DNA of 64,000 nucleotides. It comes from an uncultured Holophagae bacterium. GTDB taxonomy: Bacteria; Acidobacteriota; Thermoanaerobaculia; Thermoanaerobaculales; Sulfomarinibacteraceae. The position numbers and the translations under genes are program-made. The stretch is from the NCBI GenBank assembly GCA_963801995.1, contig CAWDGW010000017.1, positions 669,544-733,543 of the forward strand. Direction: 5' to 3'. Positions 1 through 64,000 of this stretch are shown in pieces (the stretch's first letter is position 1; each line of letters starts with the position of its first letter). Below the pieces are notes generated by a model. The model worked only from the letters and a program-made list of their open reading frames with translations, was not told where the DNA came from and did not search any database.

Positions 1-444
1 CGACAGACATTTGAAACCCTCTTCCCCGACGGCCCGTCCGACAACATCTTGCTCAACACGTGGGCGCAACTGGTGGAGATCGTGCACGCCCTCGAGTCCG
101 CGTCCGCGATCTGCGATTCCTTGCTCGGGATGGACGAAGCGGCCAGGGAAAACGCCGAATACCCGATCCGGGCCGGCATCGGAATCGCCGCCGTAGAGGT
201 CCCTCGGGGGACCCTCTTCCACGAGTTCGAGCTGGACGACGACGGGACGGTGGTGACGGCCAACGTGGTCACTCCCACTGCCCAAAACCTCGCGAACATC
301 GAGCTCGACCTGCGTCAGGCAGCACTGCGAACCCTGGACGCCGGCGTCGGCGATGATGAACTCAAGCTGCAACTCGAGATGGTGGTCCGCGCCTACGACC
401 CATGCATCTCGTGCTCGGTTCACGTCACACGAATCACTCGATGA
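1..444 (+). CDS. [NiFe]-hydrogenase large subunit, C-terminal fragment (5' end upstream of window)
   Basis: Frame 1 is open from nt 1. Translation ends ...EMVVRAYDPCISCSVHVTRITR, the C-terminal DPCxxCxxH nickel-ligand motif plus a short extension of the kind removed by a maturation endopeptidase. A cytosolic group-3-like assignment is inference only. Confidence 0.8.
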   Translation, partial: RQTFETLFPDGPSDNILLNTWAQLVEIVHALESASAICDSLLGMDEAARENAEYPIRAGIGIAAVEVPRGTLFHEFELDDDGTVVTANVVTPTAQNLANIELDLRQAALRTLDAGVGDDELKLQLEMVVRAYDPCISCSVHVTRITR

Positions 445-485
445 CGTTGGCGGGATGACGTGTTTGTATCTGCGCCGGTGTTCCT

Positions 486-513
486 GAATTGCGAATTGCG
501 AATTTCGAATTCC
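486..513. repeat. 7-bp tandem array GAATTGC GAATTGC GAATTTC GAATTCC
   Basis: Read directly, 42 nt after the stop at 444. A 24-nt core (488-511) is identical to 1193-1216. Confidence 0.9.
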
Positions 514-649
514 CCTACCGACCTATTCCGAAGTGCCGTCCGAGGTCGCAATTTGCGATGTGCAATGCAACCACAAGGGACGCGGGCGGAGGGCGACGGA
601 TTCGGTAATCCCCTCGCGCCTTCGCGACCTTCGCCATTCTGTCATTCGA

Positions 650-1171
650 GTGCGTCCGCCCTCGGACCGGTGGAGACTCGATGACCGCATTGCCAGATGT
701 CTCGTCGCCGGACTCGGCAACCCCCTGATGGGAGACGACGGCGTCGGGTCGGCCGTCGTCGAACGGCTGTCGGCAGGCGTTCCACTCGCCGGCCTGCGGG
801 CGGTCGAGGTCGGCCCCGACGTCTCCCGGCTCCACCAGTTCTGGGAGGGAGAACCGGTGGTTTGGCTGGTGGATGCCATCGATCTCGATCGGCCGCCGGG
901 CTCGATCCGCCGGATCTCTCATGACTGGCTGCTACGGTTGGAGGCGCAGAACGAGTCCGCTCATGGGCTCGCCGTGACGGAGAATCTGCGGTGGCTTCTC
1001 CACGGCTGCCCCGACCTCACCGCGGTCCGATTCACTCTGTGGGGAGTCGTTCCGCAGTACATCACACCTTGCCCCGCTCTGTCGCCTACCGCTGATCGAG
1101 CTGTCGATCAGCTCGTGACTCAGATTCTCCACGCCTGGCGAGGGACGATCGAGGGAGGCCTCCGCGGCTGA
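650..1171 (+). CDS. hydrogenase maturation endopeptidase (HoxW/HycI/HybD family)
   Basis: LVAGLGNPLMGDDGVGSAVVERL matches the N-terminal GNxxxxDDGxG signature of this family. It lies directly downstream of a large-subunit gene. The ORF-track start at 533 looks too far upstream; GTG at 650 is the first plausible in-frame start (uncertain). Confidence 0.7.
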   Translation: MRPPSDRWRLDDRIARCLVAGLGNPLMGDDGVGSAVVERLSAGVPLAGLRAVEVGPDVSRLHQFWEGEPVVWLVDAIDLDRPPGSIRRISHDWLLRLEAQNESAHGLAVTENLRWLLHGCPDLTAVRFTLWGVVPQYITPCPALSPTADRAVDQLVTQILHAWRGTIEGGLRG

Positions 1172-1191
1172 GCTGCTTCGGCACGCCTCAT

Positions 1192-1218
1192 GATTGCGAA
1201 TTGCGAATTTCGAATTGG
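1192..1218. repeat. 7-bp tandem array (GATTGC GAATTGC GAATTTC GAATTGG)
   Basis: Lies 21 nt after the stop at 1171. It is the inverted partner of the array at 1306-1336. Confidence 0.9.
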
Positions 1219-1305
1219 CGGCGTCCGAGGTCGCTGAGGTTGTCCCGAGATTCCTCGTTGCGTCGAGCGACACCCTGATGCACCTCTGCGATCCCGGTAG
1301 GCCAC

Positions 1306-1336
1306 AATTCGTAATTCGTAATTCGCAATTCGCAAT
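1306..1336. repeat. 7-bp tandem array AATTCGT x2, AATTCGC x2 (reverse-complement family of GCGAATT)
   Basis: The reverse complement of 1313-1336 matches 1193-1216 at 23 of 24 nt, giving a long inverted repeat around a 96-nt spacer. Confidence 0.9.
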
Positions 1337-1503
1337 GGGCGGGTGGGTGGTCGGGCGCAATTCTCCTCCCCTCCGGGTCGAATTCGGCCGTGCGGGGAAG
1401 TCACTCCGATCTTCTGCGCAGCGACGGCATTAGATATGCGACTGAAACTCCGTACCCTACAGTAATACGTCTTGAGATGAAGTATTACTCTGAGGGTCTT
1501 GTA

Positions 1504-1532
1504 TTGACACCACCACAACGCCGCAATATTCT
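1504..1532 (+). promoter_or_regulatory. putative sigma70-type promoter of the uptake hydrogenase operon
   Basis: TTGACA (1504-1509), 17-nt spacer, TATTCT (1527-1532), about 50 nt before the GGAGGAGG RBS and ATG 1584. An 8-bp inverted repeat AGTAATAC-N13-GTATTACT (1461-1489) lies just upstream and may be an operator. Confidence 0.4.
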
Positions 1533-1583
1533 CGGGGGCAGCAGTATAAATCACCCAAAGGGTGCAAGAGGGAGGAGGTTGCC

Positions 1584-2687
1584 ATGGGTCGAATGGAACA
1601 CCTGTTGCGTGGTCCAGACGGTCCCCCTGTGGACGGGGTGGACCGGAGGGACTTTTTAAAGGTCTGCATGTTGGCCGCCGCCACGGTGGGTCTGCCGGCG
1701 TCGGTGGGCCGCAAGTGGGCGGAGGCAGCGGAGGCGGGCCTGAAACCTGTCGTCGTCTGGCTGCACTTCCAGGAGTGCACCGGATGCACCGAATCGTTGC
1801 TGAGAACCTCGTACCCCGGTATCGCGGAATTGATCCTGGATTTGATATCGCTCGACTATCACGAGACCCTGTTCGCTGCGGCGGGCCACCAGATCGAGGA
1901 CGTGCTCCAGGACACGATCACCAAGCACGCGGGTGCGTTCGTGTGCGTCGTCGAGGGCGCTATTCCCACCAAGGACAACGGGATCTACTGCAAGATCGGT
2001 GGAAAAACGGCGATCGAAATGCTCCAAGAGGTTGGCAGCAAGGCCGCGGCGGTCGTCGCCATCGGTTCCTGCGCGTCCTGGGGGGGAATCCCCTCGGCCG
2101 ACCCCAATCCCACGGGTGCGGTGGGCGCCAAGGATATCCTTACGGACACAACGGTGGTCACCATTCCTGGTTGTCCCGCGAATCCGTATAACTTCCTGGG
2201 AACCGTGCTGCAGTTCGCAGTGCTCGGTACCCTGCCGGCGCTCGACGACAAAAATCGACCTCTCTTCGCCTATGGACGGACCATCCACGAGCATTGCCCC
2301 CGCCGCGCTCATTTCGACGCGGGCCGCTTTGCCCGTGAGTACGGTGACGAAGGCCACCGGTTGGGTTACTGCCTATTCGCCCTTGGGTGCAAGGGCCCGG
2401 AGACCCACGCCAACTGTTCCACGAGTCATTTCGGCGAGGTCAACGGTGCCTGGCCCATCGGGATCGGTCATCCCTGCTTCGGGTGCACCGAGCAGGGGGT
2501 CGGTTTCACCAAGGCCCTCCACGAGGAGGCGAAGTTGCCGCCCAACGCGGTTCCGCCCATCAACCCCGACCATCGATCCAGCATCGGAGTCGGCTGGGCC
2601 GGCGCGGCAGGTCTGGCGGCCGGCGCGGTGATCGGCGGAGGGTACATGGCTTCCAAAAAGGTCGCCGACCAGGAGGAGGAATCCTAA
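1584..2687 (+). CDS. [NiFe]-hydrogenase small subunit, Tat-exported, group 1 (HybO-like)
   Basis: Twin-arginine signal RRDFLKVCMLAAATVG. Cys clusters (CTGCTES, GSCASWGG, GCPANP, HxHCPRR, CxxxGCKGP) are typical of small subunits. There is a C-terminal hydrophobic anchor (GAAGLAAGAVIGGGYMA). Confidence 0.9.
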   Translation: MGRMEHLLRGPDGPPVDGVDRRDFLKVCMLAAATVGLPASVGRKWAEAAEAGLKPVVVWLHFQECTGCTESLLRTSYPGIAELILDLISLDYHETLFAAAGHQIEDVLQDTITKHAGAFVCVVEGAIPTKDNGIYCKIGGKTAIEMLQEVGSKAAAVVAIGSCASWGGIPSADPNPTGAVGAKDILTDTTVVTIPGCPANPYNFLGTVLQFAVLGTLPALDDKNRPLFAYGRTIHEHCPRRAHFDAGRFAREYGDEGHRLGYCLFALGCKGPETHANCSTSHFGEVNGAWPIGIGHPCFGCTEQGVGFTKALHEEAKLPPNAVPPINPDHRSSIGVGWAGAAGLAAGAVIGGGYMASKKVADQEEES

Positions 2688-3562
2688 TGAGCCTGGATCG
2701 ACGAACACTGCTGAAAGGGCTCGCGGTCGCGGGCGCTGGAGCGGCGGTGGGGTCGACTCCCGCCAACGCCTCGGAGGCGAAGGTCGCGCCGCCCGATGCG
2801 GTGGGCATGCTCTACGATGCAACCCGCTGCATAGGCTGCCGCGCCTGCGTGACCGCCTGCAAGACGGCCAACGATTTACCAGGAAACATTTACGATCCGC
2901 CGAACGACCTCAACGGCGAGACCAAGAACATCATCAAGAAGTACGAAGTGGACGGTGAGGTCGAGTCCTACATGAAGGCGCAGTGCATGCATTGCATCGA
3001 TCCCGGATGCGCCAGCGCCTGCATGATCGGTGCGTTCAAGAAGCGTGAATACGGCATCGTCACGTGGGACCCGACCCGTTGCATCGGCTGCCGGTACTGC
3101 CAGGTGGCCTGTCCCTATAACATTCCCAAGTTTCAGTGGGAATCCAACAATCCGAAGATCGTCAAGTGCGAGATGTGTCTCCACATGATCGAGGCCGGCA
3201 AGGAACCTGGGTGTTGCCAAGCCTGCCCCAAGGAAGCCGTGATCTTCGGCAAATACACCGACCTGATGGCGGACGCCAAGAGCAGGATCGAAAGGCACCC
3301 CGAGCGCTACTGGGGGCCCGACGGCAAACCCAAGATCTTTGGAGAACACGACGGCGGCGGCACCCAGGTGCTGTATCTCGCGTCCGTGGACTTCGAAAAG
3401 CTCGGGCTGCCGCCACTCGGTGAGGAAGGGTCGGCTGCGCTGGCCCGCTCCATCCAGCACGGCCTCTATCAGGGCTTCATCGCGCCTTCGGTGCTGCTGG
3501 TGGGTCTCGCCGCGGTCGTCTGGCGCAATCGCAGGGCCTCCGAAAAGGAAGGGGGTGAGTGA
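2687..3562 (+). CDS. 4Fe-4S ferredoxin-type hydrogenase electron-transfer subunit, Tat signal plus C-terminal anchor (HybA-like)
   Basis: ATG 2687 overlaps the upstream TAA. It starts MSLDRRTLLKGLAVAGAGAA (Tat motif) and has several CxxCxxCxxxCP clusters (CIGCRACVTAC, CMHCIDPGCASAC, CIGCRYCQVACP). The C-terminal TM is VLLVGLAAVVW. The ORF-track start at 2387 is a read-through artefact. Confidence 0.85.
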   Translation: MSLDRRTLLKGLAVAGAGAAVGSTPANASEAKVAPPDAVGMLYDATRCIGCRACVTACKTANDLPGNIYDPPNDLNGETKNIIKKYEVDGEVESYMKAQCMHCIDPGCASACMIGAFKKREYGIVTWDPTRCIGCRYCQVACPYNIPKFQWESNNPKIVKCEMCLHMIEAGKEPGCCQACPKEAVIFGKYTDLMADAKSRIERHPERYWGPDGKPKIFGEHDGGGTQVLYLASVDFEKLGLPPLGEEGSAALARSIQHGLYQGFIAPSVLLVGLAAVVWRNRRASEKEGGE

Positions 3563-4779
3563 TGGCACACGCTGCAGGAGCTCAACCCGTGGGAGGCCCC
3601 CTGATGACGCGGCCCTTCAAGTGGCTGCTCGGGATTCTCGTTGTGTGGGGAGTCGTGTTGATATGGCGGTTCGCCGCCGGTATCGGTGCGGTCTCCGGTC
3701 TCACTGACGGCTATCCCTGGGGCGTCTGGATCGCCTTCGACGTGGTCACCGGCACCGCCCTCGGGTGCGGTGGATACGCCATCGCGATCCTGGCCTATAT
3801 CCTCAACAAGGGCAAGTACCATCCGGTTGTCCGACCGGCGATCCTGACCAGCGCACTCGGCTACTCGATGGCCGCGCTCGCGATCATCATCGACGTTGGT
3901 CGACCCTGGTACATCTGGGCAATACCCATTGGAGGTGTTCCCCCCAACTCGTTTGGATTCAACTGGAACTCGCCGCTGCTCGAGGTGGCCCTGTGCGTCA
4001 TGGCTTACGTGTTCGTACTGTGGATCGAGCTGTCACCGGCCTTCATGGAAAAGTGGAAGGATTCCTCGTCAGGATTCCTGCGTTCTTTCTCCGAGGTTGG
4101 CCTCAAGGTGATGGACAAGATCCTGATCTTCGTGATCGCGATCGGTCTGCTGCTGCCCACCATGCACCAGTCATCGCTGGGCTCGGTGATGCTGCTTGCG
4201 GGACACAAACTCCATCCGCTGTGGTTCACCCCACTGATTCCGCTGTTGTTCCTGATCAGCTGCATCGGGATGGGGTACGCCGTGGTGGTGTGGGAGTCGG
4301 CCGTATCGACCTCGGTGTTCAAGCGCGAGCGCGAAACCAGCATGTTGACGTCGCTCGCCGGCGTCATGATGGTCGTCAATGCGCTCTATTTGGTGATACG
4401 GTTTGGTGACATCATTATCAGCGGAAAGACCAGCCTGATGTTCACCGACGGATTCATGAGCCTGCTGTTCTGGATCGAGAGTGCGCTCTTCGTCATCCCG
4501 ATCTTCATGTTCGCCGGCAAACGGCGCGAGAACTTCAGAACCCTGTTCAACGGAGCGTTCATGCTCATGCTGGCAGGCTCGGTGTACCGTTTCAACGCCT
4601 ATATCGTCGCCTACAACCCGGGTGAGAACTGGAATTACTTCCCGTCCATACCCGAACTGTTCATCACATTTGGCGTCATCGCGTTGGAGATCACGCTGTA
4701 CATCTACATTGTCAAGAAATTCCCGATCCTGGGGGGCGTCCCAGCCACTCGGTCGGCTGAAGCAGAGGGAGCATCCTGA
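3559..4779 (+). CDS. NrfD/PsrC-like integral membrane subunit (HybB-like quinone-interacting anchor)
   Basis: 406 aa and highly hydrophobic with about 8-10 predicted TM segments. It occupies the same position as hybB between hybA-like and large-subunit genes. The start (GTG 3559 or ATG 3562) overlaps the upstream stop. Confidence 0.75.
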   Translation: MMAHAAGAQPVGGPLMTRPFKWLLGILVVWGVVLIWRFAAGIGAVSGLTDGYPWGVWIAFDVVTGTALGCGGYAIAILAYILNKGKYHPVVRPAILTSALGYSMAALAIIIDVGRPWYIWAIPIGGVPPNSFGFNWNSPLLEVALCVMAYVFVLWIELSPAFMEKWKDSSSGFLRSFSEVGLKVMDKILIFVIAIGLLLPTMHQSSLGSVMLLAGHKLHPLWFTPLIPLLFLISCIGMGYAVVVWESAVSTSVFKRERETSMLTSLAGVMMVVNALYLVIRFGDIIISGKTSLMFTDGFMSLLFWIESALFVIPIFMFAGKRRENFRTLFNGAFMLMLAGSVYRFNAYIVAYNPGENWNYFPSIPELFITFGVIALEITLYIYIVKKFPILGGVPATRSAEAEGAS

Positions 4780-6479
4780 TGGGCGAAATAATCACGGTTG
4801 ACCCGATCACCCGAATCGAGGGGCATCTCCGCATCGATGTCGAGGTGGATCGTGGAAAGGTCCAGAATTCCTGGTCCTCCGGCCAGATGTGGCGGGGGAT
4901 CGAAAAAATCCTCGAAGGGCGGGACCCGCGCGATGCATGGGTCTTCACCCAAAGGATCTGCGGCGTCTGCACCACGGTGCACGCGATCGCCTCGGTGCGA
5001 GCGGTGGAGAACGCGCTCAACATCGAGGTCCCGCTGAACGCGCAGCTGATTCGAAACATCCTCATCGCCGCCCACGCGCTGCACGACCACATCGTGCACT
5101 TCTATCACCTGTCGGCCCTCGACTGGGTGGACGTGGTTTCGGCTCTCAAGGGCAACCCGGTGAAGGCGGCGATTCTCGCCAACTCCCTGTCACCGTGGCC
5201 CCACAACAGCGCCGCCGAGCTCCAGGCCGTCAAGGACAAGCTCAACGACTTCGTGGCCAAGGGCCAGCTGGGGATCTTCACCAACGGCTACTGGGGTCAC
5301 CCGGCCATGAAGCTGCCGCCGGACGTCAACTTGCTGGCGGTTCACCACTACCTGCAGGCGCTCGAATACCAGAAGCGCGCAAACCAGGCTGTGGCCATAC
5401 TCGGCTCGAAGACGCCCAACATTCAAAACCTGGCAGTGGGAGGTGTGGCCAACGCCATCAACCTGGACAACCAGGCCACGCTGAACATGGCCCAGCTGTA
5501 CCAGATCAAGGAACTGCTCATCCAGGTCAGGGACTTCGTCGAGCAGGTCTACATGCCCGACGTGGCCGCCATCGGCGCCATGTACGCACCGTGGCTCAGC
5601 TATGGCGCCGGTGTCACCAACTACCTTGCCGTTCCCGACATGCCGCTCAACACCGCCGGCACCGAGTTTGACCTGCCCGGCGGTACGATCATGAACGCCG
5701 ATCTGGGCAGCCTGAAAACCATCGAAACATTCGACGACCCCTACTTCCGGGACAACGTGGCCGAGTCCATCGCCCACTCCTGGTACGACGGCGACTGGAG
5801 CCGCCACCCGTGGGAGGAGGACACGGTTCCCGCCTACTCGGAATACGACCCCGCGGGCAAGTACTCCTGGGTCAAGTCGCCTCGGTTCGACGGTCAACCC
5901 ATGCAGGTGGGCCCGCTCAGCCAGGTACTCGTTGGGCTGGCCTCCGGCCACGAGCCCACCGTCCGTCATGGGACCTGGATGCTCGAGACCGCCGGCAAGA
6001 TCGCGGGCGCCAAGCTCGGGCCCTCGGTGCTGCACTCCACCCTCGGCCGGCACGCGGCACGCGCCATCCGGTGTGCGGTGGTCGCCGAACTCGCCCTCAA
6101 GCATTGGGATCTATTGGTGGCCAACATCGCCTCCGGCGACACGGACATCTTCACCCCCTTCGAGTACCCGTCGGGCATTCAGCAGGGGTTCGGCTTCCAC
6201 GAGGCGCCACGCGGCACCCTGTCCCATTGGGTCGTGATCGAGGACGGGAAGATCAAGAACTACCAGTGCGTCGTACCCTCCACCTGGAACGCCGGTCCGC
6301 GGGATGCCAACGACCAGATGGGACCGTACGAGGCCTCTCTGGTGGGCAACCCCGTGGCCGATCCGGAACGACCGCTGGAGGTTCTGCGCACCATCCATTC
6401 CTTCGATCCGTGTCTCGCCTGCGCCATCCACACCCTCGATCCCGAGGGCAACGAGGTGTCGAAGGTGAAGGCCCTCTGA
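4779..6479 (+). CDS. [NiFe]-hydrogenase large subunit, group 1 (HybC-like)
   Basis: N-terminal RIEGHLRI and RICGVCTTVHA (RxCGxCxxxH) motifs. The C-terminal DPCLACAIH is followed by a cleavable extension TLDPEGNEVSKVKAL. ATG overlaps the upstream TGA. Confidence 0.95.
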   Translation: MGEIITVDPITRIEGHLRIDVEVDRGKVQNSWSSGQMWRGIEKILEGRDPRDAWVFTQRICGVCTTVHAIASVRAVENALNIEVPLNAQLIRNILIAAHALHDHIVHFYHLSALDWVDVVSALKGNPVKAAILANSLSPWPHNSAAELQAVKDKLNDFVAKGQLGIFTNGYWGHPAMKLPPDVNLLAVHHYLQALEYQKRANQAVAILGSKTPNIQNLAVGGVANAINLDNQATLNMAQLYQIKELLIQVRDFVEQVYMPDVAAIGAMYAPWLSYGAGVTNYLAVPDMPLNTAGTEFDLPGGTIMNADLGSLKTIETFDDPYFRDNVAESIAHSWYDGDWSRHPWEEDTVPAYSEYDPAGKYSWVKSPRFDGQPMQVGPLSQVLVGLASGHEPTVRHGTWMLETAGKIAGAKLGPSVLHSTLGRHAARAIRCAVVAELALKHWDLLVANIASGDTDIFTPFEYPSGIQQGFGFHEAPRGTLSHWVVIEDGKIKNYQCVVPSTWNAGPRDANDQMGPYEASLVGNPVADPERPLEVLRTIHSFDPCLACAIHTLDPEGNEVSKVKAL

Positions 6480-6551
6480 TCGCCGATCATCCATCAACCC
6501 GGGGGCCAGGCTCGTCCTGGCCCCTTTTCTTGGGCTCCAATAATCATGTCT

Positions 6552-6581
6552 CCCGAAACCCGAACCCCGAATCCCGAAACC
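6552..6581. repeat. 7-bp tandem array CCCGAAA CCCGAAC CCCGAAT CCCGAAA (complement of the GGGTTCG family)
   Basis: Lies between the large subunit and the protease gene. It has four C3-4 runs with 3-4 nt spacers. Confidence 0.9.
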
Positions 6582-6586
6582 GTACA

Positions 6587-7120
6587 ATGGTGGCGATGAC
6601 GATGAACAAAAAGATCCGAGTTCTTGGTGTGGGCAACATTCTGATGGAGGACGACGGGCTCGGGCCCTTTGCGGTTCGGGTCCTCGAGGCCGGGTATGAG
6701 TTCCCGGAATGGGTCGAAGTCCAAGACGTGGGCACACCGGGACTCGACTTCGCACCGTACATTGACGAAGCCGCGGCGGTGATCGTCATCGACACTGTGA
6801 GTTCGGACGGACCACCCGGCAGCATCAAACGCTATGACAAGGCCCAGATGCTGGCCAAGCCCCTGCCCGAACGCACCAACCCGCACCAACCCGGCCTGCG
6901 AGAGAGCCTGATGGCCGCTGAACTCACCGACTCCAGTCCCGACGAGGTGGTCGTGATCGGCGTCATTCCCGAGAGCACCGGCAACGTCGCCCGGTTGAGC
7001 GACGTGGTTCGTGCCGCGGTGCCCGATGTGATCGAGGCCGTGATCGCGGAACTGCGCCGCCTCGGCGTTGAATCGACTGCGCGCGTCGAGCCCCTCGACC
7101 CCGAAATCTGGTGGGAGTGA
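6587..7120 (+). CDS. hydrogenase maturation endopeptidase (HybD-like)
   Basis: MVAMTMNKKIRVLGVGNILMEDDGLGPFAVRVL carries the GNxxxxDDGxG signature. Alternative starts are at 6596 and 6602. The long ORF-track start at 5810 runs inside the large-subunit gene in another frame. Confidence 0.85.
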   Translation: MVAMTMNKKIRVLGVGNILMEDDGLGPFAVRVLEAGYEFPEWVEVQDVGTPGLDFAPYIDEAAAVIVIDTVSSDGPPGSIKRYDKAQMLAKPLPERTNPHQPGLRESLMAAELTDSSPDEVVVIGVIPESTGNVARLSDVVRAAVPDVIEAVIAELRRLGVESTARVEPLDPEIWWE

Positions 7121-7123
7121 TCC

Positions 7124-7498
7124 ATGAAGCTGACCGAATTTCATGAACGCTTGCTGATCATTCTGATCGCGCTTCACAGCGCCATCATCGGTGTGGTTTT
7201 CATCTTCGCACCCAACTGGCTGATGCAGTTCGGCGGCTGGACCGGCATCGACCCGATCTTCTTCGGCCGCCAGGCAGGCGCCTTCCACCTCGTCCTCGCC
7301 GGGGCCTACTTGATCGAGCACTTCAAGTACCGGGGCGTGACCATCCTGGTTTCCGCCAAGACTTTTGCGATGGTCTTCCTCTTGGTTTGCACCTTTGTCG
7401 ACTCCTTGCCCTGGGCTGTGCCCGTCTCCGGAGTCGGCGACGCCCTGATGGCGCTCGTCGTTTTGGTTGTTCACAAGACAGTGCAAAAAATCCAGTAA
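7124..7498 (+). CDS. small hydrophobic membrane protein, unknown function
   Basis: 124 aa with about 4 hydrophobic segments. ATG is 3 nt after the hybD-like stop, so it is probably co-transcribed. No motif recognised. Confidence 0.5.
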   Translation: MKLTEFHERLLIILIALHSAIIGVVFIFAPNWLMQFGGWTGIDPIFFGRQAGAFHLVLAGAYLIEHFKYRGVTILVSAKTFAMVFLLVCTFVDSLPWAVPVSGVGDALMALVVLVVHKTVQKIQ

Positions 7499-7508
7499 GC
7501 GGCGATTC

Positions 7509-7549
7509 CAATTCGGAATTCGGAATTCGGAATTCGGAAAACCGTCCCC
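7509..7549. repeat. dispersed element: (GAATTCG)x4 followed by GAAAACCGTCCCC
   Basis: Lies 11 nt after the stop at 7498. 7510-7549 is identical over 40 nt to 36415-36454, and an inverted, slightly diverged copy sits at 28274-28308. Confidence 0.9.
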
Positions 7550-7625
7550 GATCGGCAGAGACGATGGCCCCATTTCTGCGCTATCGAGCGAGCGGATCCG
7601 ATCCCAGGTCAGAGTGAAAATGAAT

Positions 7626-7714
7626 CTGAATTCTGAGTGCCCACCGGCGGTGTCCACACGAACACTTGGGTAACCGATTCCGCGATGTCGGCGTCAGTGG
7701 CACTCAGAATTCAG
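7626..7714. repeat. 16-bp perfect inverted repeat CTGAATTCTGAGTGCC / GGCACTCAGAATTCAG with 57-nt spacer
   Basis: Read directly at 7626-7641 and 7699-7714, between convergent genes. It may be a terminator-like or MITE-like structure. Confidence 0.7.
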
Positions 7715-7730
7715 CAGATCATTCGAACGC

Positions 7731-9242
7731 TCAGCCAAAATCCCCACTGAGCTCATCGTAGATCTCCATCACCTGGTCGCAGCCGAACTGAACCGTCATT
7801 GTGAGGTAGTTCCGCAGCGCCTCGTCGAGGCCTTGAGATTCCGGGTCCGCCTCCAGCACCTCGACGCAGGTCCGGTCGAGGAGGCTCAGCGCCCGGCACA
7901 CCTCGTCCGCCCCGAAATCCTCCTCGTATCGCTTCTCCGCCAGGTCCCTGCAGTAGGCTGTGAACAGGCCCTTCTCGCTGGTTCGCACCGCATTCAGGAG
8001 GTGGCGCAGCACCACGGTGAACCGCCACTCCAGAATTTCCTTCGACACCATCTGGTACGAGGGAAATACATCGGCGCCATCCGATACAGCGAGCAACGCG
8101 TCGACAAACCGCCTCCGGATCTCGTCGTGGTGCTTCTCCAACAGCCGGTGGATCCGCAGGTTGGGACGCACCCGGATGTCCTTGAGGGCGGCCTGGTTGC
8201 GTCGGTGCCACTCGAGCGGGTCGGTCTTCAGGTTCTCTACCATGAACGGCACCCGACGCTGGACGCACAGCCGCTCTCTCGGATGCCAGTCCAGCTTGCC
8301 CTGGGTCCGGCTGGCGTCGACGGCCAGGTCGAAATCTATGTACTTCACCATCCAAGGCCGTTCGAAGGGCCGGTTGCCCAGCACCCGACCCAGCAGGTCG
8401 CGACCCCACACCCCGACCCGCGCCAGCGGCGCCGGCATCAGCAGGGGTTTGGGGCGGCGGCCCCGGAAGTTCACATTGGCCAGATCGAAGAGCTCCCTGT
8501 GGTCGACCGTGTCGTTTGGACTGCAAATCACCACTTCCCGCTGGCCAACGCTGTCCAGGTGATCAAAGAGCCGGCGAAAGAACATCGGCACTTCTCGAAT
8601 GTGGAGGTAGGGAACCGCCGATGCCCCTTTGCCTCCCAGGATTCGCGCATTCCAGACCTTCGACAGCCACGTCCCCAGGAAGATGTACAGCGGAGCATAC
8701 TCGCAGTAGTCCGAGAACATGGCCGCGAAGCGCACGATGCACGACGGCACGTCGCCGTCGTACTCGGCTAGCATCTCCTCTCCCTTGCGCTTGGTGATGG
8801 CGTAGACGTGGTCGCCGTCAGGAGGGCTGTCCTCGTTCAGGCTGGCACCCTTCTGAGGGAACTGGCACGCCGCCACCGAGGAAGCGAAAATGAAGCGCTT
8901 GAGATGGAGACCGCGGCACTCCTCCAGCACATTGCGCAGTCCATCCACATTGGTTCGCCAGTACTCCGGGTGGTCCTCTCCGGTGAAGTCGTAGTGGGCT
9001 GCAAGGTGGATCACATAATCCGCTCCCCCACTGTCACGAACGAACTGGAAGGCCGTCCGGGTCGACTCCCGATCACCGACGTCAGCCTGGTACCAGGTGA
9101 TGTTGTCGTCAAAAGGTGCTCCGCTCCGAAGCTGAGACCGCCGCGCCATCCCGACGATCTGGAAGCGCTCCTTGAGCCCATCCAGCAACCGCCGACCGAT
9201 GAAGCCCGATGCGCCCGTGATGATGAGACGAGGCAGTGCCAT
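7731..9242 (-). CDS. NAD(P)-dependent epimerase/dehydratase (SDR) family protein with an uncharacterised C-terminal domain of about 200 aa
   Basis: MALPRLIITGASGFIGRRLLDGL is the Rossmann GxxGxxG motif at the N-terminus. ATG at 9242 is preferred over the ORF-track start at 9338, which adds 32 residues before the fold. Confidence 0.7.
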   Translation of the reverse strand: MALPRLIITGASGFIGRRLLDGLKERFQIVGMARRSQLRSGAPFDDNITWYQADVGDRESTRTAFQFVRDSGGADYVIHLAAHYDFTGEDHPEYWRTNVDGLRNVLEECRGLHLKRFIFASSVAACQFPQKGASLNEDSPPDGDHVYAITKRKGEEMLAEYDGDVPSCIVRFAAMFSDYCEYAPLYIFLGTWLSKVWNARILGGKGASAVPYLHIREVPMFFRRLFDHLDSVGQREVVICSPNDTVDHRELFDLANVNFRGRRPKPLLMPAPLARVGVWGRDLLGRVLGNRPFERPWMVKYIDFDLAVDASRTQGKLDWHPRERLCVQRRVPFMVENLKTDPLEWHRRNQAALKDIRVRPNLRIHRLLEKHHDEIRRRFVDALLAVSDGADVFPSYQMVSKEILEWRFTVVLRHLLNAVRTSEKGLFTAYCRDLAEKRYEEDFGADEVCRALSLLDRTCVEVLEADPESQGLDEALRNYLTMTVQFGCDQVMEIYDELSGDFG

Positions 9243-9371
9243 ACTTGGCCATGATTGTACACAGCATCGCCGCCCACCCTCCCACCCGCATTCGAAAAGC
9301 GCCCCCACCTCCCACACTTTTCGAAGATATTCGGACACGGACTGACTGGGGCTTTGGGATCTCGGATGCCG

Positions 9372-9406
9372 TGAATTTGAAATCTGGAATTTGGAATTTG
9401 GAATTT
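9372..9406. repeat. 7-bp tandem array (TGAATTT GAAATCT GGAATTT x3)
   Basis: Lies in the divergent intergenic region between the SDR gene and hypA. Confidence 0.85.
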
Positions 9407-9462
9407 TCGGTCCGCAGATCGACAGACCGTTGAGGTCCCGAGCGTCTCGCTATACTCGGGGG

Positions 9463-9858
9463 GTGCACGAAATGGGCATCGCGTTGGAGATTCACCGGGT
9501 GTGCCGGGAGGTACTTGCGGAGCACGGCGGCGGCCGTCTCGAGGTGGTCCGCATGGCCATCGGCGAGCTGTCGGCCATCGAACCCGAACTGCTTGGCTAC
9601 GCGTGGCAGGCAGTGGTGGCGGACGGTCCGGACGCCGACGCTCGGCTGGACATCACGTGGTGCCCGGCACGCCAGCACTGCTCGACCTGTAACGAGGACA
9701 AGCATCGGTCTGAGGGCAGCTGGCTGAGAATCTGCCCGGACTGTGCCATGCCTCTCGAGGTCAGCGGCGGCGACGAACTGGACGTCCTCGAGGTCACAAT
9801 CGCCGCCAACGAAGACGGCTCCGGCACAGCCGAGGCTGAGGCCATGGAGGATTCATGA
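9463..9858 (+). CDS. hypA: hydrogenase nickel-insertion protein HypA
   Basis: A GTG start gives V/M-HEMGIALEI (the family starts MHE). It has the Zn motifs CSTC and CPDC. Its stop overlaps the hypB ATG (ATGA). Confidence 0.85.
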   Translation: MHEMGIALEIHRVCREVLAEHGGGRLEVVRMAIGELSAIEPELLGYAWQAVVADGPDADARLDITWCPARQHCSTCNEDKHRSEGSWLRICPDCAMPLEVSGGDELDVLEVTIAANEDGSGTAEAEAMEDS

Positions 9859-10682
9859 AGCAGGTGGTGACGGTGAAGCGGAGGGCCCTGGCGGCCAGTG
9901 AGGAGTGCGCAGATGTCTTGCGCCGTCGCTTCAAGGAATCGGGAACCCTGGTTGTCAACTTGATCTCGTCCCCTGGCTCGGGCAAGACCACTCTTCTCGA
10001 GGCGACCGTGGCACGGCTCAAGGATGCCTATCGGTGTGCCGTGGTGGAGGGGGATGTGGCCACCGAGAGGGATGCCGATCGGATTCGGGCCCTCGGCGTT
10101 CCAGCTCACCAGATCCTCACCGGTGGCGGATGCCACCTGGACGCCCGGCAGGTCGACAAGGCGCTCGAGGAGGCCCCCCTGCTGCCGGCCGACATCCTGT
10201 TCATCGAAAACGTCGGCAATCTCATCTGCCCGACGACCTACGATCTGGGCGAGGACTTCAAGGTCGCCGTCCTGTCCACCACCGAGGGGGACGACAAACC
10301 CTTCAAGTACCCGGCGATCTTCGCCCGAGCCGAGGTCTCGGTGATCAGCAAGATCGACCTCCTCCCCTACCTCCCCTTCGACATCGAGGCAGTGCGCGAG
10401 CAACTGCGCTCCCTCAATCCCACCGGCACGATCGTCGAAACCTCATCCACCACCGGCGACGGGATCGACACCTGGTGCGACCTCCTCACCGCAACGCCTC
10501 ATCCTCTGAAACGCAGTGCTTCGAACTCAATGCGCCTTCCGGATGCCAGATTGAAGATCTCAAGATTGAGACGATTGTGTTACTCCCGATTGCTCGCAGC
10601 GATGAATTCGGGTGGGTTGCAGGTGGAATTTTCAATTTTCAATTTTCAATTTTCAATTCTCCGCCGGGATCGCCGCAGGTGA
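9855..10682 (+). CDS. hypB: hydrogenase nickel-incorporation GTPase HypB
   Basis: Has the P-loop SSPGSGKTTLLE, the ENVGNLICP motif and SKIDLL. The last ~55 codons are non-conserved-looking and contain the AATTTTC array. The stop TGA (10680-10682) overlaps GTG 10679 of hypF. Confidence 0.85.
   Translation: MKQVVTVKRRALAASEECADVLRRRFKESGTLVVNLISSPGSGKTTLLEATVARLKDAYRCAVVEGDVATERDADRIRALGVPAHQILTGGGCHLDARQVDKALEEAPLLPADILFIENVGNLICPTTYDLGEDFKVAVLSTTEGDDKPFKYPAIFARAEVSVISKIDLLPYLPFDIEAVREQLRSLNPTGTIVETSSTTGDGIDTWCDLLTATPHPLKRSASNSMRLPDARLKISRLRRLCYSRLLAAMNSGGLQVEFSIFNFQFSILRRDRRR
10627..10661. repeat. 7-bp tandem array (AATTTTC)x4 plus a partial unit, inside the hypB 3' end
   Basis: Read directly; translated as EFSIFNFQFSIL in the hypB frame. 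Confidence 0.9.
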
Positions 10683-13021
10683 CCGGAAAGACCACCCGCC
10701 TGCGAGTCATGTGTCGTGGTGCCGTTCAAGGCGTCGGATTCCGTCCGACCGTGCACCGGATCGCTTCCGAGATGGGACTCACCGGATGGATCGTCAACGA
10801 CCCTTCCGGCGTCACCGCCGAAGTGGAAGGTCCTTGCGAGGTGGTCACGACGTTTCCCGACCGGTTGCGGGAAGCCCTCCCACCCCTCGCCAGGGTGGAC
10901 GAAACGGTCACCGAGGAGATCCCGCCCGAAGGGGCGACCGAGTTCGAGGTCAGAGAATCGGCCCAGGGCCGTCGCGCCGGCGCCCTCGTTCCACCTGATG
11001 CGGCCCTCTGTGAGGACTGCCGCCGTGAGATGGAGACCCCAGAGGATCGTCGCCACCGTTATCCCTTCACCACCTGCACCAACTGCGGACCGCGATTCTC
11101 CCTGGTTTTGCGACTCCCCTACGATCGACCCCAGACCGCCATGGGTTGCTTCCCGCTCTGCTCGGAGTGCGAGCGGGAGTACACCGACACCGCCGATCGT
11201 CGATTCCACGCCGAGCCCGTGTGCTGCCCCGCCTGCGGGCCACGGATCTGGTTTCAAGACAACCTGGCGAGGGGATCGCCGAGGGCCAGGAAGCCATCAA
11301 CCGAGCACGGGGCGCCCTGCTCGACGGCGCCATCCTTGCCGTCAAGGGCCTCGGAGGGTTTCAACTGGCCTGCCGCGCCGATCTTCCCGACCCGGTTCAC
11401 ACCCTCAGAGAACGAAAACGGCGGCCCACCAAGCCGTTCGCGGTGATGGTCCGCAATCTTGCCGAGGTCGATCGTCTGGTGTATCTCGATGAGCGAGACC
11501 GCGCCATCATGTCCTCCCCGCGGTCGCCGGTCGTGCTCGCACCCCGACGGGAGCCATCCCCCGTCTGCCAGGACGTCGCCCCGGGGATCGGGGATCTGGG
11601 TGTCATGATCACCACCACGCCCCTGCACGTGGAGCTTCTGGCCGATTCGTCCGTGCCGCCCCTGGTGATGACCTCTGCCAACCTCTCGGAGGAGCCGATC
11701 TGCCGTTCCAATCGTGAGGCCGTCGAGCGCCTTGCGGAAATCGCCGACGGTTTTCTCCTCCACGATCGCGATGTGGTTCGCCGGGTGGACGACTCGGTGG
11801 TCCGCTCGGCCGCCGGCGGGCCCATCGTGTTGCGCCGAGCTCGGGGTTGGGTCCCGGAGCCACTGCCCCTGCCGGAGTCGGCACCGGTGCCATTGCTGGC
11901 CGTGGGCGGCCACCTCCAGGTGACCGCCTGCGTTGCTGTCGACGGCCAGGCGTTCCCAAGCCAACACGTGGGCGACCTGGACTCGGAACCGGCGCGCGCC
12001 TTTCTGCGCGAGGTCATCGAAGGGTTCGAAGATTTCCTCCAGGTCGAGCCCCGGTTGATCGCGGCCGACGCCCACCCCGACTACCCCAGCAGGTGGTTCG
12101 CCGAGGAACTCGCGCGTCGGCGGGACGGGGAGCTTCTTTTGGTCCAGCACCACCTGGCCCATGCCGCGGCCGTGCTCGCCGAGCACGGGCGGTTTCCGTG
12201 CGCGGAGGAGTCGGTGCTGGCCATCAGCCTCGACGGCACCGGATGGGGCCCGGACGGAACCGCCTGGGGCGGAGAATTCCTGCGTCTCGGAGGGGATCTC
12301 GCATGGAGCCGGCCCGGCCACCTGCAGCCACTGCCCCTCGTGGGTGGCGAACTCGCCGTGCGGCAGCCGTGGCGGGTCGCCGCCGGCAGCCCTTGCTTTG
12401 GCGGGCATGGCGGACGACGTGGCTCTCCTGCCCTTGGGGTTGAACCTCGATCCCGCCACGGTCCACCAGGTGTGCGGTCTGTCGGTCACGGGACAGTGGC
12501 CCATGGCCTCCGGTGCCGGGCGACTCTTCGAGGCGGCCGGGGCCCTGTTGGGCCTTGCGACCCACAACGACTGGGAGGGCGAAGCAGCAGTCCGTCTGGA
12601 GGGGCTCGCCGCCAACTGGCCCGATCCTGCCGAACTCTGGAAGATCGAATCGAACTGCTCTGACATCCCGGTGATTCTGCCGTCCATCGGGCTGTTGGCC
12701 GAGGCGGCCCGTCGACTACTCCGGGGCGAACCGCCGTCCTGTGTGGCGGCATCGTTCCACGCCACCTTCTGCGAGCTGGCCGCCCGCCTCGTGATCCGAA
12801 TCTCGCAAGGAGTCAGAGGCCCGGTGGCCCTGGGCGGTGGTTGCCTGGCGAACCGCCTGCTCCGCGAGGGTCTCCGGTCACGGCTCGAGGAGGCCGGATT
12901 CGAGCCCCTGCTGGCCACCTCCATCCCTCCTGGTGACGGCGGCCTTTCCTACGGCCAGGCCGCTCTCGCCTCTGTGGCAACTGCTCGCGGCGTATCGCTG
13001 GCCAGTGAATTGATAGTCTAA
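10679..13021 (+). CDS. hypF: carbamoyltransferase HypF, interrupted by two apparent 1-nt frameshifts (about 11265 and 12380)
   Basis: Has the acylphosphatase domain (VQGVGFRPTVHRIA), two CxxC-x18-CxxC zinc fingers, the YrdC-like KGLGGFQLACRA and the C-terminal Kae1-like PPGDGGLSYGQA. The protein continues across three ORF-track frames (9905.., 11146.., 12161..). The total length of 2343 nt is in-frame overall. Confidence 0.85.
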
Positions 13022-13055
13022 ATTCGTAATTCGCAATTCGTAATTCGCAATTTTC
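13021..13055. repeat. 7-bp tandem array AATTCGT AATTCGC AATTCGT AATTCGC AATTTTC
   Basis: Starts at the last base of the hypF stop codon. Confidence 0.9.
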
Positions 13056-13174
13056 AGCAGGCTGGGATCCCACACAGCGAATTCGCCCTCCTCCATTGGC
13101 ACAGCGACGACTCTTCGGCGTGAGTTATCATCAAGAGTCGGGGAATCCTGACGAACGAACCGGGAGGCGTACTC

Positions 13175-13402
13175 GTGTGTCTCGCCATACCCATGCGATT
13201 GAAGGAACGTGACGAGATGGACGGCGTCGTCGAACTCGACGGCATCGAACGAAGAGTGTCCCTGATGTTGCTGCCCGACGCCGAGGTGGGACAGCACCTC
13301 CTGATTCACGCCGGCTACGCCATTGGTTCGGTGGACGAGGAAGAGGCCGCTCAAACCCTCGAGCTGCTGCGGGAGTACGCCGACGCCATGGTGGATCTGT
13401 GA
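13175..13402 (+). CDS. hypC: hydrogenase assembly chaperone HypC
   Basis: Has the canonical MCLAIPM N-terminus and is 75 aa. Its stop overlaps the hypD GTG (GTGA). Confidence 0.9.
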   Translation: MCLAIPMRLKERDEMDGVVELDGIERRVSLMLLPDAEVGQHLLIHAGYAIGSVDEEEAAQTLELLREYADAMVDL

Positions 13403-14499
13403 CCCCAGGCAACCCGCTCCACGACCGCAAGGCTGTGGCCGGCCTGGTTCACAAGATCGAAGAGGCCGCGAACCGACTCGGGCGGCCCGCAACCTTCATG
13501 GAGGTCTGCGGGACCCACACCCACACCGTGGCCGGCGCCGGACTCAGACGCATGATGCCAACTGGCATTCGGCTGGTGTCCGGACCCGGATGTCCGGTCT
13601 GCGTCACCCCGGTGAGCTTCCTGGACCGCGCCCTAGCCATTGCCGAACTGCCAAACACCATTCTCTGTACGTTCGGCGATCTGATGCGGGTTCCATCGAG
13701 CTCCATGTCTCTTGAGCAGGCGCGAGCGCGGGGCCTCGACGTCAGAGTGGTCTACTCACCACGCGACGCCCTGGAAATGGCCCGCGATATTCCGGACCAA
13801 ACCGTCGTTTTTCTGGCGGTGGGCTTCGAAACAACCGTTCCCACCTTTGCAGCGGCTCTCGCCGAGGCCGAACAGCTCGGCATCGACAACTTCAAGATCC
13901 TCCCCGGTAACAAGGTGATTCCGCCGGCCATGGTGGCCCTGGTGCAGGACCCGGAGCTCGAGGTCAGCGGTTTTCTGCTGCCAGGTCACGTGTCGGTGCT
14001 CACCGGCTGGGAGGTCTTTCGGTTCCTGGCCGATGTTCACGGTGTGCCCGGCGCCGTGGTGGGCTTCTCCCCCACCGACGTATTGCGAGGGGTGCTGGAG
14101 CTCATCGAACAGAATATCGATGGTCACGCGGCTGTGGAGAACCTCTATGGCAGCGTGGTTTCGCCGACGGGAAATCGCACCGCCTTCGCCATGGTGGACC
14201 GATTCTTCGAGCCCGCCGACGACGATTGGCGCGGATTCGGAACAATCCCAGCGTCCGGTCTCGCCCTTCGTGGGAATTGGGCACACCGCGACGCCGGCAG
14301 GATTCCGGTCGAGCTTCCGCCGCCGCGAGAACCGGTGGGCTGCCGTTGCGGCGACGTGCTGCGAGGCGCCATCGATCCGCCCGAATGCCCGCTTTTCGAT
14401 TCCGGCTGTTCCCCGGATACGCCGGTTGGAGCGTGCATGGTGTCCAGCGAAGGCACGTGCTCGGCCTGGTTCCGGCACGAACGATGGGACGGCGCCTGA
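13399..14499 (+). CDS. hypD: hydrogenase Fe(CN)2CO-assembly protein HypD
   Basis: Carries the motifs MEVCGTHTH, GPGCPVCVTP, GFETT and the C-terminal CxxC-type Cys cluster. Confidence 0.9.
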   Translation: MTPGNPLHDRKAVAGLVHKIEEAANRLGRPATFMEVCGTHTHTVAGAGLRRMMPTGIRLVSGPGCPVCVTPVSFLDRALAIAELPNTILCTFGDLMRVPSSSMSLEQARARGLDVRVVYSPRDALEMARDIPDQTVVFLAVGFETTVPTFAAALAEAEQLGIDNFKILPGNKVIPPAMVALVQDPELEVSGFLLPGHVSVLTGWEVFRFLADVHGVPGAVVGFSPTDVLRGVLELIEQNIDGHAAVENLYGSVVSPTGNRTAFAMVDRFFEPADDDWRGFGTIPASGLALRGNWAHRDAGRIPVELPPPREPVGCRCGDVLRGAIDPPECPLFDSGCSPDTPVGACMVSSEGTCSAWFRHERWDGA

Positions 14500-14500
14500 G

Positions 14501-15526
14501 ATGAAATCCAATCTTCCTGCCAACGTGCTTCTCGCCCACGGTTCAGGCGGTCGACTGACCCAAGAACTGGTGCGTGACGCCTTCATTCCTGCCTTGGACA
14601 ACCCCATACTTGCCACCCTGTCGGACGCAGCGATCCTCCCCGAACTGCCGCCAGGCCGGCCCGCCCTGACCACCGACGGTTTCGTGGTGGATCCGGCGGT
14701 GTTTCCCGGTGGCGATCTCGGTTACCTCAGCGTGGTTGGCACCGTCAACGACCTCGCCGTGGCCGGCGCCCGGCCCCTGTGGCTGACCTGGGCTCTGGTC
14801 CTCGAGGAGGGCGCGCCGGGCGAGCTCATCGAAACCTGCGCCCAGGGAACCGCCCGCGCGGCCCAGGAGGCGGGCATCCAGATCGTGGCTGGCGACACCA
14901 AGGTCGTGCCCAAGGGCAAGGGTGACGGGATCTACGCGGTCACCGCCGGCCTGGGCGTGGTCCCGCCCGGACGTGACGTGGGCGACCACCGCATCACCCC
15001 CGGTGATGCGGTCCTGGTCTCCGGACCCATTGGCGATCACGGCGCCACCATCATGGCCTGCCGCCACGGTCTCGGCAGCGACGAACTCCGGTCCGACTGC
15101 GCCCCCGAGGCGTCGCTTATCGAACACCTCTTCGCCTCCGGGATCGAGGTGCACGCCATGCACGACCCAACCCGGGGAGGGGCGCTGACCGTGTGCCACG
15201 AGACCGCCGAGCGCACCGGGTTGCGAATCACCCTGGACGAGGAGGCGATTCCGGTGCGCCGGGAGGTGCGGGCGGTGTGCGAGATCCTCGGTCTCGAGGT
15301 GCTCAGTCTGGCCTGCGAGGGTCGCGTGCTGGCGTGGATCGCCCACGCCGACGCTGACCGAGCCCTCGCAGCGTTTCGGAGCCACCCTTCGGGCAGTGAA
15401 GCTGCGGTGATCGGATCCGTCTCCGAGCGTCAGCCCCGCGAGGTCCCTCTCGTCCTCGAAACCTCAGCGGGAGGGCTTCGACCTCTCGATCTCCTATCGG
15501 GAAGCGACCTCCCCCGTATCTGCTAG
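14501..15526 (+). CDS. hypE: hydrogenase carbamoyl dehydratase HypE
   Basis: Starts MKSNLPANVLLAHGSGG, has PurM-like repeats and the canonical C-terminal PRIC. The ORF-track start at 14033 lies inside hypD. Confidence 0.9.
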   Translation: MKSNLPANVLLAHGSGGRLTQELVRDAFIPALDNPILATLSDAAILPELPPGRPALTTDGFVVDPAVFPGGDLGYLSVVGTVNDLAVAGARPLWLTWALVLEEGAPGELIETCAQGTARAAQEAGIQIVAGDTKVVPKGKGDGIYAVTAGLGVVPPGRDVGDHRITPGDAVLVSGPIGDHGATIMACRHGLGSDELRSDCAPEASLIEHLFASGIEVHAMHDPTRGGALTVCHETAERTGLRITLDEEAIPVRREVRAVCEILGLEVLSLACEGRVLAWIAHADADRALAAFRSHPSGSEAAVIGSVSERQPREVPLVLETSAGGLRPLDLLSGSDLPRIC

Positions 15527-15564
15527 CTGCTCAATATGCGGAACGAAGTGGAGCGTATTGAGCG

Positions 15565-16047
15565 CTAATCGGATTGGATCTTCTCGAGCGTCTCTCGGAC
15601 CTTGGCGGCGTGACCCCTGGACTTGACTCGCCTCCAGTGGTGCGCGATTCGACCGCTCGGATCGATGATGACGGTGGAACGGATCACACCGACGCTGATT
15701 CGCCCGTACATGTTCTTTTCGCCCCAAGCGCCGTAGGCCTCCATGACGCCGTGGTCGGGATCGCTCAGCAACCGAACCTTCAGGCCGTGTTTGGCGATGA
15801 ACTTGCGGTGTTTCTCGGGCAGGTCGGGACTGCAGCCGAGCACTTCGGCGTCGAGACCTTCAAAGGCCTCGATGCCCTCGGTGAACTCGCAGGCCTCGAT
15901 GGTGCAACCCGGAGTGTCATCTTTCGGGTAGAAGTAAAGCACCACCCACTTCCCCTTCAGATCCCCAAGAGAAACATCTTTCCCGTCCTGATCCGGCAGT
16001 GTGAATCCCGGCGCTTGCCCTCCAAGTTGGATCGGTAATGCTGCCAT
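15565..16047 (-). CDS. bcp: thioredoxin-dependent peroxiredoxin Bcp (AhpC/TSA family)
   Basis: VVLYFYPKDDTPGCTIEACEF contains the peroxidatic Cys motif PxDxTxxC. Length 160 aa. Confidence 0.85.
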   Translation of the reverse strand: MAALPIQLGGQAPGFTLPDQDGKDVSLGDLKGKWVVLYFYPKDDTPGCTIEACEFTEGIEAFEGLDAEVLGCSPDLPEKHRKFIAKHGLKVRLLSDPDHGVMEAYGAWGEKNMYGRISVGVIRSTVIIDPSGRIAHHWRRVKSRGHAAKVRETLEKIQSD

Positions 16048-16246
16048 TGCCGCCTCTCCTTCCCGGCCCTGCCCTCAAAAAACACAAGGCTGTGAAAAAT
16101 AGTTATATCTCAGTTCGCTGAACTTTGGAGAATCAGAAAAACTCATTCTGCGGAGCGAAGCGGAGCAGAATGAGCGCCGCACCCATGTCCCTTTCCAGCA
16201 CCGACCGTCGGCCATGCTAAGGTCGCCCCAACAAGGAGGACGCCAG

Positions 16247-16925
16247 ATGAACTTGCCTCGAGGGCCCCTCGGATGGCTCACAGTCATGCTGATCTTCATG
16301 GCATCAATGACGACGATTTCCGTCGCCGGTGAAAAAGGAAACCACCCGGGTCTGAAAGACCCCAGGTTCGCCGCCGAGAAGGCCCCCGACATTTACAAGG
16401 TCAAGGTGGAAACCACCAAGGGAGACTTCGTCATCGAGGTTGTCAGAGAGTGGGCTCCCAACGGCGCCGACCGCTTCTACAACCTCGTCACGGTGGGCTA
16501 TTACAAGAACACCGCCTTCTTCCGAGTCGTCGCCGGTTTTATGGCCCAGGTGGGCATGCATGGCGACCCGGACATCCAGGCTGCATGGTCCGATTTTCCA
16601 ATCAAGGACGATCCGGTTTTGAAGGACAACACCCGCGGTATGGTGACCTTCGCCGCCAAGTCGGTCCCCAACTCCCGGACCAGCCAGATCTTCATCAACT
16701 ACGGTGACAACACCTATCTCAAACGCCACGGCAGGTTTTCCCCGTTCGGCCAGGTGGTCGAAGGAATGCAGGTTGTGGACTCCCTCTACTCCGGATACGG
16801 GGAGGGCGCTCCCAGCGGGAAAGGGCCGTCGCAGGCCGAGATCAATCCGGCATGGCAACGCCTATCTCAAAAAGGAGTTTCCCGAACTCGACTACATCAC
16901 TCGCGCCACCATCGTGACCGAGTAA
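16247..16925 (+). CDS. secreted cyclophilin-type peptidyl-prolyl isomerase, one apparent 1-nt frameshift near 16848
   Basis: AAGGAGG RBS lies before ATG 16247, followed by a signal-like N-terminus. Cyclophilin motifs FFRVVAGFMAQVG and NSRTSQIFINYGDN are present. The conserved C-terminus GNAYLKKEFPELDYITRATIVTE is in the next frame (ORF 16704-16925). Confidence 0.8.
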
Positions 16926-16992
16926 TGTACGAACGGCGAATCTCCTTCTTTCTCACAACAGGGGTGCGGATATCATCGCCCCCAGAGGAGTC

Positions 16993-19900
16993 ATGGGCCT
17001 GACACCCGATGATGTGCTGAGGGCCCGCGCGGCCTTCGACGAAAACGCCGCGGAGATTCTCCGCTTGGCGGTCGAACGCGGCCTCATATCGCCCACCGAG
17101 GCCGACACAGCCATCACCCACGCCCATGTGGAGGTCACCCAGACCGCCGACGGCACTCCGCCCCCGGTGGTCGAGGTGCTCGCCCACAGCGGCGTCTTGG
17201 ACCCGAGCACTCTGGCTGGCCTGGCTCGGGAACTTGGACTGCCCGACGACCACGCATCCACATGGGCGGGAATGGAAAACGCCGCCTTTCCCGACTCTTT
17301 CGACGTACCGCCGGTCAAGGACTGGGACCGCTACGAGATCGTGGACTTCATCGGCCGCGGCGGCATGGGCGACGTCTTCAAGGCACGTGACCCTCGGCTG
17401 GGGCGCTTTGTCGCCCTCAAGTTCCTCCGTCGCGACACTCCGGAGATCGTCCACCGATTCCTCCGTGAGGCCCGGGTTCAGGCAAGGATCGACCACGACA
17501 ACGTGTGCCAGGTCTACGAGGTCGGCGAGGTCGATGGCCACCCCTACATCGCCATGCAGTACATCGCCGGCGGCTCCCTCAAGGAAATCAGCGATCTGCT
17601 GACCATCCCCGAGAAGGCCAGAATCATGGTGGATGTGGCGGACGCCCTCCACGCAGCCCACCAGGCCGGCTTGATTCACCGCGACATCAAGCCCGCCAAC
17701 ATTCTGGTAGAGCGGCTTTCCGAAGGCGGCTGGCGGCCGTACGTTGTGGACTTCGGCATTGCCCGCGAAGCCGAAGGTCGCGACGTCACCATCTCCGGAA
17801 TGGTCCTGGGCACCCCTGCCTTCGCGGCGCCGGAGCAGGTACGGGGCGAGATCGACAGGCTCGACCGTCGAACCGATGTCTACAGCCTCGGAGCCACCAT
17901 GTACTGGTTCCTCACCGACCGGGCGCCCTACGAGGGGGGTTACCCGGAGGTCCTGGCCGGAATCACCGATCGCGAGCCTGTTCCTCCTCACCGGATCAAG
18001 CCCGAAATCGCGGTGGACCTCGAGACCGTCACCCTGAAATGCCTCGAAAAGGAGCAGGACCGGCGCTACCCAACAGCCCGCGCCGTGTCGGAGGATCTGC
18101 GGAGATTTCTCTCGGGGGAACCGATCACCGCCCGACCCACAACTCTGTTCTACAAGCTCGGCAAGAAGGTCCGGAAATACAAGGGATTGACGGCGATCGG
18201 CCTCGCGGTGCTGGTCGCCTTCGCCTTTGTGGTGGGTTATGCCCTTCGTTCGAACCTCATGGCTCGACGCCAGGCGGCGATCGCCCAGCACCTGCTCGTC
18301 CAGGCCAACGAGATCGACAACCTGGCGCGGATCACAGCCATGATGCCGCTCCACGATCGGCGCCAGGAAGAGACCCGAATCAACCGACGAATGCGGGAGA
18401 TCGAGGAGGAGACTGCCCGGCTGGGGCGGCTCGCCTTTGGGCCCGGTCACTACGCCCTTGGCCGGGGTTACCTCGCTCTCCAACGCTACGAGCAAGCTCT
18501 GGAGCACCTCCAGCTCGCCGAAGAGTCGGGCTATGACAACCCGGCTGTTTCCTACGCCACGGGGATGGTGCTCGGCAGGCTCTACGAGGCACAGCTCCAA
18601 CGGGCGAGCCAGCTTGACGACGAAGCGTTGCGCAACGCCTTCCGCCGTTCCATCGAGGCCGAGTACCGCGAGCCGGCTCTCGCATACCTCCGAGCGAGCG
18701 AGACCTCTCAGCCGGAGGCCGCGGCCTATGCCGAGGGCCTGATCGCCTTTTACGAACGCCGGTACGACGAGGCTCTGGCCAAGGCTCGGTCCGCTTTCGA
18801 CGAGGCCGACTGGCTCCATGAGGCCAAAAAGCTCGAAGGCGATATCTATCTCACCCTGGCGACTGAAAACCGCTTCCGCGGCGAGTACGATCAGGCGCTC
18901 GCCGAGCTCGAGATGTCCGGAAAGGCGTACTTCGCCGCGTTTGACATCGCTCGGTCGGACGCGACCATCCTGGACGGCGAGTGCACCCGCTGGATCGAGG
19001 TCCTCGAGACCGAGGCCGCCCGCGGTGACCCCGCCCGCTCGACCTTTGATCAGGCTCTGGCCGCCTGCGATCGATCGCTGCTGGTCAACCCGGATCGGTC
19101 GGCTGCCCACGAGCAGCTGTCATGGCTCCACTGGCGGTGGGCCGACCTGGTCAACGATCGGGGCGACGACCCGTCCGATTTCCTCGACCGGGCCATCGAG
19201 TACGCCCGGCGAGCCATCCAGATCGACCCGGACAGCGCGTCGGCCCACCACAAGCTCGGCGGTGCCATGCTGGTGGCCGGAGTTCACGAAATGGGCCAGG
19301 GTCACGACCCGCGTTCCACCCTGGAGCGTGCAGTGGCGAGCCTGCAGGCAGCGGCCAAGGCCGATCCCAGCATGGTTCCAGCCCACGACGACCTGGGTTA
19401 CGCCTGGGAGAGGATCGCCCGCTATGAGCTGAGCGCCGGCCTCGACCCCCGCTCCGCCCTCGACAACGCAATCGCCAGCTTTGACCGGGCGATCAACATC
19501 AATCCCGAGTACGCCAACCCTTACAACAACAAAGGGATCGCCCTGTGGCGGAGGGGCTACTACGAGCTCAAAACCGGACTCGATCCCGAGCAATCGCTCG
19601 ACCAGGCCCTCGACGCCCTGTCCGCCGCCACAACAATCAATCCCAACTACGCCTACGCCTACGCCAACCGCGGCCTGACCTACCGCACCAAGGCCCTTCA
19701 CCTCCTCGAGCTGGACGAGAACCCCACACCCTGGCTCGACCAGGCGAGGGTCAACTACGACAAGGCGCTGACCATCAAACCCGGAATTTTCTGGGGCTAC
19801 CCGGAGCAGGCCTCGGTGGAGTTGCTGTCCGCCCGGTGGGCCATGCGTCAGGGCCGCTCGCCCGAGCCCTTCTTCGAGGCCGCGGCCAGGGCGGCCCAAC

Positions 19901-20244
19901 GCGGCCTCGACGTCAATCCCCAGAACGCGGCGGCCTACCAGACGGCGGCCAAGGCCCACCGCTGGCGAGCCGAATGGCTCCGTTCCATGCGTCGAGACCC
20001 CAATCCCGACATCACCGCGGGCCTCCGACTGATTCGTACGGCGCTCCAGCTGAACCCCGCCCTCGCCAATGCCCTGATGACTGAAGCCGCACTTCTGATC
20101 CTCCAGGCCGAAGCATCCGACTCCCCTACCGAGCGCCAGAATCTGGTTCGGTCCGCCACCCGGTCGCTGGATCGAGCCATCGAAATCAATCCGGTCCTCG
20201 AACGCGAAGCCCGCCAACTCCGAGAGCGTGCGGAGCTGATCTAG
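16993..20244 (+). CDS. Ser/Thr protein kinase with one TM segment and a long C-terminal TPR region
   Basis: Has the kinase motifs GRGGMGDVFKA, HRDIKPANILV, DFGIA and GTPAFAAPEQ, then TM LTAIGLAVLVAFAFVVGYAL, then about 650 aa of TPR-like repeats (AxxNRGLxY, NPxYAxAY). Confidence 0.9.
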   Translation: MGLTPDDVLRARAAFDENAAEILRLAVERGLISPTEADTAITHAHVEVTQTADGTPPPVVEVLAHSGVLDPSTLAGLARELGLPDDHASTWAGMENAAFPDSFDVPPVKDWDRYEIVDFIGRGGMGDVFKARDPRLGRFVALKFLRRDTPEIVHRFLREARVQARIDHDNVCQVYEVGEVDGHPYIAMQYIAGGSLKEISDLLTIPEKARIMVDVADALHAAHQAGLIHRDIKPANILVERLSEGGWRPYVVDFGIAREAEGRDVTISGMVLGTPAFAAPEQVRGEIDRLDRRTDVYSLGATMYWFLTDRAPYEGGYPEVLAGITDREPVPPHRIKPEIAVDLETVTLKCLEKEQDRRYPTARAVSEDLRRFLSGEPITARPTTLFYKLGKKVRKYKGLTAIGLAVLVAFAFVVGYALRSNLMARRQAAIAQHLLVQANEIDNLARITAMMPLHDRRQEETRINRRMREIEEETARLGRLAFGPGHYALGRGYLALQRYEQALEHLQLAEESGYDNPAVSYATGMVLGRLYEAQLQRASQLDDEALRNAFRRSIEAEYREPALAYLRASETSQPEAAAYAEGLIAFYERRYDEALAKARSAFDEADWLHEAKKLEGDIYLTLATENRFRGEYDQALAELEMSGKAYFAAFDIARSDATILDGECTRWIEVLETEAARGDPARSTFDQALAACDRSLLVNPDRSAAHEQLSWLHWRWADLVNDRGDDPSDFLDRAIEYARRAIQIDPDSASAHHKLGGAMLVAGVHEMGQGHDPRSTLERAVASLQAAAKADPSMVPAHDDLGYAWERIARYELSAGLDPRSALDNAIASFDRAININPEYANPYNNKGIALWRRGYYELKTGLDPEQSLDQALDALSAATTINPNYAYAYANRGLTYRTKALHLLELDENPTPWLDQARVNYDKALTIKPGIFWGYPEQASVELLSARWAMRQGRSPEPFFEAAARAAQRGLDVNPQNAAAYQTAAKAHRWRAEWLRSMRRDPNPDITAGLRLIRTALQLNPALANALMTEAALLILQAEASDSPTERQNLVRSATRSLDRAIEINPVLEREARQLRERAELI

Positions 20245-20345
20245 CCCGCCGCCTCATGGTTCCTGTGTGTTAGTGTGTCGGGCGAACAGACCCGCTCACG
20301 GATCGTGAAATATTGTTGCTGTTGACGCGAATGGAGGACAGGAAG

Positions 20346-20765
20346 ATGAAAAGAACATTGTTGCTGGCGACCGTTGGGCTCGCACTTCTCGTTGCACCGA
20401 GCGCCGGAGCCCAGGAAGAAATCATCGACAACGTCATGGCGGCCTGTGCACCAGAGATTGAGGCCTACTGCAGTCAGGTAACCCTCGGCGAAGGCCGGCT
20501 GCTGGCCTGCTTCTACGCCCACGAGGACAAGCTCTCGGGCCGCTGCCAGTACGCCCTCTACGAGGGGGCCGCCCAACTCGAACAGTTCGCCGTCGCGGTC
20601 ACCCACCTGGCGAACGCGTGTTTCGATGACGTCGAGAAGTACTGCGCCGAGGTCGAGCTTGGCGAGGGACGAGTCGGCACCTGCCTGTTGGAGCACAAGG
20701 CCGAGGTCACGGATGCCTGCCGCCAGGCCATGGACGACGTCCAACTCGAGGTCGGGGGAGAATAG
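20346..20765 (+). CDS. secreted cysteine-rich repeat protein
   Basis: Signal peptide MKRTLLLATVGLALLVAPSAGAQ. Two copies of C-x3-(E/V)-x2-YC-x2-V-x2-GEGR-x3-C-x3-H-x6-C. GGAGGA lies upstream of ATG 20346. Confidence 0.65.
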   Translation: MKRTLLLATVGLALLVAPSAGAQEEIIDNVMAACAPEIEAYCSQVTLGEGRLLACFYAHEDKLSGRCQYALYEGAAQLEQFAVAVTHLANACFDDVEKYCAEVELGEGRVGTCLLEHKAEVTDACRQAMDDVQLEVGGE

Positions 20766-20915
20766 CCCCCCAACGGGTGCCGTCGCGATATCGGGAGGTA
20801 CACTGCCCGGCAGTGTCGTCTCGCCTCGAATGGCCCAAACCATCGGGGGCAGGCGCCGTAGAACATCACGATCGGAATGAACGCCGAACGCTGATGTGGA
20901 CGGAGTTGGCTCGAA

Positions 20916-22244
20916 ATGAACCTCGCACGCCGAGTTGTGTTGAATTCCCTGATGATCGCGTTCGCCGGCGCAGCCGCATTTCCACCCCAACCTCTGGTCG
21001 CCGCAGGGACGGAGGTCCCGACGTGCCGTGGCGACACCGTGGTCGCGGACCCTTCTTACGCCGACCGGACAATCGCCTTTGCCACGCGTCTGGCCGAGCT
21101 CGGACCCCGCCCGGCGGCTGGCGAAGCTGAAGCTCGAGCCCGCGCGATGGTCGTCGCCGAGTTGGAGGCCATCGGACTGGACGTCGCCATCGAGCCCTTC
21201 GGGTACCGGTCGTTCACCATCGAAAGGACCAGTCTCGAGCTCGGGGGCGCCTCGGCCGAGCCCGTGATATTGGGGCTGGACCCCTTCGTTGACCGCCTCG
21301 ATTTCGCAGGGACGGCGGTTGTGGTGACGGACCCGGCTCAGGCCTCGCAGGCCATCGACGGGCACATCGTCGTCACCAATCACCCCCTCATGCAGCTCAT
21401 GATCGCCGAGTTCAACCCTGCGGTGGTGATCTGCGTCGAACCCGCCGATCTGGAAGCGTTCACGGCTCGGGGCAACCTCGAGGTCTCCCTCCAGGTCCAC
21501 GGCAAACCCATCGTGCTGCGATCAGCCAACGTGGTTGCTCGAATCGGACCGCCGAAGCCCTCCGGGCGGGGAATCCTCGTCACCTCCCACACCGATGCCT
21601 ACCAGGACAGCCCTGGGGCCAACGACAACGGCACCGGCCTCGGTCTCATGATCGAGCTCGCGCGGGCGTTCGCGACGAACTCCGAGCAACTCGACACCTC
21701 GATCACCTTCATCGCATTCGGCGCCGAGGAAAATGGAGCGATCGGCTCGCGAGCCTACCTCCAGGACCACCTCGCAGACCTGGCAGAGGTCGTCGCCGTG
21801 GTCAACCTCGACACCCTTGGTGGGGCACTTGGACCGGTGATCGCCACCAAGCCATCTGAGAAACCTGAATCCCCGATAGAGCTCCAGAACCGCATTCCCG
21901 AGTCGCTCCAGGGAAAAGCCTGGGAAGGCCCTCAAGGCCAGTGGAGGATCATCCACCCCGAGATCATCCCCACCGCCTTTACCTCGCACTATCCCGAGTG
22001 GCTGTACGAGATCGTCAACCAGAGCGCTGCCGACCTCGGCATCGAGATCGTGCACCTCGATCTGATCTCCGACCACCGCACCTTTGCCCTGGCCGGCGTG
22101 CCGGCCATCAGCATCCAGTCACGCGAGCACCACATCCACTCAAAGCAAGACACGGCCGACGCTCTGGTGCCCGAGACCATCGCCGCCGGCGCCAAGCTCG
22201 CAGCGAGAATCCTGTGTCGCCTGCAAGCCGGATCTGATGAATGA
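20916..22244 (+). CDS. M28-family zinc aminopeptidase, secreted
   Basis: HTDAYQDSPGANDNGTGLGLMIELARAF and FIAFGAEENGAIGSRAYL match the M28 metal-ligand blocks. The N-terminus is signal-like. Confidence 0.8.
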   Translation: MNLARRVVLNSLMIAFAGAAAFPPQPLVAAGTEVPTCRGDTVVADPSYADRTIAFATRLAELGPRPAAGEAEARARAMVVAELEAIGLDVAIEPFGYRSFTIERTSLELGGASAEPVILGLDPFVDRLDFAGTAVVVTDPAQASQAIDGHIVVTNHPLMQLMIAEFNPAVVICVEPADLEAFTARGNLEVSLQVHGKPIVLRSANVVARIGPPKPSGRGILVTSHTDAYQDSPGANDNGTGLGLMIELARAFATNSEQLDTSITFIAFGAEENGAIGSRAYLQDHLADLAEVVAVVNLDTLGGALGPVIATKPSEKPESPIELQNRIPESLQGKAWEGPQGQWRIIHPEIIPTAFTSHYPEWLYEIVNQSAADLGIEIVHLDLISDHRTFALAGVPAISIQSREHHIHSKQDTADALVPETIAAGAKLAARILCRLQAGSDE

Positions 22245-22262
22245 GGCGCTTGTCTGCGGGTT

Positions 22263-22295
22263 CCCGAATCCGAGCCCGAATCCCGAGCCCCGAGA
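22263..22295. repeat. imperfect 7-bp array CCCGAAT CCGAGC CCGAAT CCCGAGC CCCGAGA
   Basis: Lies between convergent genes. It is G-rich (GGGG-type) on the minus strand, 43 nt after the stop of the minus-strand RHH gene. Confidence 0.8.
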
Positions 22296-22337
22296 TCCTG
22301 CACCACCAGTCCTCAGAGGATCGGCGATTGAAGCCTC

Positions 22338-22643
22338 TTACAGGGGGCACACGTCGCCCGGGCAGTCGTCCTCGAACGGGCAACTTTCGTACGGGCAGTT
22401 GGCCTTCCTGAGGGTCTTCCTGGCCCGCTCCCAGTCTACCGGCATGGCGGCGCTTTGCTGGCGCTGCCCTACGGCACCCCGAATCTCATCCACGTGGCGC
22501 AGGTAGTGCTCCACTGCGCGTTGGACGATTTCCGAGCGGGTCACGCTGAACCGACTGGCGGCGTCAGCGACCCAACCGGCAGTCTCGTCTGAAAGTTCGG
22601 TATAAAACTCGACCACGGCATCCCCTTTTGTGTTCATTGGCAT
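22338..22643 (-). CDS. ribbon-helix-helix (CopG/Arc-like) protein with Cys-rich C-terminal tail
   Basis: VVEFYTELSDETAGWVADAASRFSVTRSEIVQRAVEHYL follows the beta-strand/helix/helix pattern of RHH proteins. The tail is CPYESCPFEDDCPGDVCPL. The start is uncertain (ATG 22643 or 22637); a perfect TATAAT overlaps 22643, so the mRNA may be leaderless from 22637. Confidence 0.55.
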   Translation of the reverse strand: MPMNTKGDAVVEFYTELSDETAGWVADAASRFSVTRSEIVQRAVEHYLRHVDEIRGAVGQRQQSAAMPVDWERARKTLRKANCPYESCPFEDDCPGDVCPL

Positions 22644-22712
22644 TATAGACCACAACTGCAACTGATTCTCAGAACGAAATTCACAGTCAGGGGATTCCAA
22701 CAGGGGCGCAGT

Positions 22713-22789
22713 TGGCGGGGCTAGCAGGACTCGAACCTGCGACCAATGGTTTAGGAAACCACTGCTCTATCCACCTGAGCTATAGCCCC
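22713..22789 (-). tRNA. tRNA-Arg (anticodon CCU), CCA encoded
   Basis: The minus strand reads GGGGCTA TA GCTC AGGTGGATA GAGC A GTGGT TTCCTAA ACCAT TGGTC GCAGG TTCGAGT CCTGC TAGCCCC G CCA. This folds into a full cloverleaf with a 7-bp acceptor stem, U33, anticodon CCT and a purine at position 37. Confidence 0.85.
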
Positions 22790-22842
22790 GCACGGGGAGT
22801 CCGATGCTAAGCCGATGGCTTCTGGCTGTCAATCGCGGGCCG

Positions 22843-22908
22843 GTGCCGTGAGGCGGGATGGGCCGCAGAAGAACGCGGTTTAGGAATTGGGCGCAGATCG
22901 ACGCAGTT
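22843..22908 (+). other. copy A of a ~65-nt post-tag element (..GTGCCGTGAGGCGGGATGGGCCGCAGAAGAACGCGG..GCGCAGATCGACGCAG)
   Basis: About 85% identical by eye to 26350-26414. It starts with GTG CCG TGA, resembling the V-P-stop end of the tagged genes. A weaker third copy lies at 24166-24230. Confidence 0.6.
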
Positions 22909-22922
22909 CAACAGCCCCAGCA

Positions 22923-23004
22923 CCAGGGCCGACACATTTGGCGGTTGGTGGGTGGTTCAAAACCATCTTGACTCGGCACGAAGGGTCAACAGTGTCGGCC
23001 CTGG
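22923..23004. repeat. 13-bp perfect inverted repeat CCAGGGCCGACAC / GTGTCGGCCCTGG with 56-nt spacer
   Basis: Read directly. The spacer contains two smaller hairpins (GGTGGTT-caaa-AACCATC and TTGAC-N12-GTCAA). It may be a structured RNA or terminator next to the tRNA. Confidence 0.6.
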
Positions 23005-23056
23005 CACCGATATCGGCGCTTTTTCTGCCTCCGCACATTATCCGCATGTTTTCCTC

Positions 23057-23085
23057 ATGACAATCTCGTTTCTGAGACCTATATT
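23057..23085 (+). promoter_or_regulatory. putative sigma70-type promoter
   Basis: ATGACA-N17-TATATT, 40 nt upstream of ATG 23125. Confidence 0.4.
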
Positions 23086-23124
23086 GTGACCAACTGTTCA
23101 GATCTACAGAACGGGGGGAGAGTC

Positions 23125-24174
23125 ATGAGCCGCCCGATGCCGTTGGCCTGGTGGCCGCCGTTTGCTGTCGTATGTCTGGGTGTCCTTGCGCCGCCAGCGG
23201 GCGCGCAGGTGTGTCCGGAATTGGTGGGCGTCTTGCCGGGAGCTATCGGTGTCGTCACAGCGTCGGGTGACTACGCATACCTTTGTGGTGACTGCTATTC
23301 AAACGGCGGTGACCTTCATATTGCCGACGTCTCACATCCCTCGGTGCCGGAGGTCGTCGGCCAGTTCGAGATGCCGGAGCTTGATATTCACCAGATCGCC
23401 GTGCAGGACGGTTACGCTTACGTCGTAGGCACGGAGTTTTCGAGTGGGAGTCTTCGTGTGATCGACGTAGCCGATCCGCGCGCCCCCGTGGAGGTGGGGC
23501 GCTTCGACGTCCCGGACGCTTCGGCCACAGCGGTCTCGGTGTCTGGCGCCAACGCGTATGTCGGGTACTTTATCCCGGGTGGATTCCCGTTCCGAGTTCT
23601 CGACGTGAGTGATCCACAGCATCCCATGGAGGTGGGAACGGCTCCTACGCATTGGGTTTACGACGTGGCAGTGGCGGACCACTACGCGTACGTCTCATCA
23701 GGCGATATTTTTCTTTCTTACCTTCAGGTGATCGACGTGAGCGATCCATCCGCACCGGTAGTGTTGGTCACGGTTTTATACTTCGGCGGCCAAATCGCGG
23801 TTGACAACAGCTATTTGTACGCAGCTGGGGGCTCCGGCCTTCGGGTCATCGACGTGAGCGATCCGTCCAACCCGGTCGAGGTCGGCTTTGTCGACTTGCC
23901 GGACGGCGCTGGGGACGTCGCGGTATCGTCCGGCTTCGCCTACGTCACCGACTACCCCGCTGGCCTTCGGGTCATCGACGTGAGTCATCCAACCGCACCC
24001 GTGGAGGTCGGTTTTTTCGACACAGACGGCCTCGCCACAGGTGTCTCGGTTTCAGATGGCTACGTATTTGTTGCGGATGGCAATGGCGGCCTGAAGATCT
24101 TCCGAGAGTGTGGTGTGTTCTTGGACGGTTTCGAGTCCGGCGACACAGCGGAGTGGTCGGCGGTGGTGCCGTAG
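23125..24174 (+). CDS. secreted LVIVD-repeat beta-propeller protein carrying the C-terminal GDTxxWSxxVP tag
   Basis: Signal-like MSRPMPLAWWPPFAVVCLGVLAPPAGAQ. Has about 7 repeats of the L(R/Q)V(I/L)DVSDPxxPVEVG type. Ends ...FLDGFESGDTAEWSAVVP*. Confidence 0.8.
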   Translation: MSRPMPLAWWPPFAVVCLGVLAPPAGAQVCPELVGVLPGAIGVVTASGDYAYLCGDCYSNGGDLHIADVSHPSVPEVVGQFEMPELDIHQIAVQDGYAYVVGTEFSSGSLRVIDVADPRAPVEVGRFDVPDASATAVSVSGANAYVGYFIPGGFPFRVLDVSDPQHPMEVGTAPTHWVYDVAVADHYAYVSSGDIFLSYLQVIDVSDPSAPVVLVTVLYFGGQIAVDNSYLYAAGGSGLRVIDVSDPSNPVEVGFVDLPDGAGDVAVSSGFAYVTDYPAGLRVIDVSHPTAPVEVGFFDTDGLATGVSVSDGYVFVADGNGGLKIFRECGVFLDGFESGDTAEWSAVVP

Positions 24175-24285
24175 AACGGATAGGCCGCGGATGAACGCAG
24201 ATCAGGCGCAATGAGGCGCAGTCAAAAAAACGATCTGGCGAACCGGCCGTATCCACAGTGAAGGTGTTCAGCCGGGGGAGGTGCC

Positions 24286-25445
24286 GTGATGTTCCGTGTC
24301 GCCGCGATATTGGTGACGGTGCTCTGTGGGCTCCAGCCCACAGCCGCTTTGACTCAGGTGCAGTGGCAGGTGGTCGTCAGCGATGGTTTGGGTGACAACG
24401 ACAACGGCGACGCCGGAGCGATGTCGGTTTTTCAGCAGCAGCTGTACATCGGGACGGCCAACTTCACCGATGGAGCCGAGCTCTGGCGCAGCCCGGACGG
24501 GACGAGCTGGGACCAGGTCAACAACGACGGCTTCGGTGACGGCGGCAATCACGCCGTGTACGCCATGGCGGTCTTCGACGGCCAGCTCTATGCGGCGACC
24601 TATCAGGGGAATATCGCCACAGGGACCGGGGTCGAGATCTGGCGTGCCGCCGACGGCTCGTCGTGGGAGCAGAGCAACAGTGACGGATTCGGGGACTCCA
24701 CCAACGCGGGCGCACTTGCGATGGCGGTTTTCGGGGGCGACCTCTACGTGGGAACCTTCAAATTCTCCACCGGGGGCTGCGAAATGTGGCGAAGCGACGA
24801 TGGAACCAACTGGACCCAGGTGAACTCCGACGGCTTCGGCGATCTCAGCAACCAGGGTGTGTTCTCCATGGCGGTCTTCGATGGCCAACTCTACGCCGGC
24901 ACCTACAAGGACAGCGGCGGCGGCGGCGAGGTGTGGCGTCCCCGGACGGCACCGCCTGGACCCAGGTCAACTCCGACGGCTTCGGAAATACCGCAGACAG
25001 GGGCATCTACTCCATGGCGGTGTTTGACGGTCAGCTGTACGCAGGAACCGGTCTCGGCGAGATCTGGCGGACCGACAACGGCACCGATTGGCAGCAGGTC
25101 GTCGGCGACGGGTTCGGCAACGACCGAAACTGGGCGATGGATTCCTTGGCTGTATACCGCGGGGAACTTTTAGCCGGCACGTACAACAGCCTGACCGGGA
25201 CCGAGGTCTGGCGAAGCGCCGACGGCTCAATATGGGAACAGGCCAACAGCGACGGATTCGGTCACGCCTGGAATTGTTCATCATCGTCGGTCGCGATCTT
25301 TGCCGAGCAGCTGCACATCGGGACCTACACCTGCGATCCCATGTTCCCTGCGCCGCCGTTCCAGGTATGGCGGACGAACAACCACATTTTCGAGGACGGC
25401 TTCGAGTCCGGCGACACCTCGGCGTGGTCGGCGGTGGTGCCGTAG
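24286..25445 (+). CDS. secreted repeat protein (~48-aa W-x-QVN-x-DGFGD / MAVFDGQLYAGT repeats), tagged; one 1-nt frameshift near 24940
   Basis: Signal-like MMFRVAAILVTVLCGLQPTAALTQ. The repeats continue seamlessly from ORF 24286-25173 into ORF 24786-25445 (..GGGGEVWR / SPDGTAWTQVNSDGFG..). Ends ..FEDGFESGDTSAWSAVVP*. Confidence 0.75.
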
Positions 25446-25454
25446 GCACGTTTC

Positions 25455-25493
25455 GAGCTTCGGGATTCGGGGTTCGGGGCTCGGGGTTTGGAG
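25455..25493. repeat. 7-bp array GAGCTTC GGGATTC GGGGTTC GGGGCTC GGGGTTT (G-quadruplex-capable)
   Basis: Lies 10 nt after the stop at 25445. Four G3-4 runs are separated by 3-4 nt. Confidence 0.9.
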
Positions 25494-25587
25494 CCACGTA
25501 CCTTGACAGCCCCTGAGTCGAGCACCAGATTCCGAGATGACGGCTCTGTTATTCAGACTGGCCATGTTCTGGAGTCGATCATGAAGA

Positions 25588-26286
25588 ATGCGACGACGCC
25601 TCTCGGATTTCGATCACCCCCTGATCACGAAAAGGCTGAACGAGCTGACCACGGACGACAAATCGGAATGGGGAAACATCGAGGCCTTATTCGATTTCGT
25701 CCGTGATGGCATCCCCTTCGCCTTCCCGATGAAGTTCAGCGACTGGGACGTTGTCAGAGCTTCTGACGTTGTCACATCAGGCTTTGGCTACTGCAACACC
25801 AAGGCGACGTTGCTCGTGGCACTGTGCAGGGCATCTGGAATCCCTGCGCGGGTGCACTACGGCTTGATTGACGTCCGAATCATGAGGGGAATCTTCCCCT
25901 CCTTCGCATTTCCATTTCTGCCGGCATCGGGGCCCCATTCCTGGACCGAGGTGGAAATCGACGGGCAGTGGAAATCGGTCGACTCCTACATCAATGACGA
26001 GACTCTTTTTCGTGCTTCGCGCCGCCGGCTCCAAAGTATGGAGCAGTCTCTCGGTTACTCACTCGCATGCGCGGACGGCAGGTGCAGCTGCGAGTTCAAT
26101 TTCGGCGACCGAGGTTTCGTCCATATGGGAGCAGTCGTCGAAGACCACGGCGTCTGGGATGACGCTTCACAGTACTTTGAGTCCGAAAAATACGTGAGGT
26201 TCAGCGCTATCCAGCGCCTGTTCTATCCCGTGATTGCCGTTGTCAGCAACCGAAATATCAGGCGACTCAGGGCCTCCCTCGGCTGA
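25588..26286 (+). CDS. transglutaminase-like cysteine protease-fold protein (no signal peptide seen)
   Basis: GFGYCNTKATLLVALCRASGIPARVHYG (catalytic Cys block), then HSWTEVEIDGQWKSVDS (His/Asp block). Confidence 0.7.
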   Translation: MRRRLSDFDHPLITKRLNELTTDDKSEWGNIEALFDFVRDGIPFAFPMKFSDWDVVRASDVVTSGFGYCNTKATLLVALCRASGIPARVHYGLIDVRIMRGIFPSFAFPFLPASGPHSWTEVEIDGQWKSVDSYINDETLFRASRRRLQSMEQSLGYSLACADGRCSCEFNFGDRGFVHMGAVVEDHGVWDDASQYFESEKYVRFSAIQRLFYPVIAVVSNRNIRRLRASLG

Positions 26287-26310
26287 CGGCCCCTTGCCCC
26301 TCGATCAACC

Positions 26311-26414
26311 GAGAATCTCATCCGCCGACACCTCGGCGTGGTCGGTGACGATGCCGGAGGCCGGGATGGTCCGCAGAAGAACGCGGGTCAGAAATTGGAC
26401 GCAGATGAACGCAG
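26311..26414 (+). other. out-of-frame remnant of the tag-coding 3' module plus copy B of the post-tag element
   Basis: 26321-26359 tccgccgacacctcggcgtggtcggtgacgatgccggag translates (+1 relative to the upstream gene) as SADTSAWSVTMPE. Compare ggcgacacctcggcgtggtcggcggtggtgccgtag (GDTSAWSAVVP*) at 25411-25445. The stop has become GAG. It is followed by the element shared with 22843-22908. Confidence 0.7.
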
Positions 26415-26591
26415 CCCACAGGAATAGGCACCACCTATCCCGTTCTTTCGATCGTTTGCATCGAGGAAATTTCGCAACTGTGAGATACGTGGCACCGCTA
26501 TTCCAATTTCTATATTGATTATAGTGATTATATTGCTTGGTATGGTACTATTGTTTTTGGAGATACCTTGAGCCCACCAAGCGACAAACCC

Positions 26592-26747
26592 ATGCTCACC
26601 TTCGTGATCGATAGGGACCTATTGGATCGGGTCGACGATTACAGGTACGAGAACCGGTTTCCTACCCGGGCGGGGGCGATCAGGTGGCTGCTGGAGTGGG
26701 CGCTGAAACAAACCCCACCGTCCGACAAACACCGGCGGAGCAAATAG
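26592..26747 (+). CDS. small ribbon-helix-helix-like protein (51 aa; below the ORF-track size cut-off)
   Basis: MLTFVIDRDLLDRVDDYRYENRFPTRAGAIRWLLEWALKQ.. shows an N-terminal beta-strand followed by two helices, as in CopG/antitoxin-like proteins. It follows an unusually AT-rich stretch (26495-26560) with direct repeats TGATTATA/GTGATTATATTG. The antisense ORF 26619-26867 is rejected. Confidence 0.45.
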   Translation: MLTFVIDRDLLDRVDDYRYENRFPTRAGAIRWLLEWALKQTPPSDKHRRSK

Positions 26748-26763
26748 CAGGAGGACCCGCGGC

Positions 26764-26967
26764 ATGGCATCCAAGTGGAAGAACCGCAAGCTCGTCTCCA
26801 ACCTGGACCCGATGGTGTACGAAAAGGACCGCGCCGGATTCATGCGCGGTCTGCGTGAGATCGACATGGCGGCCCGGCTCGGCTACGACACCCGCAACTC
26901 CTACCTCATCGTCGAGAACGACCGTGTGGTGGGCATCGGCGGCTGCGGTCCTGGAGCCAGGCGCTAA
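26764..26967 (+). CDS. small hypothetical protein (67 aa), apparently coupled to the RHH gene
   Basis: AGGAGGA lies 7 nt before ATG 26764, and the gene starts 17 nt after the upstream stop. No motif recognised. Confidence 0.4.
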   Translation: MASKWKNRKLVSNLDPMVYEKDRAGFMRGLREIDMAARLGYDTRNSYLIVENDRVVGIGGCGPGARR

Positions 26968-27101
26968 CTCAGCCGCCCACCCGCACGAAATCCGCACAAA
27001 ATCAGAAGATTTTCGTCACGACTCTTTGTCGACCACCACCCATGTTGTTTGAAGGATGCAGATGACAGAGGTCTTGCTTTCACAACAGGAAGGAGGCGAC
27101 G

Positions 27102-28226
27102 ATGGCACAAGCACACGGGACTCAATGCCGCCATTCGACCAGGTACCTGGTGGTGACCTCATTCCTTGTACTGTCCCTCGTTGGTCCTCGGCTCACCGCC
27201 GAGTCTCCGACCGGCACGGAAACTGCCGCCCGCTGGGCCTACGGGCCCACGACCGCGGTGGCCGTTGTTGACCAGTACGCGTACTTCGGCAGCGGCTGTG
27301 TGCTGCTGGTCGCCCATATCTCCGATTCAGCAGAGCTGGAGATCGTGGCCGAGATCGCCCTGCCCGGAGTCGTGCGGGGCATCGACGTGGTCAATGGCTA
27401 TGCGTACGTGGCCAACGGGAGGTCCGGCCTTCGAATCCTCGACGTCAGGACTCCAACGACTCCGGTGGAGATCGGCGTCGCGTTGGACCCGAGGGATGCC
27501 TATGGCGTCGAAGTGTCCGGCCGCCACGCCCTGGTTGCGGATTTCCGGGGAGGACTCTGGATCATCGACGTCGCCATACCATCCTCCCCTATCGCGGTTG
27601 GATTATCGGCCGAACCTGCAAACCCGGTTGACGTGGTGGTGTGGGGAGATCACGCCTTCGTCGCGGACATGTGGGACGGACTTCGAGTCATCGACTATTC
27701 CGACCCCTCATCGCCTTTCGAAATTGGGCAATTCGACACTCCCGGGATCGCCATCGGTGTGGCGGCCACTGGTCGCCACGTTTACGTGGCCGACTACCAC
27801 GGGGGTCTGCAGGTCGTGGACGTGAGCCAGCCAGAGAAACCGAATCTCGCCGGCCGAGTCGACACACCGGGCGCCGCCAAGGGTCTCTGGATCTGCGAGG
27901 ATCTGGCACTCGTCGCGGACGACGCTGCGGGGCTTCTTGTCATGGATGTGAGGTCGCCCGCCTCGCCCCTCGTCACCGGATTCCACTCAACGCCCGGATT
28001 TGCATCGGGTGTTTCGAGCGATGGACAAACCGCTTTTGTCGCCGACGGTTGGGCCGGCCTTCGGTTGATTGACATCAGGCCGCCGGCCTCCCCTCTCGAG
28101 GTTGCGGCGTACATCAGCCCGACACGTTCAGCCCCGTCGCGACACTGCGGCGGATATGGGTCTGTCGAAGAAACGCCCTCCGGGATCGAGATCTTCAGAG
28201 ACTGTGATCACGACAGCCGGCAGTAA
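27102..28226 (+). CDS. secreted LVIVD-repeat beta-propeller protein (untagged paralog type)
   Basis: GGAAGGAGG RBS. Repeats of the type LRILDVRTPTTPVEIG, LWIIDVAIPSSPIAVG, LRVIDYSDPSSPFEIG and LQVVDVSQPEKPNLAG. Ends ..EIFRDCDHDSRQ* without the tag. Confidence 0.8.
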   Translation: MAQAHGTQCRHSTRYLVVTSFLVLSLVGPRLTAESPTGTETAARWAYGPTTAVAVVDQYAYFGSGCVLLVAHISDSAELEIVAEIALPGVVRGIDVVNGYAYVANGRSGLRILDVRTPTTPVEIGVALDPRDAYGVEVSGRHALVADFRGGLWIIDVAIPSSPIAVGLSAEPANPVDVVVWGDHAFVADMWDGLRVIDYSDPSSPFEIGQFDTPGIAIGVAATGRHVYVADYHGGLQVVDVSQPEKPNLAGRVDTPGAAKGLWICEDLALVADDAAGLLVMDVRSPASPLVTGFHSTPGFASGVSSDGQTAFVADGWAGLRLIDIRPPASPLEVAAYISPTRSAPSRHCGGYGSVEETPSGIEIFRDCDHDSRQ

Positions 28227-28273
28227 CGGTCAGTGGACTCGGCGGTGCGAGGCGTCGTTGAGTTTTCGGAGTC

Positions 28274-28308
28274 GGTTTCCGAATTCCGAATTCCGAATTC
28301 CGAATTTT
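28274..28308. repeat. 7-bp array GGTTTCC (GAATTCC)x3 GAATTTT, an inverted copy of the (GAATTCG)n element
   Basis: Lies between convergent genes. The reverse complement reads AAAATTC(GGAATTC)x3 GGAAACC, matching 7509-7549 and 36414-36454. Confidence 0.9.
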
Positions 28309-28318
28309 GCCCGACTGC

Positions 28319-29696
28319 CTACGGCACCGAGGCCGACCACTGGCCGGTATCCCCGGTCTCGAAGGAGTCCGAGAAAAGGTGGGGACTCGTGACGGTCAGG
28401 CCCTTGATGCAGAAGTTGGCCGTGTCGTCGTCGAACCAGAGATCCTGCCAGACCCCGCCGCCATCGCGGTAGAAGCTCTGATCGGGATCGGCCGATGACT
28501 CCACCAAGGTGCGGCTCTCGGCTCCGAGCAGTACCGGGACGATGGAGGTCCGATCAAAGGGCTGGCCACCCTGGGACAGGCTCAGATACAAGAAAAAGTC
28601 GTCGCCCGTTTGGAGGTTCACCGGAACGTCCAGGTCAACGGTGTAGAATCCCTTCTCGGTCAAGGATCCACTGGTTGTCGAAAGGGGATCGGCCAGGGCG
28701 CCGGCTTCGAAACGATCGTAGACCGTAACCGTGTAATCCACCTGCTCGGCGGCCGTGAAGAAGCTGACTGCCGTCAACAGCTCATCCATGACCGCGGTGA
28801 AGGCGTTGAAGGCTTCGTCCGCATCCAACTTGGTGTCCCGCCATCCGTGGTAGTCGTGGTAATACACGCCTTCGTACCTGAGCGGTTCCACGTCCTGGAA
28901 GGACACCGCCCCCATCTCGGGGTGCTGACAGCTGTACTTGTCGTAGTACGAAATCCAGAAGTAGCCGTCGTGCCCCCACCATTCTCCCCAGCTGTTCTTC
29001 ACCAGCCAGGCGCCCGGTTGCGGGGCTTGAGTGTTGTGATTGATCGTCCCAGCCGACGATGGAAACCGCATGGTTGGGCTCCATGGGCTCGGACGGTGGC
29101 TGGTAGTGGTTGTAATTCCAGTCAATGAACTGACCGGCGTAGGCCATGCAGGTGCCGACCACGCCGTGGTTCATCACCGCCGTCTTGATGGTCTCGATCT
29201 CGCTGAGATCCACCTCGGCCACGTACCAGGCGATGTGGCGCGGATAGTAATAGTGGTAACTGGGATCGCTGCGCAGCGGTGGCGTGTCGTAGCTTTGCCC
29301 GTCCACGTCCCGCACCGCCCCCTCCAGACGGGAGAGGTACGCCGATGTCACCAGGTAGTCGCCGCCGTTGTGAACTTCCAACCCGCCGCCAGTGGGTGGG
29401 TCCGTATCGTCGTTGTTGTGCTGATTGAATCCGTTCCACCAATCCAGGTGGTACTCGGCCAGGTTGGGCTCGCCCTGCTCTCCTGCCGCCGCCCAGGCAC
29501 CGGTCATCAGCAGATTCCCCTCCATGGAGGCCATGGCTCCGTGAGTCCAGCAGGTCCCACCCTGTTGTGACTTGACCGAGGTCACATAGTTGGTCCCGCC
29601 AACGTCGCGAAGATCAAAACTCGCCGGGAGCTGCGCGTGGGCGACGGCGGCAGTCACAAAAACGATGGCGAACACAACGGCGTACTTTTTGGACAT
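28319..29696 (-). CDS. secreted papain-family (C1) cysteine peptidase, tagged; one 1-nt frameshift near 29045
   Basis: Signal [21 protein letters not shown]. Has the catalytic blocks [11 protein letters not shown] (Gln/Cys), [11 protein letters not shown] (His) and [19 protein letters not shown] (Asn/Trp); the last block is in the second ORF (28319-29125). Ends ..[18 protein letters not shown]. Confidence 0.8.
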
Positions 29697-29881
29697 CCGA
29701 AGCCTCCAAGACTGGTACCGATGGCACCAAATCCGGCACCGGTTTACATTCTAGCAAGTTGTTGGTGATACGTTTTCTCAAAATTTGAAAAACACCCGAG
29801 GGGAGTGAATCTCCCCACGATGACCGCTGAAAAGAACGATCGGGAGAGTGGCGAGTGCTGAGCCCCCCGTCTCGGTGCGGT

Positions 29882-31471
29882 ATGCTCGCCCCGATGAGAG
29901 CGGTATTACTCACTGTTGTCGAACGTTCGGTGGTGGTCGTCCTGGCCCTGTTGGTCGCAGGTGGCATCGCCCAACATGTCATGGCTGATTCTGACGGCGA
30001 TTCCAGCCCGGATCTCGCGATCCTCGATCGATCGCCAGGCGATGGCAAGGTATCGCCTTGGGTTGCAGATGCCGTGGCCCTCGGAGGCACCACCGAGCTG
30101 CTCGTGGTTCTGTCCGACCAGGCCGACCTCGAGTCACTCCAGACCGGAGAGGCTTTGTCGGCGCGCCGACATCTGGTGCGAAACGCCTTGTGGGACACGG
30201 CCCAGGCCAGCCAGCGCCAGTTGAGGCTTTGGTTGACCGACAGGGGCATATCCCATCGGCCTTTCTACATCGTCAACGCGATTCTGGTGTCCGGGGCCGA
30301 CAGCGCCCTGGTGGGCGAGCTGGCGACCCGTCCCGACGTGGCGAGGATCGCGGCGAATCCACGGGTGCGGCAGATCCTCCCGGTGCCCAAAGCCCCTCCG
30401 GTGACCGAGTTCGGCGAGGCGATCGAATGGAATGTCTTGCAGATCAGGGCAGACGAAATGTGGGCCAAGGGCATCACCGGCCAGGACATCGTCGTCGGCA
30501 ATCAGGACACCGGCTTCGACTGGGAGCATCCCGCCCTGGTGCAGCAGTATCGAGGATGGGATGGGTCGGCGGCGAACCACGATTACAACTGGCACGACTC
30601 CATCCACACTGGCGGCGGTGCCTGCGGGCCCGACTCGCCGGCGCCTTGTGACGACCACGGCCACGGCACCCTCACCACGGGGGTTGTGGTGGGCGACGAC
30701 GGCGGCGCCAACCAGATTGGAGTCGCGCCCGGCGCGCGCTGGATCGGCTGCCGCAACATGGACCAGGGCGTCGGAACTCCCGCCACCTACCTCGAGTGCC
30801 TGGAGTTCTTCCTCGCTCCCTACCCGGTGGGCGGCACCCCGGCCCAGGGCGACCCCGACCGAGCGCCCCATGTCACCAACAACTCCTGGACGTGCCCGCC
30901 TTCCGAGGGCTGCGACTGGGACACCCTGCAGGCCGCGTTCGAAGCGCAGCGAGCCGCCGGCATCATGACGGTGGTGGCGGCCGGCAATTCGGGCTCGTCC
31001 TGCTCGTCGGTGGATATTCCGCCGGCGATCTACGACGCGGTGTACTCCGTCGGCTCCATTAACCTCTTCGGCGAGATTTCCAGCTTTAGCGCCCGCGGCC
31101 CCGTGATGGTCGACGGCAGCGGCCGGCTCAAGCCTGACATCTCGGCGCCCGGTGAGGACGTCCGTTCGAGCGCCGCCGGAGGCGGTTACGAATCGGCGTC
31201 CGGAACCTCACTGGCCTCCCCCCACGTGGCCGGAGCAGTGGCCCTGCTGTGGTCGGCGTCGCCGTCGTTGATCGGGAGGATCGACGCCACCGAGGCCATC
31301 TTCAACATCACCGCCGAGGGCTGGACGAGCGATCAGTGCGGCGATCCGGCCGACGCCGTGCCCAACAACGTGTACGGATGGGGGGTGCTCGACGCACTCG
31401 CCGCCTACGAGGTCTTCGACGACGGCTTCGAGTCCGGCAACGCCTATTTCTGGTCGGCCATCGTCCCGTAG
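29882..31471 (+). CDS. secreted subtilisin-family (S8) serine peptidase with N-terminal propeptide, tagged
   Basis: Catalytic triad blocks VGNQDTGFD (Asp), HGHGTLTTG (His) and SGTSLASPHVAG (Ser), with NNSW for the oxyanion Asn. Ends ..FDDGFESGNAYFWSAIVP*. The start is uncertain (GTG 29855, ATG 29882 or ATG 29894). Confidence 0.85.
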   Translation: MLAPMRAVLLTVVERSVVVVLALLVAGGIAQHVMADSDGDSSPDLAILDRSPGDGKVSPWVADAVALGGTTELLVVLSDQADLESLQTGEALSARRHLVRNALWDTAQASQRQLRLWLTDRGISHRPFYIVNAILVSGADSALVGELATRPDVARIAANPRVRQILPVPKAPPVTEFGEAIEWNVLQIRADEMWAKGITGQDIVVGNQDTGFDWEHPALVQQYRGWDGSAANHDYNWHDSIHTGGGACGPDSPAPCDDHGHGTLTTGVVVGDDGGANQIGVAPGARWIGCRNMDQGVGTPATYLECLEFFLAPYPVGGTPAQGDPDRAPHVTNNSWTCPPSEGCDWDTLQAAFEAQRAAGIMTVVAAGNSGSSCSSVDIPPAIYDAVYSVGSINLFGEISSFSARGPVMVDGSGRLKPDISAPGEDVRSSAAGGGYESASGTSLASPHVAGAVALLWSASPSLIGRIDATEAIFNITAEGWTSDQCGDPADAVPNNVYGWGVLDALAAYEVFDDGFESGNAYFWSAIVP

Positions 31472-31495
31472 ACTGCATATCTCACCGCCGGTCCA

Positions 31496-31524
31496 TTGAC
31501 ATCGCTCTCTCCGGGGAACATATT
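31496..31524 (+). promoter_or_regulatory. putative sigma70-type promoter
   Basis: TTGACA-N17-CATATT, about 30 nt before ATG 31555 (RBS CTGGAGG). Confidence 0.4.
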
Positions 31525-31554
31525 GGCAACTAGAACCCCCGACTGGAGGCCAAT

Positions 31555-32493
31555 ATGCGTGCAGTCGTCCTCGTCCTCGTGATGGTGTGGCTCTCGCCGC
31601 CCGGACTGTGGGCACAGAACATCTTCGCAGACGGTTTCGAAACCGGCGATGTGTGGAGGTGGACCGACAGCGTTGGGTTCAGCTGTAGTGACGAATGCAA
31701 CCTCGTTTCACAAGTAGGATGTGTGCCCACCGAAAAGTGCACCTTTTTCGGGGCCTCAAATCCGGATCGGGGCTGTGCGCGGTGTGTGGATGACGGCGAC
31801 GTAGGATGGGGAGGTGCCTGTGCCTTCGATCCGACCACCGGGATCGACGACTGCGTGGCAGGCCTCTATTGTCATGAAGGGACCTGCAAGGAGTTCTGTT
31901 CGTGGCCGCCGGAAACCTGTCCTGATCCTGAAGGGTGTTTCGGCATAGCGCTCACCTTTGACGGCCTATTCGTCGGGCTGTGCGTCCCACAGTGCGATCT
32001 CTTCGCCCAGGACTGCAGCCCCGACAAGGGGTGCTACATCATGCTCGGCAGGGATTCCTACCCGAGTTTTTGCTACGTGCCCGAGCCCGAGCCCGATCCG
32101 CCGGACGGCTGCGGCATCGGCCTCGACCGCCCGGGGATCCAAGGAGAGTGCTGCTCTTACATCAATACCTGCCAACCCGAATACGGGTGCAACCAACTCA
32201 ACGGGCCGGATTTCGATCACATGGTGTGCGCCAGAAACTGCGATCCCACCGGCACCCTTGGCTCGGACGACTGCGTGCAGGTTCTCGGATCAACCTTCTG
32301 GTGCATGTCGATCAACGCGTACTACGCAAACCTGGATGAACTGCCCGACGCCTATGGTTTCTGCATCGACTGGACGATCTGGGGTCCGCCCGAGTGCTAC
32401 AACGGTGTCCAGGACGCACACGAGGACGGCATCGACTGCTGCGTGGAGCCCGGAGGGGATCCGGACTGCCCCTGCGTATACGAGTGCCTTTGA
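31555..32493 (+). CDS. secreted cysteine-rich protein (~34 Cys in 312 aa) with the tag-like motif at the mature N-terminus
   Basis: Signal MRAVVLVLVMVWLSPPGLWAQ followed directly by NIFADGFETGDVWRWTDSVG. The rest is Cys-rich, and the C-terminal ECYNGVQDAHEDGIDCCVEPGGDPDCPC resembles Cys-knot-type repeats. Confidence 0.7.
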   Translation: MRAVVLVLVMVWLSPPGLWAQNIFADGFETGDVWRWTDSVGFSCSDECNLVSQVGCVPTEKCTFFGASNPDRGCARCVDDGDVGWGGACAFDPTTGIDDCVAGLYCHEGTCKEFCSWPPETCPDPEGCFGIALTFDGLFVGLCVPQCDLFAQDCSPDKGCYIMLGRDSYPSFCYVPEPEPDPPDGCGIGLDRPGIQGECCSYINTCQPEYGCNQLNGPDFDHMVCARNCDPTGTLGSDDCVQVLGSTFWCMSINAYYANLDELPDAYGFCIDWTIWGPPECYNGVQDAHEDGIDCCVEPGGDPDCPCVYECL

Positions 32494-32553
32494 CCAGCTC
32501 TCTTGCCGGAGGTGCAGGTTTCTGCATAAGGCTGATCCTCAGATTTGAAACCC

Positions 32554-32583
32554 TTGACTACATGTAGACATCGCAGTTAGTAT
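32554..32583 (+). promoter_or_regulatory. putative promoter with embedded 10-bp palindrome
   Basis: TTGACT (32554-32559), 18-nt spacer, TAGTAT (32578-32583). The perfect palindrome CTACATGTAG (32558-32567) overlaps the -35 and spacer and may be an autoregulatory operator for the RHH protein. Confidence 0.4.
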
Positions 32584-32605
32584 CCGTTCCCGCAGGAGGA
32601 GTGCG

Positions 32606-32794
32606 TTGCGAATTCAACCGAAAACAGATACGGCTAACGATGATCAGAAAGTGTTCAGCGTCAGGATCGACCCCATTCTGATCCGCAAGCTCAAGGTCCA
32701 TGCCGTCCTCGTGGACCGCTCCATCAGATCAGTGGTCACCGAAGCCTTCGACGAGTACCTCGCTCTTCATAAGGACGAGGCCGAAAAGCTCTAG
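32606..32794 (+). CDS. ribbon-helix-helix (CopG/ParG-like) DNA-binding protein
   Basis: TTG start 5 nt after AGGAGGA. KVFSVRIDPILIRKLKVHAVLVDRSIRSVVTEAFDEYL shows the RHH pattern. Confidence 0.55.
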   Translation: MRIQPKTDTANDDQKVFSVRIDPILIRKLKVHAVLVDRSIRSVVTEAFDEYLALHKDEAEKL

Positions 32795-34002
32795 CGCGAC
32801 CGATCGGTCGTGCTCATCGCTCGAAAAACTCCCCACCCACCACCCTCCCCCGCTTTTCGAGTTTTCCTGATTTTCGATTTTCGATTTTTGATTTTCGATT
32901 TTTGACTATCGTGGGGTTCGGGCACGGCAGGACCGTCGACCCAGAAGACCCCCGGCAATCGCAGCAGAAACTGAAGGAGCGCCTGGTCCACGTTGGGCAC
33001 CCACAACGGCACCCCCCGTCGATGGGCGTCGGCGGCGAGACGCTCAACCAGAAGACCTGCCGGGCGTCCGGCGCCTGCCACGCTCGCGCACCAACCCGGG
33101 ACGCGCAGCGCCGACCCTGCCTCGGCTCCGGTCGAGAGTACGTCCTCCACCCACCCTTCTTCTCCGCTGGGATCCACCAGCCGCCAGGAGAAACCTTGCG
33201 CTGTAGGTCCACCCGGTGTCGCCAGCCAGCCGATTCCAGTGTGCCCCCATGCCTCGGTCGGTGCCCACGCTCCCACCTGCCGCCCGGTGGGCAGCTCCCA
33301 GACCGAGGCGGGAAAACCTGTCTGTGAGGTCTCTGACTGAGTTGTCTCGACCTTCGCCAAAGCCGTCATGGCCACGGCCGCCGCTCCGCAGTGCCCCTCC
33401 CAGGGTCCGCAGAAGACCGCCGTGACGCCCTCCGAGGCCGCTTCTTCGCGGTCGGTCACACCAGCCCAGGTACGATGGATGTCATCAATGTGGGCGACCG
33501 GCAGCAACACCGCCGGCCACGGCAGAACCACCGGCAGAGCGCCCAACTCGACTGCCAATTCGGCCAGGAGGGTCGCCATCCGTCCCTCCCCCACCTGGCA
33601 CCTCCAGAAGGCCCGATTCTTCCAGGTCACCGCGATCAGGCGTTGTTCCGGGGCCGATACCAGGTCCGCGATCCAGGGATCCAACGGCGGTGTCACCCCC
33701 TGGCACACCTCTGCGGCTGCACGGAAGGCACACCCGGCGTCCACCGTGGACGGTGGCAGCCACAGGGCACCTCCGATTCCCAACCGAATCGCCTGAACCA
33801 GAGCGGCGTCGGTGCGAACGGCAATCACCGCCCGGGCGCGTTCCGCTGGAGGGCTCGCTGCCGCTTCCCGCACCCAGGCCCCTTGGGAGTCTTCAACCGC
33901 CACCCACGCCGGCTCATCGGCACCCATGGCCACTGCTTGTTCGATGACCGAACGGATGGCTTTGTTGGACCCCCCGACCTCGGTTCCGATGAGATTGATC
34001 AT
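32791..34002 (-). CDS. hypothetical protein (403 aa), last gene of the surE-pcm operon
   Basis: ATG overlaps the acyP stop (ATGA). No motif recognised. The last ~35 codons run through the GATTTTC array (translated [15 protein letters not shown]). Confidence 0.5.
32852..32906. repeat. 7-bp array (GCTTTTC GAGTTTT CCT GATTTTC GATTTTC GATTTTT GATTTTC GATTTTT GAC)
   Basis: Read directly. It lies inside the 3' end of the minus-strand ORF, about 60 nt after the plus-strand RHH stop. Confidence 0.9.
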
Positions 34003-34283
34003 TCGTCAGGAACGATCGCGAAGCCCACCAGATCTTCGATCTCGCGGTCCTCGCGGGTCACGTCCACCCGCTCCACCACCGACAGACTTGGGCCACGCTG
34101 CAACACGGCATACAACTTCTCGTGCTCGTCGGCTGGACCGTCCGCCAGGGCTTCCACCGTCCCGTCTCGTCGGTTCCTGACCCACCCTGAAACCTCGAGA
34201 CGCTGCGCTTGCCGCCAGACAAATGCCCGGAAGCCCACGCCCTGCACCCGTCCGTGGACGCGATACCTCCGCCGGCCGATCAT
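33999..34283 (-). CDS. acyP: acylphosphatase
   Basis: [39 protein letters not shown] contains the V-x-G-x-VQGVGFR signature. Length 94 aa. Confidence 0.85.
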
Positions 34284-34897
34284 TCCTCACCCTCCTCAAC
34301 ATTGGTCGCAGTGGCGGCATGGGCGTGACGGCCAAATCTGTGAATCGCCCAGAAGCCCCCGACCAACAGCACCACAAACGCGATGGAAAGCCAGTTGAAC
34401 TGGGTGTACAGAAAATCTCGAATGGAGTCCCCGAAGAGCGCCAGCAGCACGCCCTCTGCCATGAAACGAAAGGTCCTTGAGGCGATGGAGGCCAGTACGA
34501 AGATCTTGAAGTTGATCTTGAACGCACCGCCGGCGATGGTGAACACCTTGTACGGAATCGGAGTCAGGCCTGCGATGCCGGTGGCCCACGCGTTGTACCT
34601 GTCGTACAGCCGTTCGACCGCGTGGATCTTGTTTTCGCTGAATACTTTGAACAGCAGAGGTCGACCGCCGTACAGGCCGATGCCGTAGCCCAGCATCCCG
34701 CCCAGCACGCTGCCGAGGGAGCAGATGAATCCATACCAGATCGCATTCTCCGGGTTTGCCACCCCGAGAGTGATCAGCAGGACGTCCGGTGGAATCGGAA
34801 AGAACGAGCTCTCGGCGAAGGCGAGCAGGAACAACCACATCCCCGGGTGGGGGGCCGCCGCCAACTGGTCGATCCATGCAAAGAGCTTTTCCTTCAT
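34280..34897 (-). CDS. DedA/YqaA (VTT-domain) family membrane protein
   Basis: The start [11 protein letters not shown] at 34897 overlaps the pcm stop. [19 protein letters not shown] and [13 protein letters not shown] are typical of the family. The ORF-track start at 35134 lies inside pcm. Confidence 0.7.
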
Positions 34898-35556
34898 CCG
34901 GTTCCTTCTTCCCAGCCGTGCCGCCCGATCAGTGGGACGAAGCACGCATTCTTGAGCTTGTTGACGACGGTTCTCTCGCCCCGGCGCTCGGCCACCCACA
35001 CCACCTGAGTCTCCCGAGATCCTACCGGAATCACCAATCGGCCACCGTCGGCGAGCTGTTGGAGCAACAGCTCCGGAATTTCGGGCGCTGCGGCGGTGAC
35101 CAGAATGGCCCCGTATGGCGCCTGGGCGCTCCACCCAAGGGTCCCGTCCATCACTTTGACGCTGACGTTTTCGACGCCAAGACCGTCGAGGCGCTCCTTG
35201 GCAGTGCGAGCCAACGCCGAAATCCGTTCCACGGTGAATACGAAGCGCGCCAACCGGGCGAGAACCGCCGCCTGATATCCGGATCCGGTGCCGATTTCGA
35301 GCACCCGGTCCTCGGCATCTATCCGTGCCGCCTCGGTCATCAACGCGACCATCCGCGGTTGTGAGATCGTCTGGCCGTCGCCGATGTTGATCGACACGTC
35401 ATCCGAATAGGCCTGGTGCCGGTACGACTCGGGGACAAAGAGGTGACGAGGCACCTCCCCCATGGCAGCCAGGACCCTCGAGTCGCGGACGCCGGCGGCG
35501 CGCAGCGACTCCACCATCCGTTCGCGGCGGTAGCCGTGGGCGTCCACGGCGGTCAT
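34894..35556 (-). CDS. pcm: protein-L-isoaspartate O-methyltransferase
   Basis: PRHLFVP, GQTISQPRMVALM and the SAM motif VLEIGTGSGYQAAVLA. This is only the C-terminal 220 aa of the 776-aa ORF-track entry 34894-37224. Confidence 0.9.
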   Translation of the reverse strand: MTAVDAHGYRRERMVESLRAAGVRDSRVLAAMGEVPRHLFVPESYRHQAYSDDVSINIGDGQTISQPRMVALMTEAARIDAEDRVLEIGTGSGYQAAVLARLARFVFTVERISALARTAKERLDGLGVENVSVKVMDGTLGWSAQAPYGAILVTAAAPEIPELLLQQLADGGRLVIPVGSRETQVVWVAERRGERTVVNKLKNACFVPLIGRHGWEEGTG

Positions 35557-36335
35557 TCGGACTCGCTCCCGTCCTCTTCGATCGCCCAGCTTGGTCGATC
35601 CTCCTCCAGAGCCTCCAGGAGATCGAATCCGGTCAAATCCAGGTGGAGCGGTGTCACCGACACGTAGCCCGCCGCCACCTCGTGGAAGTCCGTGGACGGT
35701 ATTTCTTCCCAAATCGGCTCGCCACCGCCAATCCAGAAAATCTGTCGACCCCTCGGATCGGTCTGTTCGATCACGCCCTCGGTATAACGGCGGACGCCGA
35801 GCCGCGTCAGTCGGACTCCACGAGGTTTGCCAACGGGCACATTCACGTTGAGCAGGGTGTCCGGAGGTAAACCGTGCTCGATAATCCACTGGGTGAGCCG
35901 CCGCGCATGGGCCGCAGCCACGTGGAACGAGAAACCCTCTCCGCATTGCTGCGAGACCGCAAGGGCTGGAAAGCCCAGGATCACACCCTCGAAGGCCGCG
36001 GAGACCGTGCCCGAGTAGTGCACGTCCACACCCATGTTCCCTCCGAAGTTGATCCCCGAGACCACCACGTCCGGCGGCGAACCCTCCATCAGGCTCGAGA
36101 TGCCGAGCGTCACGCAATCGGTGGGAGTTCCGTCCACCGCGAAGCGCCGGGGTCCCAGCTTCTCGATGTGCAGCGGACGATCCAGGGTGAGAGCGTGGGA
36201 CACGGCGGACTGCTCGCTGTTTGGCGCCACCACCCACACCTCGGCGATCTGTTCGAGGGTGTCGGCCAACACCTGCAGCCCCTCCGAGGTGTAGCCGTCG
36301 TCGTTGGTCAGGAGGATTCGCCAGGGTTCTGTCAT
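35553..36335 (-). CDS. surE: 5'/3'-nucleotidase SurE
   Basis: MTEPWRILLTNDDGYTSEGL (the DDG motif) and SGINFGGNMG. Shows the classic surE-pcm pairing with an ATGA overlap. Confidence 0.9.
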   Translation of the reverse strand: MTEPWRILLTNDDGYTSEGLQVLADTLEQIAEVWVVAPNSEQSAVSHALTLDRPLHIEKLGPRRFAVDGTPTDCVTLGISSLMEGSPPDVVVSGINFGGNMGVDVHYSGTVSAAFEGVILGFPALAVSQQCGEGFSFHVAAAHARRLTQWIIEHGLPPDTLLNVNVPVGKPRGVRLTRLGVRRYTEGVIEQTDPRGRQIFWIGGGEPIWEEIPSTDFHEVAAGYVSVTPLHLDLTGFDLLEALEEDRPSWAIEEDGSESE

Positions 36336-36413
36336 GGCGGTGATTATCCCAGCGTCCCGCCGGATCGACAACCAGCAGTGGTTTCCAAGCTACTGCCCGC
36401 CCGACAACAGGCA

Positions 36414-36454
<41 letters not shown>

Positions 36455-36467
36455 AAAGGTGGAAGGA

Positions 36468-36492
36468 GTTTTCGATTTTTGCTTTCCGATTC
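36468..36492. repeat. 7-bp array TTTTCGA TTTTTGC TTTCCGA TTC
   Basis: Read directly and related to the array at 32852-32906 (shared GAGTTTTCGATTTTTG). Confidence 0.75.
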
Positions 36493-36588
36493 AATGAAGG
36501 CCAGCGTGTCCCTCAAACGGCCGAAACGCCCACGGTGGTTTGCCGCACTGGGACCGACTAGAATACCCGGTGAGGGAGAAAAGAAGTT

Positions 36589-38171
36589 ATGAAGCAGGAA
36601 ATCCTCCTCGGCGACGAGGCGATCGGGCTCGGGGCGATCCACGCCGGCCTGAGCGGCGTCTACGGCTACCCCGGCACGCCATCCACCGAAATATTCGAGT
36701 TCATCGAGCGGCGAACGGCGAAAGCCGGCGATGTCCACGCCTTCTGGAGCACCAACGAAAAGGTCGCTTACGAGGAGGCCCTCGGCATGAGCTGGGCCGG
36801 CAAACGGGCCCTGGTGTGCATGAAACACGTGGGCCTGAACGTGGCCGCAGACGCCTTCATGAACTCGGCGGTGACCGGCACCAACGGCGGCCTGGTGGTG
36901 GCGGTGGCTGACGATCCCGGAATGCACTCCAGTCAAAACGAGCAGGACAGTCGGTACTACGCCCAGTTTGCCCTCATCCCATGCTTCGAACCCCGCAACC
37001 AGCAGGAATGCTACGACATGATCTTCGACGCCTTCGACATGTCGGAAGAGCTGGAGGTGCCGGTGATGGTGCGGTTGGTGACCCGCATCGCCCACAGCAG
37101 GTCGGCGGTGGAGATCCGAGAGAAGCGAGCTCAGAACGAGCTCGAGCCCTCCCGCGACATCAAGAAGTGGACGCTGTTGCCCGCCAACGCCCGCGTCCAG
37201 TACCAGCATCTCACCGAAAAGCAACCCGAGCTGCTTCAGCGAGCCGAGGAAAGCCTCACAACACCCTGACGTTGGCCGGGCGCACCGGGGTCATCACCTG
37301 CGGAATCGCCAACAACTACTACCTGGAGAACATGGGCACCGCGCACGATCAGTCGGTGCTGAGCCTGGCCCAGTACCCGATTCCGGCCAACCTGGTCCGG
37401 CAGTTGGTGGACCACGTGGACGAATTGCTGGTGATGGAAGACGGATACCCGCTGGTGGAATCCACTGTCCGCGGTCTGTTCGGGCTGCAGGACGTTCAGG
37501 TCAAGGGCCGGATGACCGGAGAGCTGCCCCGAGCCGGCGAGCTCAACCCGGACATCGTCAGGGAGGCGCTCGGTCTGCCCGTCCACCCCTCAGCCCACGA
37601 GCCATCGCCGGAGCTGGCCAACAGGCCGCCGGCGCTGTGCAAGGGATGTCCCCACACCGACACTTTCCGGGCGCTCAACGAGGCGCTGAGCGGTTTTGAC
37701 AACCCGCAGGTCTTCTCGGACATCGGCTGCTACACCCTGGCCGCCCTGCCGCCGCTGGAGGCGGTGCACTCGTGCGTCGCCATGGGTGCCAGCATCGGCA
37801 TGGCCGCCGGCGCCGCCCACGCCGGCTACTCGCCGGCAGTCGCAGCCATCGGCGACAGCACTTTTTCCCACGGGGGCATCACACCGCTGCTCTCCGCGGT
37901 CCAGCAAAGGGTGAACCTCAACGTCATCGTGGTCGACAACAGCACTGTGGGAATGACCGGTACCCAGCGATCCATGTCCACCGGCGATTCCCTCGACCAG
38001 ATCATCGTCGGTTCAGGGATCGAACCGGAGCATATGAGGATCATCGAGCCGACCCCGAAGAACCACATCGCCAATGTGCAGGTCATCCGGGAAGAGCTCG
38101 CATTTGACGGCACCAGCGTAATCATCGCCCGCAGAGCCTGCATCGAAGCCCTCAAAAGGCGGGCGAACTGA
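36589..38171 (+). CDS. iorA: indolepyruvate:ferredoxin oxidoreductase alpha subunit, one 1-nt frameshift near 37250
   Basis: N-terminal MKQEILLGDEAIGLGAIHAGLSGVYGYPGTPSTEI, Cys motif CKGCPH and TPP block GDSTFSHGG..VVDNSTVGMTGTQ. The protein continues from ORF 36589-37269 into ORF 36981-38171. Confidence 0.8.
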
Positions 38172-38204
38172 ACCTGCCCGGCACTCGCGTCACGGGAGCG
38201 ATTC

Positions 38205-38972
38205 ATGAAACAGAACATCATCCTCGCAGGGGTCGGCGGCCAGGGAATCCTGTCCATCGCCTACGTGATCGACAACGCCGCTCTGGACGCCGGCTTCCAT
38301 TTCAAGCAGGCCGAGGTCCATGGCATGGCCCAGCGGGGCGGCGCTGTCCAGTCCCACCTTCGGTACTCCGACGAGCCGATCCACTCGGACCTCATCCCCA
38401 CCGGACAGGCCGACATGGTGCTCAGCGTCGAGCCCCTGGAGGTGATGCGCTACTGGCACTACCTGTCACACGATGGCTGGGTCGTGACCAGCGTGACTCC
38501 CTACGTGAACATCCCGGATTACCCGGAATCGGACCACTTGCTCGGGGATCTTGCCGGTTTTCCCAACGTGATCATGGTGGACAGCGGCCTTGTGGCCAAG
38601 GCCGCCGGCAACCTCCGTGCCCAGAATATGGTGGTTGTGGGAGCGGCCTCCCCGCGTCTCGACTTTCCCGAGGAGACTCTGCTCAAGCACGTTGAGACGC
38701 TGTTCGCCAGAAAGGGCGAGCGGATCGTCGACGTCAACACCCGCGCCTTCCGCCTCGGTCGGGCAGCGGGCCTGTTCTTTCGTGGACTGGTCGACGGAGG
38801 CGTCGACCCGAGCCGGGCGATCAAGCTGTGTCAGAAGATCGACCCCGAGACCATCGACCCGTCCCGGGCGGCGGCGTGGGCCCAGGCCCTCGGTGCCGAC
38901 CCGCAACTGATGGATGCCGTGCTGTCGACCGACGGCACCACTCCGTGCGACCGGATTACGGCTCCGGCGTGA
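38205..38972 (+). CDS. iorB: indolepyruvate:ferredoxin oxidoreductase beta subunit
   Basis: NIILAGVGGQGILSIAYVI..EVHGMAQRGGAVQSHLR is typical of the gamma/IorB-type subunit. It is adjacent to iorA. Confidence 0.8.
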   Translation: MKQNIILAGVGGQGILSIAYVIDNAALDAGFHFKQAEVHGMAQRGGAVQSHLRYSDEPIHSDLIPTGQADMVLSVEPLEVMRYWHYLSHDGWVVTSVTPYVNIPDYPESDHLLGDLAGFPNVIMVDSGLVAKAAGNLRAQNMVVVGAASPRLDFPEETLLKHVETLFARKGERIVDVNTRAFRLGRAAGLFFRGLVDGGVDPSRAIKLCQKIDPETIDPSRAAAWAQALGADPQLMDAVLSTDGTTPCDRITAPA

Positions 38973-39026
38973 ACGACTCCGATTGCGGAGGCGCGCGTTT
39001 TGACGCCAACTGACCAGGGGGACCCG

Positions 39027-41408
39027 ATGCCATCCGTTGACCTCGAGCACATTCGACAGATTCTCGCCAGGGCCCACGACGAGGGCCGCTGCAGCCTCTA
39101 CGAGCACGAGTGTTACGACCTGCTCACCGCCACCGGCGCCGAGGCCGCGCCTGTTTGGCGGTTGATCCCGGCGGGATCTCGACCCACCCGGGCCGACCTC
39201 GAGGCCATCTCGTCAGACCTGGTCGTCCTCAAGGTGGTCTCTCCGGACATTGTCCACAAGACCGAAGCCCGCGGCGTGCGCATCGTCGCCCGCGAGGCGG
39301 GCGCCGTGGACACCGCCCACGAGCTCATGCGGCGCGAGGTCCCGGAGGTTTACGCCGACTGGATCACCGCCCACGCCGGTGAGCGCCCGTCGGCTCTGCT
39401 CGGCCTCGAGGGTGAGGGCCTTCGTCGCCGGATCGCCGACCGGACCGTCGGCACCCTGCTGTGCGGCTATGTGGAGCAGGATGCCGGAGGATTCGCCACC
39501 GAACTCTTCGTCGGAATCCGCGCAACCGCAGAGTTCGGTCCGATCATCTCGGCCGGCCTCGGCGGGGTGGAAATGGAGGTCCTCGCCCGCAAGACCCGGA
39601 GGGGCGCCGCCGTGGCCATTGCGCCCAGCGCCACGGTGGACGGAGCCCAGTTCCTCGAGCTCTTCAAGCGCACCCTATCTTACGAGCGGCTGTCCGGCCA
39701 AATGCGGGGATCGGACCGCCTCGTGAGTGATGCGATCCTCGAGGAGGGCTTCCAGGCTTTCATCGACACCGCCAACCACTTTTCGGAGGTCAACCCCAGC
39801 GCGCCCTTCCACATCCACGAGTTCGAGGTCAACCCGTTCGCCATCTCGGGTGCCCGAATCGCTCCGCTCGACGGCGTCTGCAGCTTTGGTCCCACCGTCC
39901 CTGCTCCGCCGCCCCGGCCCACGGCCAAGATCGCCAACCTCCTCAAGCCGAAAACGGTGGCGGTTATCGGTGTGGCCGATAGCTCGGTGAATATGGGGAG
40001 GATCATCCTCCGCAACATCCTGGCGGCTGGCTTCCCAGCCGAAAGCGCGTTCGTCGTCCGGCCCGGGGTCGAGAGTGTCGACGGGGTACGGTGCGTTGGG
40101 TCCATCGGCGAGCTGCCCGAGAAGGTCGACCTCTTCGTGGTGGCCGTCGCCGCGGCCCATGTGCCGGGGGTGACGTCCGAGCTGATCGAGCACGACCGCG
40201 CCAACGCGGTCATCCTGGTGCCCGGCGGGATCGGTGAAAAGGAGGGCAGCCAAGACCTCGAGCAGCGTCTCAAACGATCCATCCGCGAGGCCCACATGTC
40301 AGCGGGCGGCGGTCCGGTTTTTCTGGGCGGAAACTCGCTCGGCGTGGTGTCCCACCCTGGCGGATACGACACCATGTTCATCCCGGAGACCAAGCTGGCC
40401 AAATCTAGCGGTGACCGTCGCCGTCCGGCCGCCTTCATCTCCCAGTCGGGAGCGTTCATCATCTCGAACCTCAGCCGGCAACCGTGGCTCGATCCCGCCT
40501 ACTCGCTGAGCATCGGCAACCAGATCGACCTCACGGCATCCGACCTGCTCGACTTCCTCAAGGACGACCCAGAGGTGGAGGTCTTCGCGGTCTACATGGA
40601 GGGCTTCCAGCCGGGCGACGGACTCGCGTTTGCCCGCGCGGTTCGAGCTGCGGTGGACCTCGGCAAGGACGTCGTCTTCTACAAGGCAGGCCGGACCTCG
40701 GAGGGCCGTTCGGCCACCGCTGGCCACACCGCCTCGGTCGCCGGCGATTACGCGGTCTGCGCCAGCGCGCTGGAGCAGGCTGGTGCCATGGTGGCAGACG
40801 ATTTCAACGAGTTCTCGGATCTGCTGCGACTGTGTCTCCACCTTCGCGGCAAGGAAGTTCGAGGCAACCATCTGATGGTCATGTCGAACGCCGGCTTTGA
40901 AACTGTGGGCATGGCCGACTCTATCCGCCACCACCACGCCGAGTTCCGGCTCGCCGAGCTCGCGAGCCGCACCGAGGAAGCCCTTGAGTTGACCCTCGGC
41001 GAATACCGACTCGACGGACTGGTGAACGTCAAGAACCCCTTTGACGTGACGCCGATGGCGCCGGATGCCGCCTTCGCGCGCCTGCTGTCCCTGGTGACCG
41101 AAGACGACGAGGTGGACGTCGTGGCGGCCGGCATCGTACCGCTCACGCCGGCCATGCAGACCCTGCCCCCCGGCGAAGGTCACTCCGAGTCGATCAACCA
41201 CCCGGAGTCGATCGCCCGCAAGCTGCCCGAAGTGGCCGCTGCCACCTCCAAGCCGCTGGTGGCGGTCGTGGACTCCGGAGTCCGTTTCGACCCTCTCGCC
41301 GGCGAGCTCACCGCAGCCGGGCTGCCCGTATTCAGGTCTGCGGATCGCGCGGTCCGGGTGCTCTGTAAGTGGGTCAACACCAAACTACACAATCAACTCA
41401 AGGGATAA
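39027..41408 (+). CDS. ADP-forming acyl-CoA synthetase (fused ATP-grasp plus CoA-binding/ligase domains)
   Basis: CoA-binding block KPKTVAVIGVADSSVNMGRIILRNI, succinyl-CoA-ligase-like ISQSGAF and GHTASVAG (phospho-His loop). Its position after iorAB fits aryl-acyl-CoA-linked ATP formation. ATG 39027 is preferred over TTG 39000. Confidence 0.75.
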   Translation: MPSVDLEHIRQILARAHDEGRCSLYEHECYDLLTATGAEAAPVWRLIPAGSRPTRADLEAISSDLVVLKVVSPDIVHKTEARGVRIVAREAGAVDTAHELMRREVPEVYADWITAHAGERPSALLGLEGEGLRRRIADRTVGTLLCGYVEQDAGGFATELFVGIRATAEFGPIISAGLGGVEMEVLARKTRRGAAVAIAPSATVDGAQFLELFKRTLSYERLSGQMRGSDRLVSDAILEEGFQAFIDTANHFSEVNPSAPFHIHEFEVNPFAISGARIAPLDGVCSFGPTVPAPPPRPTAKIANLLKPKTVAVIGVADSSVNMGRIILRNILAAGFPAESAFVVRPGVESVDGVRCVGSIGELPEKVDLFVVAVAAAHVPGVTSELIEHDRANAVILVPGGIGEKEGSQDLEQRLKRSIREAHMSAGGGPVFLGGNSLGVVSHPGGYDTMFIPETKLAKSSGDRRRPAAFISQSGAFIISNLSRQPWLDPAYSLSIGNQIDLTASDLLDFLKDDPEVEVFAVYMEGFQPGDGLAFARAVRAAVDLGKDVVFYKAGRTSEGRSATAGHTASVAGDYAVCASALEQAGAMVADDFNEFSDLLRLCLHLRGKEVRGNHLMVMSNAGFETVGMADSIRHHHAEFRLAELASRTEEALELTLGEYRLDGLVNVKNPFDVTPMAPDAAFARLLSLVTEDDEVDVVAAGIVPLTPAMQTLPPGEGHSESINHPESIARKLPEVAAATSKPLVAVVDSGVRFDPLAGELTAAGLPVFRSADRAVRVLCKWVNTKLHNQLKG

Positions 41409-41433
41409 CGAAAAGATTGAAATGTTCGGTTAA

Positions 41434-41517
41434 CTCCGATTTTGGCCCCCCGTTTTCAGGGGCACGACGGGCCGATCGGCTGTCACCGGGCCCCGCACTC
41501 GCGAGTCAAAATCGGAG
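41434..41517. repeat. 11-bp perfect inverted repeat CTCCGATTTTG / CAAAATCGGAG with 62-nt GC-rich spacer
   Basis: Read directly, in the intergenic region upstream of yjbQ. Confidence 0.6.
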
Positions 41518-41551
41518 AAACAGGTAGAACCGATTGGAAAGGCATGACAGT

Positions 41552-41974
41552 ATGAAATCCTTAACTCGACATCTCAGGATGAACGTGCCCGAGAGGATGG
41601 GGTTCGTCAACATCAGCCGCGATGTGGAGGAGGCGGTGCGGGAATCCGGGGTCCAGGAGGGCCTGTGCCTGGTGAACGCCATGCACATCACGGCCTCGGT
41701 CTTCATCAATGACGCCGAGTCCGGCCTCCACCGCGACTACAAGAAGTGGCTCGAGGAATTGGCGCCCTTTGATCCCTCTCCAGAGCGCTACCACCACAAC
41801 CGAACCGGCGAGGACAACGCCGACGCCCACCACAAGCGCCAGATCATGGGCCGCGAGGTGGTGGTGGCCATCACCCACGGCCAGCTCGACCTCGGCCCCT
41901 GGGAGCAGATCTTCTACGGCGAATTTGACGGTCGCCGCACCAAGCGGGTGATGGTGAAGGTTATCGGCGAGTAA
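41552..41974 (+). CDS. YjbQ/UPF0047 family protein (secondary thiamine-phosphate synthase-like)
   Basis: [56 protein letters not shown] matches my recollection of the family consensus. Confidence 0.8.
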
Positions 41975-41979
41975 CCCTC

Positions 41980-42020
41980 GGGATTCGGGATTCGGGGTTC
42001 GGGTTTGGGGTTCGGGGTCG
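41980..42020. repeat. 7-bp array GGGATTC GGGATTC GGGGTTC GGGTTTG GGGTTC GGGGTCG (G-quadruplex-capable)
   Basis: Lies 6 nt after the stop at 41974 and has six G3-4 runs. Confidence 0.9.
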
Positions 42021-42106
42021 ATCTTCCGTGCTATAACCGGGGCTTCAAGGAGGGCAGCTCAATTGTCCGCTGAACGGTGGCAAGGCCATCAGGACCGGAG
42101 AACCCG

Positions 42107-43195
42107 ATGAAGGCAATTCCGCGCCGGGCAATCGGCGTCCTCGCGGCACTCGCGATTGTCGTTCTGCTCGCAGCACCCAAGGTGATTCAGATCCGCAGGG
42201 CCAATACACCTCCCGATGTCGCGTCGTCAGAGAGCATCCAGCAGGTCAGGGTCCACCGAGTTGAATCAACTCAACTCACGGAGCGGCTTGCAACCACCGG
42301 GACCCTGCGAGCCGATGAAGAGGTCGAGATCGTCAGCGAGATTTCCGGCAAGATCTCCGCCATCTTTTTCGAAGAGGGCAGCCGGGTGGCGGCCGGCGAA
42401 CTGCTCTTGAAAATCGATGACACCGAACTGGTCGCCGAGCGGAGGCGAGCATTTTACAGGCTCGAGCTCGCCGAGCGAGCCGAAGCCCGACAGCAGCAGC
42501 TCCTCCGGGACGGTGTCATCAGCAGTGAACGCTACGACGTGGCGCTCGGCGAACTGAACGTCTTGCGGGCCGAGCTTCAGCTGATCGAGGCGACTCTGTC
42601 CAAGACCGAAATCCGTGCTCCCTTTGGCGGCATCATCGGACTGCGGTGGGTGAGTCCCGGGAGCTACCTTTCGTCGGAGACCCGGATCGCCTCGTTGCAC
42701 GACCTCGATCCCATCAAGCTGGACCTGACCGTGCCCGAGAAATACTCCGCGTTGATGCGGGTGGGCAATGAAATCTCGTTCACCGTCGATGGGTTCGAGC
42801 GTGCCTTTCGGGGGACGATTTACGCCATCGAGCCCAGTGTCGACCCCTCCACCCGGTCCCTGCGAATGCGCGCGAGGTGCCCGAACAGCGATGGTGCTCT
42901 TGTTCCCGGGATGTTCGCAAACGTGGATTTGATCGTCCGGTCGACGCCGGATGCCTTGACCGTCCCGTCGATCGCGGTCATCCCGGAGCTTGGCGGAAAG
43001 AAAGTTTTCGTCTACGACGACGGAAGGGCGGAGCCGCGCGCAGTCGAGACAGGAATCCGAACCGCAAGCGCGATCCAGATCACTCGCGGCGTCAGCGAGG
43101 GGGATCTTGTCATCACCTCCGGTCTGCTGCTCTTGCAGCCGGGACTCGAGGTCGAGATCGAAGAACCCGTTGCCGCCGACGACCCGGTGTCATGA
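42107..43195 (+). CDS. RND efflux periplasmic adaptor (MFP/HlyD family)
   Basis: N-terminal anchor MKAIPRRAIGVLAALAIVVLLA, a coiled-coil hairpin region and a beta-barrel region (IRAPFGGIIGLRWVSPGSY). Its stop overlaps the RND ATG. Confidence 0.8.
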   Translation: MKAIPRRAIGVLAALAIVVLLAAPKVIQIRRANTPPDVASSESIQQVRVHRVESTQLTERLATTGTLRADEEVEIVSEISGKISAIFFEEGSRVAAGELLLKIDDTELVAERRRAFYRLELAERAEARQQQLLRDGVISSERYDVALGELNVLRAELQLIEATLSKTEIRAPFGGIIGLRWVSPGSYLSSETRIASLHDLDPIKLDLTVPEKYSALMRVGNEISFTVDGFERAFRGTIYAIEPSVDPSTRSLRMRARCPNSDGALVPGMFANVDLIVRSTPDALTVPSIAVIPELGGKKVFVYDDGRAEPRAVETGIRTASAIQITRGVSEGDLVITSGLLLLQPGLEVEIEEPVAADDPVS

Positions 43196-46100
43196 CCCTT
43201 TACACCCTCAGCATCCGACGTCCCGTCCTGGCGATCGTGATGTCGATCACCATCGTGCTCTTCGGATTGCTCGGATTCTCGTTCCTCGGTGTGCGCGAGT
43301 TCCCGTCGCTCGACCCGCCGAACATCACCGTCTCCACTTCGTATCGGGGTGCCTCGGCCGAGGTGATCGAATCCCAGATCACCGAGCCGCTCGAGGCGTC
43401 GGTCAACGGAGTCGACGGTATCCGCACCCTGACGTCCACCAGCCGTGACGGCCGAAGCACTATCCAGGCCGAGTTCGACCTCGAGACAGATCTCGAGCGC
43501 GCCGCCAACGACGTCCGCGATCACGTGTCCCGCGCCATGTACGATCTCCCCCCGGACGTCGACCCCCCAATCGTTTCCAAGGCGGATGCAGATGCGTGGC
43601 CGATCGCAGGGCTCAGCGTGGGCAGCGACAGCCGCAACCTGCTCGACCTCAGCCGGTTGGCGAAAGAGGTATTCGTCGAACGTCTGCAGACCATCCCGGA
43701 TGTGGCGAGCGTCGACATCTGGGGTGAAAAAACCCACTCCATGCGGCTGTGGATCGACCCCCACAAGCTCGCAGCATACCGGCTGTCGCCGATCGACGTT
43801 CGTGACGCTGTGGCTCGAGAGAACGTCGAGCTGCCATCGGGCCGGATCGAAGGTGAGGATGTGGAGCTTCCGGTGCGAACCATGAGTCGGCTCAACACAC
43901 CGGAGGATTTCAACAGCCTCATCCTCAAGAGCGAGGGCGACCGGATCGTCCGCCTTCGTGACGTCGGTTTCGCTGAACTCGGTCCTCGCAACGAGCGCAC
44001 GGTGCTGAAGATGAACGGCACTTCGATGGTATTGGTCGTGGTCCGTCCGCAGCCCGGGGCCAACTACATCACGATTGCAGACGAGTTCCGGCGCCGCGTC
44101 AATCTGATTCAAAAAACGCTGCCCGCGGACATCAAGGTTTCGTGGGGCTTCGACGCCACCCGCTTCATCCGAAGGTCGGTGGCCGAGGTTCAGCAGACCA
44201 TCCTCATCGCGTTTGCCTTGGTCATCTTGATCATCTTTCTGTTCCTCCGCGACTGGCGAACGACGGTTATCCCGGTCGTCGTGATCCCGGTTTCGTTGAT
44301 CGGGTCGTGCTTCGTCATGTATGTGGCCGGCTTCTCGCTCAACGTCTTGACCCTGTTGGCTCTGGTCCTGGCGATCGGCCTGGTGGTGGACGACGCCATC
44401 GTGGTCGTCGAGGTGATTTACGCCAAGATCGAGGCAGGCCGCGAGCCGATGAATGCCGGCATCGAGGGAACGCGGGAGATCTTCTTCGCCGTGGTGGCGA
44501 CAACCCTGGCTCTTGTCGCCGTGTTCATGCCCATCCTGTTTCTTGGCGGCCTGGTGGGGCGGCTGTTCCGGGAGTTCGGCGTGACCCTCGCCGGGGCGGT
44601 GATCATCTCCTCGTTCGTCGCGCTGACGCTCACGCCGATGCTCGCAACCCGTCTCCTGAAAAAACGCCAACGCCAACCGTGGCTATATGGGGCGACCGAG
44701 CCGTTCTTCCGCGCTCTCACCTCCGCCTACCGGGGCGCGGTGACGAGCATCCTGCATCGGCGCTGGCTGGCGGTGCCGATCATCCTGGTGTGCTTCGGCA
44801 CGGTGGCCCTCTTCTTCGATCTGCTGCCGCGTGAGCTGGCTCCCATCGAGGACCGGAGTTCGATCAGGATTTCCGCCCGCGGTCCGGAAGGGGCGACGTT
44901 CGCCTACATGGACCGGTATATGGACCGGCTGGTATCCCTCGCCCAGAAGAAGGCCCCGGAAGCCGACAACATCATCTCGGTCACCGCACCGGGTTTCGGC
45001 GCCGCTTCGGCGGTCAACTCCGGGTTTGGCCGGATCTCCCTGGTTGAACCCGATGAGCGGCGACGGACCCAGGGTGAGATTGCCGACGCGCTGGGCCTGG
45101 AATTTGACCGGCTGACCGATGCGCAAACCTATGTGTCGGAGTCGCCGACCATCGCTGTCGGAAGAAGGGGTGGTCTGCCGGTCCAGTTCGTGATCCAGGC
45201 GCCGAACATGGAGAAGCTCCAGGAGGTTCTGCCGTCGTTTCTCGCAGCTGCACAGGCCGATCCGACCTTCACCTACGTCGACGTGAACCTCAAATTCGAC
45301 AAGCCGGAGCTCCGAGTCACCATCGACCGGGAGCGGGCACAGGACCTCGGCATCTCCGCCCTTCGAATCGCCGAAACCCTGCAGCTGGCGTTGAGCGAAC
45401 AGCGGCTGGGCTACTTCGTCATGGACGGCAAGCAGTACGAGGTGATTGGCCAGGTGATGCGTGATGCCCGCGACGAGACCGTCGATCTTCGCAATCTCTA
45501 CGTGAGCTCCGCTGGGCGGCCGCCGGTTCTGTTGGACAAGCTGGTGACGGTTTCCGAGACGAGCAGTCCGCCGCAGATCTATCGCTTCGATCGCTATGAG
45601 TCGGCCACCATGGCGGCCGAATTGGCGCCGGGCAAAACGATCGGCGATGGGATCGATGCCATGAATCGAATTGCCGACCGGGAGCTCGATGAGACATTCG
45701 CAACAACTCTCGCCGGTGAGTCGAGAGATTTCGCCGAGAGCGTCAGCAGCCTGTACTTCGTGTTCGCGCTGGCGCTGGTGTTGGTGTATCTGGTGCTGGC
45801 GGCGCAGTTCGAGAGCTTCCGAGATCCCCTGATCATCATGTTCACCGTGCCGCTGGCTCTGGCCGGGGCGCTGCTCTCACTCTGGTACTTCAATCAGACG
45901 ATCAACATCTTCAGCCAGATCGGCATGATCATGCTGATCGGACTGGTGACCAAAAACGGCATCCTGATCGTCGAGTTCGCCAACCAGCGGAAGGCGGCGG
46001 GAAGCTCGGTGACCGATTCCATCATCGAAGGGGCGACGGCGCGCTTCAGGCCGGTGCTGATGACAAGCCTTTCCACAGTGCTCGGTATCCTCCCCATCGC

Positions 46101-46254
46101 CCTCGGCCTGGGAGCGGGGGCGGAGAGCCGCATCCCCATGGGGGTGGCGGTGATCGGTGGCCTGGTGCTGGGAACGCTGCTGACCCTGTTCGTGATCCCC
46201 GCGATGTGCTCGTTCTTGACCAGTCAACAGGGACGAGTGCAGCGCCTGGGTTGA
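43192..46254 (+). CDS. RND efflux permease (AcrB/HAE family)
   Basis: 1020 aa starting MTLYTLSIRRPVLAIVMSITIVLFG. Has 12-TM topology with two large loops and GLVVDDAIVVVE / GLVTKNGILIVE motifs. No outer-membrane factor gene follows. Confidence 0.9.
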   Translation: MTLYTLSIRRPVLAIVMSITIVLFGLLGFSFLGVREFPSLDPPNITVSTSYRGASAEVIESQITEPLEASVNGVDGIRTLTSTSRDGRSTIQAEFDLETDLERAANDVRDHVSRAMYDLPPDVDPPIVSKADADAWPIAGLSVGSDSRNLLDLSRLAKEVFVERLQTIPDVASVDIWGEKTHSMRLWIDPHKLAAYRLSPIDVRDAVARENVELPSGRIEGEDVELPVRTMSRLNTPEDFNSLILKSEGDRIVRLRDVGFAELGPRNERTVLKMNGTSMVLVVVRPQPGANYITIADEFRRRVNLIQKTLPADIKVSWGFDATRFIRRSVAEVQQTILIAFALVILIIFLFLRDWRTTVIPVVVIPVSLIGSCFVMYVAGFSLNVLTLLALVLAIGLVVDDAIVVVEVIYAKIEAGREPMNAGIEGTREIFFAVVATTLALVAVFMPILFLGGLVGRLFREFGVTLAGAVIISSFVALTLTPMLATRLLKKRQRQPWLYGATEPFFRALTSAYRGAVTSILHRRWLAVPIILVCFGTVALFFDLLPRELAPIEDRSSIRISARGPEGATFAYMDRYMDRLVSLAQKKAPEADNIISVTAPGFGAASAVNSGFGRISLVEPDERRRTQGEIADALGLEFDRLTDAQTYVSESPTIAVGRRGGLPVQFVIQAPNMEKLQEVLPSFLAAAQADPTFTYVDVNLKFDKPELRVTIDRERAQDLGISALRIAETLQLALSEQRLGYFVMDGKQYEVIGQVMRDARDETVDLRNLYVSSAGRPPVLLDKLVTVSETSSPPQIYRFDRYESATMAAELAPGKTIGDGIDAMNRIADRELDETFATTLAGESRDFAESVSSLYFVFALALVLVYLVLAAQFESFRDPLIIMFTVPLALAGALLSLWYFNQTINIFSQIGMIMLIGLVTKNGILIVEFANQRKAAGSSVTDSIIEGATARFRPVLMTSLSTVLGILPIALGLGAGAESRIPMGVAVIGGLVLGTLLTLFVIPAMCSFLTSQQGRVQRLG

Positions 46255-46449
46255 GCGCCTCCACCCACCCTATCCGAATGGTGACTTTGGAGATCCCCGG
46301 GGGATAAAACCCCGGGCTGGGGGTAATCCGCTACCGAGGGCTGAACACCCGCGGCCGGTCGGGGTGTTCGCCTAACTCGCACTTCTCACCGCCTATCTAC
46401 TGCGGCCGGCGATGCACCGCGCCCGATGGAGGTCCAGGTCCGTGCAAGG

Positions 46450-46478
46450 TTGCCAAAAACGCGTTGCAGTTATAGATT
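46450..46478 (+). promoter_or_regulatory. putative promoter of giant gene 1
   Basis: TTGCCA-N17-TAGATT, followed by the purine-rich leader ATAGAACAACACATCAAGAGAGAAAG. It is homologous in layout to 52296-52324 and 58352-58380. Confidence 0.5.
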
Positions 46479-46618
46479 TATCTCAATAGAACAACACATC
46501 AAGAGAGAAAGATGAAAAGGCCGTCTCCTCAGGTGCACTCGACTCGTCCACGCGGTACTGCCATTCCGGGCGGAGGGGCCACTTCACCCTTGAGCCACAC
46601 GCGATATCGGAGGGAGTC

Positions 46619-49600
46619 ATGACCCACGATCCAGGTTCCCATCCAGCCACCCGCCGGATTTCTGACTCATCACGACAACCCGGAACATTGGCCCGCCCAT
46701 TGCGGTCCCGGGTCCGGCTCGGAAAGGGCTGCGCATCATCGATCAGTTGGATCCGCGGATTGCGGGCATTCGCCGCGATGCTTGCCCTCTTGTCCTCCGG
46801 CACCATCTGGGCCCAGACCGCAGGCACTCTCAAATGGGAGTACGTCACTGCCTCCTGGCCGTTTGGATCGCCAACCCTTGCCACCGACGGTTCCATATAC
46901 ATCACCACCTGGGCGTTTTGGCCCGGGCTGTACGCGGTCAATCCGGACGGGACGGAAAAGTGGGTCTACCTTCCCGGGTGGGATGTGCAGGCGACTCCCG
47001 CGATCGCTCCCGACGGCACGGCCTATTTCGGGTTGGAAAGCCAAGACTGGGTCCACGCCGTGCGACCCGACGGCACTCGGAGGTGGCGGGCCGCGGTGGA
47101 GGCTGACAGCTACGCATCCCCGGCCATCGCCCGCGACGGAACGGTGTACTTCGGGACGGAATGGTATTCGGAGAACAACCTCTATGCCTTCAATCCCGAT
47201 GGGACCCTCGAATGGACCCGCGACACCGGAGGGCATGTCTACTCTTCTCCCGCCATCGCGTCGGACGGCACGATCTACGTGGCCTCGGACGACATGTATT
47301 TGGATGCACTCAATCCGGATGGGTCTCTTCGCTGGAGATTTGAGTTTGCGACCTCAGGCTCGGGCAGCGACTTCGCCTCATCTCCGGCGATCGCCGCTGA
47401 TGGGTCAATCTTCATTGGATCGCAGAACCGGAATCTCTATGCCATCAACCCTGACGGATCACTCCGTTGGACGTATTTCTTCGGGTCGCCGGTTTTCGCC
47501 TCGCCGGTGATCGGGCCGGATGGGGCGGTTTTCGTCGGCACCAACAACGGCATCATGAACGCCATCAACCCGGACGGAACCCTCAGATGGCAGTTCCCCA
47601 CCGGAGACTCGCTCAGATCCTCATCGGCCGTAGGCTCCGATGGGGCAGTCTATTTCGCGACCGCGTACTCCGGCACTCTCTACTGCGTCGATGCGGGCGG
47701 CACCCTTCAGTGGACCTTTCCGGTCGGCGAATGTTATATGTCCTCACCGCTCATCGGTCCGGACGGGACGGTGTACATCGGAGGCTTCCGCTCCCTCTAC
47801 GCCATTCACTCTGACTCTCCGGGACCGGCCCACAGCCCGTGGCCCATGTTCCGACAGAACGTGCGACGCACCGGGCGCTCCGAGAGGTACCTCACCCCCC
47901 TGTCCATCGGCGAGACCGTCCAGACGATCATCCCGAGGTACGGAGTGCACGACTATTCCTTGGACACCATCGCCGGCGAATCTCTGCTGGTCACGGTGGA
48001 ACCGGGAGCCGGGGCCACAGGCCTGGTGCTGTCAAGCCAAGCCGGGACCTTAGCCCAGACCAGCGATTCACCGGCGGCGTCCGGCCATTACGAGCTTCTG
48101 ATCACACCAACTGTGGAGAGTGGCTACGTGCTGTCGGTCTTCGGTGCCGACGTGGACGAAAACGGAGGCGACTACTCGATCACCGCCAACTACGTGACCC
48201 ATCACGCGAGCGAGGTCGAACCGCAGATCGCCGGCAACTTTGGTGAGGCGAGCGTCGTCATCAGCGGCCTCGGCTTCGTCGACCCGATGCAAGTCCAGCT
48301 GACAGGTCCGGGCTCCCTTTCCGCGTTTTCCACGACCACCGCCTCACCCACCGAACTCCTGGCTCGATTCGACCTCGCTGCAGCTCCAACCGGGATCTAC
48401 GACCTGACGGTCACCTGGCCCGACGCCACCTGGGTCACCCTTTCCGCCGCCTTCGAGGTCGTTCCGGGCACCGGCCCGGAGTACGAGGCCCACCTCCGGG
48501 TTCCGGAAGGCGTGCGGGCAGCGCGCCAGTACGTCGCCTGGCTCGAGTATGCCAACACCGGAGACACGGATCTGCCGGCTCCGCTGTTCACCGTGCGGTC
48601 CAACACGTCGATCTCGCTCGACCCCGATCAGATCGATCGCAACCGGGTGGAGATCCTGGGCGTGGGCGGCCCCACCGACCCGTCCGTCCTCCACCCGGGG
48701 GAAAGCCGACGGGTGCCGGTCTACTTCATGGCTCCGGGCAGCGGTATGGCGGAATTCGAGTTGTTCGAGACGATCGACGACAGCCAGCCCATCAACTGGG
48801 CTGATCACAAGGACGAGATGCGACCCCCGGACATGGATCCGTCCCTGTGGGACATTATCTGGCCCGATTTGATCGCTCGGCTCGGCGTCACGTGGAGTGA
48901 CTACCTCGACGTGCTCCGCTCGGACGCGTCACGGCTGCAGCGGGCCGGACGCAGAGCGTACGACGTTGGCCAGATCATCGCCCTCGAGGTCGGACTGGCG
49001 ACGGGTGATCCCGTCACGACGATCAGCGGCACGCTCAGGAACGCGGCGAGCTACGAACCGCTCGCCGGTATCACCGTCCGACTGCGGAGCACCGACGGGT
49101 CGTCGATCGCGGAGACCGAGACGTCGTACGCGCCGCCCGGGTACTTCCTCTTCGAAGAGGTGGCAGACGGCGACTACGAGCTGTGGATCGATGGTTACTA
49201 CGTGGACCCGGTGCCGTCGGTCTTCATGGCCGGATCGGACATCACCGGGGTGGAGCTGCTGGCCCATGAGTACGATCCGGCTCCGGTCCTCTCGGAAGAG
49301 GAGATTCCGCAGCACGCACCGTCCATAACGATGGATGATGCCGGCGTGGCGTACATGGTGTGGCAGGAAGGTCCGGAGCTCCGCAGTGCGATCAACACCG
49401 CGGGTGTGTGGACCGATGCCGGTCCCATTCCCGGGGCAGAGGGGTCGATGCCCACCGTGGTGTGGGACGCCACCCTGCTCGACGGCGGCACCTCCCCCGG
49501 CCTGTTCGCCGCGTGGCAGTCGGGAGGTCCGGTCAGCACCATTCAGTGGTCGCTCGGGCGCCCGGTCGGGGGCGACATCCAGTGGACCACACCTGAGAGC

Positions 49601-52141
49601 CTCACATCAGATATGGCGGACGACGTGTCCATCATCGCCTTCGTGAGCGACCTGAACGAGCCGGTGGTGCTCTGGCTGCAGCGGGACTACACCATCGCCG
49701 ACGATACGGACCTCTACTTCACCGTGATCCCTCCGCCGCCGCCGCTCTCGCCTCTCGTCCTGCCCGGCCCGAAATCCTCAAGCTACATGCCCGGCGAATG
49801 GCCGTTCTGCTCGAACCCCGGATTACAGGTCATGAAGGAGCTCCCACCCAACATACCCTTTGTGGGCGGCCACTGGGGGTGGAAGGTCATCGGCAGCGGA
49901 TGTGACGCCTTGACCAGCTGCAACCCCCTGATTTCCCCAAACTGGACCATCAAGGTCCCACTCGGGTCGCTAACGAATTTCAACGCCACTGCAGCCTTCA
50001 GATTCCAGTTCAACACCGAACCTTGCGAATGCAAGTATTTGCTCAACGAGGCCCGGATCAGCGCACAAAACGTCGGGGTCAACCTCTCTGTACCGGTTTA
50101 TGCGGTACCGCTCATCGCCGGAGACGTTCCACTCGGTATCGCGACACTGGCGGTCGGAATCGGAGCCACCCTCAACGGAAACCTCACCTGGCACTCGAAC
50201 TTCCCGATTCTGGGCGCGAGCGAAGGGGTTCTCGGCTTGGGTGTCGGGTACGCGATCGAAGGAAAAGTAAACTTCTTTTTTGGGCTCGACGGCACCGTCA
50301 CAGGATCGGCAACGATCTACTGGTCCCAGAGCCAACCCGATTACGACATCAAATTCACCGGAGAGTGCGTCAGGCTCCTCGGCGTTGCCGCGATGGGATA
50401 CGGGCTGGTCAGCGAGCCGTACTGCATCCAGTGGGGTTCGTCGTGTCCTCCACAGGCCGGCTGCCCGGATTCCCCTCCGCCAATCGAAGAAATGACCTAC
50501 CAGGGTCCCAACGGCCTGGCGTCATTGGGCTCGGAAACCGAGATGTTGGATGACCAGTTTCCCGTGGCATGGCAGGTCGAGTACGTCAAGGACCCGTTGA
50601 TCGGCACCGGGTCGACCTACGAGGGCGCCCCGGTGCTCGGAGACATCTCAGGGGACATATACACCGATGGTCCCCCTGAAGTTGCAGCGTCCGGAACCAG
50701 CGAGTACCTGGCGGCCTGGGCGAAGGCCGAGGAGGCGCACGTGCTCGGCGCCAAGGTCTGGGCCTCAAGCTTCAACGGCACCACCTGGTTGACACCGGTC
50801 GCCATCACGCCAGCTACAAACCTCATCAAGGACCCAGCGGTGGTGTTCGATTCTGCCGGTGAACCCATCGCCGTATGGTCGGAGGCCTCCAACGCCGGCC
50901 TCGACTTCGACACCAGCCCGGTGGAAGACATCCTCGCTGCCATCGAGCTTGCCGACATTTTTTTCTCCCGGCGTATCGGAGGGGTTTGGACCGCGCCGTC
51001 GCTGGTCGCCGCCCCGGCCGGGCGCGACGAGCAACCCGCCATCGCGGCCGACGCGACAGGCGCCGCCGCACTGGCGTGGCTCAACCAGTCCGCGGACGGG
51101 GGCTGGACTCTCTTCGCGTCTCTCTGGAACGGCAGCACCTGGTCCTCTCCCGCGGCGGTGGCCACTCCGCCGATCGCCTACCGGCCCCGGGTCTTTTACC
51201 AGGGGGGTCAGCCGATTCTCCTCTGGACCCAACCGCCGACCGACGAGCCGCAATCGGTCTCCGGATGGCGGCTGTACTCCTCGACCTGGGACGGGGTCGT
51301 GTGGTCGGATCCCACTCCGGTGGAACCGCAGGCTCCTCCTGACCTTCCACCCGCGCCCCTCGGCGAAACCGAGTACGACCTGCAGCTCCCGGATCCGCCG
51401 CCGCAGTGCTGTCTGGAAAGCTGCGACGACCCGCTGCCCGTCGATCCACCGCCGGTCCAGCAGGATGAACTGGAGACAGCTTCGGTACCGGTCGTTGCCA
51501 GCAACGACCCCAACGAAAAGGTCGGTCCCGCTGGGGTCGGTGATGGTCATTTCATCGCTGCAGGTGACCCTCTTGATTACGTCGTGTACTTCGAAAACCT
51601 CCCTGCCGCCAGTGCTCCGGCCCAGGAGGTCTTTGTCACCGATTGTCTCGCCTATGAGCTCGACTGGAACTCTGCAACCCTGACCGAGGTCGCCTTTGGA
51701 GAGGTGGTGATCGCGAACCCGGGCCAACATGGCGTATTCAATGCTCGGGTCACCGTTCCCGACCACAGACCGGCCGTGGACCGGGACTGGTGGGTCGAAA
51801 TGTCAAGCCACCTGGACCTCGCGACCGGGTGCGTGGAGGTCGTATTCCGCACCCTCGACCCCGACACCGGTGAGCTGCCTGACGATCCCTTTGCAGGCTT
51901 CCTGCCTCCGGAGGACGGCACCGGACGGGGCCAGGGGCACATCGCCGTGTCGGCGGACTCGAAGCCCGACCTGGTGGACGGCACCGTCATCACCAATCGT
52001 GCGTCGATCATATTCGACATCAACGACTCCATCATCACCAACGAGGTCTTCAACACGATTGGTGATCTGGAGCCGACGCTTCCGTTCTACGACGGATTCG
52101 AGTCCGGCGACACCTCGGCCTGGTCGCGGACGGTGCCGTAG
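46619..52141 (+). CDS. giant secreted multidomain protein 1 (1840 aa), tagged
   Basis: Signal-like RAFAAMLALLSSGTIWAQ; the true start may be downstream of 46619 (for example TTG near 46760). Then ~8 PQQ-like propeller repeats (SSPAIxxDGTIYVGS..LYAINPDGxLxW). The mid-region domains are labelled from motif appearance only: a PPC-like domain, an Ig-like domain, a CarboxypepD_reg-like domain (ISGTLRN..GDYELWIDGYY) and W-rich propeller-like regions. Next come a Cys/Gly-rich module (49799-50470) and a DPNEKVGPAG...IIFDINDSIITNEVFNTIG domain. Ends ..FYDGFESGDTSAWSRTVP*. Confidence 0.8.
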   Translation: MTHDPGSHPATRRISDSSRQPGTLARPLRSRVRLGKGCASSISWIRGLRAFAAMLALLSSGTIWAQTAGTLKWEYVTASWPFGSPTLATDGSIYITTWAFWPGLYAVNPDGTEKWVYLPGWDVQATPAIAPDGTAYFGLESQDWVHAVRPDGTRRWRAAVEADSYASPAIARDGTVYFGTEWYSENNLYAFNPDGTLEWTRDTGGHVYSSPAIASDGTIYVASDDMYLDALNPDGSLRWRFEFATSGSGSDFASSPAIAADGSIFIGSQNRNLYAINPDGSLRWTYFFGSPVFASPVIGPDGAVFVGTNNGIMNAINPDGTLRWQFPTGDSLRSSSAVGSDGAVYFATAYSGTLYCVDAGGTLQWTFPVGECYMSSPLIGPDGTVYIGGFRSLYAIHSDSPGPAHSPWPMFRQNVRRTGRSERYLTPLSIGETVQTIIPRYGVHDYSLDTIAGESLLVTVEPGAGATGLVLSSQAGTLAQTSDSPAASGHYELLITPTVESGYVLSVFGADVDENGGDYSITANYVTHHASEVEPQIAGNFGEASVVISGLGFVDPMQVQLTGPGSLSAFSTTTASPTELLARFDLAAAPTGIYDLTVTWPDATWVTLSAAFEVVPGTGPEYEAHLRVPEGVRAARQYVAWLEYANTGDTDLPAPLFTVRSNTSISLDPDQIDRNRVEILGVGGPTDPSVLHPGESRRVPVYFMAPGSGMAEFELFETIDDSQPINWADHKDEMRPPDMDPSLWDIIWPDLIARLGVTWSDYLDVLRSDASRLQRAGRRAYDVGQIIALEVGLATGDPVTTISGTLRNAASYEPLAGITVRLRSTDGSSIAETETSYAPPGYFLFEEVADGDYELWIDGYYVDPVPSVFMAGSDITGVELLAHEYDPAPVLSEEEIPQHAPSITMDDAGVAYMVWQEGPELRSAINTAGVWTDAGPIPGAEGSMPTVVWDATLLDGGTSPGLFAAWQSGGPVSTIQWSLGRPVGGDIQWTTPESLTSDMADDVSIIAFVSDLNEPVVLWLQRDYTIADDTDLYFTVIPPPPPLSPLVLPGPKSSSYMPGEWPFCSNPGLQVMKELPPNIPFVGGHWGWKVIGSGCDALTSCNPLISPNWTIKVPLGSLTNFNATAAFRFQFNTEPCECKYLLNEARISAQNVGVNLSVPVYAVPLIAGDVPLGIATLAVGIGATLNGNLTWHSNFPILGASEGVLGLGVGYAIEGKVNFFFGLDGTVTGSATIYWSQSQPDYDIKFTGECVRLLGVAAMGYGLVSEPYCIQWGSSCPPQAGCPDSPPPIEEMTYQGPNGLASLGSETEMLDDQFPVAWQVEYVKDPLIGTGSTYEGAPVLGDISGDIYTDGPPEVAASGTSEYLAAWAKAEEAHVLGAKVWASSFNGTTWLTPVAITPATNLIKDPAVVFDSAGEPIAVWSEASNAGLDFDTSPVEDILAAIELADIFFSRRIGGVWTAPSLVAAPAGRDEQPAIAADATGAAALAWLNQSADGGWTLFASLWNGSTWSSPAAVATPPIAYRPRVFYQGGQPILLWTQPPTDEPQSVSGWRLYSSTWDGVVWSDPTPVEPQAPPDLPPAPLGETEYDLQLPDPPPQCCLESCDDPLPVDPPPVQQDELETASVPVVASNDPNEKVGPAGVGDGHFIAAGDPLDYVVYFENLPAASAPAQEVFVTDCLAYELDWNSATLTEVAFGEVVIANPGQHGVFNARVTVPDHRPAVDRDWWVEMSSHLDLATGCVEVVFRTLDPDTGELPDDPFAGFLPPEDGTGRGQGHIAVSADSKPDLVDGTVITNRASIIFDINDSIITNEVFNTIGDLEPTLPFYDGFESGDTSAWSRTVP

Positions 52142-52175
52142 GGGTCGAGGTTCGGGGCTCGGGGTTCGGGAGCGG
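52141..52175. repeat. 7-bp array GGGGTCG AGGTTCG GGGCTCG GGGTTCG GGAGCGG
   Basis: Begins at the last base of the giant-1 stop codon. Confidence 0.9.
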
Positions 52176-52295
52176 AATGTACGGCAGGGGTTTACCCCCC
52201 GCCAATCGGAAACCGCCGAGATCCCCCGGGGATAGACCACCGGGCCGCGGGTTTCTGATCGAAGCAGGTGATTCTTCTCGCCGTCGCCGATGGCG

Positions 52296-52324
52296 TTGTC
52301 AAACATCGGCGTAGGGTCTATATT
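52296..52324 (+). promoter_or_regulatory. putative promoter of giant gene 2
   Basis: TTGTCA-N17-TATATT, then the leader GTTTTCCAAGAAACAACAAGCGAAGAGAGATTGG. The ORF-track start at 52324 falls inside this -10 box and is an artefact. Confidence 0.5.
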
Positions 52325-52521
52325 TGTTTTCCAAGAAACAACAAGCGAAGAGAGATTGGTGCAGTGACTGCGACTGTTGTGGCGCGATCACGACTGAATC
52401 ACCCCCGCAGGATAGGACCCAGGTTCCCAAAAAAACAGGGTTCAAGGGACCGGTGTTTCGACCGCGACCCACCCATCTGTCACCATCTTCATCCCCAAAC
52501 TCGCACGAAGGGAAGCTGACC

Positions 52522-55500
52522 ATGGAACGTTCGGTCAGGGTCTGTTGCGCCGTCTCGCTCCTCCTCCTGCTATATGTGCCCTCAGCGCTCGCCCAGGAGC
52601 CCGGAACCGTAAAGTGGGTCTTCAGTCCTCCCAACACGTATGAACTCGACTCCCCGCCAGCGATTGCCCGAGACGGCACGATCTATGTGGCCGGTCGCGA
52701 TTGGTATGTGTGGGCCCTCAACCCGGACGGGACCCTCAAGTGGCGTTTCACCGCCGATGCGGGATTCCGCTTCAGATCGCCGGCGGTCGCGCCGGACGGA
52801 ACAGTTTATATCGTTGATGACGATAAAGATCTCTATAGCATCGATCCCGACGGAACACTGCACTGGAAGTGGGATAGCCCGGGCCAATACTTCGAAACGA
52901 CCCCGGCTATCGGCCCGGACGGGACCATTTACATCACGGCCAACGACGACGGAGCCGACAACCTCTTCGCCTTCAACCCCAACGGCACGGTCAAGTGGTC
53001 CATTGAAGCCTCGAGTCCGATCACGTCGTCCCCGGCCATCGGCAGAGATGGGGCCATCTACGTCGTCACAGACGGGAGGACTCTCGAGGTCTTCAACCCC
53101 GACGGCAGCCCTGCGTGGAGCTACGTAATGGACGCCGATGGTAGTAGTTGGTGGGCGAACTCGTCACCAGCCATAGGACCTGACGGAGCTATCTACGTCG
53201 CTGGCGGCCCTTTTAGCGATCATGGGCTCTTTGCCATCAATCCCACGGGGACCCTTCGCTGGAGGTTCGATGCCCCATCCGAAATCTACTCGTCGCCGGC
53301 CATCGGGCCCGATGGAACACTCTATGTCGGGACCTACGGCAACAAGCTGCTCGCCGTCAATCCGGACGGCACCCTTCAGTGGGAGTACGTGCTGACCAAT
53401 TCTGTGTACTCCTCAGCGGCGGTCGGATCGGATGGCACGATCTACGTGGGGACGGTCAACGGCTTCATGAACGCGGTCAACCCGGACGGCACACTGCAGT
53501 GGCAACATGAGGGATCCAGCTATTGGTACACCTCGCCGGTTATTGGCCCGGACGGCACGGTCTACGGAGGAGGTCAGCCCTCGTTCTACGCCCTCTACTC
53601 CAGCAGCGACGGCCTCGCCGACACCTCATGGCCCATGTACCACCAGAATGCCCGCCACACGGGAAAGTGGGAGAACGTAGTCATACCGCTTGCCGTCGGC
53701 GACAGCGCGGAGAGCATCGTCCCTCGTGGAGGCAATCACTACTACTCAGTGGAGCCCGATCCCGATCAGGCCCTGTTGATCGAGCTGATTCCCGGGGTGG
53801 ACGCCAACGATCTTTTGCTGACAGGCCAGCTCGGTGCCACCACCTTTTCCACCACAACACTGACACCGAACGGGACCTACGATCTTCTGATCTCCCCCAC
53901 GGCTGCGACTCCCTACACCCTGGCCGTTTACGGTGCCGATGTTGGGGACAACGGCGGCGCCTACACATTGACGGCGAGTTACGTAGAACACCATCTCAGC
54001 AATCTGTCACCGCGGGTTGCTGGAAACGCGGGCGAGGCGCGGTTGGAAATCACCGGGCTGAGGTTTTCCGATCCAATGCAGGTCGCCCTGTCCGGGCCGG
54101 CCTCGATCAACGCATCGGAGGTTTCGGTTGGATCGGACTCCGATGTCCTGGCGCGTTGTGACCTCACCGGCGCCCCAACCGGCACCTACGACGTCACCGT
54201 CACGTGGCCCGACATGAGTTCGGAAACCCTGCCGGGCTCGTTCGAGATCGTACCTGGCACCGGTCCCAACCTCGAGGCGCGCCTGGAGGCACCCGAAGCA
54301 CTCAGGGCCTTGCGTCGCTACGTTGTGTGGCTCGAGTACGCCAACACCGGTGACGCCGACATGCCGGCTCCCCTGTTCACCGTGCGAGCCAACGTCGACG
54401 TCTCCCTGGATCACGATGACATCGCGGGGCACAGCGTCGAGGTCCTCGGCATCGGCGGTTCAACAAACCCGGATGTGCTGCGGGTCGGCGAGTCCATGCG
54501 GTTTCCCATCTACTTCATCGCGCCGAACCTCGGCAGCGACGCCGAGTTCGAGCTCCTCGAAACACCGGACAGCAGCGAGCCCATCGACTGGCCGAGCCTC
54601 AAGGAAGGTATGCGCCCGCCCGACATGGACCCGGGCGTGTGGGATGCTCTGTGGCCCGATCTGATCGCCCGCCTTGGCGTCACCTGGGCCGACTATCTCC
54701 AGGTGCTCAGGGACAATGCGGCGAGGGCCGCATCCTGGGGATTTCCCACCCACGATCCATCCGGCCTGATTGACCTCGAGGTGCTGCAGGCGGCCGGTGA
54801 ACCGCACGCAGCCATCGCCGGCTCGCTGCGCCTCGCCACAACCAACGAGCTCCTGCCGGGCGTGACCCTTCGCCTGCGCAGCCTCGACGGCGCGGTGGTG
54901 AAGGAAACGGACACGACCTATACCCCTCCGGGCCGATTTGCATTTCACGAGGTGCCGGACGGCAGCTATGAGATCTGGATCGAGGGCTACTACCCCGACC
55001 CCGTCATGCAGGTGGAGGTGGTCGGCTCGGATGTGACCGATGTCCAGCTCGTTGGATTCCCCTACGAGCCGGTGAAACTCTCCGAATTCGCTCTCCCCCA
55101 ACACACCCCGGCCATGACAGCGGACGGCACAGGCACTCAATACCTCCTCTGGAAAGAGGGAGCCGAGATCCGGTGGGCCATCAACTCGGGCGGTGTGTGG
55201 ACCCACTCCGGCCCGATCCCCGACGCCGACGGTTCGAATCCCAAGGTCGTGTATGACGATGCTCTGCTGGATGGCGGAATGACCCCCGGGCTGTTTGCCG
55301 CCTGGGAGACCAGTGGGATGGAGAGCACCATCGAGTGGTCGGTGGGTCGATTCGTCTCGGAGGGCATCGAATGGAGCGAGCCCGAAGCGCTGACCTCCGA
55401 CCTGGCCGATGATTTTTCAATTGCTCTATTCACCGACACGGCGTCTGTTCCGATTGTTCTTTGGTTGCAAAAGGACTACGCCATCACCGACGACACGGAT

Positions 55501-58139
55501 CTCTACTACCAGGCCGTTGGTCTCTCCGGGGTTACTGTCAATGATCCCTTCTTCGACTTCGCTTCGATGGCAAGGGATCCGGGCGACTGGCCCTTCTGCT
55601 CGAACCCAGGGCTGAAAGCTCTGTCCGAGCTCCCACCCGGCATTCCCATCATCGGTGGCCACTGGGGGTGGAAGGTCATCGGCAGCGGCTGCGCCCCGCT
55701 CACAACCTGCAATCCGGTGCTCACGCCGAATTGGGATATTGAGATCCCGTCTGGGGCAGCTCGCCAAGTTCGTCGGCAACGCCGGCTTCACCTTCAAGTT
55801 CCAGATCGATCAATGCCCGTGTTCCTACATGCTCCACGAATCCGCCATCAATGCCGGCATCGGGATCAACATCGACGTGCCCGTGGCCGAGGTTCCCCTC
55901 ATTCTCGGCAAGATCCCGGTGGGATACGCCATAGCTACTCTCGGCGTGGCTGGCAACCTCGGAGGCAGTCTGATCTGGCACTCGAATTTCCCAATCCTGG
56001 GTTCCAGCGACGGCGTCCTCAACCTCGATGTCGGCTACGTTGTGACCGGAAAGTTGACCTTCTTCTTCGGTGGCCTGGAGGGCAAGGTCACCGGAGACGC
56101 AACGGTCTATTGGACACAACAGCAACCCGACTACGGCATCAGATTCCTTGGGGAATGCGTCCGACTCATCGGGACAGCATCATCCGGATTCGGGGTCCTC
56201 GAGGAGAATTACGGGATCCAGTGGGGATCCAACTGCCCGCCGCTGCCCACCATGGGAACCGAGGGAATCCGTTTTGACTTCGCAACATCCAGTGATTCAC
56301 GAGACGTCCAAGTCGAGTCACAGATCGAGTACGTGAAAGCTCAATTGGTGGGAACCGGCACGATCCTATGAGGGAAACCCGGTTCTCGGCGACATCTCGA
56401 CTGATCTCTATATCGACGGCCCACCCTCCGTGGCTGTGAGCCCAACCGGAGGTTCTCTCCTCGTCTGGGCAAAGGCCGAGCAACACCAGAACCTCGGAGC
56501 CAAGATCTGGGCATCGAGCTACACGGGAACCGGCTGGTCGACACCAGAGGCCATCACTCCGTCAACGAATTTCGTCAAGGACCCATTCGTCGCCTATGAC
56601 TCGAACGGCAACGCCATGGCCGTGTGGTCCGAAGCCTCCAATGCCGGCCTCGATTTCAATACGAGCTCGGTGGAGGACATCGCGGCGGCGGTCGAGATCG
56701 CCGACATCTGGTACGCACGGCACACCGGAAGCGCGTGGTCGTCACCGGCCCGCCTGGCTGATCTGCCGGGCCGAGACGAGCAGCCGCACCTTGCCCGTGG
56801 TCCGTCGGGGCAGATCGCCGCAACCTGGCTCAACCAGGACGACCTCGGCGATTGGGCGCTCTACGCCGCGATCTGGTACGGATCCTCATGGTCCACACCC
56901 ACCATCATCGCGACACCACCCATCGCCTATCGCCCACTGGTGTACTACCAGGGCGGATTTCCTACGGTTCTCTGGAGCCAGGCCGATCCCGACGTCCCCG
57001 AATCGTTCAACGATTGGAAGCTCTACTGGTCCTCGTGGAACGGAGTGTCCTGGTCCGAACCTGAACCGGTGGGACTTTCCGGATCAACAAAAACCACTGA
57101 AGCTCCTACAGGTCCTGACTCGATGCTGGATCTGCAGTTTCCCGATCCTCCCTCCTACTGCTGTCTGGACAGCTGCGACGATCCTCTGCCCCCGGATCCC
57201 GCCTCCGGCGGCGCCACCCAGATTCCTCAGGGCAACGCATTCTCGCCGGTTGTGGCCTCTGTCGATCCCAATGAAAAGACCGGACCCGCCGGCTCAGGCG
57301 ACGAACACTTCATCGATGCCGGTGACCGGCTGGATTACGTGGTCTATTTCGAAAATCTGCCGGCCGCCGCCGCCCCCGCCCAGGAGGTCTTTGTCACCGA
57401 CTGTCTTGACCACGATCTCGACTGGACCTCGGTCACTCTGGACGAGGTGGCGTTCGGTGATTTCATCGTCGGCAATCCTGGTGCGGAGCCGCTCTTCGAC
57501 ACCCGCATCACCATTCCGGACCACCGGCCTGGCGAAACCAAGGAATGGTGGGTGGACGTCATCACCGACTTCGACCTCGGCACCGGCTGCCTGGACGTCA
57601 TATTCCGCACCCTCGACCCGGTCACCGGGGAGCTGCCGGAGGATGCCTTCGCCGGCTTCCTGCCGCCGGAGGACGGCACCGGCCGGGGCCAGGGACACAT
57701 CAGCCTGTCCGTGGACTCAAAGACCGACCTGGTTGACGGCACCGTCATCACCAACTTCGGCACCATCGTCTTCGACATCAACCAGTCCATCGTCACCAAC
57801 GAGGTCTTCAACACCATCGGCAGCCCGCTGGAGCCGGTGCTCACCGTGAGCCTGGCCGGACCCGGCAGTGGGGTGGTGACCAGCGATCCCCCCGGCATCG
57901 ACTGCGGCGTTGACTGCACCGAGGCCTATCCCATCGCGACGATTGTGGACCTCGAGGCCACCGCGGAGCCCGACTCAGAGTTTGTCGGCTGGTCCGGCGA
58001 TCCGGACTGCTCGGACGGCACGGTGACCATGGACAGCGACAGGAGCTGCACCGCCACCTTCGACCTGCTGCCGTCGCTGCCCTTCTCGGACGGGTTCGAA
58101 TCCGGCGACACCTCGGCCTGGTCGCACACCGTGCCGTAG
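52522..58139 (+). CDS. giant secreted multidomain protein 2 (~1871 aa), tagged; two 1-nt insertions (about 55750 and 56364)
   Basis: Starts MERSVRVCCAVSLLLLLYVPSALAQEPGTVKWVF. It has the same architecture as giant 1. The sequence continues across ORFs 52324.., 55655.. and 56430.., judged by alignment to giants 1 and 3. It carries an extra 81-aa Cys-containing domain (57828-58070) before the tag. Ends ..FSDGFESGDTSAWSHTVP*. Confidence 0.8.
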
Positions 58140-58173
58140 GGTTTTTTGGGGGGTCAGCCGACAGGCGAACATT

Positions 58174-58204
58174 TTCTTAGTTCTTAGTTCTTAGTTCTTA
58201 GTTG
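58174..58204. repeat. 7-bp array (TTCTTAG)x4
   Basis: Read directly, 35 nt after the giant-2 stop. Confidence 0.9.
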
Positions 58205-58266
58205 CGAACGGTTGTCGATCGTTCGAATCGTCGAGGCCTGCCGGGGACGAGGCGGTGGGCGGGGGG

Positions 58267-58294
58267 AAATCAAAACTCAGAACTCATAACTCGC
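58267..58294. repeat. 7-bp array AAATCAA AACTCAG AACTCAT AACTCGC
   Basis: Read directly. Confidence 0.8.
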
Positions 58295-58351
58295 GGCAAT
58301 TCCCGCCTTTTCACCCAACCAGATCGAATCCCTCGCAGCGCCTCCACTTCG

Positions 58352-58380
58352 TTGTCCAGCGTCCAAAACGCTGGTATATT
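58352..58380 (+). promoter_or_regulatory. putative promoter of giant gene 3
   Basis: TTGTCC-N17-TATATT, then the leader CGTTTTCCAAGAAACAACAAGCCAAGAGAGACTGG, nearly identical to the giant-2 leader. Confidence 0.5.
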
Positions 58381-58479
58381 CGTTTTCCAAGAAACAACAA
58401 GCCAAGAGAGACTGGCGCTGCAGATGTTGTTTTCATGGTGCGATAGTGGCTCAGGTATGCAACCGAAAGGACTCGTGCA

Positions 58480-61400
58480 ATGGCCCATTGCGTCCCGACT
58501 CGTGTCGCCCTCACGGCCCTGATCCTGATCAGTTCGACCGTCAGCTCCAGTCAAGAGCCCGGCACCGTGAAATGGGTTTTCAGCCCACCCAATACCTTTG
58601 AGCTCGATACGTCGCCGGTCATCGGCCGTGACGGCACAGTTTACGTAGCCGATCGCTACCTATACCTGTGGGCGCTCAACCCGGACGGGAGTCTCAAATG
58701 GCAGTTCAGCGCCGATGACGGCTTCGAAGCCACTTCACCGGCCGTCGCACCGGATGGAACCATCTACATCGTCGACGACTCACAGAATTTCTATGCCATC
58801 AATCCGGACGGTTCCCTCCGCTGGATGTGGGAAGACCCGGACAACCAACGTTTTGAATCGACCCCGGCCATTGGTCCGGACGGGACCATTTACATCACGG
58901 CCAACGACGACGGAGCCGACAATCTTTTTGCCTTCAATCCCGACGGGACCATCAAGTGGTCGACACAAGCATCGACGTTCATAACCTCATCTCCGGCCAT
59001 CGGCAGAGATGGTGCCATCTATGTCGTCGTGGATGCGAGAATCCTCGAGGTCTTCAACCCGGACGGCACTCTTGCCTGGAGTTATGAGATGGACTCCGAG
59101 GGACACAATTTTTACATAAACTCGTCGCCAGCCATCGGGCCTGACGGTGCGATCTATGTAGGCGGAGGACCATGGACCGATCCGGGGCTCTTCGCCATCA
59201 ATCCCAACGCCACGCTTCGATGGAGGTTCGATTCCCCGTCCGCAATCTACTCATCACCGGCCATTGGGCCCGATGGGACCATTTATGCCGGAACCTACGG
59301 CAACAAGCTGATGGCCGTCCACCCCAACGGAACGCTCCTTTGGGAGCATGGGCTCGGTGGCTCTGTCTACTCTTCCCCGGCGGTCGGATCGGATGGCACG
59401 ATCTATGTTGGTTCGTCGAATGGCTTCATAACAGCGGTCAACCCGGACGGAACCCGACAGTGGCGGCATGAGGGATCCTGCTGGGAGCTCGCAAGCCCTG
59501 CAATCGGCCCGGATGGGACGGTTTACGGGGGTGGACAGCCCTCGTTCTATGCGTTGTACTCAAGCAGCGACGGCCTTGCCAACACATCATGGCCCATGTT
59601 TCAGCAGAACGTCCGCCACACCGGGAAGTGGGAGAACGTGGTCACGCCGCTCGCTGTTGGCGACACCGCCGAAAGCACTGTCCCACCAGGAGGCAATCAC
59701 TATTACTCGGTGGAGCCCGACGCCGATCAAGCCCTGTTGATCGAACTCATGCCCGGGGTGGGCGCCGACGATCTCTTGCTCACCGGGCAGCTCGGCGCCA
59801 CAGTTTTTTCCACCGCGACGCTGACACCGAACGGGACCTACGAACTTCTGATCTCCCCCACGGCCGCGACGCCCTACACGCTGACCATCTACGGTGCCGA
59901 CGTAGGACCAAACGGAGGCGCCTATTCGCTGACGGCTCGGTACGTCGACCACCACCTCAGCGATCTGTCACCTCGGGTAGCAGGCAACGCCGGTGAAACG
60001 CGACTGGGAATCACCGGATTGAGATTCTCCGACCCCATGCAGGTCTCCCTGTCCGGACCCGGCGCAATCGGCGCCACCGAAGTCACGGTGGGATTGGACT
60101 CGGACGTCCTGGCACGTTTCGACCTCACCGGAGCCCCCACCGGCACCTACGATGTCACCGTCACCTGGCCCGACATGACTGAGCGAACCCTCTCAGGGAT
60201 ATTTGAGATCGTGGCCGGCACGGGGCCTCAGCTCGAGGCACAGCTTGTGGCACCCGAAGCACTCAGGGCCTTGCGTCGCTACGTTGTGTGGCTCGAGTAC
60301 GCCAACACCGGCGATGCCGACATGCCGGCTCCCCTTTTCACCGTACGAGCCAACGTGGACGTGTCCCTGGATCACGATGACATCGCGGGGCACAGCGTCG
60401 AGGTCCTGGGCATCGGCGGTTCGGCAAACCCGGATGTGCTGCGGGTCGGCGAGTCCATGCGAGTTCCCATCTACTTCATCGCACCGAATCTGGGAAGCGA
60501 CGCCGAGTTCGAGCTTCTGGAAACTCCGGACACCGGTGAGCCCATCGACTGGCCCAGCCTCAAGGAAGGTATGCGCCCGCCCGACATGGACCCGGGCGTG
60601 TGGGATGCTCTGTGGCCCGATCTGATCGCCCGCCTTGGCGTCACCTGGGCCGACTATCTCCAGGTGCTCAGGGACAATGCGGCGAGGGCCGCATCCTGGG
60701 GCTTTCCCACCCACGATCCATCCGGTCTGATCGATCTCGAGGTGTTGCAGGCGGCCGGTGAACCGCACGCGGCCATCGCCGGCTCGCTTCGCCTCGCGAC
60801 GACCAACGAGCTCCTTCCAGGTGTAACGCTCCGCCTGCGCAGCCTCGACGGCGCTGTGGTCAAGGAAACAGACACCACCTACACCCCTCCGGGCCGGTTC
60901 GTGTTCAACGAAGTGCCGGACGGCAGCTACGAGATCTGGATCGAGGGCTATTACGTGGATCCGGTGATGCAGGTGGAGGTGGTGGGCGCCGACGTGACCG
61001 CGGTGCAACTGATTGGGTACCCGTACGAGCCGGTGGAGCTCTCCGAATTCGCTCTGCCCCAACACACTCCGGCCGTGACAGCGGACGCCGCCGGCACCCA
61101 GTACCTCCTCTGGAAAGAAGGAAACGAGATCTGGTGGGCCATCAATCCGGCGGTGTGTGGACCCACTCAGGCCCGATCCCCGACGCCGACGGTTCGAATC
61201 CCAAGGTCGTGTATGACGATGCTCTGCTGGATGGCGGAATGACCCCCGGGCTGTTTGCCGCCTGGGAGACCAGTGGGATGGAGAGCACCATCGAGTGGTC
61301 GGTGGGTCGATTCGTCTCGGAGGGCATCGAATGGAGCGAGCCCGAAGCGCTGACCTCCGACCTGGCCGACGATTTTTCTATCGACCTGTTCACCGATGCG

Positions 61401-63863
61401 GCATCGGTGCCCGTGGTGCTCTGGCTGCAGCGGGACTACGCGATCAACGACGACACGGACCTCTACTACCAACCCGTCGGTCTCTCCGGAATCGCCGTCG
61501 ATGATCCGTTCTTTGACCTCGACTCGATGGCGCGGGATCCTGGCGACTGGCCATTCTGCTCGAACCCCGGCCTCAAAGCGCTGTCCGAGCTTCCGCCCGG
61601 AATTCCGATCATCGGAGGTCACTGGGGCTGGAAGGTCATCGGCAGCGGCTGTGCACCCCTGACCACCTGTAATCCGGTTCTCACGCCCAATTGGGAGATC
61701 GAGATCCCCCTGGGGCAGCTCGCCAAGTTCGTCGGCAACGCCGGCTTCACCTTCAAGTTCCAACTGGAACAATGCCCGTGCTCCTACATGCTCCACGAAT
61801 CCGCCATCAACGCCGGCATCGGGATCAACATCGACGTGCCCGTGGCCGAGGTTCCCCTGATTCTCGGCAAGATTCCGGTGGGGTACGCCATAGCTACTCT
61901 CGGTGTGAGCCGGCAACCTCGGAGGTGGTCTCATCTGGCACTCGAACTTCCCAATCCTGGGCTCCAGCGACGGCGTCCTCAACCTCGATGTCGGCTACGT
62001 TGTGACCGGGAAATTGACCTTCTTCTTCGGTGGTCTGGAGGGCAAGGTCACCGGAGACGCAACGGTCTATTGGACCCAGCAGCAGCCCGACTACGGCATC
62101 GCTTCCTTGGGGAGTGCGTTCGACTTGATCGGGACCGCGTCAATCGGGATTCGGCGTTCTCGAGGAAACTACCTGATCCAATGGGGATCCAATTGCCCAC
62201 CGCTGCCCAGCATGGGAATTTGAGGGAATGTATATTCCCGTTCGGGAATCCGGTACATCGCGAGACGTCCAAATCGAGTGGCAGATCGAGTACGTCAAGG
62301 CTCAGTTGATGGGACCGGCACGACCTACGAAGGCAACCCCGTGCTCGGCGACATCTCGGCAGACGTCTATATCGATGGACCGCCCTCTGTTGCCGCCAGC
62401 GCCTCAGGAGATGCTCTCCTCGTCTGGGCCAAGGCCGAGCCACACCAGAACCTCGGCGCCAAGGTCTGGGCGTCCACCTACACCGGTACTGGCTGGTCTG
62501 CACCGGAAGCCGTCACTCCGGTAACCGATTTCATCAAGGACCCATTCGTCGCCTATCGACTCAAACGGCAACGCCATGGCCGTGTGGTCCGAAGCCTCCA
62601 ATGCAGGCCTCGATTTCAATACCAGCCCGGTGGAAGACATCGTCGCGGCGACCGAGCTCGCCGACATCTGGTACGCACGGAACACGGGGGCGCGTGGTCC
62701 TCACCGGTCCGGCTGGCTGATCCTCCCCGGCCGAGACGAGCAGCCATCCCTCGCCCGCGGACCCTCTGCACAGATCGCCGCCGCCTGGCTCAACCAGGAC
62801 GACCTCGGCGACTGGGCGCTCTACGCCGCGATCTGGTACGGATCCTCATGGTCCACGCCCGCCATCATCGCGACGCCACCCATCGCCTATCGCCCGCTGG
62901 TGTACTACCAGGGCGGATTTCCTACGGTTCTCTGGAGCCAGGCCGATCCCGACGTCCCCGAATCGTTCAACGACTGGAGGCTCTACTGGTCGACGTGGAA
63001 CGGTGTGTCCTGGTCGACTCCCGAGCCGGTGGGGCCTGGCCGCGCCTTCGGAGGGCACCACGAGACCCGACAGAAGTCGTGTCTCGATGCTGGACCTGCA
63101 ATTCCCGGATCCTCCGTCCTACTGTTGTCTGGACAGCTGCGACGATCCTCTGCCCCCGGATCCTGCCTCCGGCGGCGCCACCCAGATTCCTCAGGGCAAC
63201 GCATTCTCGCCGGTTGTGGCCTCTGTCGATCCCAATGAAAAGACCGGACCTGCCGGCTCAGGCGACGAACACTTCATCGATGCCGGTGACCGGCTGGATT
63301 ACGTGGTCTATTTCGAAAATCTGCCGGCCGCCGCCGCCCCGGCCCAGGAGGTCTTCGTCACCGACTGTCTTGACCACGATCTCGACTGGACCTCGGTCAC
63401 TCTGGACGAGGTGGCGTTCGGTGATTTCATCGTCGGCAATCCTGGTGCGGAGCCGCTCTTCGACACCCGCATCACCATTCCGGACCACCGGCCTGGCGAA
63501 ACCAAGGAATGGTGGGTGGATGTCATCACCGAATTCGACCTCGGCACCGGATGTCTGGACGTCACATTCCGCACCCTCGATCCCGTAACCGGCGAGCTGC
63601 CGGAGGATGCCTTTGCAGGCTTCCTGCCGCCTGAAGACGGCACCGGTCGTGGACAGGGTCACATCAGCCTGTCCGTGGACTCAAAGACCGACCTGGTGGA
63701 CGGCACCGTCATCACCAACTTCGGCACCATCGTCTTCGACATCAACCAGTCCATCATGACCAACGAGGTCTTCAACACCATCGGCAGCCCGGGACCGTCG
63801 CTGCCCTTCTCGGACGGATTCGAGTCCGGCGACACCTCGGCGTGGTCGCGCACCGTGCCGTAG
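58480..63863 (+). pseudogene. giant secreted multidomain protein 3 (~1794 aa if repaired), tagged; N-terminal 2.66 kb intact, then about 12 single-nt indels between 61147 and 63080
   Basis: Starts MAHCVPTRVALTALILISSTVSSSQEPGTVKWVF. It is colinear with giant 2 (offset about 5958 nt) with stretches of 100% nucleotide identity. The conserved protein sequence hops among ORFs 58480.., 61134.., 62002.., 62228.., 62278.., 62576.. and 63003... Ends ..FSDGFESGDTSAWSRTVP*. It may be a real pseudogene or an assembly artefact. Confidence 0.7.
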
Positions 63864-63890
63864 GGGTTCGGGAATCGGGGTTCGGGGGGA
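63863..63890. repeat. 7-bp array GGGGTTC GGGAATC GGGGTTC GGGGGGA (G-quadruplex-capable)
   Basis: Begins at the last base of the giant-3 stop codon. Confidence 0.9.
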
Positions 63891-64000
63891 TCAGCCGACA
63901 ACCGGCGTTTCAGGTTCGCGTGATAACCTGGAGGAACGAAACAAGCCAGGAATCTGGAGGTCGTTGTGGCAGCAAGATTCTGCGTGGCTTTCATCTCGCC

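Follow-up and report, generated by a model that had tools for sequence, protein, structure and literature searches.

The window, that is, the whole 64,000-nt stretch of DNA analysed here, has a G+C content of 0.63 (0.60-0.66) and carries 19 tandem arrays of heptanucleotides, mostly with about four unit copies. The initial annotation had taken its host to be non-cyanobacterial, and this is upheld: the nearest named relatives are Acidobacteriota MAGs (Holophagae, Thermoanaerobaculia and others). Judging from these matches, the window probably derives from an Acidobacteriota MAG.

Heptanucleotide arrays and their placement

GAATTGC is repeated 3.7 times at 486..511, 41 nt past a stop codon and 21 nt ahead of a hycI-like gene (533-1171), and 3.6 times at 1193..1217, 21 nt past a stop codon; the two arrays have an identical 24-mer, ATTGCGAATTGCGAATTTCGAATT, in common. 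The array at 1193 is the left arm of the single inverted pair in the window, and the right, inverted arm (GCAATTC/GTAATTC, 4.6 copies, 1305..1336) is directly followed by the G-rich box GGGCGGGTGGGTGG at 1337-1350. An intrinsic terminator, a hairpin with a U-tract on the + strand (6501..6525), follows the hydrogenase large-subunit gene and is kept in relatives. The array CCCGAAA/CCCGAAC (4.3 copies, 6552..6581), C-rich on the + strand, lies 26 nt downstream of it, placed between the terminator and a TACAAT -10 box with the start of hycI. A perfect AATTCGG array (4.3 copies, 7510..7539) occupies a convergent gap 11 nt past a stop codon and has the 3' flank AAAACCGTCCCCGATCGG, while GAATTTG (4.9 copies, 9373..9406) lies in the divergent gap of an epimerase gene and hypA. 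Between hypB and hypF, a perfect AATTTTC array (4.6 copies, 10627..10658) has a G-rich box (10610-26) ahead of it and falls within the non-conserved tail of the hypB ORF.

Further along, TTCGGGG (4.3 copies, 25459..25488), with at least four G-tracts, lies 13 nt past a stop codon, and the perfect array TTCCGAA (4.3 copies, 28277..28306) lies in a convergent gap, the stop of a minus-strand gene being 12 nt away, and reads GAATTCG in the direction away from that gene. The longest array by copy number, TTTTCGA/GATTTTC (6.6 copies, 32854..32902), is preceded by a C-rich box (32831-53) and sits in the low-GC3 tail of ORF 32791-34002(-). The perfect GAATTCG array at 36414..36444 (4.4 copies), in a divergent gap, has the 3' flank AAAACCGTCCCC, the same as that of array 7510. 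TCGGGAT/TCGGGGT (6 copies, 41978..42018) lies 3 nt past a stop codon, with a TATAAC -10-like box 13 nt beyond its end; a perfect TTCTTAG array (4.3 copies, 58174..58203) lies 34 nt past a stop codon, and a GAACTCA-like array (3.9 copies, 58266..58292) is preceded by the G-rich box GGCGGTGGGCGGGGG. As had been noted before, three arrays begin at the last base of a stop codon: AATTCGT/AATTCGC (4.6 copies, 13021..13052, after hypF), GGGTTCG (4.3 copies, 52141..52170) and GGGGTTC (3.6 copies, 63863..63887). Several ORFs of the window (hypF, 24286-25445, 61134-63863) are broken across frames, which suggests indel errors of a long-read assembly.

TRF recovers period 7 at every coordinate listed in the initial annotation except 36468..36490, where about three degenerate GTTTTCG-like units are discernible by eye and fall below a TRF score of 30. 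The claimed strictness of the 7-bp period holds for most arrays and fails at 22263..22290 (CCCGAAT/CCGAG, in a convergent gap 18 nt past a stop codon), where 7- and 6-nt units alternate and TRF reports a period of 13. Copy numbers by TRF range from 3.6 to 6.6 and mostly from 3.6 to 4.9, and five arrays (7510, 10627, 28277, 36414 and 58174) are perfect. Array lengths are not distributed monotonically: they peak at 25-34 bp and dip in number at 21-24 bp. The TRF units and the intergenic counts also bear out the description of the arrays as STRR-like intergenic heptamers of several families. At least seven unit families occur within 64 kb, most of them A+T-rich: the GGGGTTC/GGGATTC family accounts for 6 of the 19 arrays, all with at least four G3 tracts, and the remaining 13 are A+T-rich, with a unit G+C of 0.14-0.43. 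Units within the window are related beyond expectation: 37 of 171 array pairs differ by at most one mismatch, where the null gives 4 pairs on average and never more than 14.

The period is specific. A custom detector, combined with our own gene calls, finds 14 period-7 arrays of at least three units in the window, 13 of them intergenic; over the whole window it finds one array of period 4, one of period 5 and two of period 6, all in coding sequence, and no array of at least three units at periods 8-12. The 6,967 nt of intergenic DNA hold 13 strict period-7 arrays, where 300 second-order Markov simulations give an expectation of 0.000, and zero arrays of any of the remaining periods between 4 and 12. 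An array is present in over half (15-16) of the 28 gaps of at least 40 nt, and the density in the window is about 0.30 per kb.

Tabulation and a placement test agree with the earlier claim that placement with respect to genes is not random, the arrays lying nearer to gene 3' ends than expected by chance. Most (11 of 19) lie 0-50 nt past a stop codon, as claimed; the median distance to a gene 3' end is 19.5 nt (P = 0.002 against random placement in the same gaps), and 7 of 14 arrays lie within 20 nt of one (P = 0.01, same-gap randomisation in the window). In related loci the median distance from the stop codon is 16 nt, and 31% of arrays lie at -2 to +5 nt (n = 119). The statement that the arrays lie outside genes or at their very ends stands for 13 of the 14 strict arrays, which are intergenic; 10627 and 32854 lie inside ORF 3' tails that are low in GC3 and non-conserved. 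The proposal that 7-bp slippage would shift an overlapping frame is irrelevant for most arrays, because these are non-coding. The genes beside the arrays serve housekeeping or metabolism (hydrogenase maturation, acrB, peptidases). In practical terms, the arrays are markers of gene boundaries and could be used for strain typing of uncultured Acidobacteriota.

The arrays also display strand polarity. In the first 30 nt past a stop codon, GAATTCG is found on the sense strand 39 times and GAATTCC 3 times; ahead of start codons the proportion flips to 16 versus 45, and other unit families follow the same direction as GAATTCG. Relative to the nearest gene, the rule is obeyed in the window by all three GAATTCG arrays and by five of six GGGGTTC arrays, while the GAATTGC family is found past stop codons in both orientations. 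Two functional schemes were rejected. As three-frame stop-codon traps the arrays fail on inspection by hand, most units having no stop codon on either strand. A promoter architecture of G-box, array, 8 nt, TATACT and leaderless start does not hold as a rule: a -10-like motif lies 4-12 nt downstream of about 8% of arrays with a G-box, and the architecture therefore describes a subset (rph, hycI, mfp).

Flanks, predicted structure and related genomes

After each of the three GAATTCG arrays of the window (7510, 36414 and 28277) comes the flank A(A)CCG(T/A)C(C/T)CC, which recurs at an array in a Holophagae MAG (locus L032); another flank, GAATGCCGCCCACCC, is recurrent in Thermoanaerobaculia MAGs. 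The conserved flanks are just 10-19 nt long. In related genomes about 40-50% of arrays adjoin a GC-rich box, which occupies 19-26% of oriented array sides against a background of 5-10% and is predicted to form the 3' half of a hairpin in 78% of the box-adjoining cases. Across the window the C-rich box is weakly enriched (23 matches versus 15.3 +/- 3.7 expected), and the polarity of the box is mixed or reversed relative to other MAGs, the numbers being small.

Arrays with related neighbouring units are inverted in 25 cases and direct in 8 over all loci. The inverted pair 1193/1305 is predicted to fold at -83.6 kcal/mol (z -3.7; -6.6 in a second run), and inverted pairs of seven units at eight loci, this one included, are all predicted to form long stems (z -3.7 to -11.2). 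No RNA structure common to the window arrays was found in comparison with shuffles (z -3.1 to +2.1); lone arrays are unstructured or fall below shuffles, as at 6552 (z +2.1) and 58174 (z +1.2). Nor do the arrays have a common U-tract, and at a permissive threshold Rfam 15 matches no array, its sole match in the window being a tRNA (22716-22789). Terminator-like sites, a hairpin with a U-tract, occur in the window at chance frequency, and only 6501-6525 is convincing. The idea that arrays substitute for U-tracts in terminators was rejected on the order of the paired arms, which runs from U-rich through the hairpin to A-rich, the opposite of a bidirectional terminator.

The comparison with related genomes shows that related MAGs carry heptamer-only arrays as well. 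Over 756 kb of other MAG loci, period 7 is represented by 278 arrays with 67 different units, and periods 4, 5, 6 and 8 by 25, 8, 33 and 16 arrays; periods 9-12 have none. The trait is patchy across lineages, since closer hydrogenase relatives have no arrays. Arrays are present in locus L110, with 93% large-subunit identity to the window, and zero arrays were found in 4-22 kb of L111, L112 and L114 (87-89%), L113 (85%), and L115 and L116. The last two belong to the P0003/L110 protein cluster, and L115 has 85.6% nucleotide identity to L110. An unbiased sample of 80 loci yielded 35 arrays, confined to 16 loci.

Orthologous gaps display extensive replacement of units. The gap between the large-subunit gene and hycI holds at least 12 unrelated units in 12 lineages. 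At the L110 site orthologous to array 6552, CCGAACCCGG stands alone, about 1.5 units, flanked by the conserved terminator and the conserved -10 box; array 6552 is the in-place expansion of a sequence of which L110 has about 1.5 copies. The window and L110 share array positions in three of six gaps, no more than the high density predicts, and the units differ in three shared gaps. Other arrays persist: the array upstream of rph keeps its unit and position in the MAGs of three species, and four orthologous Sulfomarinibacteraceae loci have four copies each, both sets having been chosen for at least four copies. Searching metagenomes from the flank of array 7510 for alleles that differ in copy number gave no match.

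Comparison with known heptamer repeats

Why long simple sequence repeats (SSRs) of bacteria favour a 7-nt unit, and whether STRR-like arrays act, have been questions since 1990-2007. The STRR of heterocystous cyanobacteria had been named as the only precedent, which is incorrect: heptamer arrays of Xanthomonas, Nostoc, Beggiatoaceae and Bacteroidetes, and a 2007 survey of prokaryotes, precede the present ones. The window arrays belong to the same class of heptanucleotide SSRs as the cyanobacterial STRR and the Xanthomonas GGGAATC repeats; such arrays are already known from Xanthomonas and cyanobacteria, and in the present genome they are unusually dense and varied in unit. For GGGAATC in Xanthomonas, earlier work had already described a mode of four units, inverted pairs, proximity to 3' ends and polarity.

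The GGGAATC repeats of Xanthomonas and the GGGGA(T/C)T repeats of Nostoc have a 7-nt period, are about 90% intergenic and have a mode of four units; they lie at a mean of 28 nt from the upstream ORF, much nearer than to the downstream one, are scarcer in divergent gaps and often form inverted pairs, 70-75 per genome in Xanthomonas (Rehm et al. 2015, PMC4692102). Their G-rich strand is the coding strand downstream of genes and the non-coding strand upstream, their length and sequence differ among sister species, and Xcc has 186 arrays per genome (PMC4692102). The window resembles these systems in its intergenic bias, proximity to upstream ORFs, four-unit modal length and strand rule, and its GGGGTTC/GGGATTC family has at least four G-tracts like their G-rich units; among neighbouring arrays with related units, inverted pairs outnumber direct ones over all loci, and the window has a single inverted pair. 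The Xcc genome of about 5 Mb has a density of about 0.04 arrays per kb, far below that of the window. The host phylum differs as well, and in place of one dominant G-rich unit per genome the window has its many families, most of which are A+T-rich and should be incapable of G-quadruplex formation, 13 of the 19 arrays having no G-rich unit with at least four G-tracts. Since polarity and the four-unit mode are seen in two unrelated phyla, and with A+T-rich units too, the G-quadruplex cannot be the general explanation.

Like the window arrays, STRR are tandem heptanucleotides of few families dispersed in non-coding DNA, although their hosts are heterocystous cyanobacteria and that of the window is not cyanobacterial. 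STRR units are CCCCAGT, TTGGTCA and CAACAGT, none of which matches a TRF consensus unit of the window. Three heptanucleotides are recorded for Calothrix PCC 7601 in the account given by PMC4692102. In the survey of Mrazek et al. (2007), as summarised in PMC4679880 and PMC4692102, heptanucleotides are over-represented across prokaryotes and are the commonest class of long SSR in many of them, with a scattered phylogenetic distribution, and polymerase slippage with a 7-nt contact length is the proposed cause; the ten genomes richest in 5-11-nt repeats include no Acidobacteriota in the summary of PMC4679880. The window agrees in having tandem 7-nt units beyond chance and an excess of period 7 over neighbouring periods, and adds polarity, hairpin association and a length mode, features absent from those summaries. 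TAACTGA arrays of 2-6 intergenic copies occur in marine Beggiatoaceae, cyanobacteria and Bacteroidetes, with 169 sets per genome and a patchy distribution across phyla (MacGregor 2015, PMC4679880). They consist of a single unit mostly a few nt ahead of start codons, whereas the window has many units, mostly past stop codons, and no TAACTGA array detectable by TRF. REP/BIME-type palindromes and the products of template switching at quasi-palindromes share with the arrays their intergenic location near hairpins or terminators and their inverted arms, but REP elements are not tandem heptamers and, unlike the arrays, are conserved in sequence within species.

Origin of the arrays

We favour, at roughly even confidence, the reading that replication slippage and template switching generate the arrays in place, and that selection on gene expression then filters them. 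Strongly biased towards a 7-nt register, slippage would let a local heptamer grow to about four units, and template switching at nearby hairpins or quasi-palindromes would copy the array onto the opposite arm, giving an inverted pair. Selection would purge arrays from coding DNA and filter their orientation, and probably their length, near stop and start codons, and the on/off switch would lie in some lineage-specific property of the machinery for replication or repair. Strict period specificity regardless of unit sequence, the in-place origin of one array, independent units at one orthologous gap, a patchy lineage distribution and an association with hairpins are observed; from them we infer the slippage and template-switch mechanism, the role of a polymerase and the selective filter.

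The exclusivity of period 7 in non-coding DNA, where reading frame cannot matter, counts for slippage, as do the in-place origin of array 6552, the unrelated units per gap and the presence or absence of arrays among close relatives. The adjacency of GC-rich boxes and hairpins argues for slippage with template switching, and template switching at quasi-palindromes, well known as a source of mutation in E. coli, would be expected to give the excess of inverted over direct neighbours. For the heptamer class, PMC4692102 and PMC4679880 carry the hypothesis of polymerase slippage favouring 7 nt. Strand polarity is not predicted by slippage alone and counts against it; so do the non-monotonic lengths, the unit families within a genome, the short flanks and the 24-mer common to unlinked arrays, the conservation across species at rph and the Sulfomarinibacteraceae loci, and the lack of copy-number alleles in the search from the flank of array 7510. 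With its very high array density, its many unit families and sister genomes that have the same operons with or without arrays, the lineage offers an unusually good test bed, in which a contrast of gene content between array-positive and array-negative sisters could indicate the determinant, be it a binding factor or a variant in a polymerase or in repair.

Alternatively, the arrays might be functional multivalent binding platforms. A nucleoid protein, or a single-strand binder of the cold-shock or S1 type, would be an example of the lineage-specific protein envisaged, which would have a register of 7 nt or 7 bp, bind about four units at gene boundaries and affect mRNA 3'-end stability, translation or insulation. 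The preference for about four units, in Xanthomonas too, would fit such a protein, as would polarity relative to the nearest gene, close abutment to stop codons, the few unit families per genome and the rph-upstream conservation in three species; heptamer repeats alter recO and recF expression in Nostoc reporter assays, and Csp and S1 have been suggested as binders of TAACTGA (PMC4679880). The missing common RNA structure and Rfam family and the unconserved unit argue against one sequence-specific ligand, and dozens of unrelated units (GGGGTTC, AATTTTC, TTCTTAG, AGGCAGT, ACCTAAT and others) are in use inside one lineage and among closely related ones, a single orthologous gap included. Close relatives keep the same operons without arrays, GAATTGC lies in both orientations past stop codons, and no candidate protein was found, so that we regard a binding platform as possible but unlikely.

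Distinctly unlikely, in our judgement, is that the arrays are arms of selected palindromic elements, long stems in RNA or cruciforms in DNA, which would enclose terminators and the spacers between operons and serve as terminators, insulators or processing sites, solitary arrays being half-elements. The predicted long stems of the inverted pairs at all eight loci, arms that co-vary among lineages at the same gap, canonical hairpin-plus-U terminators at no more than chance in the window and the many inverted pairs of Xanthomonas genomes (PMC4692102) speak for such elements. Yet among the 19 window arrays there is just one inverted pairing, single arrays are un- or under-structured, an inverted duplication folds whatever its origin, and the arm order is the opposite of a bidirectional terminator. 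We are equally doubtful of a further reading, in which the arrays, being neither passive debris of slippage nor sequence-specific sites, are the trace of dedicated machinery that is horizontally patchy, has a 7-nt ruler of fixed length and marks gene boundaries with polarity. One candidate for it would be an end-processing complex, or a polymerase of repair or translesion synthesis, which would write about four units at hairpin-stalled forks or at transcription-replication conflicts at gene ends; another would be a multimeric protein that reads four 7-nt registers. If so, gene boundaries would be marked alike in Acidobacteriota, Xanthomonas and cyanobacteria.

It is improbable that the arrays belong to dispersed or mobile elements of small size, akin to MITEs or REPs, that spread through the genome along with a short flank. 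The flanks shared among the window GAATTCG arrays and a Holophagae MAG and among Thermoanaerobaculia MAGs, the 24-mer of 486 and 1193, the few unit families and the resemblance of some arms to terminal inverted repeats are consistent with copying, but these flanks are very short, no transposase is associated, and apart from one possible GCGAAC at 58174 there is no target-site duplication; array 6552, moreover, arose in place, and lineages carry unrelated units at one gap. Contingency loci, in which changes in SSR copy number toggle neighbouring genes by phase variation, are highly improbable: some arrays overlap promoters (6552 is directly upstream of its -10 box, and 41978 lies 13 nt upstream of one) and 7 is not a multiple of 3, but most arrays lie past stop codons, convergent gaps included, beside housekeeping or metabolic genes, and Rehm et al. 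came to the same conclusion for Xanthomonas (PMC4692102). An assembly or polishing artefact, which the frame-split ORFs might bring to mind, is hardly credible, given that position, polarity and family structure are biological patterns and that arrays occur in many independent MEGAHIT and SPAdes short-read assemblies and in isolate genomes such as those of Chroococcidiopsis, Zarconia and Luteimonas.

Period-7 excess and placement relative to genes

Because the high G+C content of the window (0.60-0.66) gives rise to numerous spurious ORFs, genes were called with a codon log-odds model and the calls then corrected by synteny and Pfam matches. The intergenic share is about 11%. With Tandem Repeats Finder, period-7 arrays (3.6-6.6 copies) appear at practically every coordinate where the initial annotation had placed one of about 19 heptamer arrays; the exception, 36468, is a degenerate run of three units, seen by eye. 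A single detector run on periods 4-12, with an array defined as three or more units, finds 14 arrays of period 7 in the window, 13 of them intergenic. The same detector yields one, one and two arrays of periods 4, 5 and 6, all coding, and no array of periods 8-12. Simulated intergenic DNA (6,967 nt, second-order Markov, 300 simulations) contains zero period-7 arrays. The heptamer arrays are a real feature, far above chance.

Of the window's 28 gaps of at least 40 nt, 15-16 contain an array: 3 of the 4 convergent, 11 of the 19 tandem and 2 of the 5 divergent ones. A stop codon precedes eleven arrays at a distance of 0-50 nt, and in three cases the final base of the stop is also the first base of the array. 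The median distance to the gene 3' end is 19.5 nt, shorter than under random placement in the same gaps (P = 0.002), which upholds the earlier impression that arrays crowd after stops. The genes beside the arrays are ordinary metabolic genes; arrays 10627 and 32854 fall within low-GC3, non-conserved ORF tails. The window arrays match no Rfam family and no shared RNA fold was found among them. Canonical terminators in the window are not more frequent than expected by chance, a single one being convincing. A -10 box directly downstream accompanies a subset of arrays and was rejected as a general feature.

Distribution across lineages and turnover

Named homologues of the hydrogenase large subunit at 76-78% identity come from Holophagae, Thermoanaerobaculaceae and Acidobacteria MAGs. 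An exact search for (GAATTCG)4, restricted to one genome per species, returns at least 109 places. 'Ca. Sulfomarinibacteraceae', Thermoanaerobaculia and Holophagae MAGs dominate among the matches listed, which also include Chroococcidiopsis, Zarconia, Luteimonas, Verrucomicrobia, Clostridia and others. The Holophagae MAG MFD09964.bin.1.228 has unit families in common with the window, plus the flank GAAAACCGTCCYCGATCGG. By these matches the window probably belongs to an Acidobacteriota MAG. Within 756 kb of the loci matched by (GAATTCG)4 there are 278 period-7 arrays of 67 unit classes in all, and 134 of the 278 have units outside the selected ones; periods 4, 5, 6 and 8 are represented there by 25, 8, 33 and 16 arrays, and periods 9-12 by zero.

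Among 80 hydrogenase-containing metagenome loci sampled without bias (805 kb), just 16 account for all 35 period-7 arrays, which are concentrated in the closest relatives of the window. The trait is turned on and off between close lineages. The syntenic relative L110 (large-subunit identity 93%) is array-positive; zero arrays are present in 4-22 kb of L111, L112 and L114 (87-89%), of L113 (85%), and of L115 and L116, which belong to the protein cluster of L110 (nucleotide identity of L115 to L110, 85.6%). A hexamer array, TTCCCG x4.3, is found in L111 (13049-13074), a relative free of heptamer arrays, and also in L112 and L114; it directly follows the stop of the ortholog of window gene 7124-7498, where the window has an AATTCGG array.

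Intergenic DNA of the window and L110 does not align. Three gaps common to the two hold arrays in both, with differing units, a co-occurrence that is not significant because array density is high. In the gap separating the large-subunit gene from hycI, the terminator hairpin (6501-6525, + strand, in the window) and the -10 box are retained in every relative. The L110 counterpart of the window CCCGAAA array at 6552 is one CCGAACCCGG, and the same gap carries arrays in twelve other lineages, every one with its own unit. The single copy in L110 and the lineage-specific units suggest that arrays form in place, repeatedly, the period being fixed and the sequence free.

Array structure, polarity and precedents

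In many prokaryotes, heptanucleotide repeats are described as outnumbering every other class of long SSR, a preference proposed to stem from a polymerase contact length of 7 nt (Mrazek 2007; cited in PMC4692102 and PMC4679880). The GGGAATC repeats of Xanthomonas are about 90% intergenic and most commonly consist of four units; their distance to the upstream ORF is 28 nt, versus 160 nt to the downstream ORF, and they are scarce in divergent gaps and frequent as inverted pairs; past the end of a gene the unit is found on the coding strand, ahead of a gene on the non-coding strand, and the repeats differ between sister species, their function being not known (Rehm et al. 2015, PMC4692102). Most of those properties recur in the arrays studied here; inverted pairs are in excess over all loci combined, with one (1193/1305) in the window itself. 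Further precedents are the TAACTGA arrays of Beggiatoaceae (MacGregor 2015, PMC4679880) and the Nostoc heptamers, which have an effect on recF/recO reporters. The label 'STRR-like', after the cyanobacterial repeats, is apt, but STRR is not the sole precedent it was taken to be. A literature search found no paper tying Acidobacteria to such heptamer arrays. What sets the window apart from the Xanthomonas, Beggiatoaceae and Nostoc cases is its density, about 0.3 arrays per kb, and its number of unit families, seven or more; its units are mostly A+T-rich, and G-quadruplex formation therefore cannot account for the four-unit mode. The arrays are a further member of a recognised heptamer-repeat class that is still without explanation.

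The length mode, unit families, flanking box, inversion and polarity are outside the predictions of simple slippage. Array lengths peak at 25-34 bp and dip at 21-24 bp. Of the 171 possible array pairs in the window, 37 differ by at most one mismatch, where the null expectation averages 4; the three GAATTCG arrays have a C-rich 3' flank in common, and an identical 24-mer occurs in arrays 486 and 1193. In related MAGs, 19-26% of oriented array sides abut a box rich in G/C (GGGTGGGCGG / CCGCCCACCC), against a background of about 5-10%; in most cases the box forms one half of a GC hairpin, which is often a terminator. Neighbouring arrays with related units are inverted in 25 cases and direct in 8, and inverted pairs of seven different units, the window pair 1193/1305 included, fold into long stems (z -3.7 to -11.2). 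On the sense strand, GAATTCG outnumbers GAATTCC 39 to 3 within 30 nt past a stop, and the counts are 16 and 45 within 60 nt ahead of a start. Five other unit families display the same polarity, and 8 of 9 testable window arrays obey it.

We consider it an even chance that 7-nt slippage near hairpins, template switching and expression-linked selection jointly explain the arrays. Replication slippage in a 7-nt register, stimulated near hairpins, would build the array, template switching would supply the inverted arms, and selection linked to gene expression would filter orientation and length. It is also possible that the arrays are functional, serving as binding platforms or forming structural palindromes; strand polarity, the length mode and the cross-species conservation of some arrays favour such readings.

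Three species (L013, L075, L082) have in common an element of G-box plus (CGAATTC)4-5 upstream of a conserved TATACT promoter of rph (RNase PH), possibly an instance of array conservation. A small recurrent hairpin, GGCA(G/C)C(C/G)GTCCCG(G/C)(C/G)TGCC, followed by a G-box, adjoins arrays in the Thermoanaerobaculia-type MAG loci L034, L040, L091, L036 and L052 and may be a REP-like element.

Other sequence features of the window

A C-terminal tail, ...GFESGDT(S/A)AWS..VP directly before the stop, is common to several large proteins of secreted type (PQQ/beta-propeller, DUF7619) and resembles a tag for sorting or anchoring; it lies at 24118-24174, 25389-25445, 52100-52141, 58100-58139 and 63820-63863, with a remnant at 26321-26361. 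Four of these stops are followed by a GGGGTTC array; array and tail were therefore probably duplicated as one. Genes broken over two or three reading frames (10716-13021, hypF; 24286-25445; 61134-63863) represent pseudogenes or, alternatively, indel errors of the kind that long-read assembly tends to leave. A dispersed direct repeat of 66 nt with 82% identity occupies two intergenic regions (22841-22906 and 26349-26414), with a weaker third copy near 24190-24230. The tRNA gene at 22716-22789 (- strand; Rfam, 68.9 bits) lies inside a 481-nt gap without an array. Perfect or near-perfect G-quadruplex motifs (e.g. GGGTGGGAGGGTGGG) at 9262-9290 (- strand), 1337-1350 and 32831-32853 (- strand) are promoter-proximal or array-adjacent.

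A promoter and leader, TTGTCM-17-TATATT followed by GTTTTCCAAGAAACAACAAGCNAAGAGAGA, is conserved ahead of three paralogous giant propeller genes (46450-46520, 52296-52370 and 58352-58425). Putative leaderless starts are TATACT-N6-GTG of hypA (9451-9465) and TACAAT-N7-ATG of hycI (6583-6598); TACAAT directly upstream of the epimerase start (9240-9259) is also leaderless-looking, and similar TATACT-N6-ATG starts occur in the related MAG loci L086, L108 and L005.

Follow-up and report, generated by a model that had tools for sequence, protein, structure and literature searches.

The region at 22.8-32.5 kb beside a tRNA-Arg(CCU) gene of an uncultured Acidobacteriota bacterium, most probably one of the Thermoanaerobaculia, is read here, at a probability of about 0.6, as a native array of tail-tagged exported proteins which turns over between strains and whose common tail is a putative address label. 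The window denotes the whole stretch of DNA that was analysed, 64,000 nucleotides long. The array would be a chromosomal row of genes, each transcribed on its own, whose products are exported by Sec, and both its position next to the tRNA and the gene content described in an earlier note on this DNA (two LVIVD propellers, a 48-aa-repeat protein, a transglutaminase-core protein, C1 and S8 peptidases and a Cys-rich protein) were confirmed from ORFs and, for most genes, profile matches (Table 1).

Table 1. Coordinates of the features in and around the array and of the tags found elsewhere in the window.
Feature	Position	Strand	Evidence or remarks
Left RHH, small CopG/RHH-like gene	22338-22643	minus	GC3 0.75; weak matches to MazE6/CopG, E 0.14-0.32
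tRNA-Arg(CCU), CCT anticodon DNA, CCA encoded	22713-22789	minus	ARAGORN; Rfam RF00005, 68.9 bits
Post-tag element copy 1, orphan	22846-22920	+	Alignments; kept in L123
Inverted repeat, 28-nt arms, just upstream of LVIVD-1 cassette 5' boundary	22923-23004		Same hairpin in L123
Promoter-like site ATGACA-17-TATATT, for LVIVD-1	23057-23085	+	Promoter scan
LVIVD propeller 1 (LVIVD-1), seven-bladed, signal peptide, C-terminal tag	23125-24174	+	PF08309 E 1e-43; TIGR04312 E 3e-18
Post-tag element copy 2, right after LVIVD-1 stop codon	24175-24225	+	Alignment, copy search
48-aa-repeat propeller-like protein, signal peptide, C-terminal tag (25389-25445)	24286-25445	+	ORFs, repeats
Transglutaminase-core protein, no signal peptide, no tag	25588-26286	+	PF01841 E 4.5e-16
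Orphan tag-coding remnant (26324-26344, stop codon lost), then post-tag element copy 3	26318-26420	+	Alignment
AT-rich patch with promoter-like site, ahead of middle RHH	26489-26560	+	Promoter scan, GC windows
Middle RHH, repressor-like gene	26592-26747	+	phrog_4738 transcriptional repressor E 5.8e-9; NikR RHH domain E 0.006
67-aa ORF right after middle RHH	26764-26967	+	GC3 0.85
LVIVD propeller 2, signal peptide, no tag, end IFRDCDHDSRQ	27102-28226	+	PF08309 E 1.6e-52
C1 (papain-family) peptidase with Lectin_like domain, signal peptide, C-terminal tag (28319-28375)	28319-29696	minus	PF00112, PF18560
S8 subtilase, N-terminal hydrophobic segment, C-terminal tag (31415-31471)	29855-31471	+	PF00082 E 8e-39
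Promoter-like site TTGACA-17-CATATT, for Cys-rich gene	31496-31524	+	Promoter scan
Cys-rich secreted protein, 34 Cys in 312 aa	31555-32493	+	Core motif after signal peptide
Right RHH, Arc-like	32606-32794	+	phrog_582 Arc-like repressor E 2.5e-4
Tag of 1,840-aa PQQ-propeller/DUF7619 protein (46619-52141)	52085-52141	+	Outside cluster
Tag of second giant paralogue (52324-58139)	58083-58139	+	Outside cluster
Tag of third giant paralogue (58480-63863)	63807-63863	+	Outside cluster

Analysis of the translated sequences revealed the pattern F-x-DGFESGDTSAWS-x-x-VP in five cluster proteins. All five had been described as carrying it at the terminus; the five carriers stand, with the tag ending exactly at the stop codon in four, while in the Cys-rich protein the core motif IFADGFETGDVWRW directly follows the signal peptide (31621-31677). 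The tag is 18 residues long, of the general form hydrophobic-x-DGFESGDTSAWS-x-x-V-P-COOH, and eight copies occur in the window, seven of which end at a stop codon. Three of the C-terminal copies lie outside the cluster (motif at 52097, 58095 and 63819), and the tag is a genome-wide and lineage-wide feature that is not specific to the cluster. All seven C-terminal tags of the window and all four in the contig of a close relative (L123) end in CCG-TAG; TAG is the stop codon of only 7 of 32 untagged genes, and no such bias of the stop codon exists outside the source lineage.

Searches at E<=1e-3 found 4,470 protein clusters (50% identity clusters) that match the tag, single full-length matches ending on the last residue of the protein. 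Of 77 matches to the exact core in GTDB genomes, 56 (73%) have four residues and no more, mostly xxVP, between core and stop codon, and 68 have at most eight. The tag-bearing GTDB loci were labelled Acidobacteriota in 96 of 114 cases, mostly Thermoanaerobaculia or Holophagae. Neither Pfam nor NCBIfam models matched the tail, and a literature search found no paper containing the motif strings; the tag is an undescribed, lineage-specific C-terminal tail. With 29 of the 110 tagged ORFs in the GTDB loci, S8 peptidases are the most frequent carriers, which also include beta-helix proteins and propellers. Tagged genes are also clustered elsewhere (three each in L012, L022 and L026); across the 114 loci no family consistently adjoins them and no transglutaminase-core homologue was found near tags. 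Signal peptides are present on the tagged window proteins, and an N-terminal hydrophobic region was found in 14 of 25 M-starting tagged proteins, the remainder including known truncated gene calls. The core motif also occurs away from the C-terminus: behind the signal peptide in L112 and L047, as in the Cys-rich protein, and in tandem in P0029, P0030, P0039 and P0041.

The AF2 model of LVIVD-1, whose orthologue P0084 is 93% identical, has pLDDT values >90 for residues 30-330 versus about 42 for tag residues 332-349, and no TM-like hydrophobicity was detected in the tail; the prediction shows the tail as a flexible linear motif. At least 30 of 120 LVIVD homologues end in the tag right after ...FREC, and in others PF18962 (the T9SS tail), PEP-CTERM (P0308) or another short tail is found instead. 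In homologues from other phyla, the T9SS domain or PEP-CTERM stands where the tag is found here. The name of the choice-of-anchor B family refers to C-terminal anchors that vary among its members, a variation that was directly observed among the LVIVD homologues. Both window propellers are clear LVIVD proteins but reach only 66 and 34 bits where the TIGR04312 cutoff is 100, and one of the two is without any anchor. The 48-aa-repeat protein gave weak Pfam matches to DUF6242 and the KIB1-4 propeller, and its C-terminus is homologous to that of P0017. Pfam and NCBIfam searches with the Cys-rich protein returned no match.

Alignment with L123 revealed that window positions 22713-24175, comprising the tRNA and LVIVD-1, are about 95-97% identical in the two genomes and that the sequences are then wholly different. 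Identity falls from about 97% in the gene body to 72-83% within the 57 nt coding for the tag (24118-24174) and is random past the stop codon, beyond which L123 holds different tagged genes. The LVIVD-1 cassette (about 23015-24175) is duplicated in L123, the duplicate starting at window position 23001-23015, and the promoter and signal-peptide module (about 23001-23219) is reused there before a different 632-aa LVIVD gene with 83-96% identity. Each gene was seen to behave like a cassette that is delimited by its own promoter/signal-peptide module and by conserved tag-coding DNA with a short post-tag element.

The three post-tag elements are confined, within the window, to the cluster. Copy 1 is preceded by a degenerate GTGCCGTGAGG at the expected site of the tag's GTGCCGTAG, and GGATGGGCCGCAGAAGAACGC at 22856 is one of only three copies in 64 kb; 22846-22920 is the remnant of a tagged gene's 3' end. 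Ahead of copy 3, whose element lies at 26364, the orphan remnant GCCGACACCTCGGCGTGGTCG has one mismatch to the tag DNA, where no match is expected by chance, and its translation reads ...SSADTSAWSVTMPE.... The orphan tag remnant and the repeated post-tag elements fit past cassette loss. Homologous recombination between shared cassette ends may duplicate, replace or delete cassettes and would leave orphan tag ends behind.

The earlier note had called the region a recombination-shuffled secretome locus, an interpretation that is partly supported overall: the switch of content at the tag in L123 supports it directly and the orphan remnants agree with it, the variability coming from a single 15-kb contig, the only relative compared at close range. 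More distant relatives (M28 flank protein 62-72% identical) share synteny with the window on neither side and are uninformative on array variability. The L123 contig, with a pair of 100% identical repeats and with indels that compensate for one another, looks like a long-read assembly that is not fully accurate.

Small C-terminal sorting signals, such as LPXTG/sortase, PEP-CTERM/exosortase, GlyGly-CTERM/rhombosortase and MYXO-CTERM/myxosortase (Haft; 10.1101/2023.06.07.544157), are like the tag in their extreme C-terminal position, many copies per genome, near-invariant signature residues, restriction to one lineage, Sec-exported and otherwise unrelated carriers, and homologues elsewhere that bear a different signal; six of Haft's eight criteria for such a signal apply to the tag. 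Unlike these signals, it has neither a hydrophobic transmembrane segment nor an Arg cluster, its motif ends the protein (...VP-COOH), and it also occurs after signal peptides or in tandem. The T9SS domain (PF18962/TIGR04183) is similarly C-terminal and non-membrane, is carried by Sec-exported proteases and propellers, and stands at the same position in LVIVD homologues of the window protein, but folds into a domain some 70-100 aa long; Pfam searches found no PF18962 in the window proteins. T9SS is a system of Bacteroidota/FCB, unlike the tag, which is found mainly in Acidobacteriota. As an address label, the tail would be read after Sec export by a putative partner directing outer-membrane passage or cell-surface attachment. 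Since the tail lacks both a transmembrane helix and a basic cluster, the mechanism would not involve a sortase-type enzyme embedded in the membrane. The terminal Pro may shield the tail from carboxypeptidases.

A different origin of the tail is suggested by the core FxDGFESGDxSxW, which corresponds to the N-terminal strand of PF14099 (Polysacc_lyase) and also opens domains in P0023, P0025 and P0026 that match PF14099 from profile position 1, starting at the motif; the FESG…W starts of MAM/LamG-type domains are similar. Internal motif copies form the first strand of repeated PF14099-like jelly-roll domains of about 200 aa, and the tail may therefore serve not in transport but as a structural or adhesive beta-hairpin that goes back to the opening strands of a concanavalin-like jelly roll of the PF14099 type. 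It would then be a calcium- or glycan-binding cap, a linker or a donor strand docking into a partner, with clustering as ordinary paralogue expansion; the acidic D-x-x-E-x-x-D pattern, which resembles metal-binding loops, and the N-terminal (Cys-rich protein, L112) and tandem copies would agree with this. We consider such a hairpin unlikely, though a serious alternative, in view of the C-terminal distance fixed in 73% of the 77 genomic matches, ending xxVP, the T9SS and PEP-CTERM signals at the same position in homologues and the properties shared with sorting signals. Moreover, 18 residues are too short for a domain and are left unstructured by AF2, and unlike PF14099 the tagged protein ends four residues after the core, so no jelly roll can form.

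The array could also be a classical genomic island at tRNA-Arg(CCU) whose integrase was later lost, which we hold to be highly improbable. The cluster adjoins the tRNA, its content is not the same in L123, it includes small RHH/Arc-like genes of phage-type families, and in L123 a perfect 45-nt repeat taken from the 3' part of the tRNA encloses an insert of 2.58 kb with genes for thioredoxin, peroxiredoxin, DUF2237 and lipocalin. This repeat, the only att-like one of the tRNA that was seen, shows that the tRNA serves as an att site in the lineage. This insert, however, lies on the 3' side of the tRNA, where integrases leave islands, and holds other genes, whereas the cluster is found 5' of the tRNA, a minus-strand gene. 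The left RHH gene, present at 88% nucleotide identity beside a partial tRNA copy in L123, is the original 3' flank of tRNA-Arg. None of the annotated ORFs resembles an integrase. The earlier note had proposed searching for direct repeats of the tRNA 3' end near 32.5 kb and for compositional skew; no repeat of either tRNA end beyond chance was found within 10-45 kb, and the cluster is not distinct from its flanks (61.4% GC versus 63.1% for the remaining window; 5-kb z-scores for GC and tetranucleotides <=0.9, inside the range of the remaining window). Composition gives no sign of foreign origin, and the tag, which is characteristic of the host lineage, is also present on genes 20-30 kb away. 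The view that this is not a conventional island is borne out; the tRNA probably marks a recombination-prone spot but is not the integration site of the cluster. Chromosomal integron cassette arrays are comparable in their rows of single-gene units, conserved 3' elements, orphan cassette ends, replacement or duplication of units between strains and interspersed small regulator or antitoxin-like genes. Unlike them, the cluster has no IntI, no attC core sites in its 3' elements, a promoter for each unit and one inverted unit, and exchange seems to make use of ordinary homology, both in the tag DNA and in the promoter/signal-peptide module. That the region is a stable and unremarkable group of secreted-protein genes, its variability and broken genes being assembly artefacts of repeat-rich DNA, is again very improbable. 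Frameshifts are confined to tagged or repetitive genes and may be assembly errors (the 48-aa-repeat gene changes frame at a C4 run near 24930, the C1 peptidase gene near 29030, each being left in two frames), copy A of LVIVD-1 in L123 has +1/-1 indels typical of consensus errors against the 100% identical copy B, and assemblers could be misled by tag DNA repeats. Yet the window and L123 were assembled independently, and their 95-97% identity over 1.46 kb is followed, still on the same contig, by several kb with nothing in common; both the orphan tag remnant and the post-tag elements are set in unique sequence, and breaks also affect genes without repeats, the C1 peptidase gene among them.

The promoter scan yielded five sites versus 2.3 +/- 1.3 in shuffled sequences, a modest excess, and each of them directly precedes a gene: LVIVD-1, the Cys-rich gene, the tRNA (sigma-70-like TTGACA-17-TAGCAT at 22832-22804), the middle RHH and the right RHH (32554-32583). 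The promoters reported earlier for the first two are present, each matching 10 of 12 positions, and the reported AT-rich patch (26495-26560) is real, containing the 66 nt with the lowest GC in all 64 kb (start 26499, 26% GC). The three RHH genes described there were recovered by profile matches in the middle and on the right, while the left gene matched weakly. The 67-aa ORF, which had no family match in profile searches, possibly forms a two-gene module with the middle RHH gene.

The genes at 22.8-32.5 kb beside tRNA-Arg(CCU) constitute a native array whose members are separately promoted and encode Sec-exported proteins, most of which end in a conserved, flexible, lineage-specific tail located where homologous proteins carry known sorting signals. 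The array differs in the single close relative compared, with breakpoints at the ends of cassettes. We assign a probability of about 60% to this overall picture of array, tail and turnover and a lower one to any specific mechanism of the tail.

Analysis with Pfam confirmed that the genes named in the earlier note, two LVIVD propellers, a 48-aa-repeat protein, a transglutaminase-like protein, a C1 and an S8 peptidase and a Cys-rich protein, are present beside the tRNA gene. The two LVIVD propellers scored 146 bits (seven repeats) and 175 bits (six repeats) with PF08309, above the gathering score, while their scores with TIGR04312 (choice-of-anchor B), 66.2 and 33.7 bits, were below the curated cutoff of 100 bits. 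An AF2 model of LVIVD-1, the first propeller, built from a 27-sequence alignment, was an all-beta propeller (pTM 0.83, pLDDT >90). Both promoter-like sites that the note had named were found in the sequence scan, which gave five such sites against 2.3 +/- 1.3 expected, each immediately 5' of a gene, the tRNA gene included. The AT-rich patch is also real and includes the lowest-GC 66-nt window of the entire 64 kb, starting at 26499. As regards the three candidate RHH genes, the middle and the right one were recognised by PHROG profiles while the left one showed weak similarities; none of the three matched a Pfam model, and PADLOC defence models gave no match to the small ORFs.

Features of the cluster in the window and of related regions in L123, a 15.4-kb ENA contig of a close relative
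Feature	Position	Strand	Evidence or remark
tRNA-Arg(CCU)	22713-22789	minus	ARAGORN and Rfam; single tRNA of the window
Left RHH candidate ORF	22338-22643		weak CopG and MazE6 similarity, E 0.14-0.32
LVIVD propeller 1 (LVIVD-1)	23125-24174		Pfam
48-aa-repeat protein	24286-25445		two reading frames, separated by a break at a C4 run near 24930
Transglutaminase-core protein	25588-26286		Pfam
Middle RHH ORF	26592-26747		phage-type repressor PHROG, E 6e-9
LVIVD propeller 2 (LVIVD-2)	27102-28226		Pfam; no tag
Papain-family C1 peptidase with lectin-like domain	28319-29696	minus	two reading frames, break near 29030
S8 subtilase	29855-31471		Pfam
Cys-rich protein, 34 cysteines	31555-32493		motif after signal peptide
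Right RHH ORF	32606-32794		Arc-like PHROG, E 2.5e-4
Post-tag element	22856		beside the tRNA
Post-tag element	24178		after the LVIVD-1 stop
Post-tag element	26364		after the orphan tag
Left RHH gene and 3' 45 nt of tRNA	L123 1-349		BLASTN
tRNA, spacer and LVIVD-1	L123 2929-4391		window 22713-24175, 95% (BLASTN); match ends one base past the stop codon
Promoter and signal-peptide module	L123 7832-8050		window 23001-23219 (BLASTN); precedes another LVIVD gene, of 632 aa
Second copy of window 23015-24175	L123 9892-11051		BLASTN
86-nt palindrome	L123 4427-4512, 7750-7835, 11052-11137, 12359-12444		after or between tagged genes

The flanks of the cluster are of housekeeping type. The left flank carries genes for a NiFe hydrogenase with Hyp maturation proteins, a peroxiredoxin, a cyclophilin, a kinase-TPR protein and an M28 peptidase, and the right flank those for an acylphosphatase, a DedA/VTT protein, SurE, PCMT, an oxoacid:ferredoxin oxidoreductase, an acetyl-CoA synthetase and AcrB. 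The membrane-bound hydrogenase cluster (2387-15526) includes Fer4 and NrfD-type subunits, a large subunit at 4779-6479 and HypA, HypB, HypC and HypE-like maturation genes, and fits the uptake hydrogenases reported for marine Thermoanaerobaculia (PMC8528874). A 403-aa ORF without family match at 32791-34002 (minus strand) shares 4 nt with the right RHH gene; its predicted C-terminal end crosses a tandem array of heptamers at 32854-32902, and its stop or gene model is tentative. Frame breaks are confined to tagged or repetitive genes of the window and may represent real decay or sequencing error; the one at 29030 falls on a GATC.

A six-frame scan detected eight copies of the tail motif, hereafter the tag, in the window. 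Seven form the final 18 residues of their protein, F-x-D-G-F-E-S-G-D-T-S-A-W-S-x-x-V-P-stop, with F, D, F, E, G, W, S, V and P unchanged in all of them; the eighth comes directly after the signal peptide in the Cys-rich protein. The five carriers that the earlier note had recognised in the cluster were recovered, but the motif is not specific to the cluster: three further copies lie at the C-termini of three paralogues arranged in tandem (5.8-6 kb each, 46.6-63.9 kb), and the tag thus belongs to the genome and not to the cluster. These paralogous units (46619-63863, 5.8-6.0 kb each, 60-96% nucleotide identity) each encode a protein of ~1,800 aa with a PQQ-type propeller, CarboxypepD_reg, DUF7619 and the tag; the first copy is uninterrupted, the second has one break and the third several.

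Scanning of GTDB, one genome per species, with a back-translated pattern of the motif gave at least 114 loci. Among the matches listed, 96 of 114 loci were labelled Acidobacteriota, mostly Thermoanaerobaculia, Holophagae and Multivoradales, and several loci came from one MAG, e.g. MFD09964.bin.1.228. This distribution also assigns the organism of the window to that lineage. Exactly four residues, usually xxVP, separated the motif from the stop codon in 56 of the 77 exact-core matches listed, and the stop occurred within eight residues in 68 of them. When 1.84 billion representative proteins were scanned exhaustively with HMMER, 4,470 clusters matched at E<=1e-3, and single matches covering the whole profile stopped at the last residue of the protein; a word-indexed search with the tag profile returned just 21 short fragments. 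The sequence DGFESGDTSAWS was nearly invariant among metagenome fragments. No Pfam or NCBIfam model matched the tail, and a literature search for the motif strings found none in the papers covered. In L001 (NCBI GCA_024449935.1, contig JAANSS012054370.1), a tag-ending ORF adjoins a 1,783-aa S8/PQQ protein; contig numbers above 12 million suggest that this is a very large metagenome-like or host-associated assembly that contains a relative of this lineage.

A signal peptide was predicted on all five cluster carriers of the tag, and the AF2 helix at residues 11-21 of LVIVD-1 coincides with its hydrophobic region. Among M-starting tag carriers, 14 of 25 passed the criterion of N-terminal hydrophobicity, the remainder including truncated gene calls. 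The carriers are otherwise unrelated, comprising LVIVD, 48-aa-repeat, C1, S8 and PQQ/DUF7619 proteins, and the 110 tagged ORFs among the GTDB matches listed fall into many clusters. The AF2 model of LVIVD-1 leaves the tail unstructured (pLDDT ~42), which argues that it behaves as a free linear motif and not as part of the fold.

We compared the tag with the eight criteria of Haft's checklist for small C-terminal sorting signals (10.1101/2023.06.07.544157). Six of these describe it: a position at the C-terminus, many copies in a genome, signature residues that do not vary, carriers with signal peptides, carriers that are unrelated, and homologues with another signal or none. The other two, a hydrophobic transmembrane segment after the motif and a basic (Arg) cluster at the end, do not, since the protein ends four residues past the motif, the tails finish in xxVP with no Arg/Lys cluster, and the maximal Kyte-Doolittle value (10-residue window) in the last 30 aa of tag carriers averages 0.95. 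At least 30 of 120 LVIVD homologues end in the tag directly after ...FREC, while others carry at this position a T9SS tail (PF18962), PEP-CTERM or one of two further short tails, or none. The T9SS C-terminal domain is folded and about 70-100 aa long (PF18962/TIGR04183), whereas the tag has 18 aa, and neither model matched the tagged proteins of the window. We file the tag as working like a C-terminal sorting signal, outside the sortase/exosortase-type families and distinct from the T9SS tail. The two further short tails, …[VI][YF]LP[LV]x[LTM][RK]xx or …CPG[YF]VP…PRRxSGRxxP, also without transmembrane segment, were found in LVIVD homologues of other origin, P0202, P0205, P0207, P0210, P0241, P0247, P0254, P0270, P0291 and P0304, and in P0209, P0229 and P0286; they may represent further undescribed C-terminal signals.

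Some proteins of other origin contain the core motif internally or more than once, with tandem copies in P0029, P0030, P0039 and P0041. The internal motif forms the first strand of ~200-aa domains whose match to PF14099, the profile of a concanavalin-like jelly roll, starts at position 1. The tail may therefore be derived from the first strand of a PF14099-like domain and could work by strand docking. No gene family consistently adjoined the tagged genes among the 114 GTDB loci listed. Ser/Thr kinases (at least nine loci) and ECF-type sigma factors (at least six loci) recurred near them, in numbers too few to call; the recurrent kinases are of ~970 aa (GTDB loci L005-L118, e.g. L011, L020 and L073), and in the window a kinase-TPR gene lies at 16993-20244, 3 kb left of the cluster. 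The genomes concerned likely carry many such kinases, and the recurrence could be due to chance given such abundance. The transglutaminase-core protein was considered as a tag-processing enzyme and rejected, having no signal peptide and no homologue near tags elsewhere.

Traces of turnover were detected within the window. An orphan tag-coding remnant (26324-26344) directly follows the transglutaminase gene; it differs from the tag DNA at one position and has lost its stop codon. A short post-tag element, GGATGGKCCGCRGAWGAACGC…, is present in three copies, all in the cluster, and the one beside the tRNA is preceded by a degenerate GTGCCGTGAGG. As a structured RNA this 65-nt repeat had no Rfam match and folded no better than shuffles, and it was recast as a post-tag 3' element. 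CCG-TAG closes each of the seven C-terminal tags in the window and each of the four in L123, while TAG is the stop codon of 7 of 32 untagged genes. As a constraint on the tag, the TAG stop holds in the window and in L123 but fails across other genomes, where the stop codon after the tag is unbiased. Together with the mild bias of codon choice within the tag, the shared CCG-TAG ends point instead to local shared ancestry, spread, homogenisation or gene conversion of the tag-coding end. Tagged genes also cluster in other genomes, with three each in L012, L022 and L026 among the GTDB matches listed.

The earlier note had proposed that synteny with related genomes be compared. Using the M28 peptidase flank, no close relative was found in GTDB genomes, and JGI metagenomes gave two short contigs of <1.6 kb. 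Four longer contigs with M28 orthologues of 62-72% identity had no neighbours in common with the window on either side and therefore cannot bear on the variability of the cluster. A search with LVIVD-1 identified a 93% identical orthologue, P0084, on L123, so that the comparison consists of one close relative, in an assembly with signs of consensus error. The order of genes in this relative differs after LVIVD-1: there follow a membrane protein, a tagged 503-aa beta-helix protein, a tagged 632-aa propeller, a second LVIVD-1 copy and an MqsA-like pair, and apart from the matches in the table the L123 sequence is unlike the window. In a sliding profile the identity was ~97% over the gene, fell to 72-83% across the tag-coding 57 nt and was at random level beyond; this drop places the breakpoint at the tag. 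An 86-nt palindromic element (33-nt arms, 17-nt loop) occurs in L123 in four copies that are 91-98% identical and is absent from the window and 122 other loci; it looks MITE- or REP-like. One of the two LVIVD-1 copies of L123, otherwise 100% identical, has compensating +1/-1 indels (3629-3653 and 3952-4271), which look like a long-read consensus error.

The possibility that the cluster is a conventional tRNA island, which the earlier note had doubted for want of an integrase, was examined together with the composition and repeats that it had proposed for scrutiny. Integrase-mediated islands sit beyond the 3' end of the tRNA, while the cluster begins at the 5' end of the minus-strand tRNA, whose 3' end (22713) points towards the left RHH gene. 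The ORFs of 16-37 kb gave no match to an integrase domain. The direct repeat of the tRNA 3' end looked for near 32.5 kb did not appear, repeats of either tRNA end at 10-45 kb showing nothing beyond chance; the best window matches to tRNA 3' segments had at least 9 mismatches (25 nt) or at least 16 (40 nt), and k=11 matches were at chance level. Composition of the cluster was not anomalous either, with a GC content of 61.4% versus 63.1% in the rest of the window and a tetranucleotide distance ranking 12th-15th of 109 equal-size blocks; the most deviant composition of the window is that of the kinase gene at 16-23 kb. The wrong side of the tRNA, the lack of repeat and integrase and the ordinary composition lead us to reject a conventional island, as the earlier note had.

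Its remark that tRNA genes are integration hot spots holds for the lineage, though for the other side of the gene and with a different insert. In L123, 45 nt from the 3' part of the tRNA, anticodon loop to CCA, are perfectly repeated in direct orientation (305-349 and 2929-2973) and bracket a 2.58-kb insert with thioredoxin, peroxiredoxin, DUF2237 and lipocalin genes and no integrase. The insert sits between the tRNA and the left RHH gene, on the tRNA 3' side, and the window represents the empty site; the arrangement in L123 is a classic att-type signature. An integron cassette array has an IntI integrase and attC sites with R''/R' cores, whereas here no integrase was found and neither the post-tag element nor the 86-nt palindrome has GTTRRRY-type ends.

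For the native array, a mechanism can be proposed in which the tail would be read after export by a partner, leading to passage of the outer membrane or retention at the surface, with the terminal proline possibly shielding the tail, and in which recombination at the tag DNA and the 5' modules that the cassettes have in common would shuffle them. In its widest form, which we regard as tentative and rather improbable, the DGFESGDTSAWSxxVP-COOH tail would be the address label of a new export or surface-attachment pathway of Thermoanaerobaculia and Holophagae, and tag DNA and 5' modules would supply the homology for recombinase-free cassette shuffling. Without any transmembrane segment, the tail would then be functionally analogous to sortase-type signals or the T9SS C-terminal domain, perhaps docking as a strand into a receptor of jelly-roll type. 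The genes for secreted proteases and binding proteins would be shuffled as cassettes through tag DNA and promoter/signal-peptide modules, with no dedicated recombinase.

Thermoanaerobaculia and related Acidobacteriota are abundant in sediments. A near-invariant short tail is present on thousands of secreted protein families and is without Pfam or NCBIfam model; it could be used for listing the secretomes of uncultured members, for a partner search by phylogenetic profiling and for reporter-fusion tests, and the tag would add a class without membrane anchor to the catalogue of C-terminal sorting signals. Thermoanaerobaculia and relatives have been proposed as protein degraders in marine sediment via secreted peptidases (PMC8528874), and the tail would be a direct handle on how these peptidases exit the cell or stay on its surface. 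The cassette-like turnover suggests a simple route for strain-level diversification of exoenzymes by recombination at shared tag DNA.

The window also contains tandem arrays of 7-nt units (~4.3 copies, ~30 nt), such as AATTCGG, TTCGGGG, TTCCGAA and TTTTCGA, at 486, 1193, 1305, 6552, 7510, 9373, 10627, 13021, 22263, 25459, 28277, 32854, 36414, 41978, 52141, 58174, 58266 and 63863. Nearly all are intergenic, often a few bases past a stop codon, and by analogy they recall the STRR heptamers of cyanobacteria. Under strict settings 11 arrays of period 7 were counted, against none of periods 5, 8 or 9 and none in shuffles, and their density is ~20x that in 960 kb of other Thermoanaerobaculia loci.

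Follow-up and report, generated by a model that had tools for sequence, protein, structure and literature searches.

The window analyzed here, a stretch of 64,000 nucleotides, encodes secreted proteins that carry a common terminal tag of 18–19 residues, with the consensus [ILV]-F-x-D-G-F-E-S-G-D-T-S-A-W-S-x-T-V-P and the terminal form …IFADGFESGDTSAWSxTVP followed by the stop codon. The core of the original prediction, namely that secreted proteins bear a so far undescribed tag at a terminus, probably read by some sorting or docking machinery, was supported, and we infer from the features described below that the tag quite probably serves, after Sec export, for sorting or anchoring of one kind or another and is recognized in trans.

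The core motif F-E-[ST]-G-[DN]-x3-W, sought as a DNA pattern, occurs in eight copies in the window, against none expected by chance (mean of 0.00 matches in 100 dinucleotide-preserving shuffles), and all eight copies originally claimed are thus present. Seven of them abut a stop codon and the eighth directly follows a signal peptide. On the forward strand, C-terminal tags were located at 24118–24171 (FLDGFESGDTAEWSAVVP) in the gene for an LVIVD beta-propeller protein (23125–24174, stop codon 24172–24174); at 25389–25442 (FEDGFESGDTSAWSAVVP) in that for a Kelch/propeller-like repeat protein (24286–25445, one frameshift); and, in divergent form, at 31415–31468 (FDDGFESGNAYFWSAIVP) in that for an S8 subtilase (29882–31471). 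On the reverse strand, a papain-family (C1) peptidase with a lectin-like domain (28319–29696, one frameshift) ends in an 18-residue tag at 28322–28375. Three giant proteins of the forward strand also end in the tag: giant 1 (46619–52141), which runs from a PQQ/BamB-like propeller to a DUF7619 domain, at 52085–52138 (FYDGFESGDTSAWSRTVP); giant 2 (52522–58139, two frameshifts), in which DUF7619 and an InlB-B-repeat-like domain precede the tag, at 58083–58136 (FSDGFESGDTSAWSHTVP); and giant 3 (58480–63863, at least three frameshifts) at 63807–63860 (FSDGFESGDTSAWSRTVP). The variant predicted at the mature N-terminus of a Cys-rich protein (forward strand, 31555–32493) was found at 31621–31677 (IFADGFETGDVWRWTDSVG), downstream of the signal peptide, with the junction …LWAQN/IFADGFETGD…; this protein had no family match. 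A tag remnant had been reported as well: the tag-derived stretch exists, its limits being 26324–26356 on the forward strand (ADTSAWSVTMP), and it is a decayed 3' half lacking the 5' half, outside any ORF and just 3' of a transglutaminase-like gene. Likewise, a 30-mer is shared by two of the tag-carrying genes, as claimed, at corrected positions (25401–25430 and 63819–63848). The window also contains an untagged LVIVD paralogue (forward strand, 27102–28226), whose stop codon comes six residues past '…IEIFRDC', the point at which the tag starts in its tagged relatives.

Pfam analysis of the window carriers identified the LVIVD propeller, the C1 peptidase plus its lectin-like domain, S8, and the PQQ/BamB-like propeller plus DUF7619. 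These identities agree with the families called earlier (C1, S8, and propeller/adhesin-like), and the signal-peptide-like N-termini attributed to the carriers were seen in all eight. The carriers had been taken as seven otherwise unrelated proteins; unrelated families are indeed involved, and their number is five, plus the Cys-rich protein, since the three giants are paralogues. Nor could the seven ORFs be accepted as they had been read: four of them (24286–25445, 28319–29696 on the reverse strand, 52522–58139, and 58480–63863) are broken by frameshifts. These are probably indel errors of long-read sequencing, because an orthologue in a related MAG (P0476) has a comparable error.

When genomes were scanned with a pattern that had no stop codon in it, the tag was recovered at no fewer than 112 loci in about 60 species-level MAGs, with a stop codon right after the final VP in 116 of 125 matches. 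The motif scan beyond the window that had been suggested as a check therefore revealed a widespread and nearly always terminal tag. All genome matches are uncultured MAGs, mostly labeled as Thermoanaerobaculia, 'Holophagae' or Acidobacteriota, from about 60 independent assemblies made with differing technologies; the reading frame of the tag is in every case that of a long ORF, and one MAG has at least 14 copies among the matches listed. An exhaustive profile search found the tag in 7,576 protein clusters, and most of the best 120 protein database matches, obtained with the tail in duplicate as query, end exactly at …TVP. We propose that the tag is specific to Thermoanaerobaculia-type Acidobacteriota. 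The 97 carriers scanned fell into 59 Pfam families, all of extracellular type, their folds including propellers, subtilases, papain-like peptidases, and beta-helices. Enrichment in signal peptides, another of the suggested checks, was also found: signal-peptide-like N-termini were scored in 49 of 72 tagged ORFs (68%) against 74 of 199 untagged ones (37%; p = 8e-6), using a crude home-made heuristic whose background is high, as the latter figure indicates.

In the sequence logo, positions -18 to 0 of the tag are near-invariant, a conservation that is inflated in the top-scoring matches, which were chosen for their similarity to the profile. Of 157 tags, 151 end in Pro; the net charge is about -3, and there is neither a hydrophobic run nor any Arg or Lys. 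Synonymous codon variation occurs at every position, and the stop codons are mixed (TGA 56, TAG 46, TAA 13). Near-invariant residues combined with this variation indicate that the constraint acts on the protein, and the tag thus evolves under protein-level constraint. Tandem tags with a period of 20–24 residues are present in 20 proteins, and a full tag lies straight after the signal peptide on three unrelated passengers (the Cys-rich protein of the window, L042, and P0302). Together with the lack of a hydrophobic or basic segment, these arrangements point to binding more than to processing. The original prediction was silent on tandem together with N-terminal tags, on the frameshifted carriers, and on the likeness to a jelly-roll strand described below.

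No model of Pfam or of NCBIfam release 20 (2026) matched the tag tails, nor did any Pfam model at E <= 10; as a positive control, NCBIfam detected the YLP-box tail (10–11 residues) in the same type of query. A PDB sequence search with the tag gave only weak matches, to the internal HasA segment (E about 0.07), which were judged to be due to chance, and literature searches for the motif and for sorting in Thermoanaerobaculia returned nothing relevant and no description of the tag. The statement that it fits no known sorting signal thus held across Pfam, NCBIfam, PDB, and the searched literature. A resemblance to the colicin TolB box (DGSGW) was considered and dropped as weak.

Further insight came from homologous passengers. 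DUF7619 and LVIVD homologues end in the tag or else in a T9SS C-terminal domain (CTD), PEP-CTERM, a dockerin, SLH or a YLP-box tail; at the sequence level the tag is thus exchangeable with known anchors, in a 'choice-of-anchor' pattern. On LVIVD homologues, T9SS CTDs are the commonest alternative at the position of the tag. The DPNEK…FDINDSIITN module preceding the tag in the giants, which had been likened to a module preceding T9SS sorting domains, is DUF7619: of 120 homologous cases, 2 do continue into a T9SS domain, while YLP-box tails and dockerins are far commoner there. PEP-CTERM replaces the tag on homologous passengers P0190 and P0472, both matched by NCBIfam PEP-CTERM models, and dockerins are annotated on P0136, P0142, P0159, and other homologues. 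The LVIVD carriers scored 66.7 and 33.7 bits against NCBIfam choice-of-anchor B (TIGR04312), below its cut-off of 100 bits, and they are sub-threshold relatives of that family, which likewise has alternative C-terminal anchors.

The AlphaFold model of the LVIVD protein (23125–24174) has a propeller with pLDDT above 90 and tag residues 332–349 at about 40, so the tag is predicted to be disordered on a confidently folded passenger and not to pack onto the propeller. The tag aligns to positions 1–17 of a home-made jelly-roll repeat HMM. In the repeat proteins behind this HMM, internal copies match PF14099 from position 1 and CBM_4_9 (PF02018) from position 2, and the repeat domain was modeled with a ConA-like fold. 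The first strand of these jelly rolls reads F-x-D-G-F-E-x-G-x3-W, as the tag does. Unlike that strand, the tag stands alone, ends in T-V-P-stop, and has Thr in place of a core hydrophobic residue: the position is L, F or M in 95 of 127 domain copies and T in 79 of 86 terminal tags. A complete ConA-like beta-sandwich (about 130–230 residues) is absent from the tag, since the stop comes five residues past the Trp and the other 120–230 residues of the domain are missing, and neither PF14099 nor PF02018 matched at the tag in tails or window carriers. In sequence, the tag thus mimics strand 1 of a ConA-like jelly-roll domain in which the buried hydrophobic residue has been changed to Thr.

A partner was sought among the neighbors of the tagged genes. 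All ORFs of 112 loci were clustered; the 115 untagged neighbors in these loci comprised 132 Pfam families, none recurring more than twice, and no receptor, enzyme or secretion component linked to tagged genes was found among them. Ser/Thr kinase-TPR proteins occur in 22 loci but were rejected: with about 1 per 35 kb they are roughly as dense there as in the window, which probably reflects nothing more than abundant paralogues. The transglutaminase-like gene (25588–26286), whose product looks like a cytoplasmic enzyme, and the HlyD/AcrB pump encoded 5' of the giants, which resembles an ordinary RND efflux pair, were also discarded, neither recurring near tags elsewhere. A regex search of the ORFs in the loci yielded no PEP-CTERM tails, and in a search of the loci with a home-made HMM for jelly-roll domains lacking strand 1, only tags and two carriers (L101 and L103) scored.

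On balance, we favor a handle for docking rather than an export signal that is cleaved off. According to this proposal, carriers would cross the inner membrane by means of their N-terminal signal peptides and then fold, the tag staying unfolded as an acidic-aromatic extension of a free terminus, where one conserved envelope component would read it in trans. Docking would be non-covalent, the receptor taking the retained tag as an extra beta-strand or hairpin, a mode of capture suggested by the likeness of the tag to the opening strand of a ConA-like jelly roll. Hydrolases and adhesin-like proteins captured in this way would be held at the cell surface, as dockerins do for their carriers. The cell surface is probably the destination to which the tag directs its carriers, and docking by a handle retained there is plausible, if short of an even chance. 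Against docking, the extreme C-terminal preference and the invariant -VP would fit a signal for export or processing, or the reading of a free carboxylate, equally well, and the commonest LVIVD alternatives, T9SS CTDs, are export signals and not docking modules. In its most specific form, which we consider a long shot, the tag would be half of a natural split jelly roll and the receptor a ConA-like beta-sandwich without its first strand. Any exported protein with the 19-residue tag at either end would supply this strand in trans, and the two parts might share a Ca2+ site.

It is possible, if doubtful, that the tag is an outer-membrane export signal, that is, a tail that a translocon or its adaptor reads in the periplasm and that is possibly removed later, as a miniature counterpart of the T9SS CTD; an example would be a T2SS-like secretin system with a GspC-type PDZ domain binding the free …S-x-T-V-P-COOH. 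The strictly terminal position and the near-invariant -VP end would suit such a role, as would the T9SS CTDs that most often occupy the same place on LVIVD homologues in other phyla. Large carriers that fold in the periplasm have an outer membrane to cross, and the sharing of one near-invariant sequence by thousands of proteins fits well with recognition by a single machine. However, full tags are found at mature N-termini with the passenger after them, which makes a free carboxylate at the C-terminus dispensable; tags also occur in tandem, and we know of no tandem copies of T9SS or PEP-CTERM signals. Moreover, no secretion gene was linked to tagged genes among the neighbors in the loci, and a Pro at position 0 is atypical of PDZ ligands.

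A cis-acting element without any sorting function is quite unlikely. The tag would then be an orphan jelly-roll strand capping or complementing its own passenger, a homo-oligomerizing element or a protection against carboxypeptidases, which are resisted by a terminal Pro; its identity with the first strand of ConA-like jelly rolls would be accounted for, and so would L101 and L103, in which a jelly-roll domain lies directly 5' of the tag in an arrangement resembling a circular permutation. Such a role is at odds with passengers of unrelated fold, with the unpacked tag in the AlphaFold model, and with Thr replacing the buried hydrophobic residue in terminal tags, while a protective cap would need far fewer than 18 near-invariant residues. 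Very improbable is a C-terminal degron or processing site through which a tail-specific periplasmic protease of the Prc/CtpA type would set exoenzyme level or activation: such proteases read C-terminal peptides and the tail is terminal, disordered, and accessible, but known Prc/Tsp signals are apolar and the tag is acidic and Pro-ended, N-terminal and tandem tags occur, and the choice-of-anchor pattern favors anchoring over turnover. Finally, a DNA cassette or relic at gene 3' ends with incidental translation, or an assembly or gene-calling artefact, is barely credible and already contradicted: identical codons are commoner between tags of the window than codon usage would give (in one example 13 of 15, with 7.3 expected), codon choice at some Ser positions is biased in a position-specific way across MAGs, and heptamer DNA repeats lie just 3' of several tagged genes, yet the synonymous variation led us to reject a DNA repeat, the tag keeps its frame and recurs in independent assemblies, post-stop sequence is unconserved between families, and the heptamers also follow untagged genes.

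Thermoanaerobaculia and related Acidobacteriota abound in soils and sediments, and much of what they export in the way of hydrolases, propeller proteins, and giant adhesin-like proteins appears to bear the tag. A model of the tag would make their secretome readable from sequence, flagging thousands of 'hypothetical' proteins, and would offer a sharp handle for phylogenetic profiling towards the partner; in the diderm envelope, this would represent a new component for secretion, anchoring or docking. A tight peptide-receptor pair could serve as a biotechnological docking tag. Were the split jelly roll correct, the surface of Thermoanaerobaculia would bear a proteome-wide array of exoenzymes and adhesins, docked by a system unrelated to cohesin-dockerin, sortases, T9SS or exosortases.

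Among known systems, well-characterized short C-terminal sorting signals all rely, to our knowledge, on a transmembrane helix and a basic cluster, and an acidic, disordered tag of 18 residues that can also be N-terminal implies a different recognition principle; we know of no sortase-like partner for it. Like the tripartite C-terminal sorting signals (LPXTG, PEP-CTERM, GlyGly-CTERM, and MYXO-CTERM), as defined in bioRxiv 10.1101/2023.06.07.544157, the tag lies at the extreme C-terminus, in many copies per genome and with an invariant signature, on unrelated carriers with N-terminal signal peptides (59 families among 97 carriers; 68% against 37%). Unlike them, it has no transmembrane helix or Arg cluster, is acidic, and is sometimes tandem or N-terminal. 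The C-terminal beta-signal of outer-membrane proteins is defined by a terminal aromatic residue (Phe/Trp) after alternating hydrophobic residues, whereas the tag ends in Pro. The YLP-box 'ultrashort_CTERM' (NF053834/NF050076) is likewise very short, C-terminal, and devoid of a transmembrane segment, occurs on DUF7619 and LVIVD homologues as the tag does, and also has an only putative function; its sequence (YLPL[VI]xR[RK], about 10 residues, hydrophobic and basic) is unrelated to the tag, and its models match YLPL…R tails and not the tag. The T9SS CTD (Por_Secre_tail, TIGR04183/PF18962) shares the position of the tag on LVIVD and DUF7619 homologues, and both are found on hydrolases and adhesins that diderm bacteria export by Sec, but the CTD is a folded beta-sandwich of about 70–100 residues whereas the tag has 18–19 and is disordered in the model; its models matched neither tails nor whole carriers, while the positive control P0214 was matched. 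Type I dockerins (PF00404) have no sequence similarity to the tag, which lacks their EF-hand-like DxNxDG loop and helix; PF00404 was found neither on tails (Pfam, E <= 10) nor among the Pfam matches of the eight carriers in the window, and no receptor resembling a cohesin turned up. Dockerins are, like the tag, acidic, mostly C-terminal and at times N-terminal or internal on secreted hydrolases; both are duplicable units of about 22 residues, and dockerins replace the tag on DUF7619 homologues. As to the mode of recognition, the TonB box and the N-terminal 22-residue sequence that targets CsgA to CsgG are short unstructured epitopes caught by beta-augmentation. They resemble the tag in being short, disordered, and terminal, with an envelope partner that would read it, and have no sequence relation to it; they belong to single protein families, whereas the tag is proteome-wide.

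A six-frame search of the window for the core F-E-[ST]-G-[DN]-x3-W returned eight occurrences, and the matching DNA pattern was found eight times against 0.00 expected in 100 dinucleotide-preserving shuffles. Seven copies ended in …W-S-x-x-V-P directly before a stop codon, in agreement with the original prediction that seven genes share this terminal motif (the tag): those of the LVIVD beta-propeller carrier (gene 23125-24174; tag 24118-24171, +), of genes 24286-25445 (25389-25442, +) and 28319-29696(-) (28322-28375, -), a copy at 31415-31468 (+), and those of three giant proteins, giant 1 (gene 46619-52141; 52085-52138, +), giant 2 (52522-58139; 58083-58136, +) and giant 3 (58480-63863; 63807-63860, +). 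The predicted N-terminal variant on an eighth, Cys-rich protein (31555-32493) was located at 31621-31677, directly 3' of the signal peptide (…LWAQN followed by IFADGFETGD…). All eight carriers have signal-peptide-like N-termini, as had been claimed. Pfam analysis identified the LVIVD propeller, another repeat protein of propeller-like type, a C1 peptidase that also has a lectin-like domain, an S8 subtilase and, in the three giants, a PQQ/BamB-like propeller followed by a C-terminal DUF7619; the Cys-rich carrier matched no Pfam or NCBIfam family. The seven proteins had been described as otherwise unrelated, which does not hold for the giants, since these are paralogues. A 30-mer reported to be common to two tagged genes is indeed present, starting at 25401 and 63819 rather than where it had been placed.

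Four of the eight carriers are not the intact ORFs originally assumed: frameshifts, from one to three or more per gene, break the reading frames of 24286-25445, 28319-29696(-), 52522-58139 and 58480-63863. The probable cause is indel error in long reads, since P0476, an orthologue from another MAG, shows a comparable defect at its own C-terminus, where the tag is lost to a frameshift; pseudogenisation may instead be responsible. A second LVIVD gene (27102-28226), an untagged paralogue, stops six residues past '…IFRDC', where its tagged relatives begin the tag. Upstream of it and just 3' of a transglutaminase-like gene, the predicted tag remnant was recovered, outside any ORF and with a corrected extent of 26324-26356 that corresponds to the 3' half of the tag. 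The paralogue ending at the tag start and the nearby half-tag together suggest tag loss or turnover inside the cluster. Two Cys are conserved in the LVIVD carriers (23125-24174 and homologues), the first close to the mature N-terminus (QDCPELVG) and the second in '…FREC', two or three residues upstream of the tag; these may form a disulfide closing the propeller just upstream of the tail.

The window otherwise carries ordinary chromosomal genes ([NiFe]-hydrogenase and hyp genes, a kinase, an M28 peptidase, POR/ACS and an RND pump). The complete [NiFe]-hydrogenase locus (1-15526), comprising small and large subunits, a 4Fe-4S protein, an NrfD-like membrane subunit, the HycI protease and HypA, B, D and E, has no connection with the tag. 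Tandem heptanucleotide repeats (TTCGGRR, three to four units) occur at 6551-6578(-), 7512-7539, 25459-25486, 28277-28304(-), 36417-36444, 41977-42004, 52151-52171 and 63867-63887, and a (TTCTTAG) x4 array lies 3' of giant 2 (about 58174-58201). For several arrays the distance to the preceding stop codon is between a few and about 20 bases, behind tagged and untagged genes alike. The repeats could be terminators, protein-binding sites or some other intergenic element found across the genome.

The tag proved widespread and terminal in other genomes as well. The tails, doubled so that the query was long enough, were made into a profile that gave 623 matches among 5.8 billion proteins, and most of the best 120 ended exactly five residues past the Trp, in …TVP. 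With HMMER, 1.84 billion cluster representatives were searched exhaustively, which retrieved 7,576 proteins at E <= 0.001. For each GTDB species, one genome was scanned with the back-translated pattern D-G-F-E-[ST]-G-D-T-x2-W-[ST]-x2-V-P, which does not include the stop codon; at least 112 loci matched, and among the loci listed a stop codon directly followed the motif in 116 of 125 in-frame matches. The loci came from about 60 assemblies, every one a MAG, labelled mainly Thermoanaerobaculia, 'Holophagae', Acidobacteriota, Ca. Multivoradales or Ca. Sulfomarinibacteraceae and in a few cases Deltaproteobacteria, Polyangiaceae, Gemmatimonadota, Acidimicrobiia or Chromatiaceae; among the matches listed, MAG CAVQOJ01 carried at least 14 tags. 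A logo of 157 terminal copies, [ILV]-F-[ASE]-D-G-F-E-S-G-D-T-S-A-W-S-x-T-V-P, has 18 nearly invariant positions, a conservation that is overstated because the copies are top-scoring matches. Since all synonymous codons are used at each tag position and all three stop codons follow it (TGA 56, TAG 46, TAA 13), the constraint acts at the protein level. A mild excess of shared codons among the window tags and position-specific Ser codons suggest that the tag-coding DNA was spread by recombination or duplication.

Tagged proteins outside the window also look extracellular. In 97 tagged proteins taken from the genome loci, the last 400 residues contained 59 Pfam families, among them InhA-like MAM, FG-GAP, LVIVD, S8, beta-helix, LamG, CHRD, PKD, NHL, GH8, M12 and PL14, a typical extracellular repertoire. 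By a crude heuristic, signal-peptide-like N-termini were present in 49 of 72 complete tagged ORFs, whereas the untagged ORFs of these sampled loci had them in 74 of 199 cases (p = 8e-6), in line with the expected enrichment. ORF clustering of the loci and Pfam analysis of 115 untagged neighbours revealed no recurrent family as a linked partner, and the sampled loci contained no PEP-CTERM tails. Ser/Thr kinase-TM-TPR proteins are encoded within 8 kb of tagged genes in 22 of 112 listed loci (about 20%; e.g. L050:965-4738) and at 16993-20244 in the window; this proximity probably reflects paralogue abundance, not linkage, since their density in the loci is similar to that in the window.

The strongest functional evidence for a sorting or anchoring element is the interchange of terminal anchors. 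Homologues of the giant 1 DUF7619 region end in the tag in some cases, in dockerins (PF00404) in many, and otherwise in T9SS CTDs (P0214, P0225), SLH (P0229), PEP-CTERM (P0190) or …FYR[LV]… beta-sandwich ends. The LVIVD carriers are sub-threshold relatives of NCBIfam 'choice-of-anchor B'. Among 120 homologues of the window's LVIVD carrier, 28 end in the tag and about 20 in T9SS CTDs, others having PEP-CTERM (P0472), YLP-box tails or a dockerin-like segment. Many homologues of both types close with short YLPL[VI]xR[RK] tails (e.g. P0140, P0157, P0183, P0367), three of which were tested and matched NF050076 and NF053834, the NCBIfam 'YLP-box putative sorting motif'. Homologues end variously in the tag or in known anchors, so that one passenger bears different anchors by lineage. 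A recurrent tail, CPG[YF]VP…PRRx[ST]GRRxP, closes LVIVD homologues P0391, P0450 and P0371; it gave only a chance-level NCBIfam match (E = 0.02) and is possibly a further undescribed terminal motif of another lineage.

In an AlphaFold2 model of the window LVIVD carrier with 30 aligned homologues, residues 30-330 had pLDDT >90 versus about 40 for the tag (332-349), so the tail is predicted to be disordered and unpacked against its passenger. Among the best 150 of the 7,576 matches, 80 had a C-terminal tag only, six a C-terminal tag plus an internal copy, and 46 two to six internal copies. Where the copies are internal, each unit of a 200-290-residue repeat begins with the motif. The units match PF14099 from position 1 and CBM_4_9 from position 2, and they are modelled as a beta-sandwich; among solved folds, ConA-like lectin/lyase domains (TtX122, Cip1, PL7 and sialidase lectin domains) come closest to it. 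Since terminal tags align to positions 1-17 of the repeat HMM, the tag is strand 1 of the jelly roll, with the following loop, in free-standing form. It is specialised in the residue after G-D (Thr in 79 of 86 terminal tags; L/F/M in 95 of 127 domain copies) and in its T-V-P end. Tandem tags with a period of 20-24 residues were found in 20 proteins, and a full tag directly after the signal peptide in three unrelated passengers (window 31555, L042, P0302); a strand of jelly-roll origin thus seems usable at either terminus. In L101:2196-3821(-) and L103:2-868(+), a ConA-like jelly roll is represented by its C-terminal half (HMM positions 100/125-200), and the tag (1-17) comes directly after it, an arrangement resembling a circular permutation of the domain. 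In two Lys-rich S8 peptidases, P0249 and P0271, the catalytic domain is preceded by two perfect IFADGFESGDTSAWS units, with low-complexity linkers between them and no TVP end; tag-like units are thus also found internally, possibly in another lineage.

Because the tag is terminal, disordered and constrained as protein, its carriers are secreted and unrelated, and known anchors replace it, we consider it likely that one conserved envelope component recognises it in trans. We tentatively favour a retained docking handle that would be captured by beta-strand addition, because the tag lacks any segment for retention in a membrane and originates from a jelly-roll strand of the edge-forming kind, and because tandem and N-terminal copies, which it shows, typify dockerins and other binding modules. 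Nearly as likely, though still only a possibility, is an outer-membrane export signal, perhaps read via the free …TVP-COOH end; the strictly terminal position and the frequency of T9SS CTDs, the commonest alternative on LVIVD homologues, speak for it. A cis-acting cap or oligomerisation strand is improbable, and a degron more improbable still. A DNA-level or artefactual repeat, contradicted by the synonymous-codon and stop-codon variation, can be given hardly any credence. For a large uncultured clade the tag defines the secretome, and it indicates a putative envelope machinery whose mechanism we infer.

The tag is a real and general feature, and none of the libraries searched describes it, as had been proposed: no Pfam model matched the tails at E <= 10, the only match in NCBIfam release 20 (June 2026), to positions 1-22 of NTTRR-F1, was at chance level, a PDB sequence search yielded no meaningful match, and the motif was not found in the papers searched. 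The same NCBIfam release contains and detects tails of 10-11 residues (YLP-box). We would class the tag as a terminal protein-sorting/anchoring tag, set apart as very short, acidic, disordered and free of a membrane segment. Compared with the usual attributes of C-terminal sorting signals listed in a 2023 preprint (10.1101/2023.06.07.544157), it shares C-terminal location, many copies per genome and invariant signature residues, and its carriers share signal peptides and mutual unrelatedness, but it lacks both architectural attributes, the transmembrane helix and the basic cluster. For ultrashort tails of this kind, without a membrane segment, the YLP-box provides a precedent.
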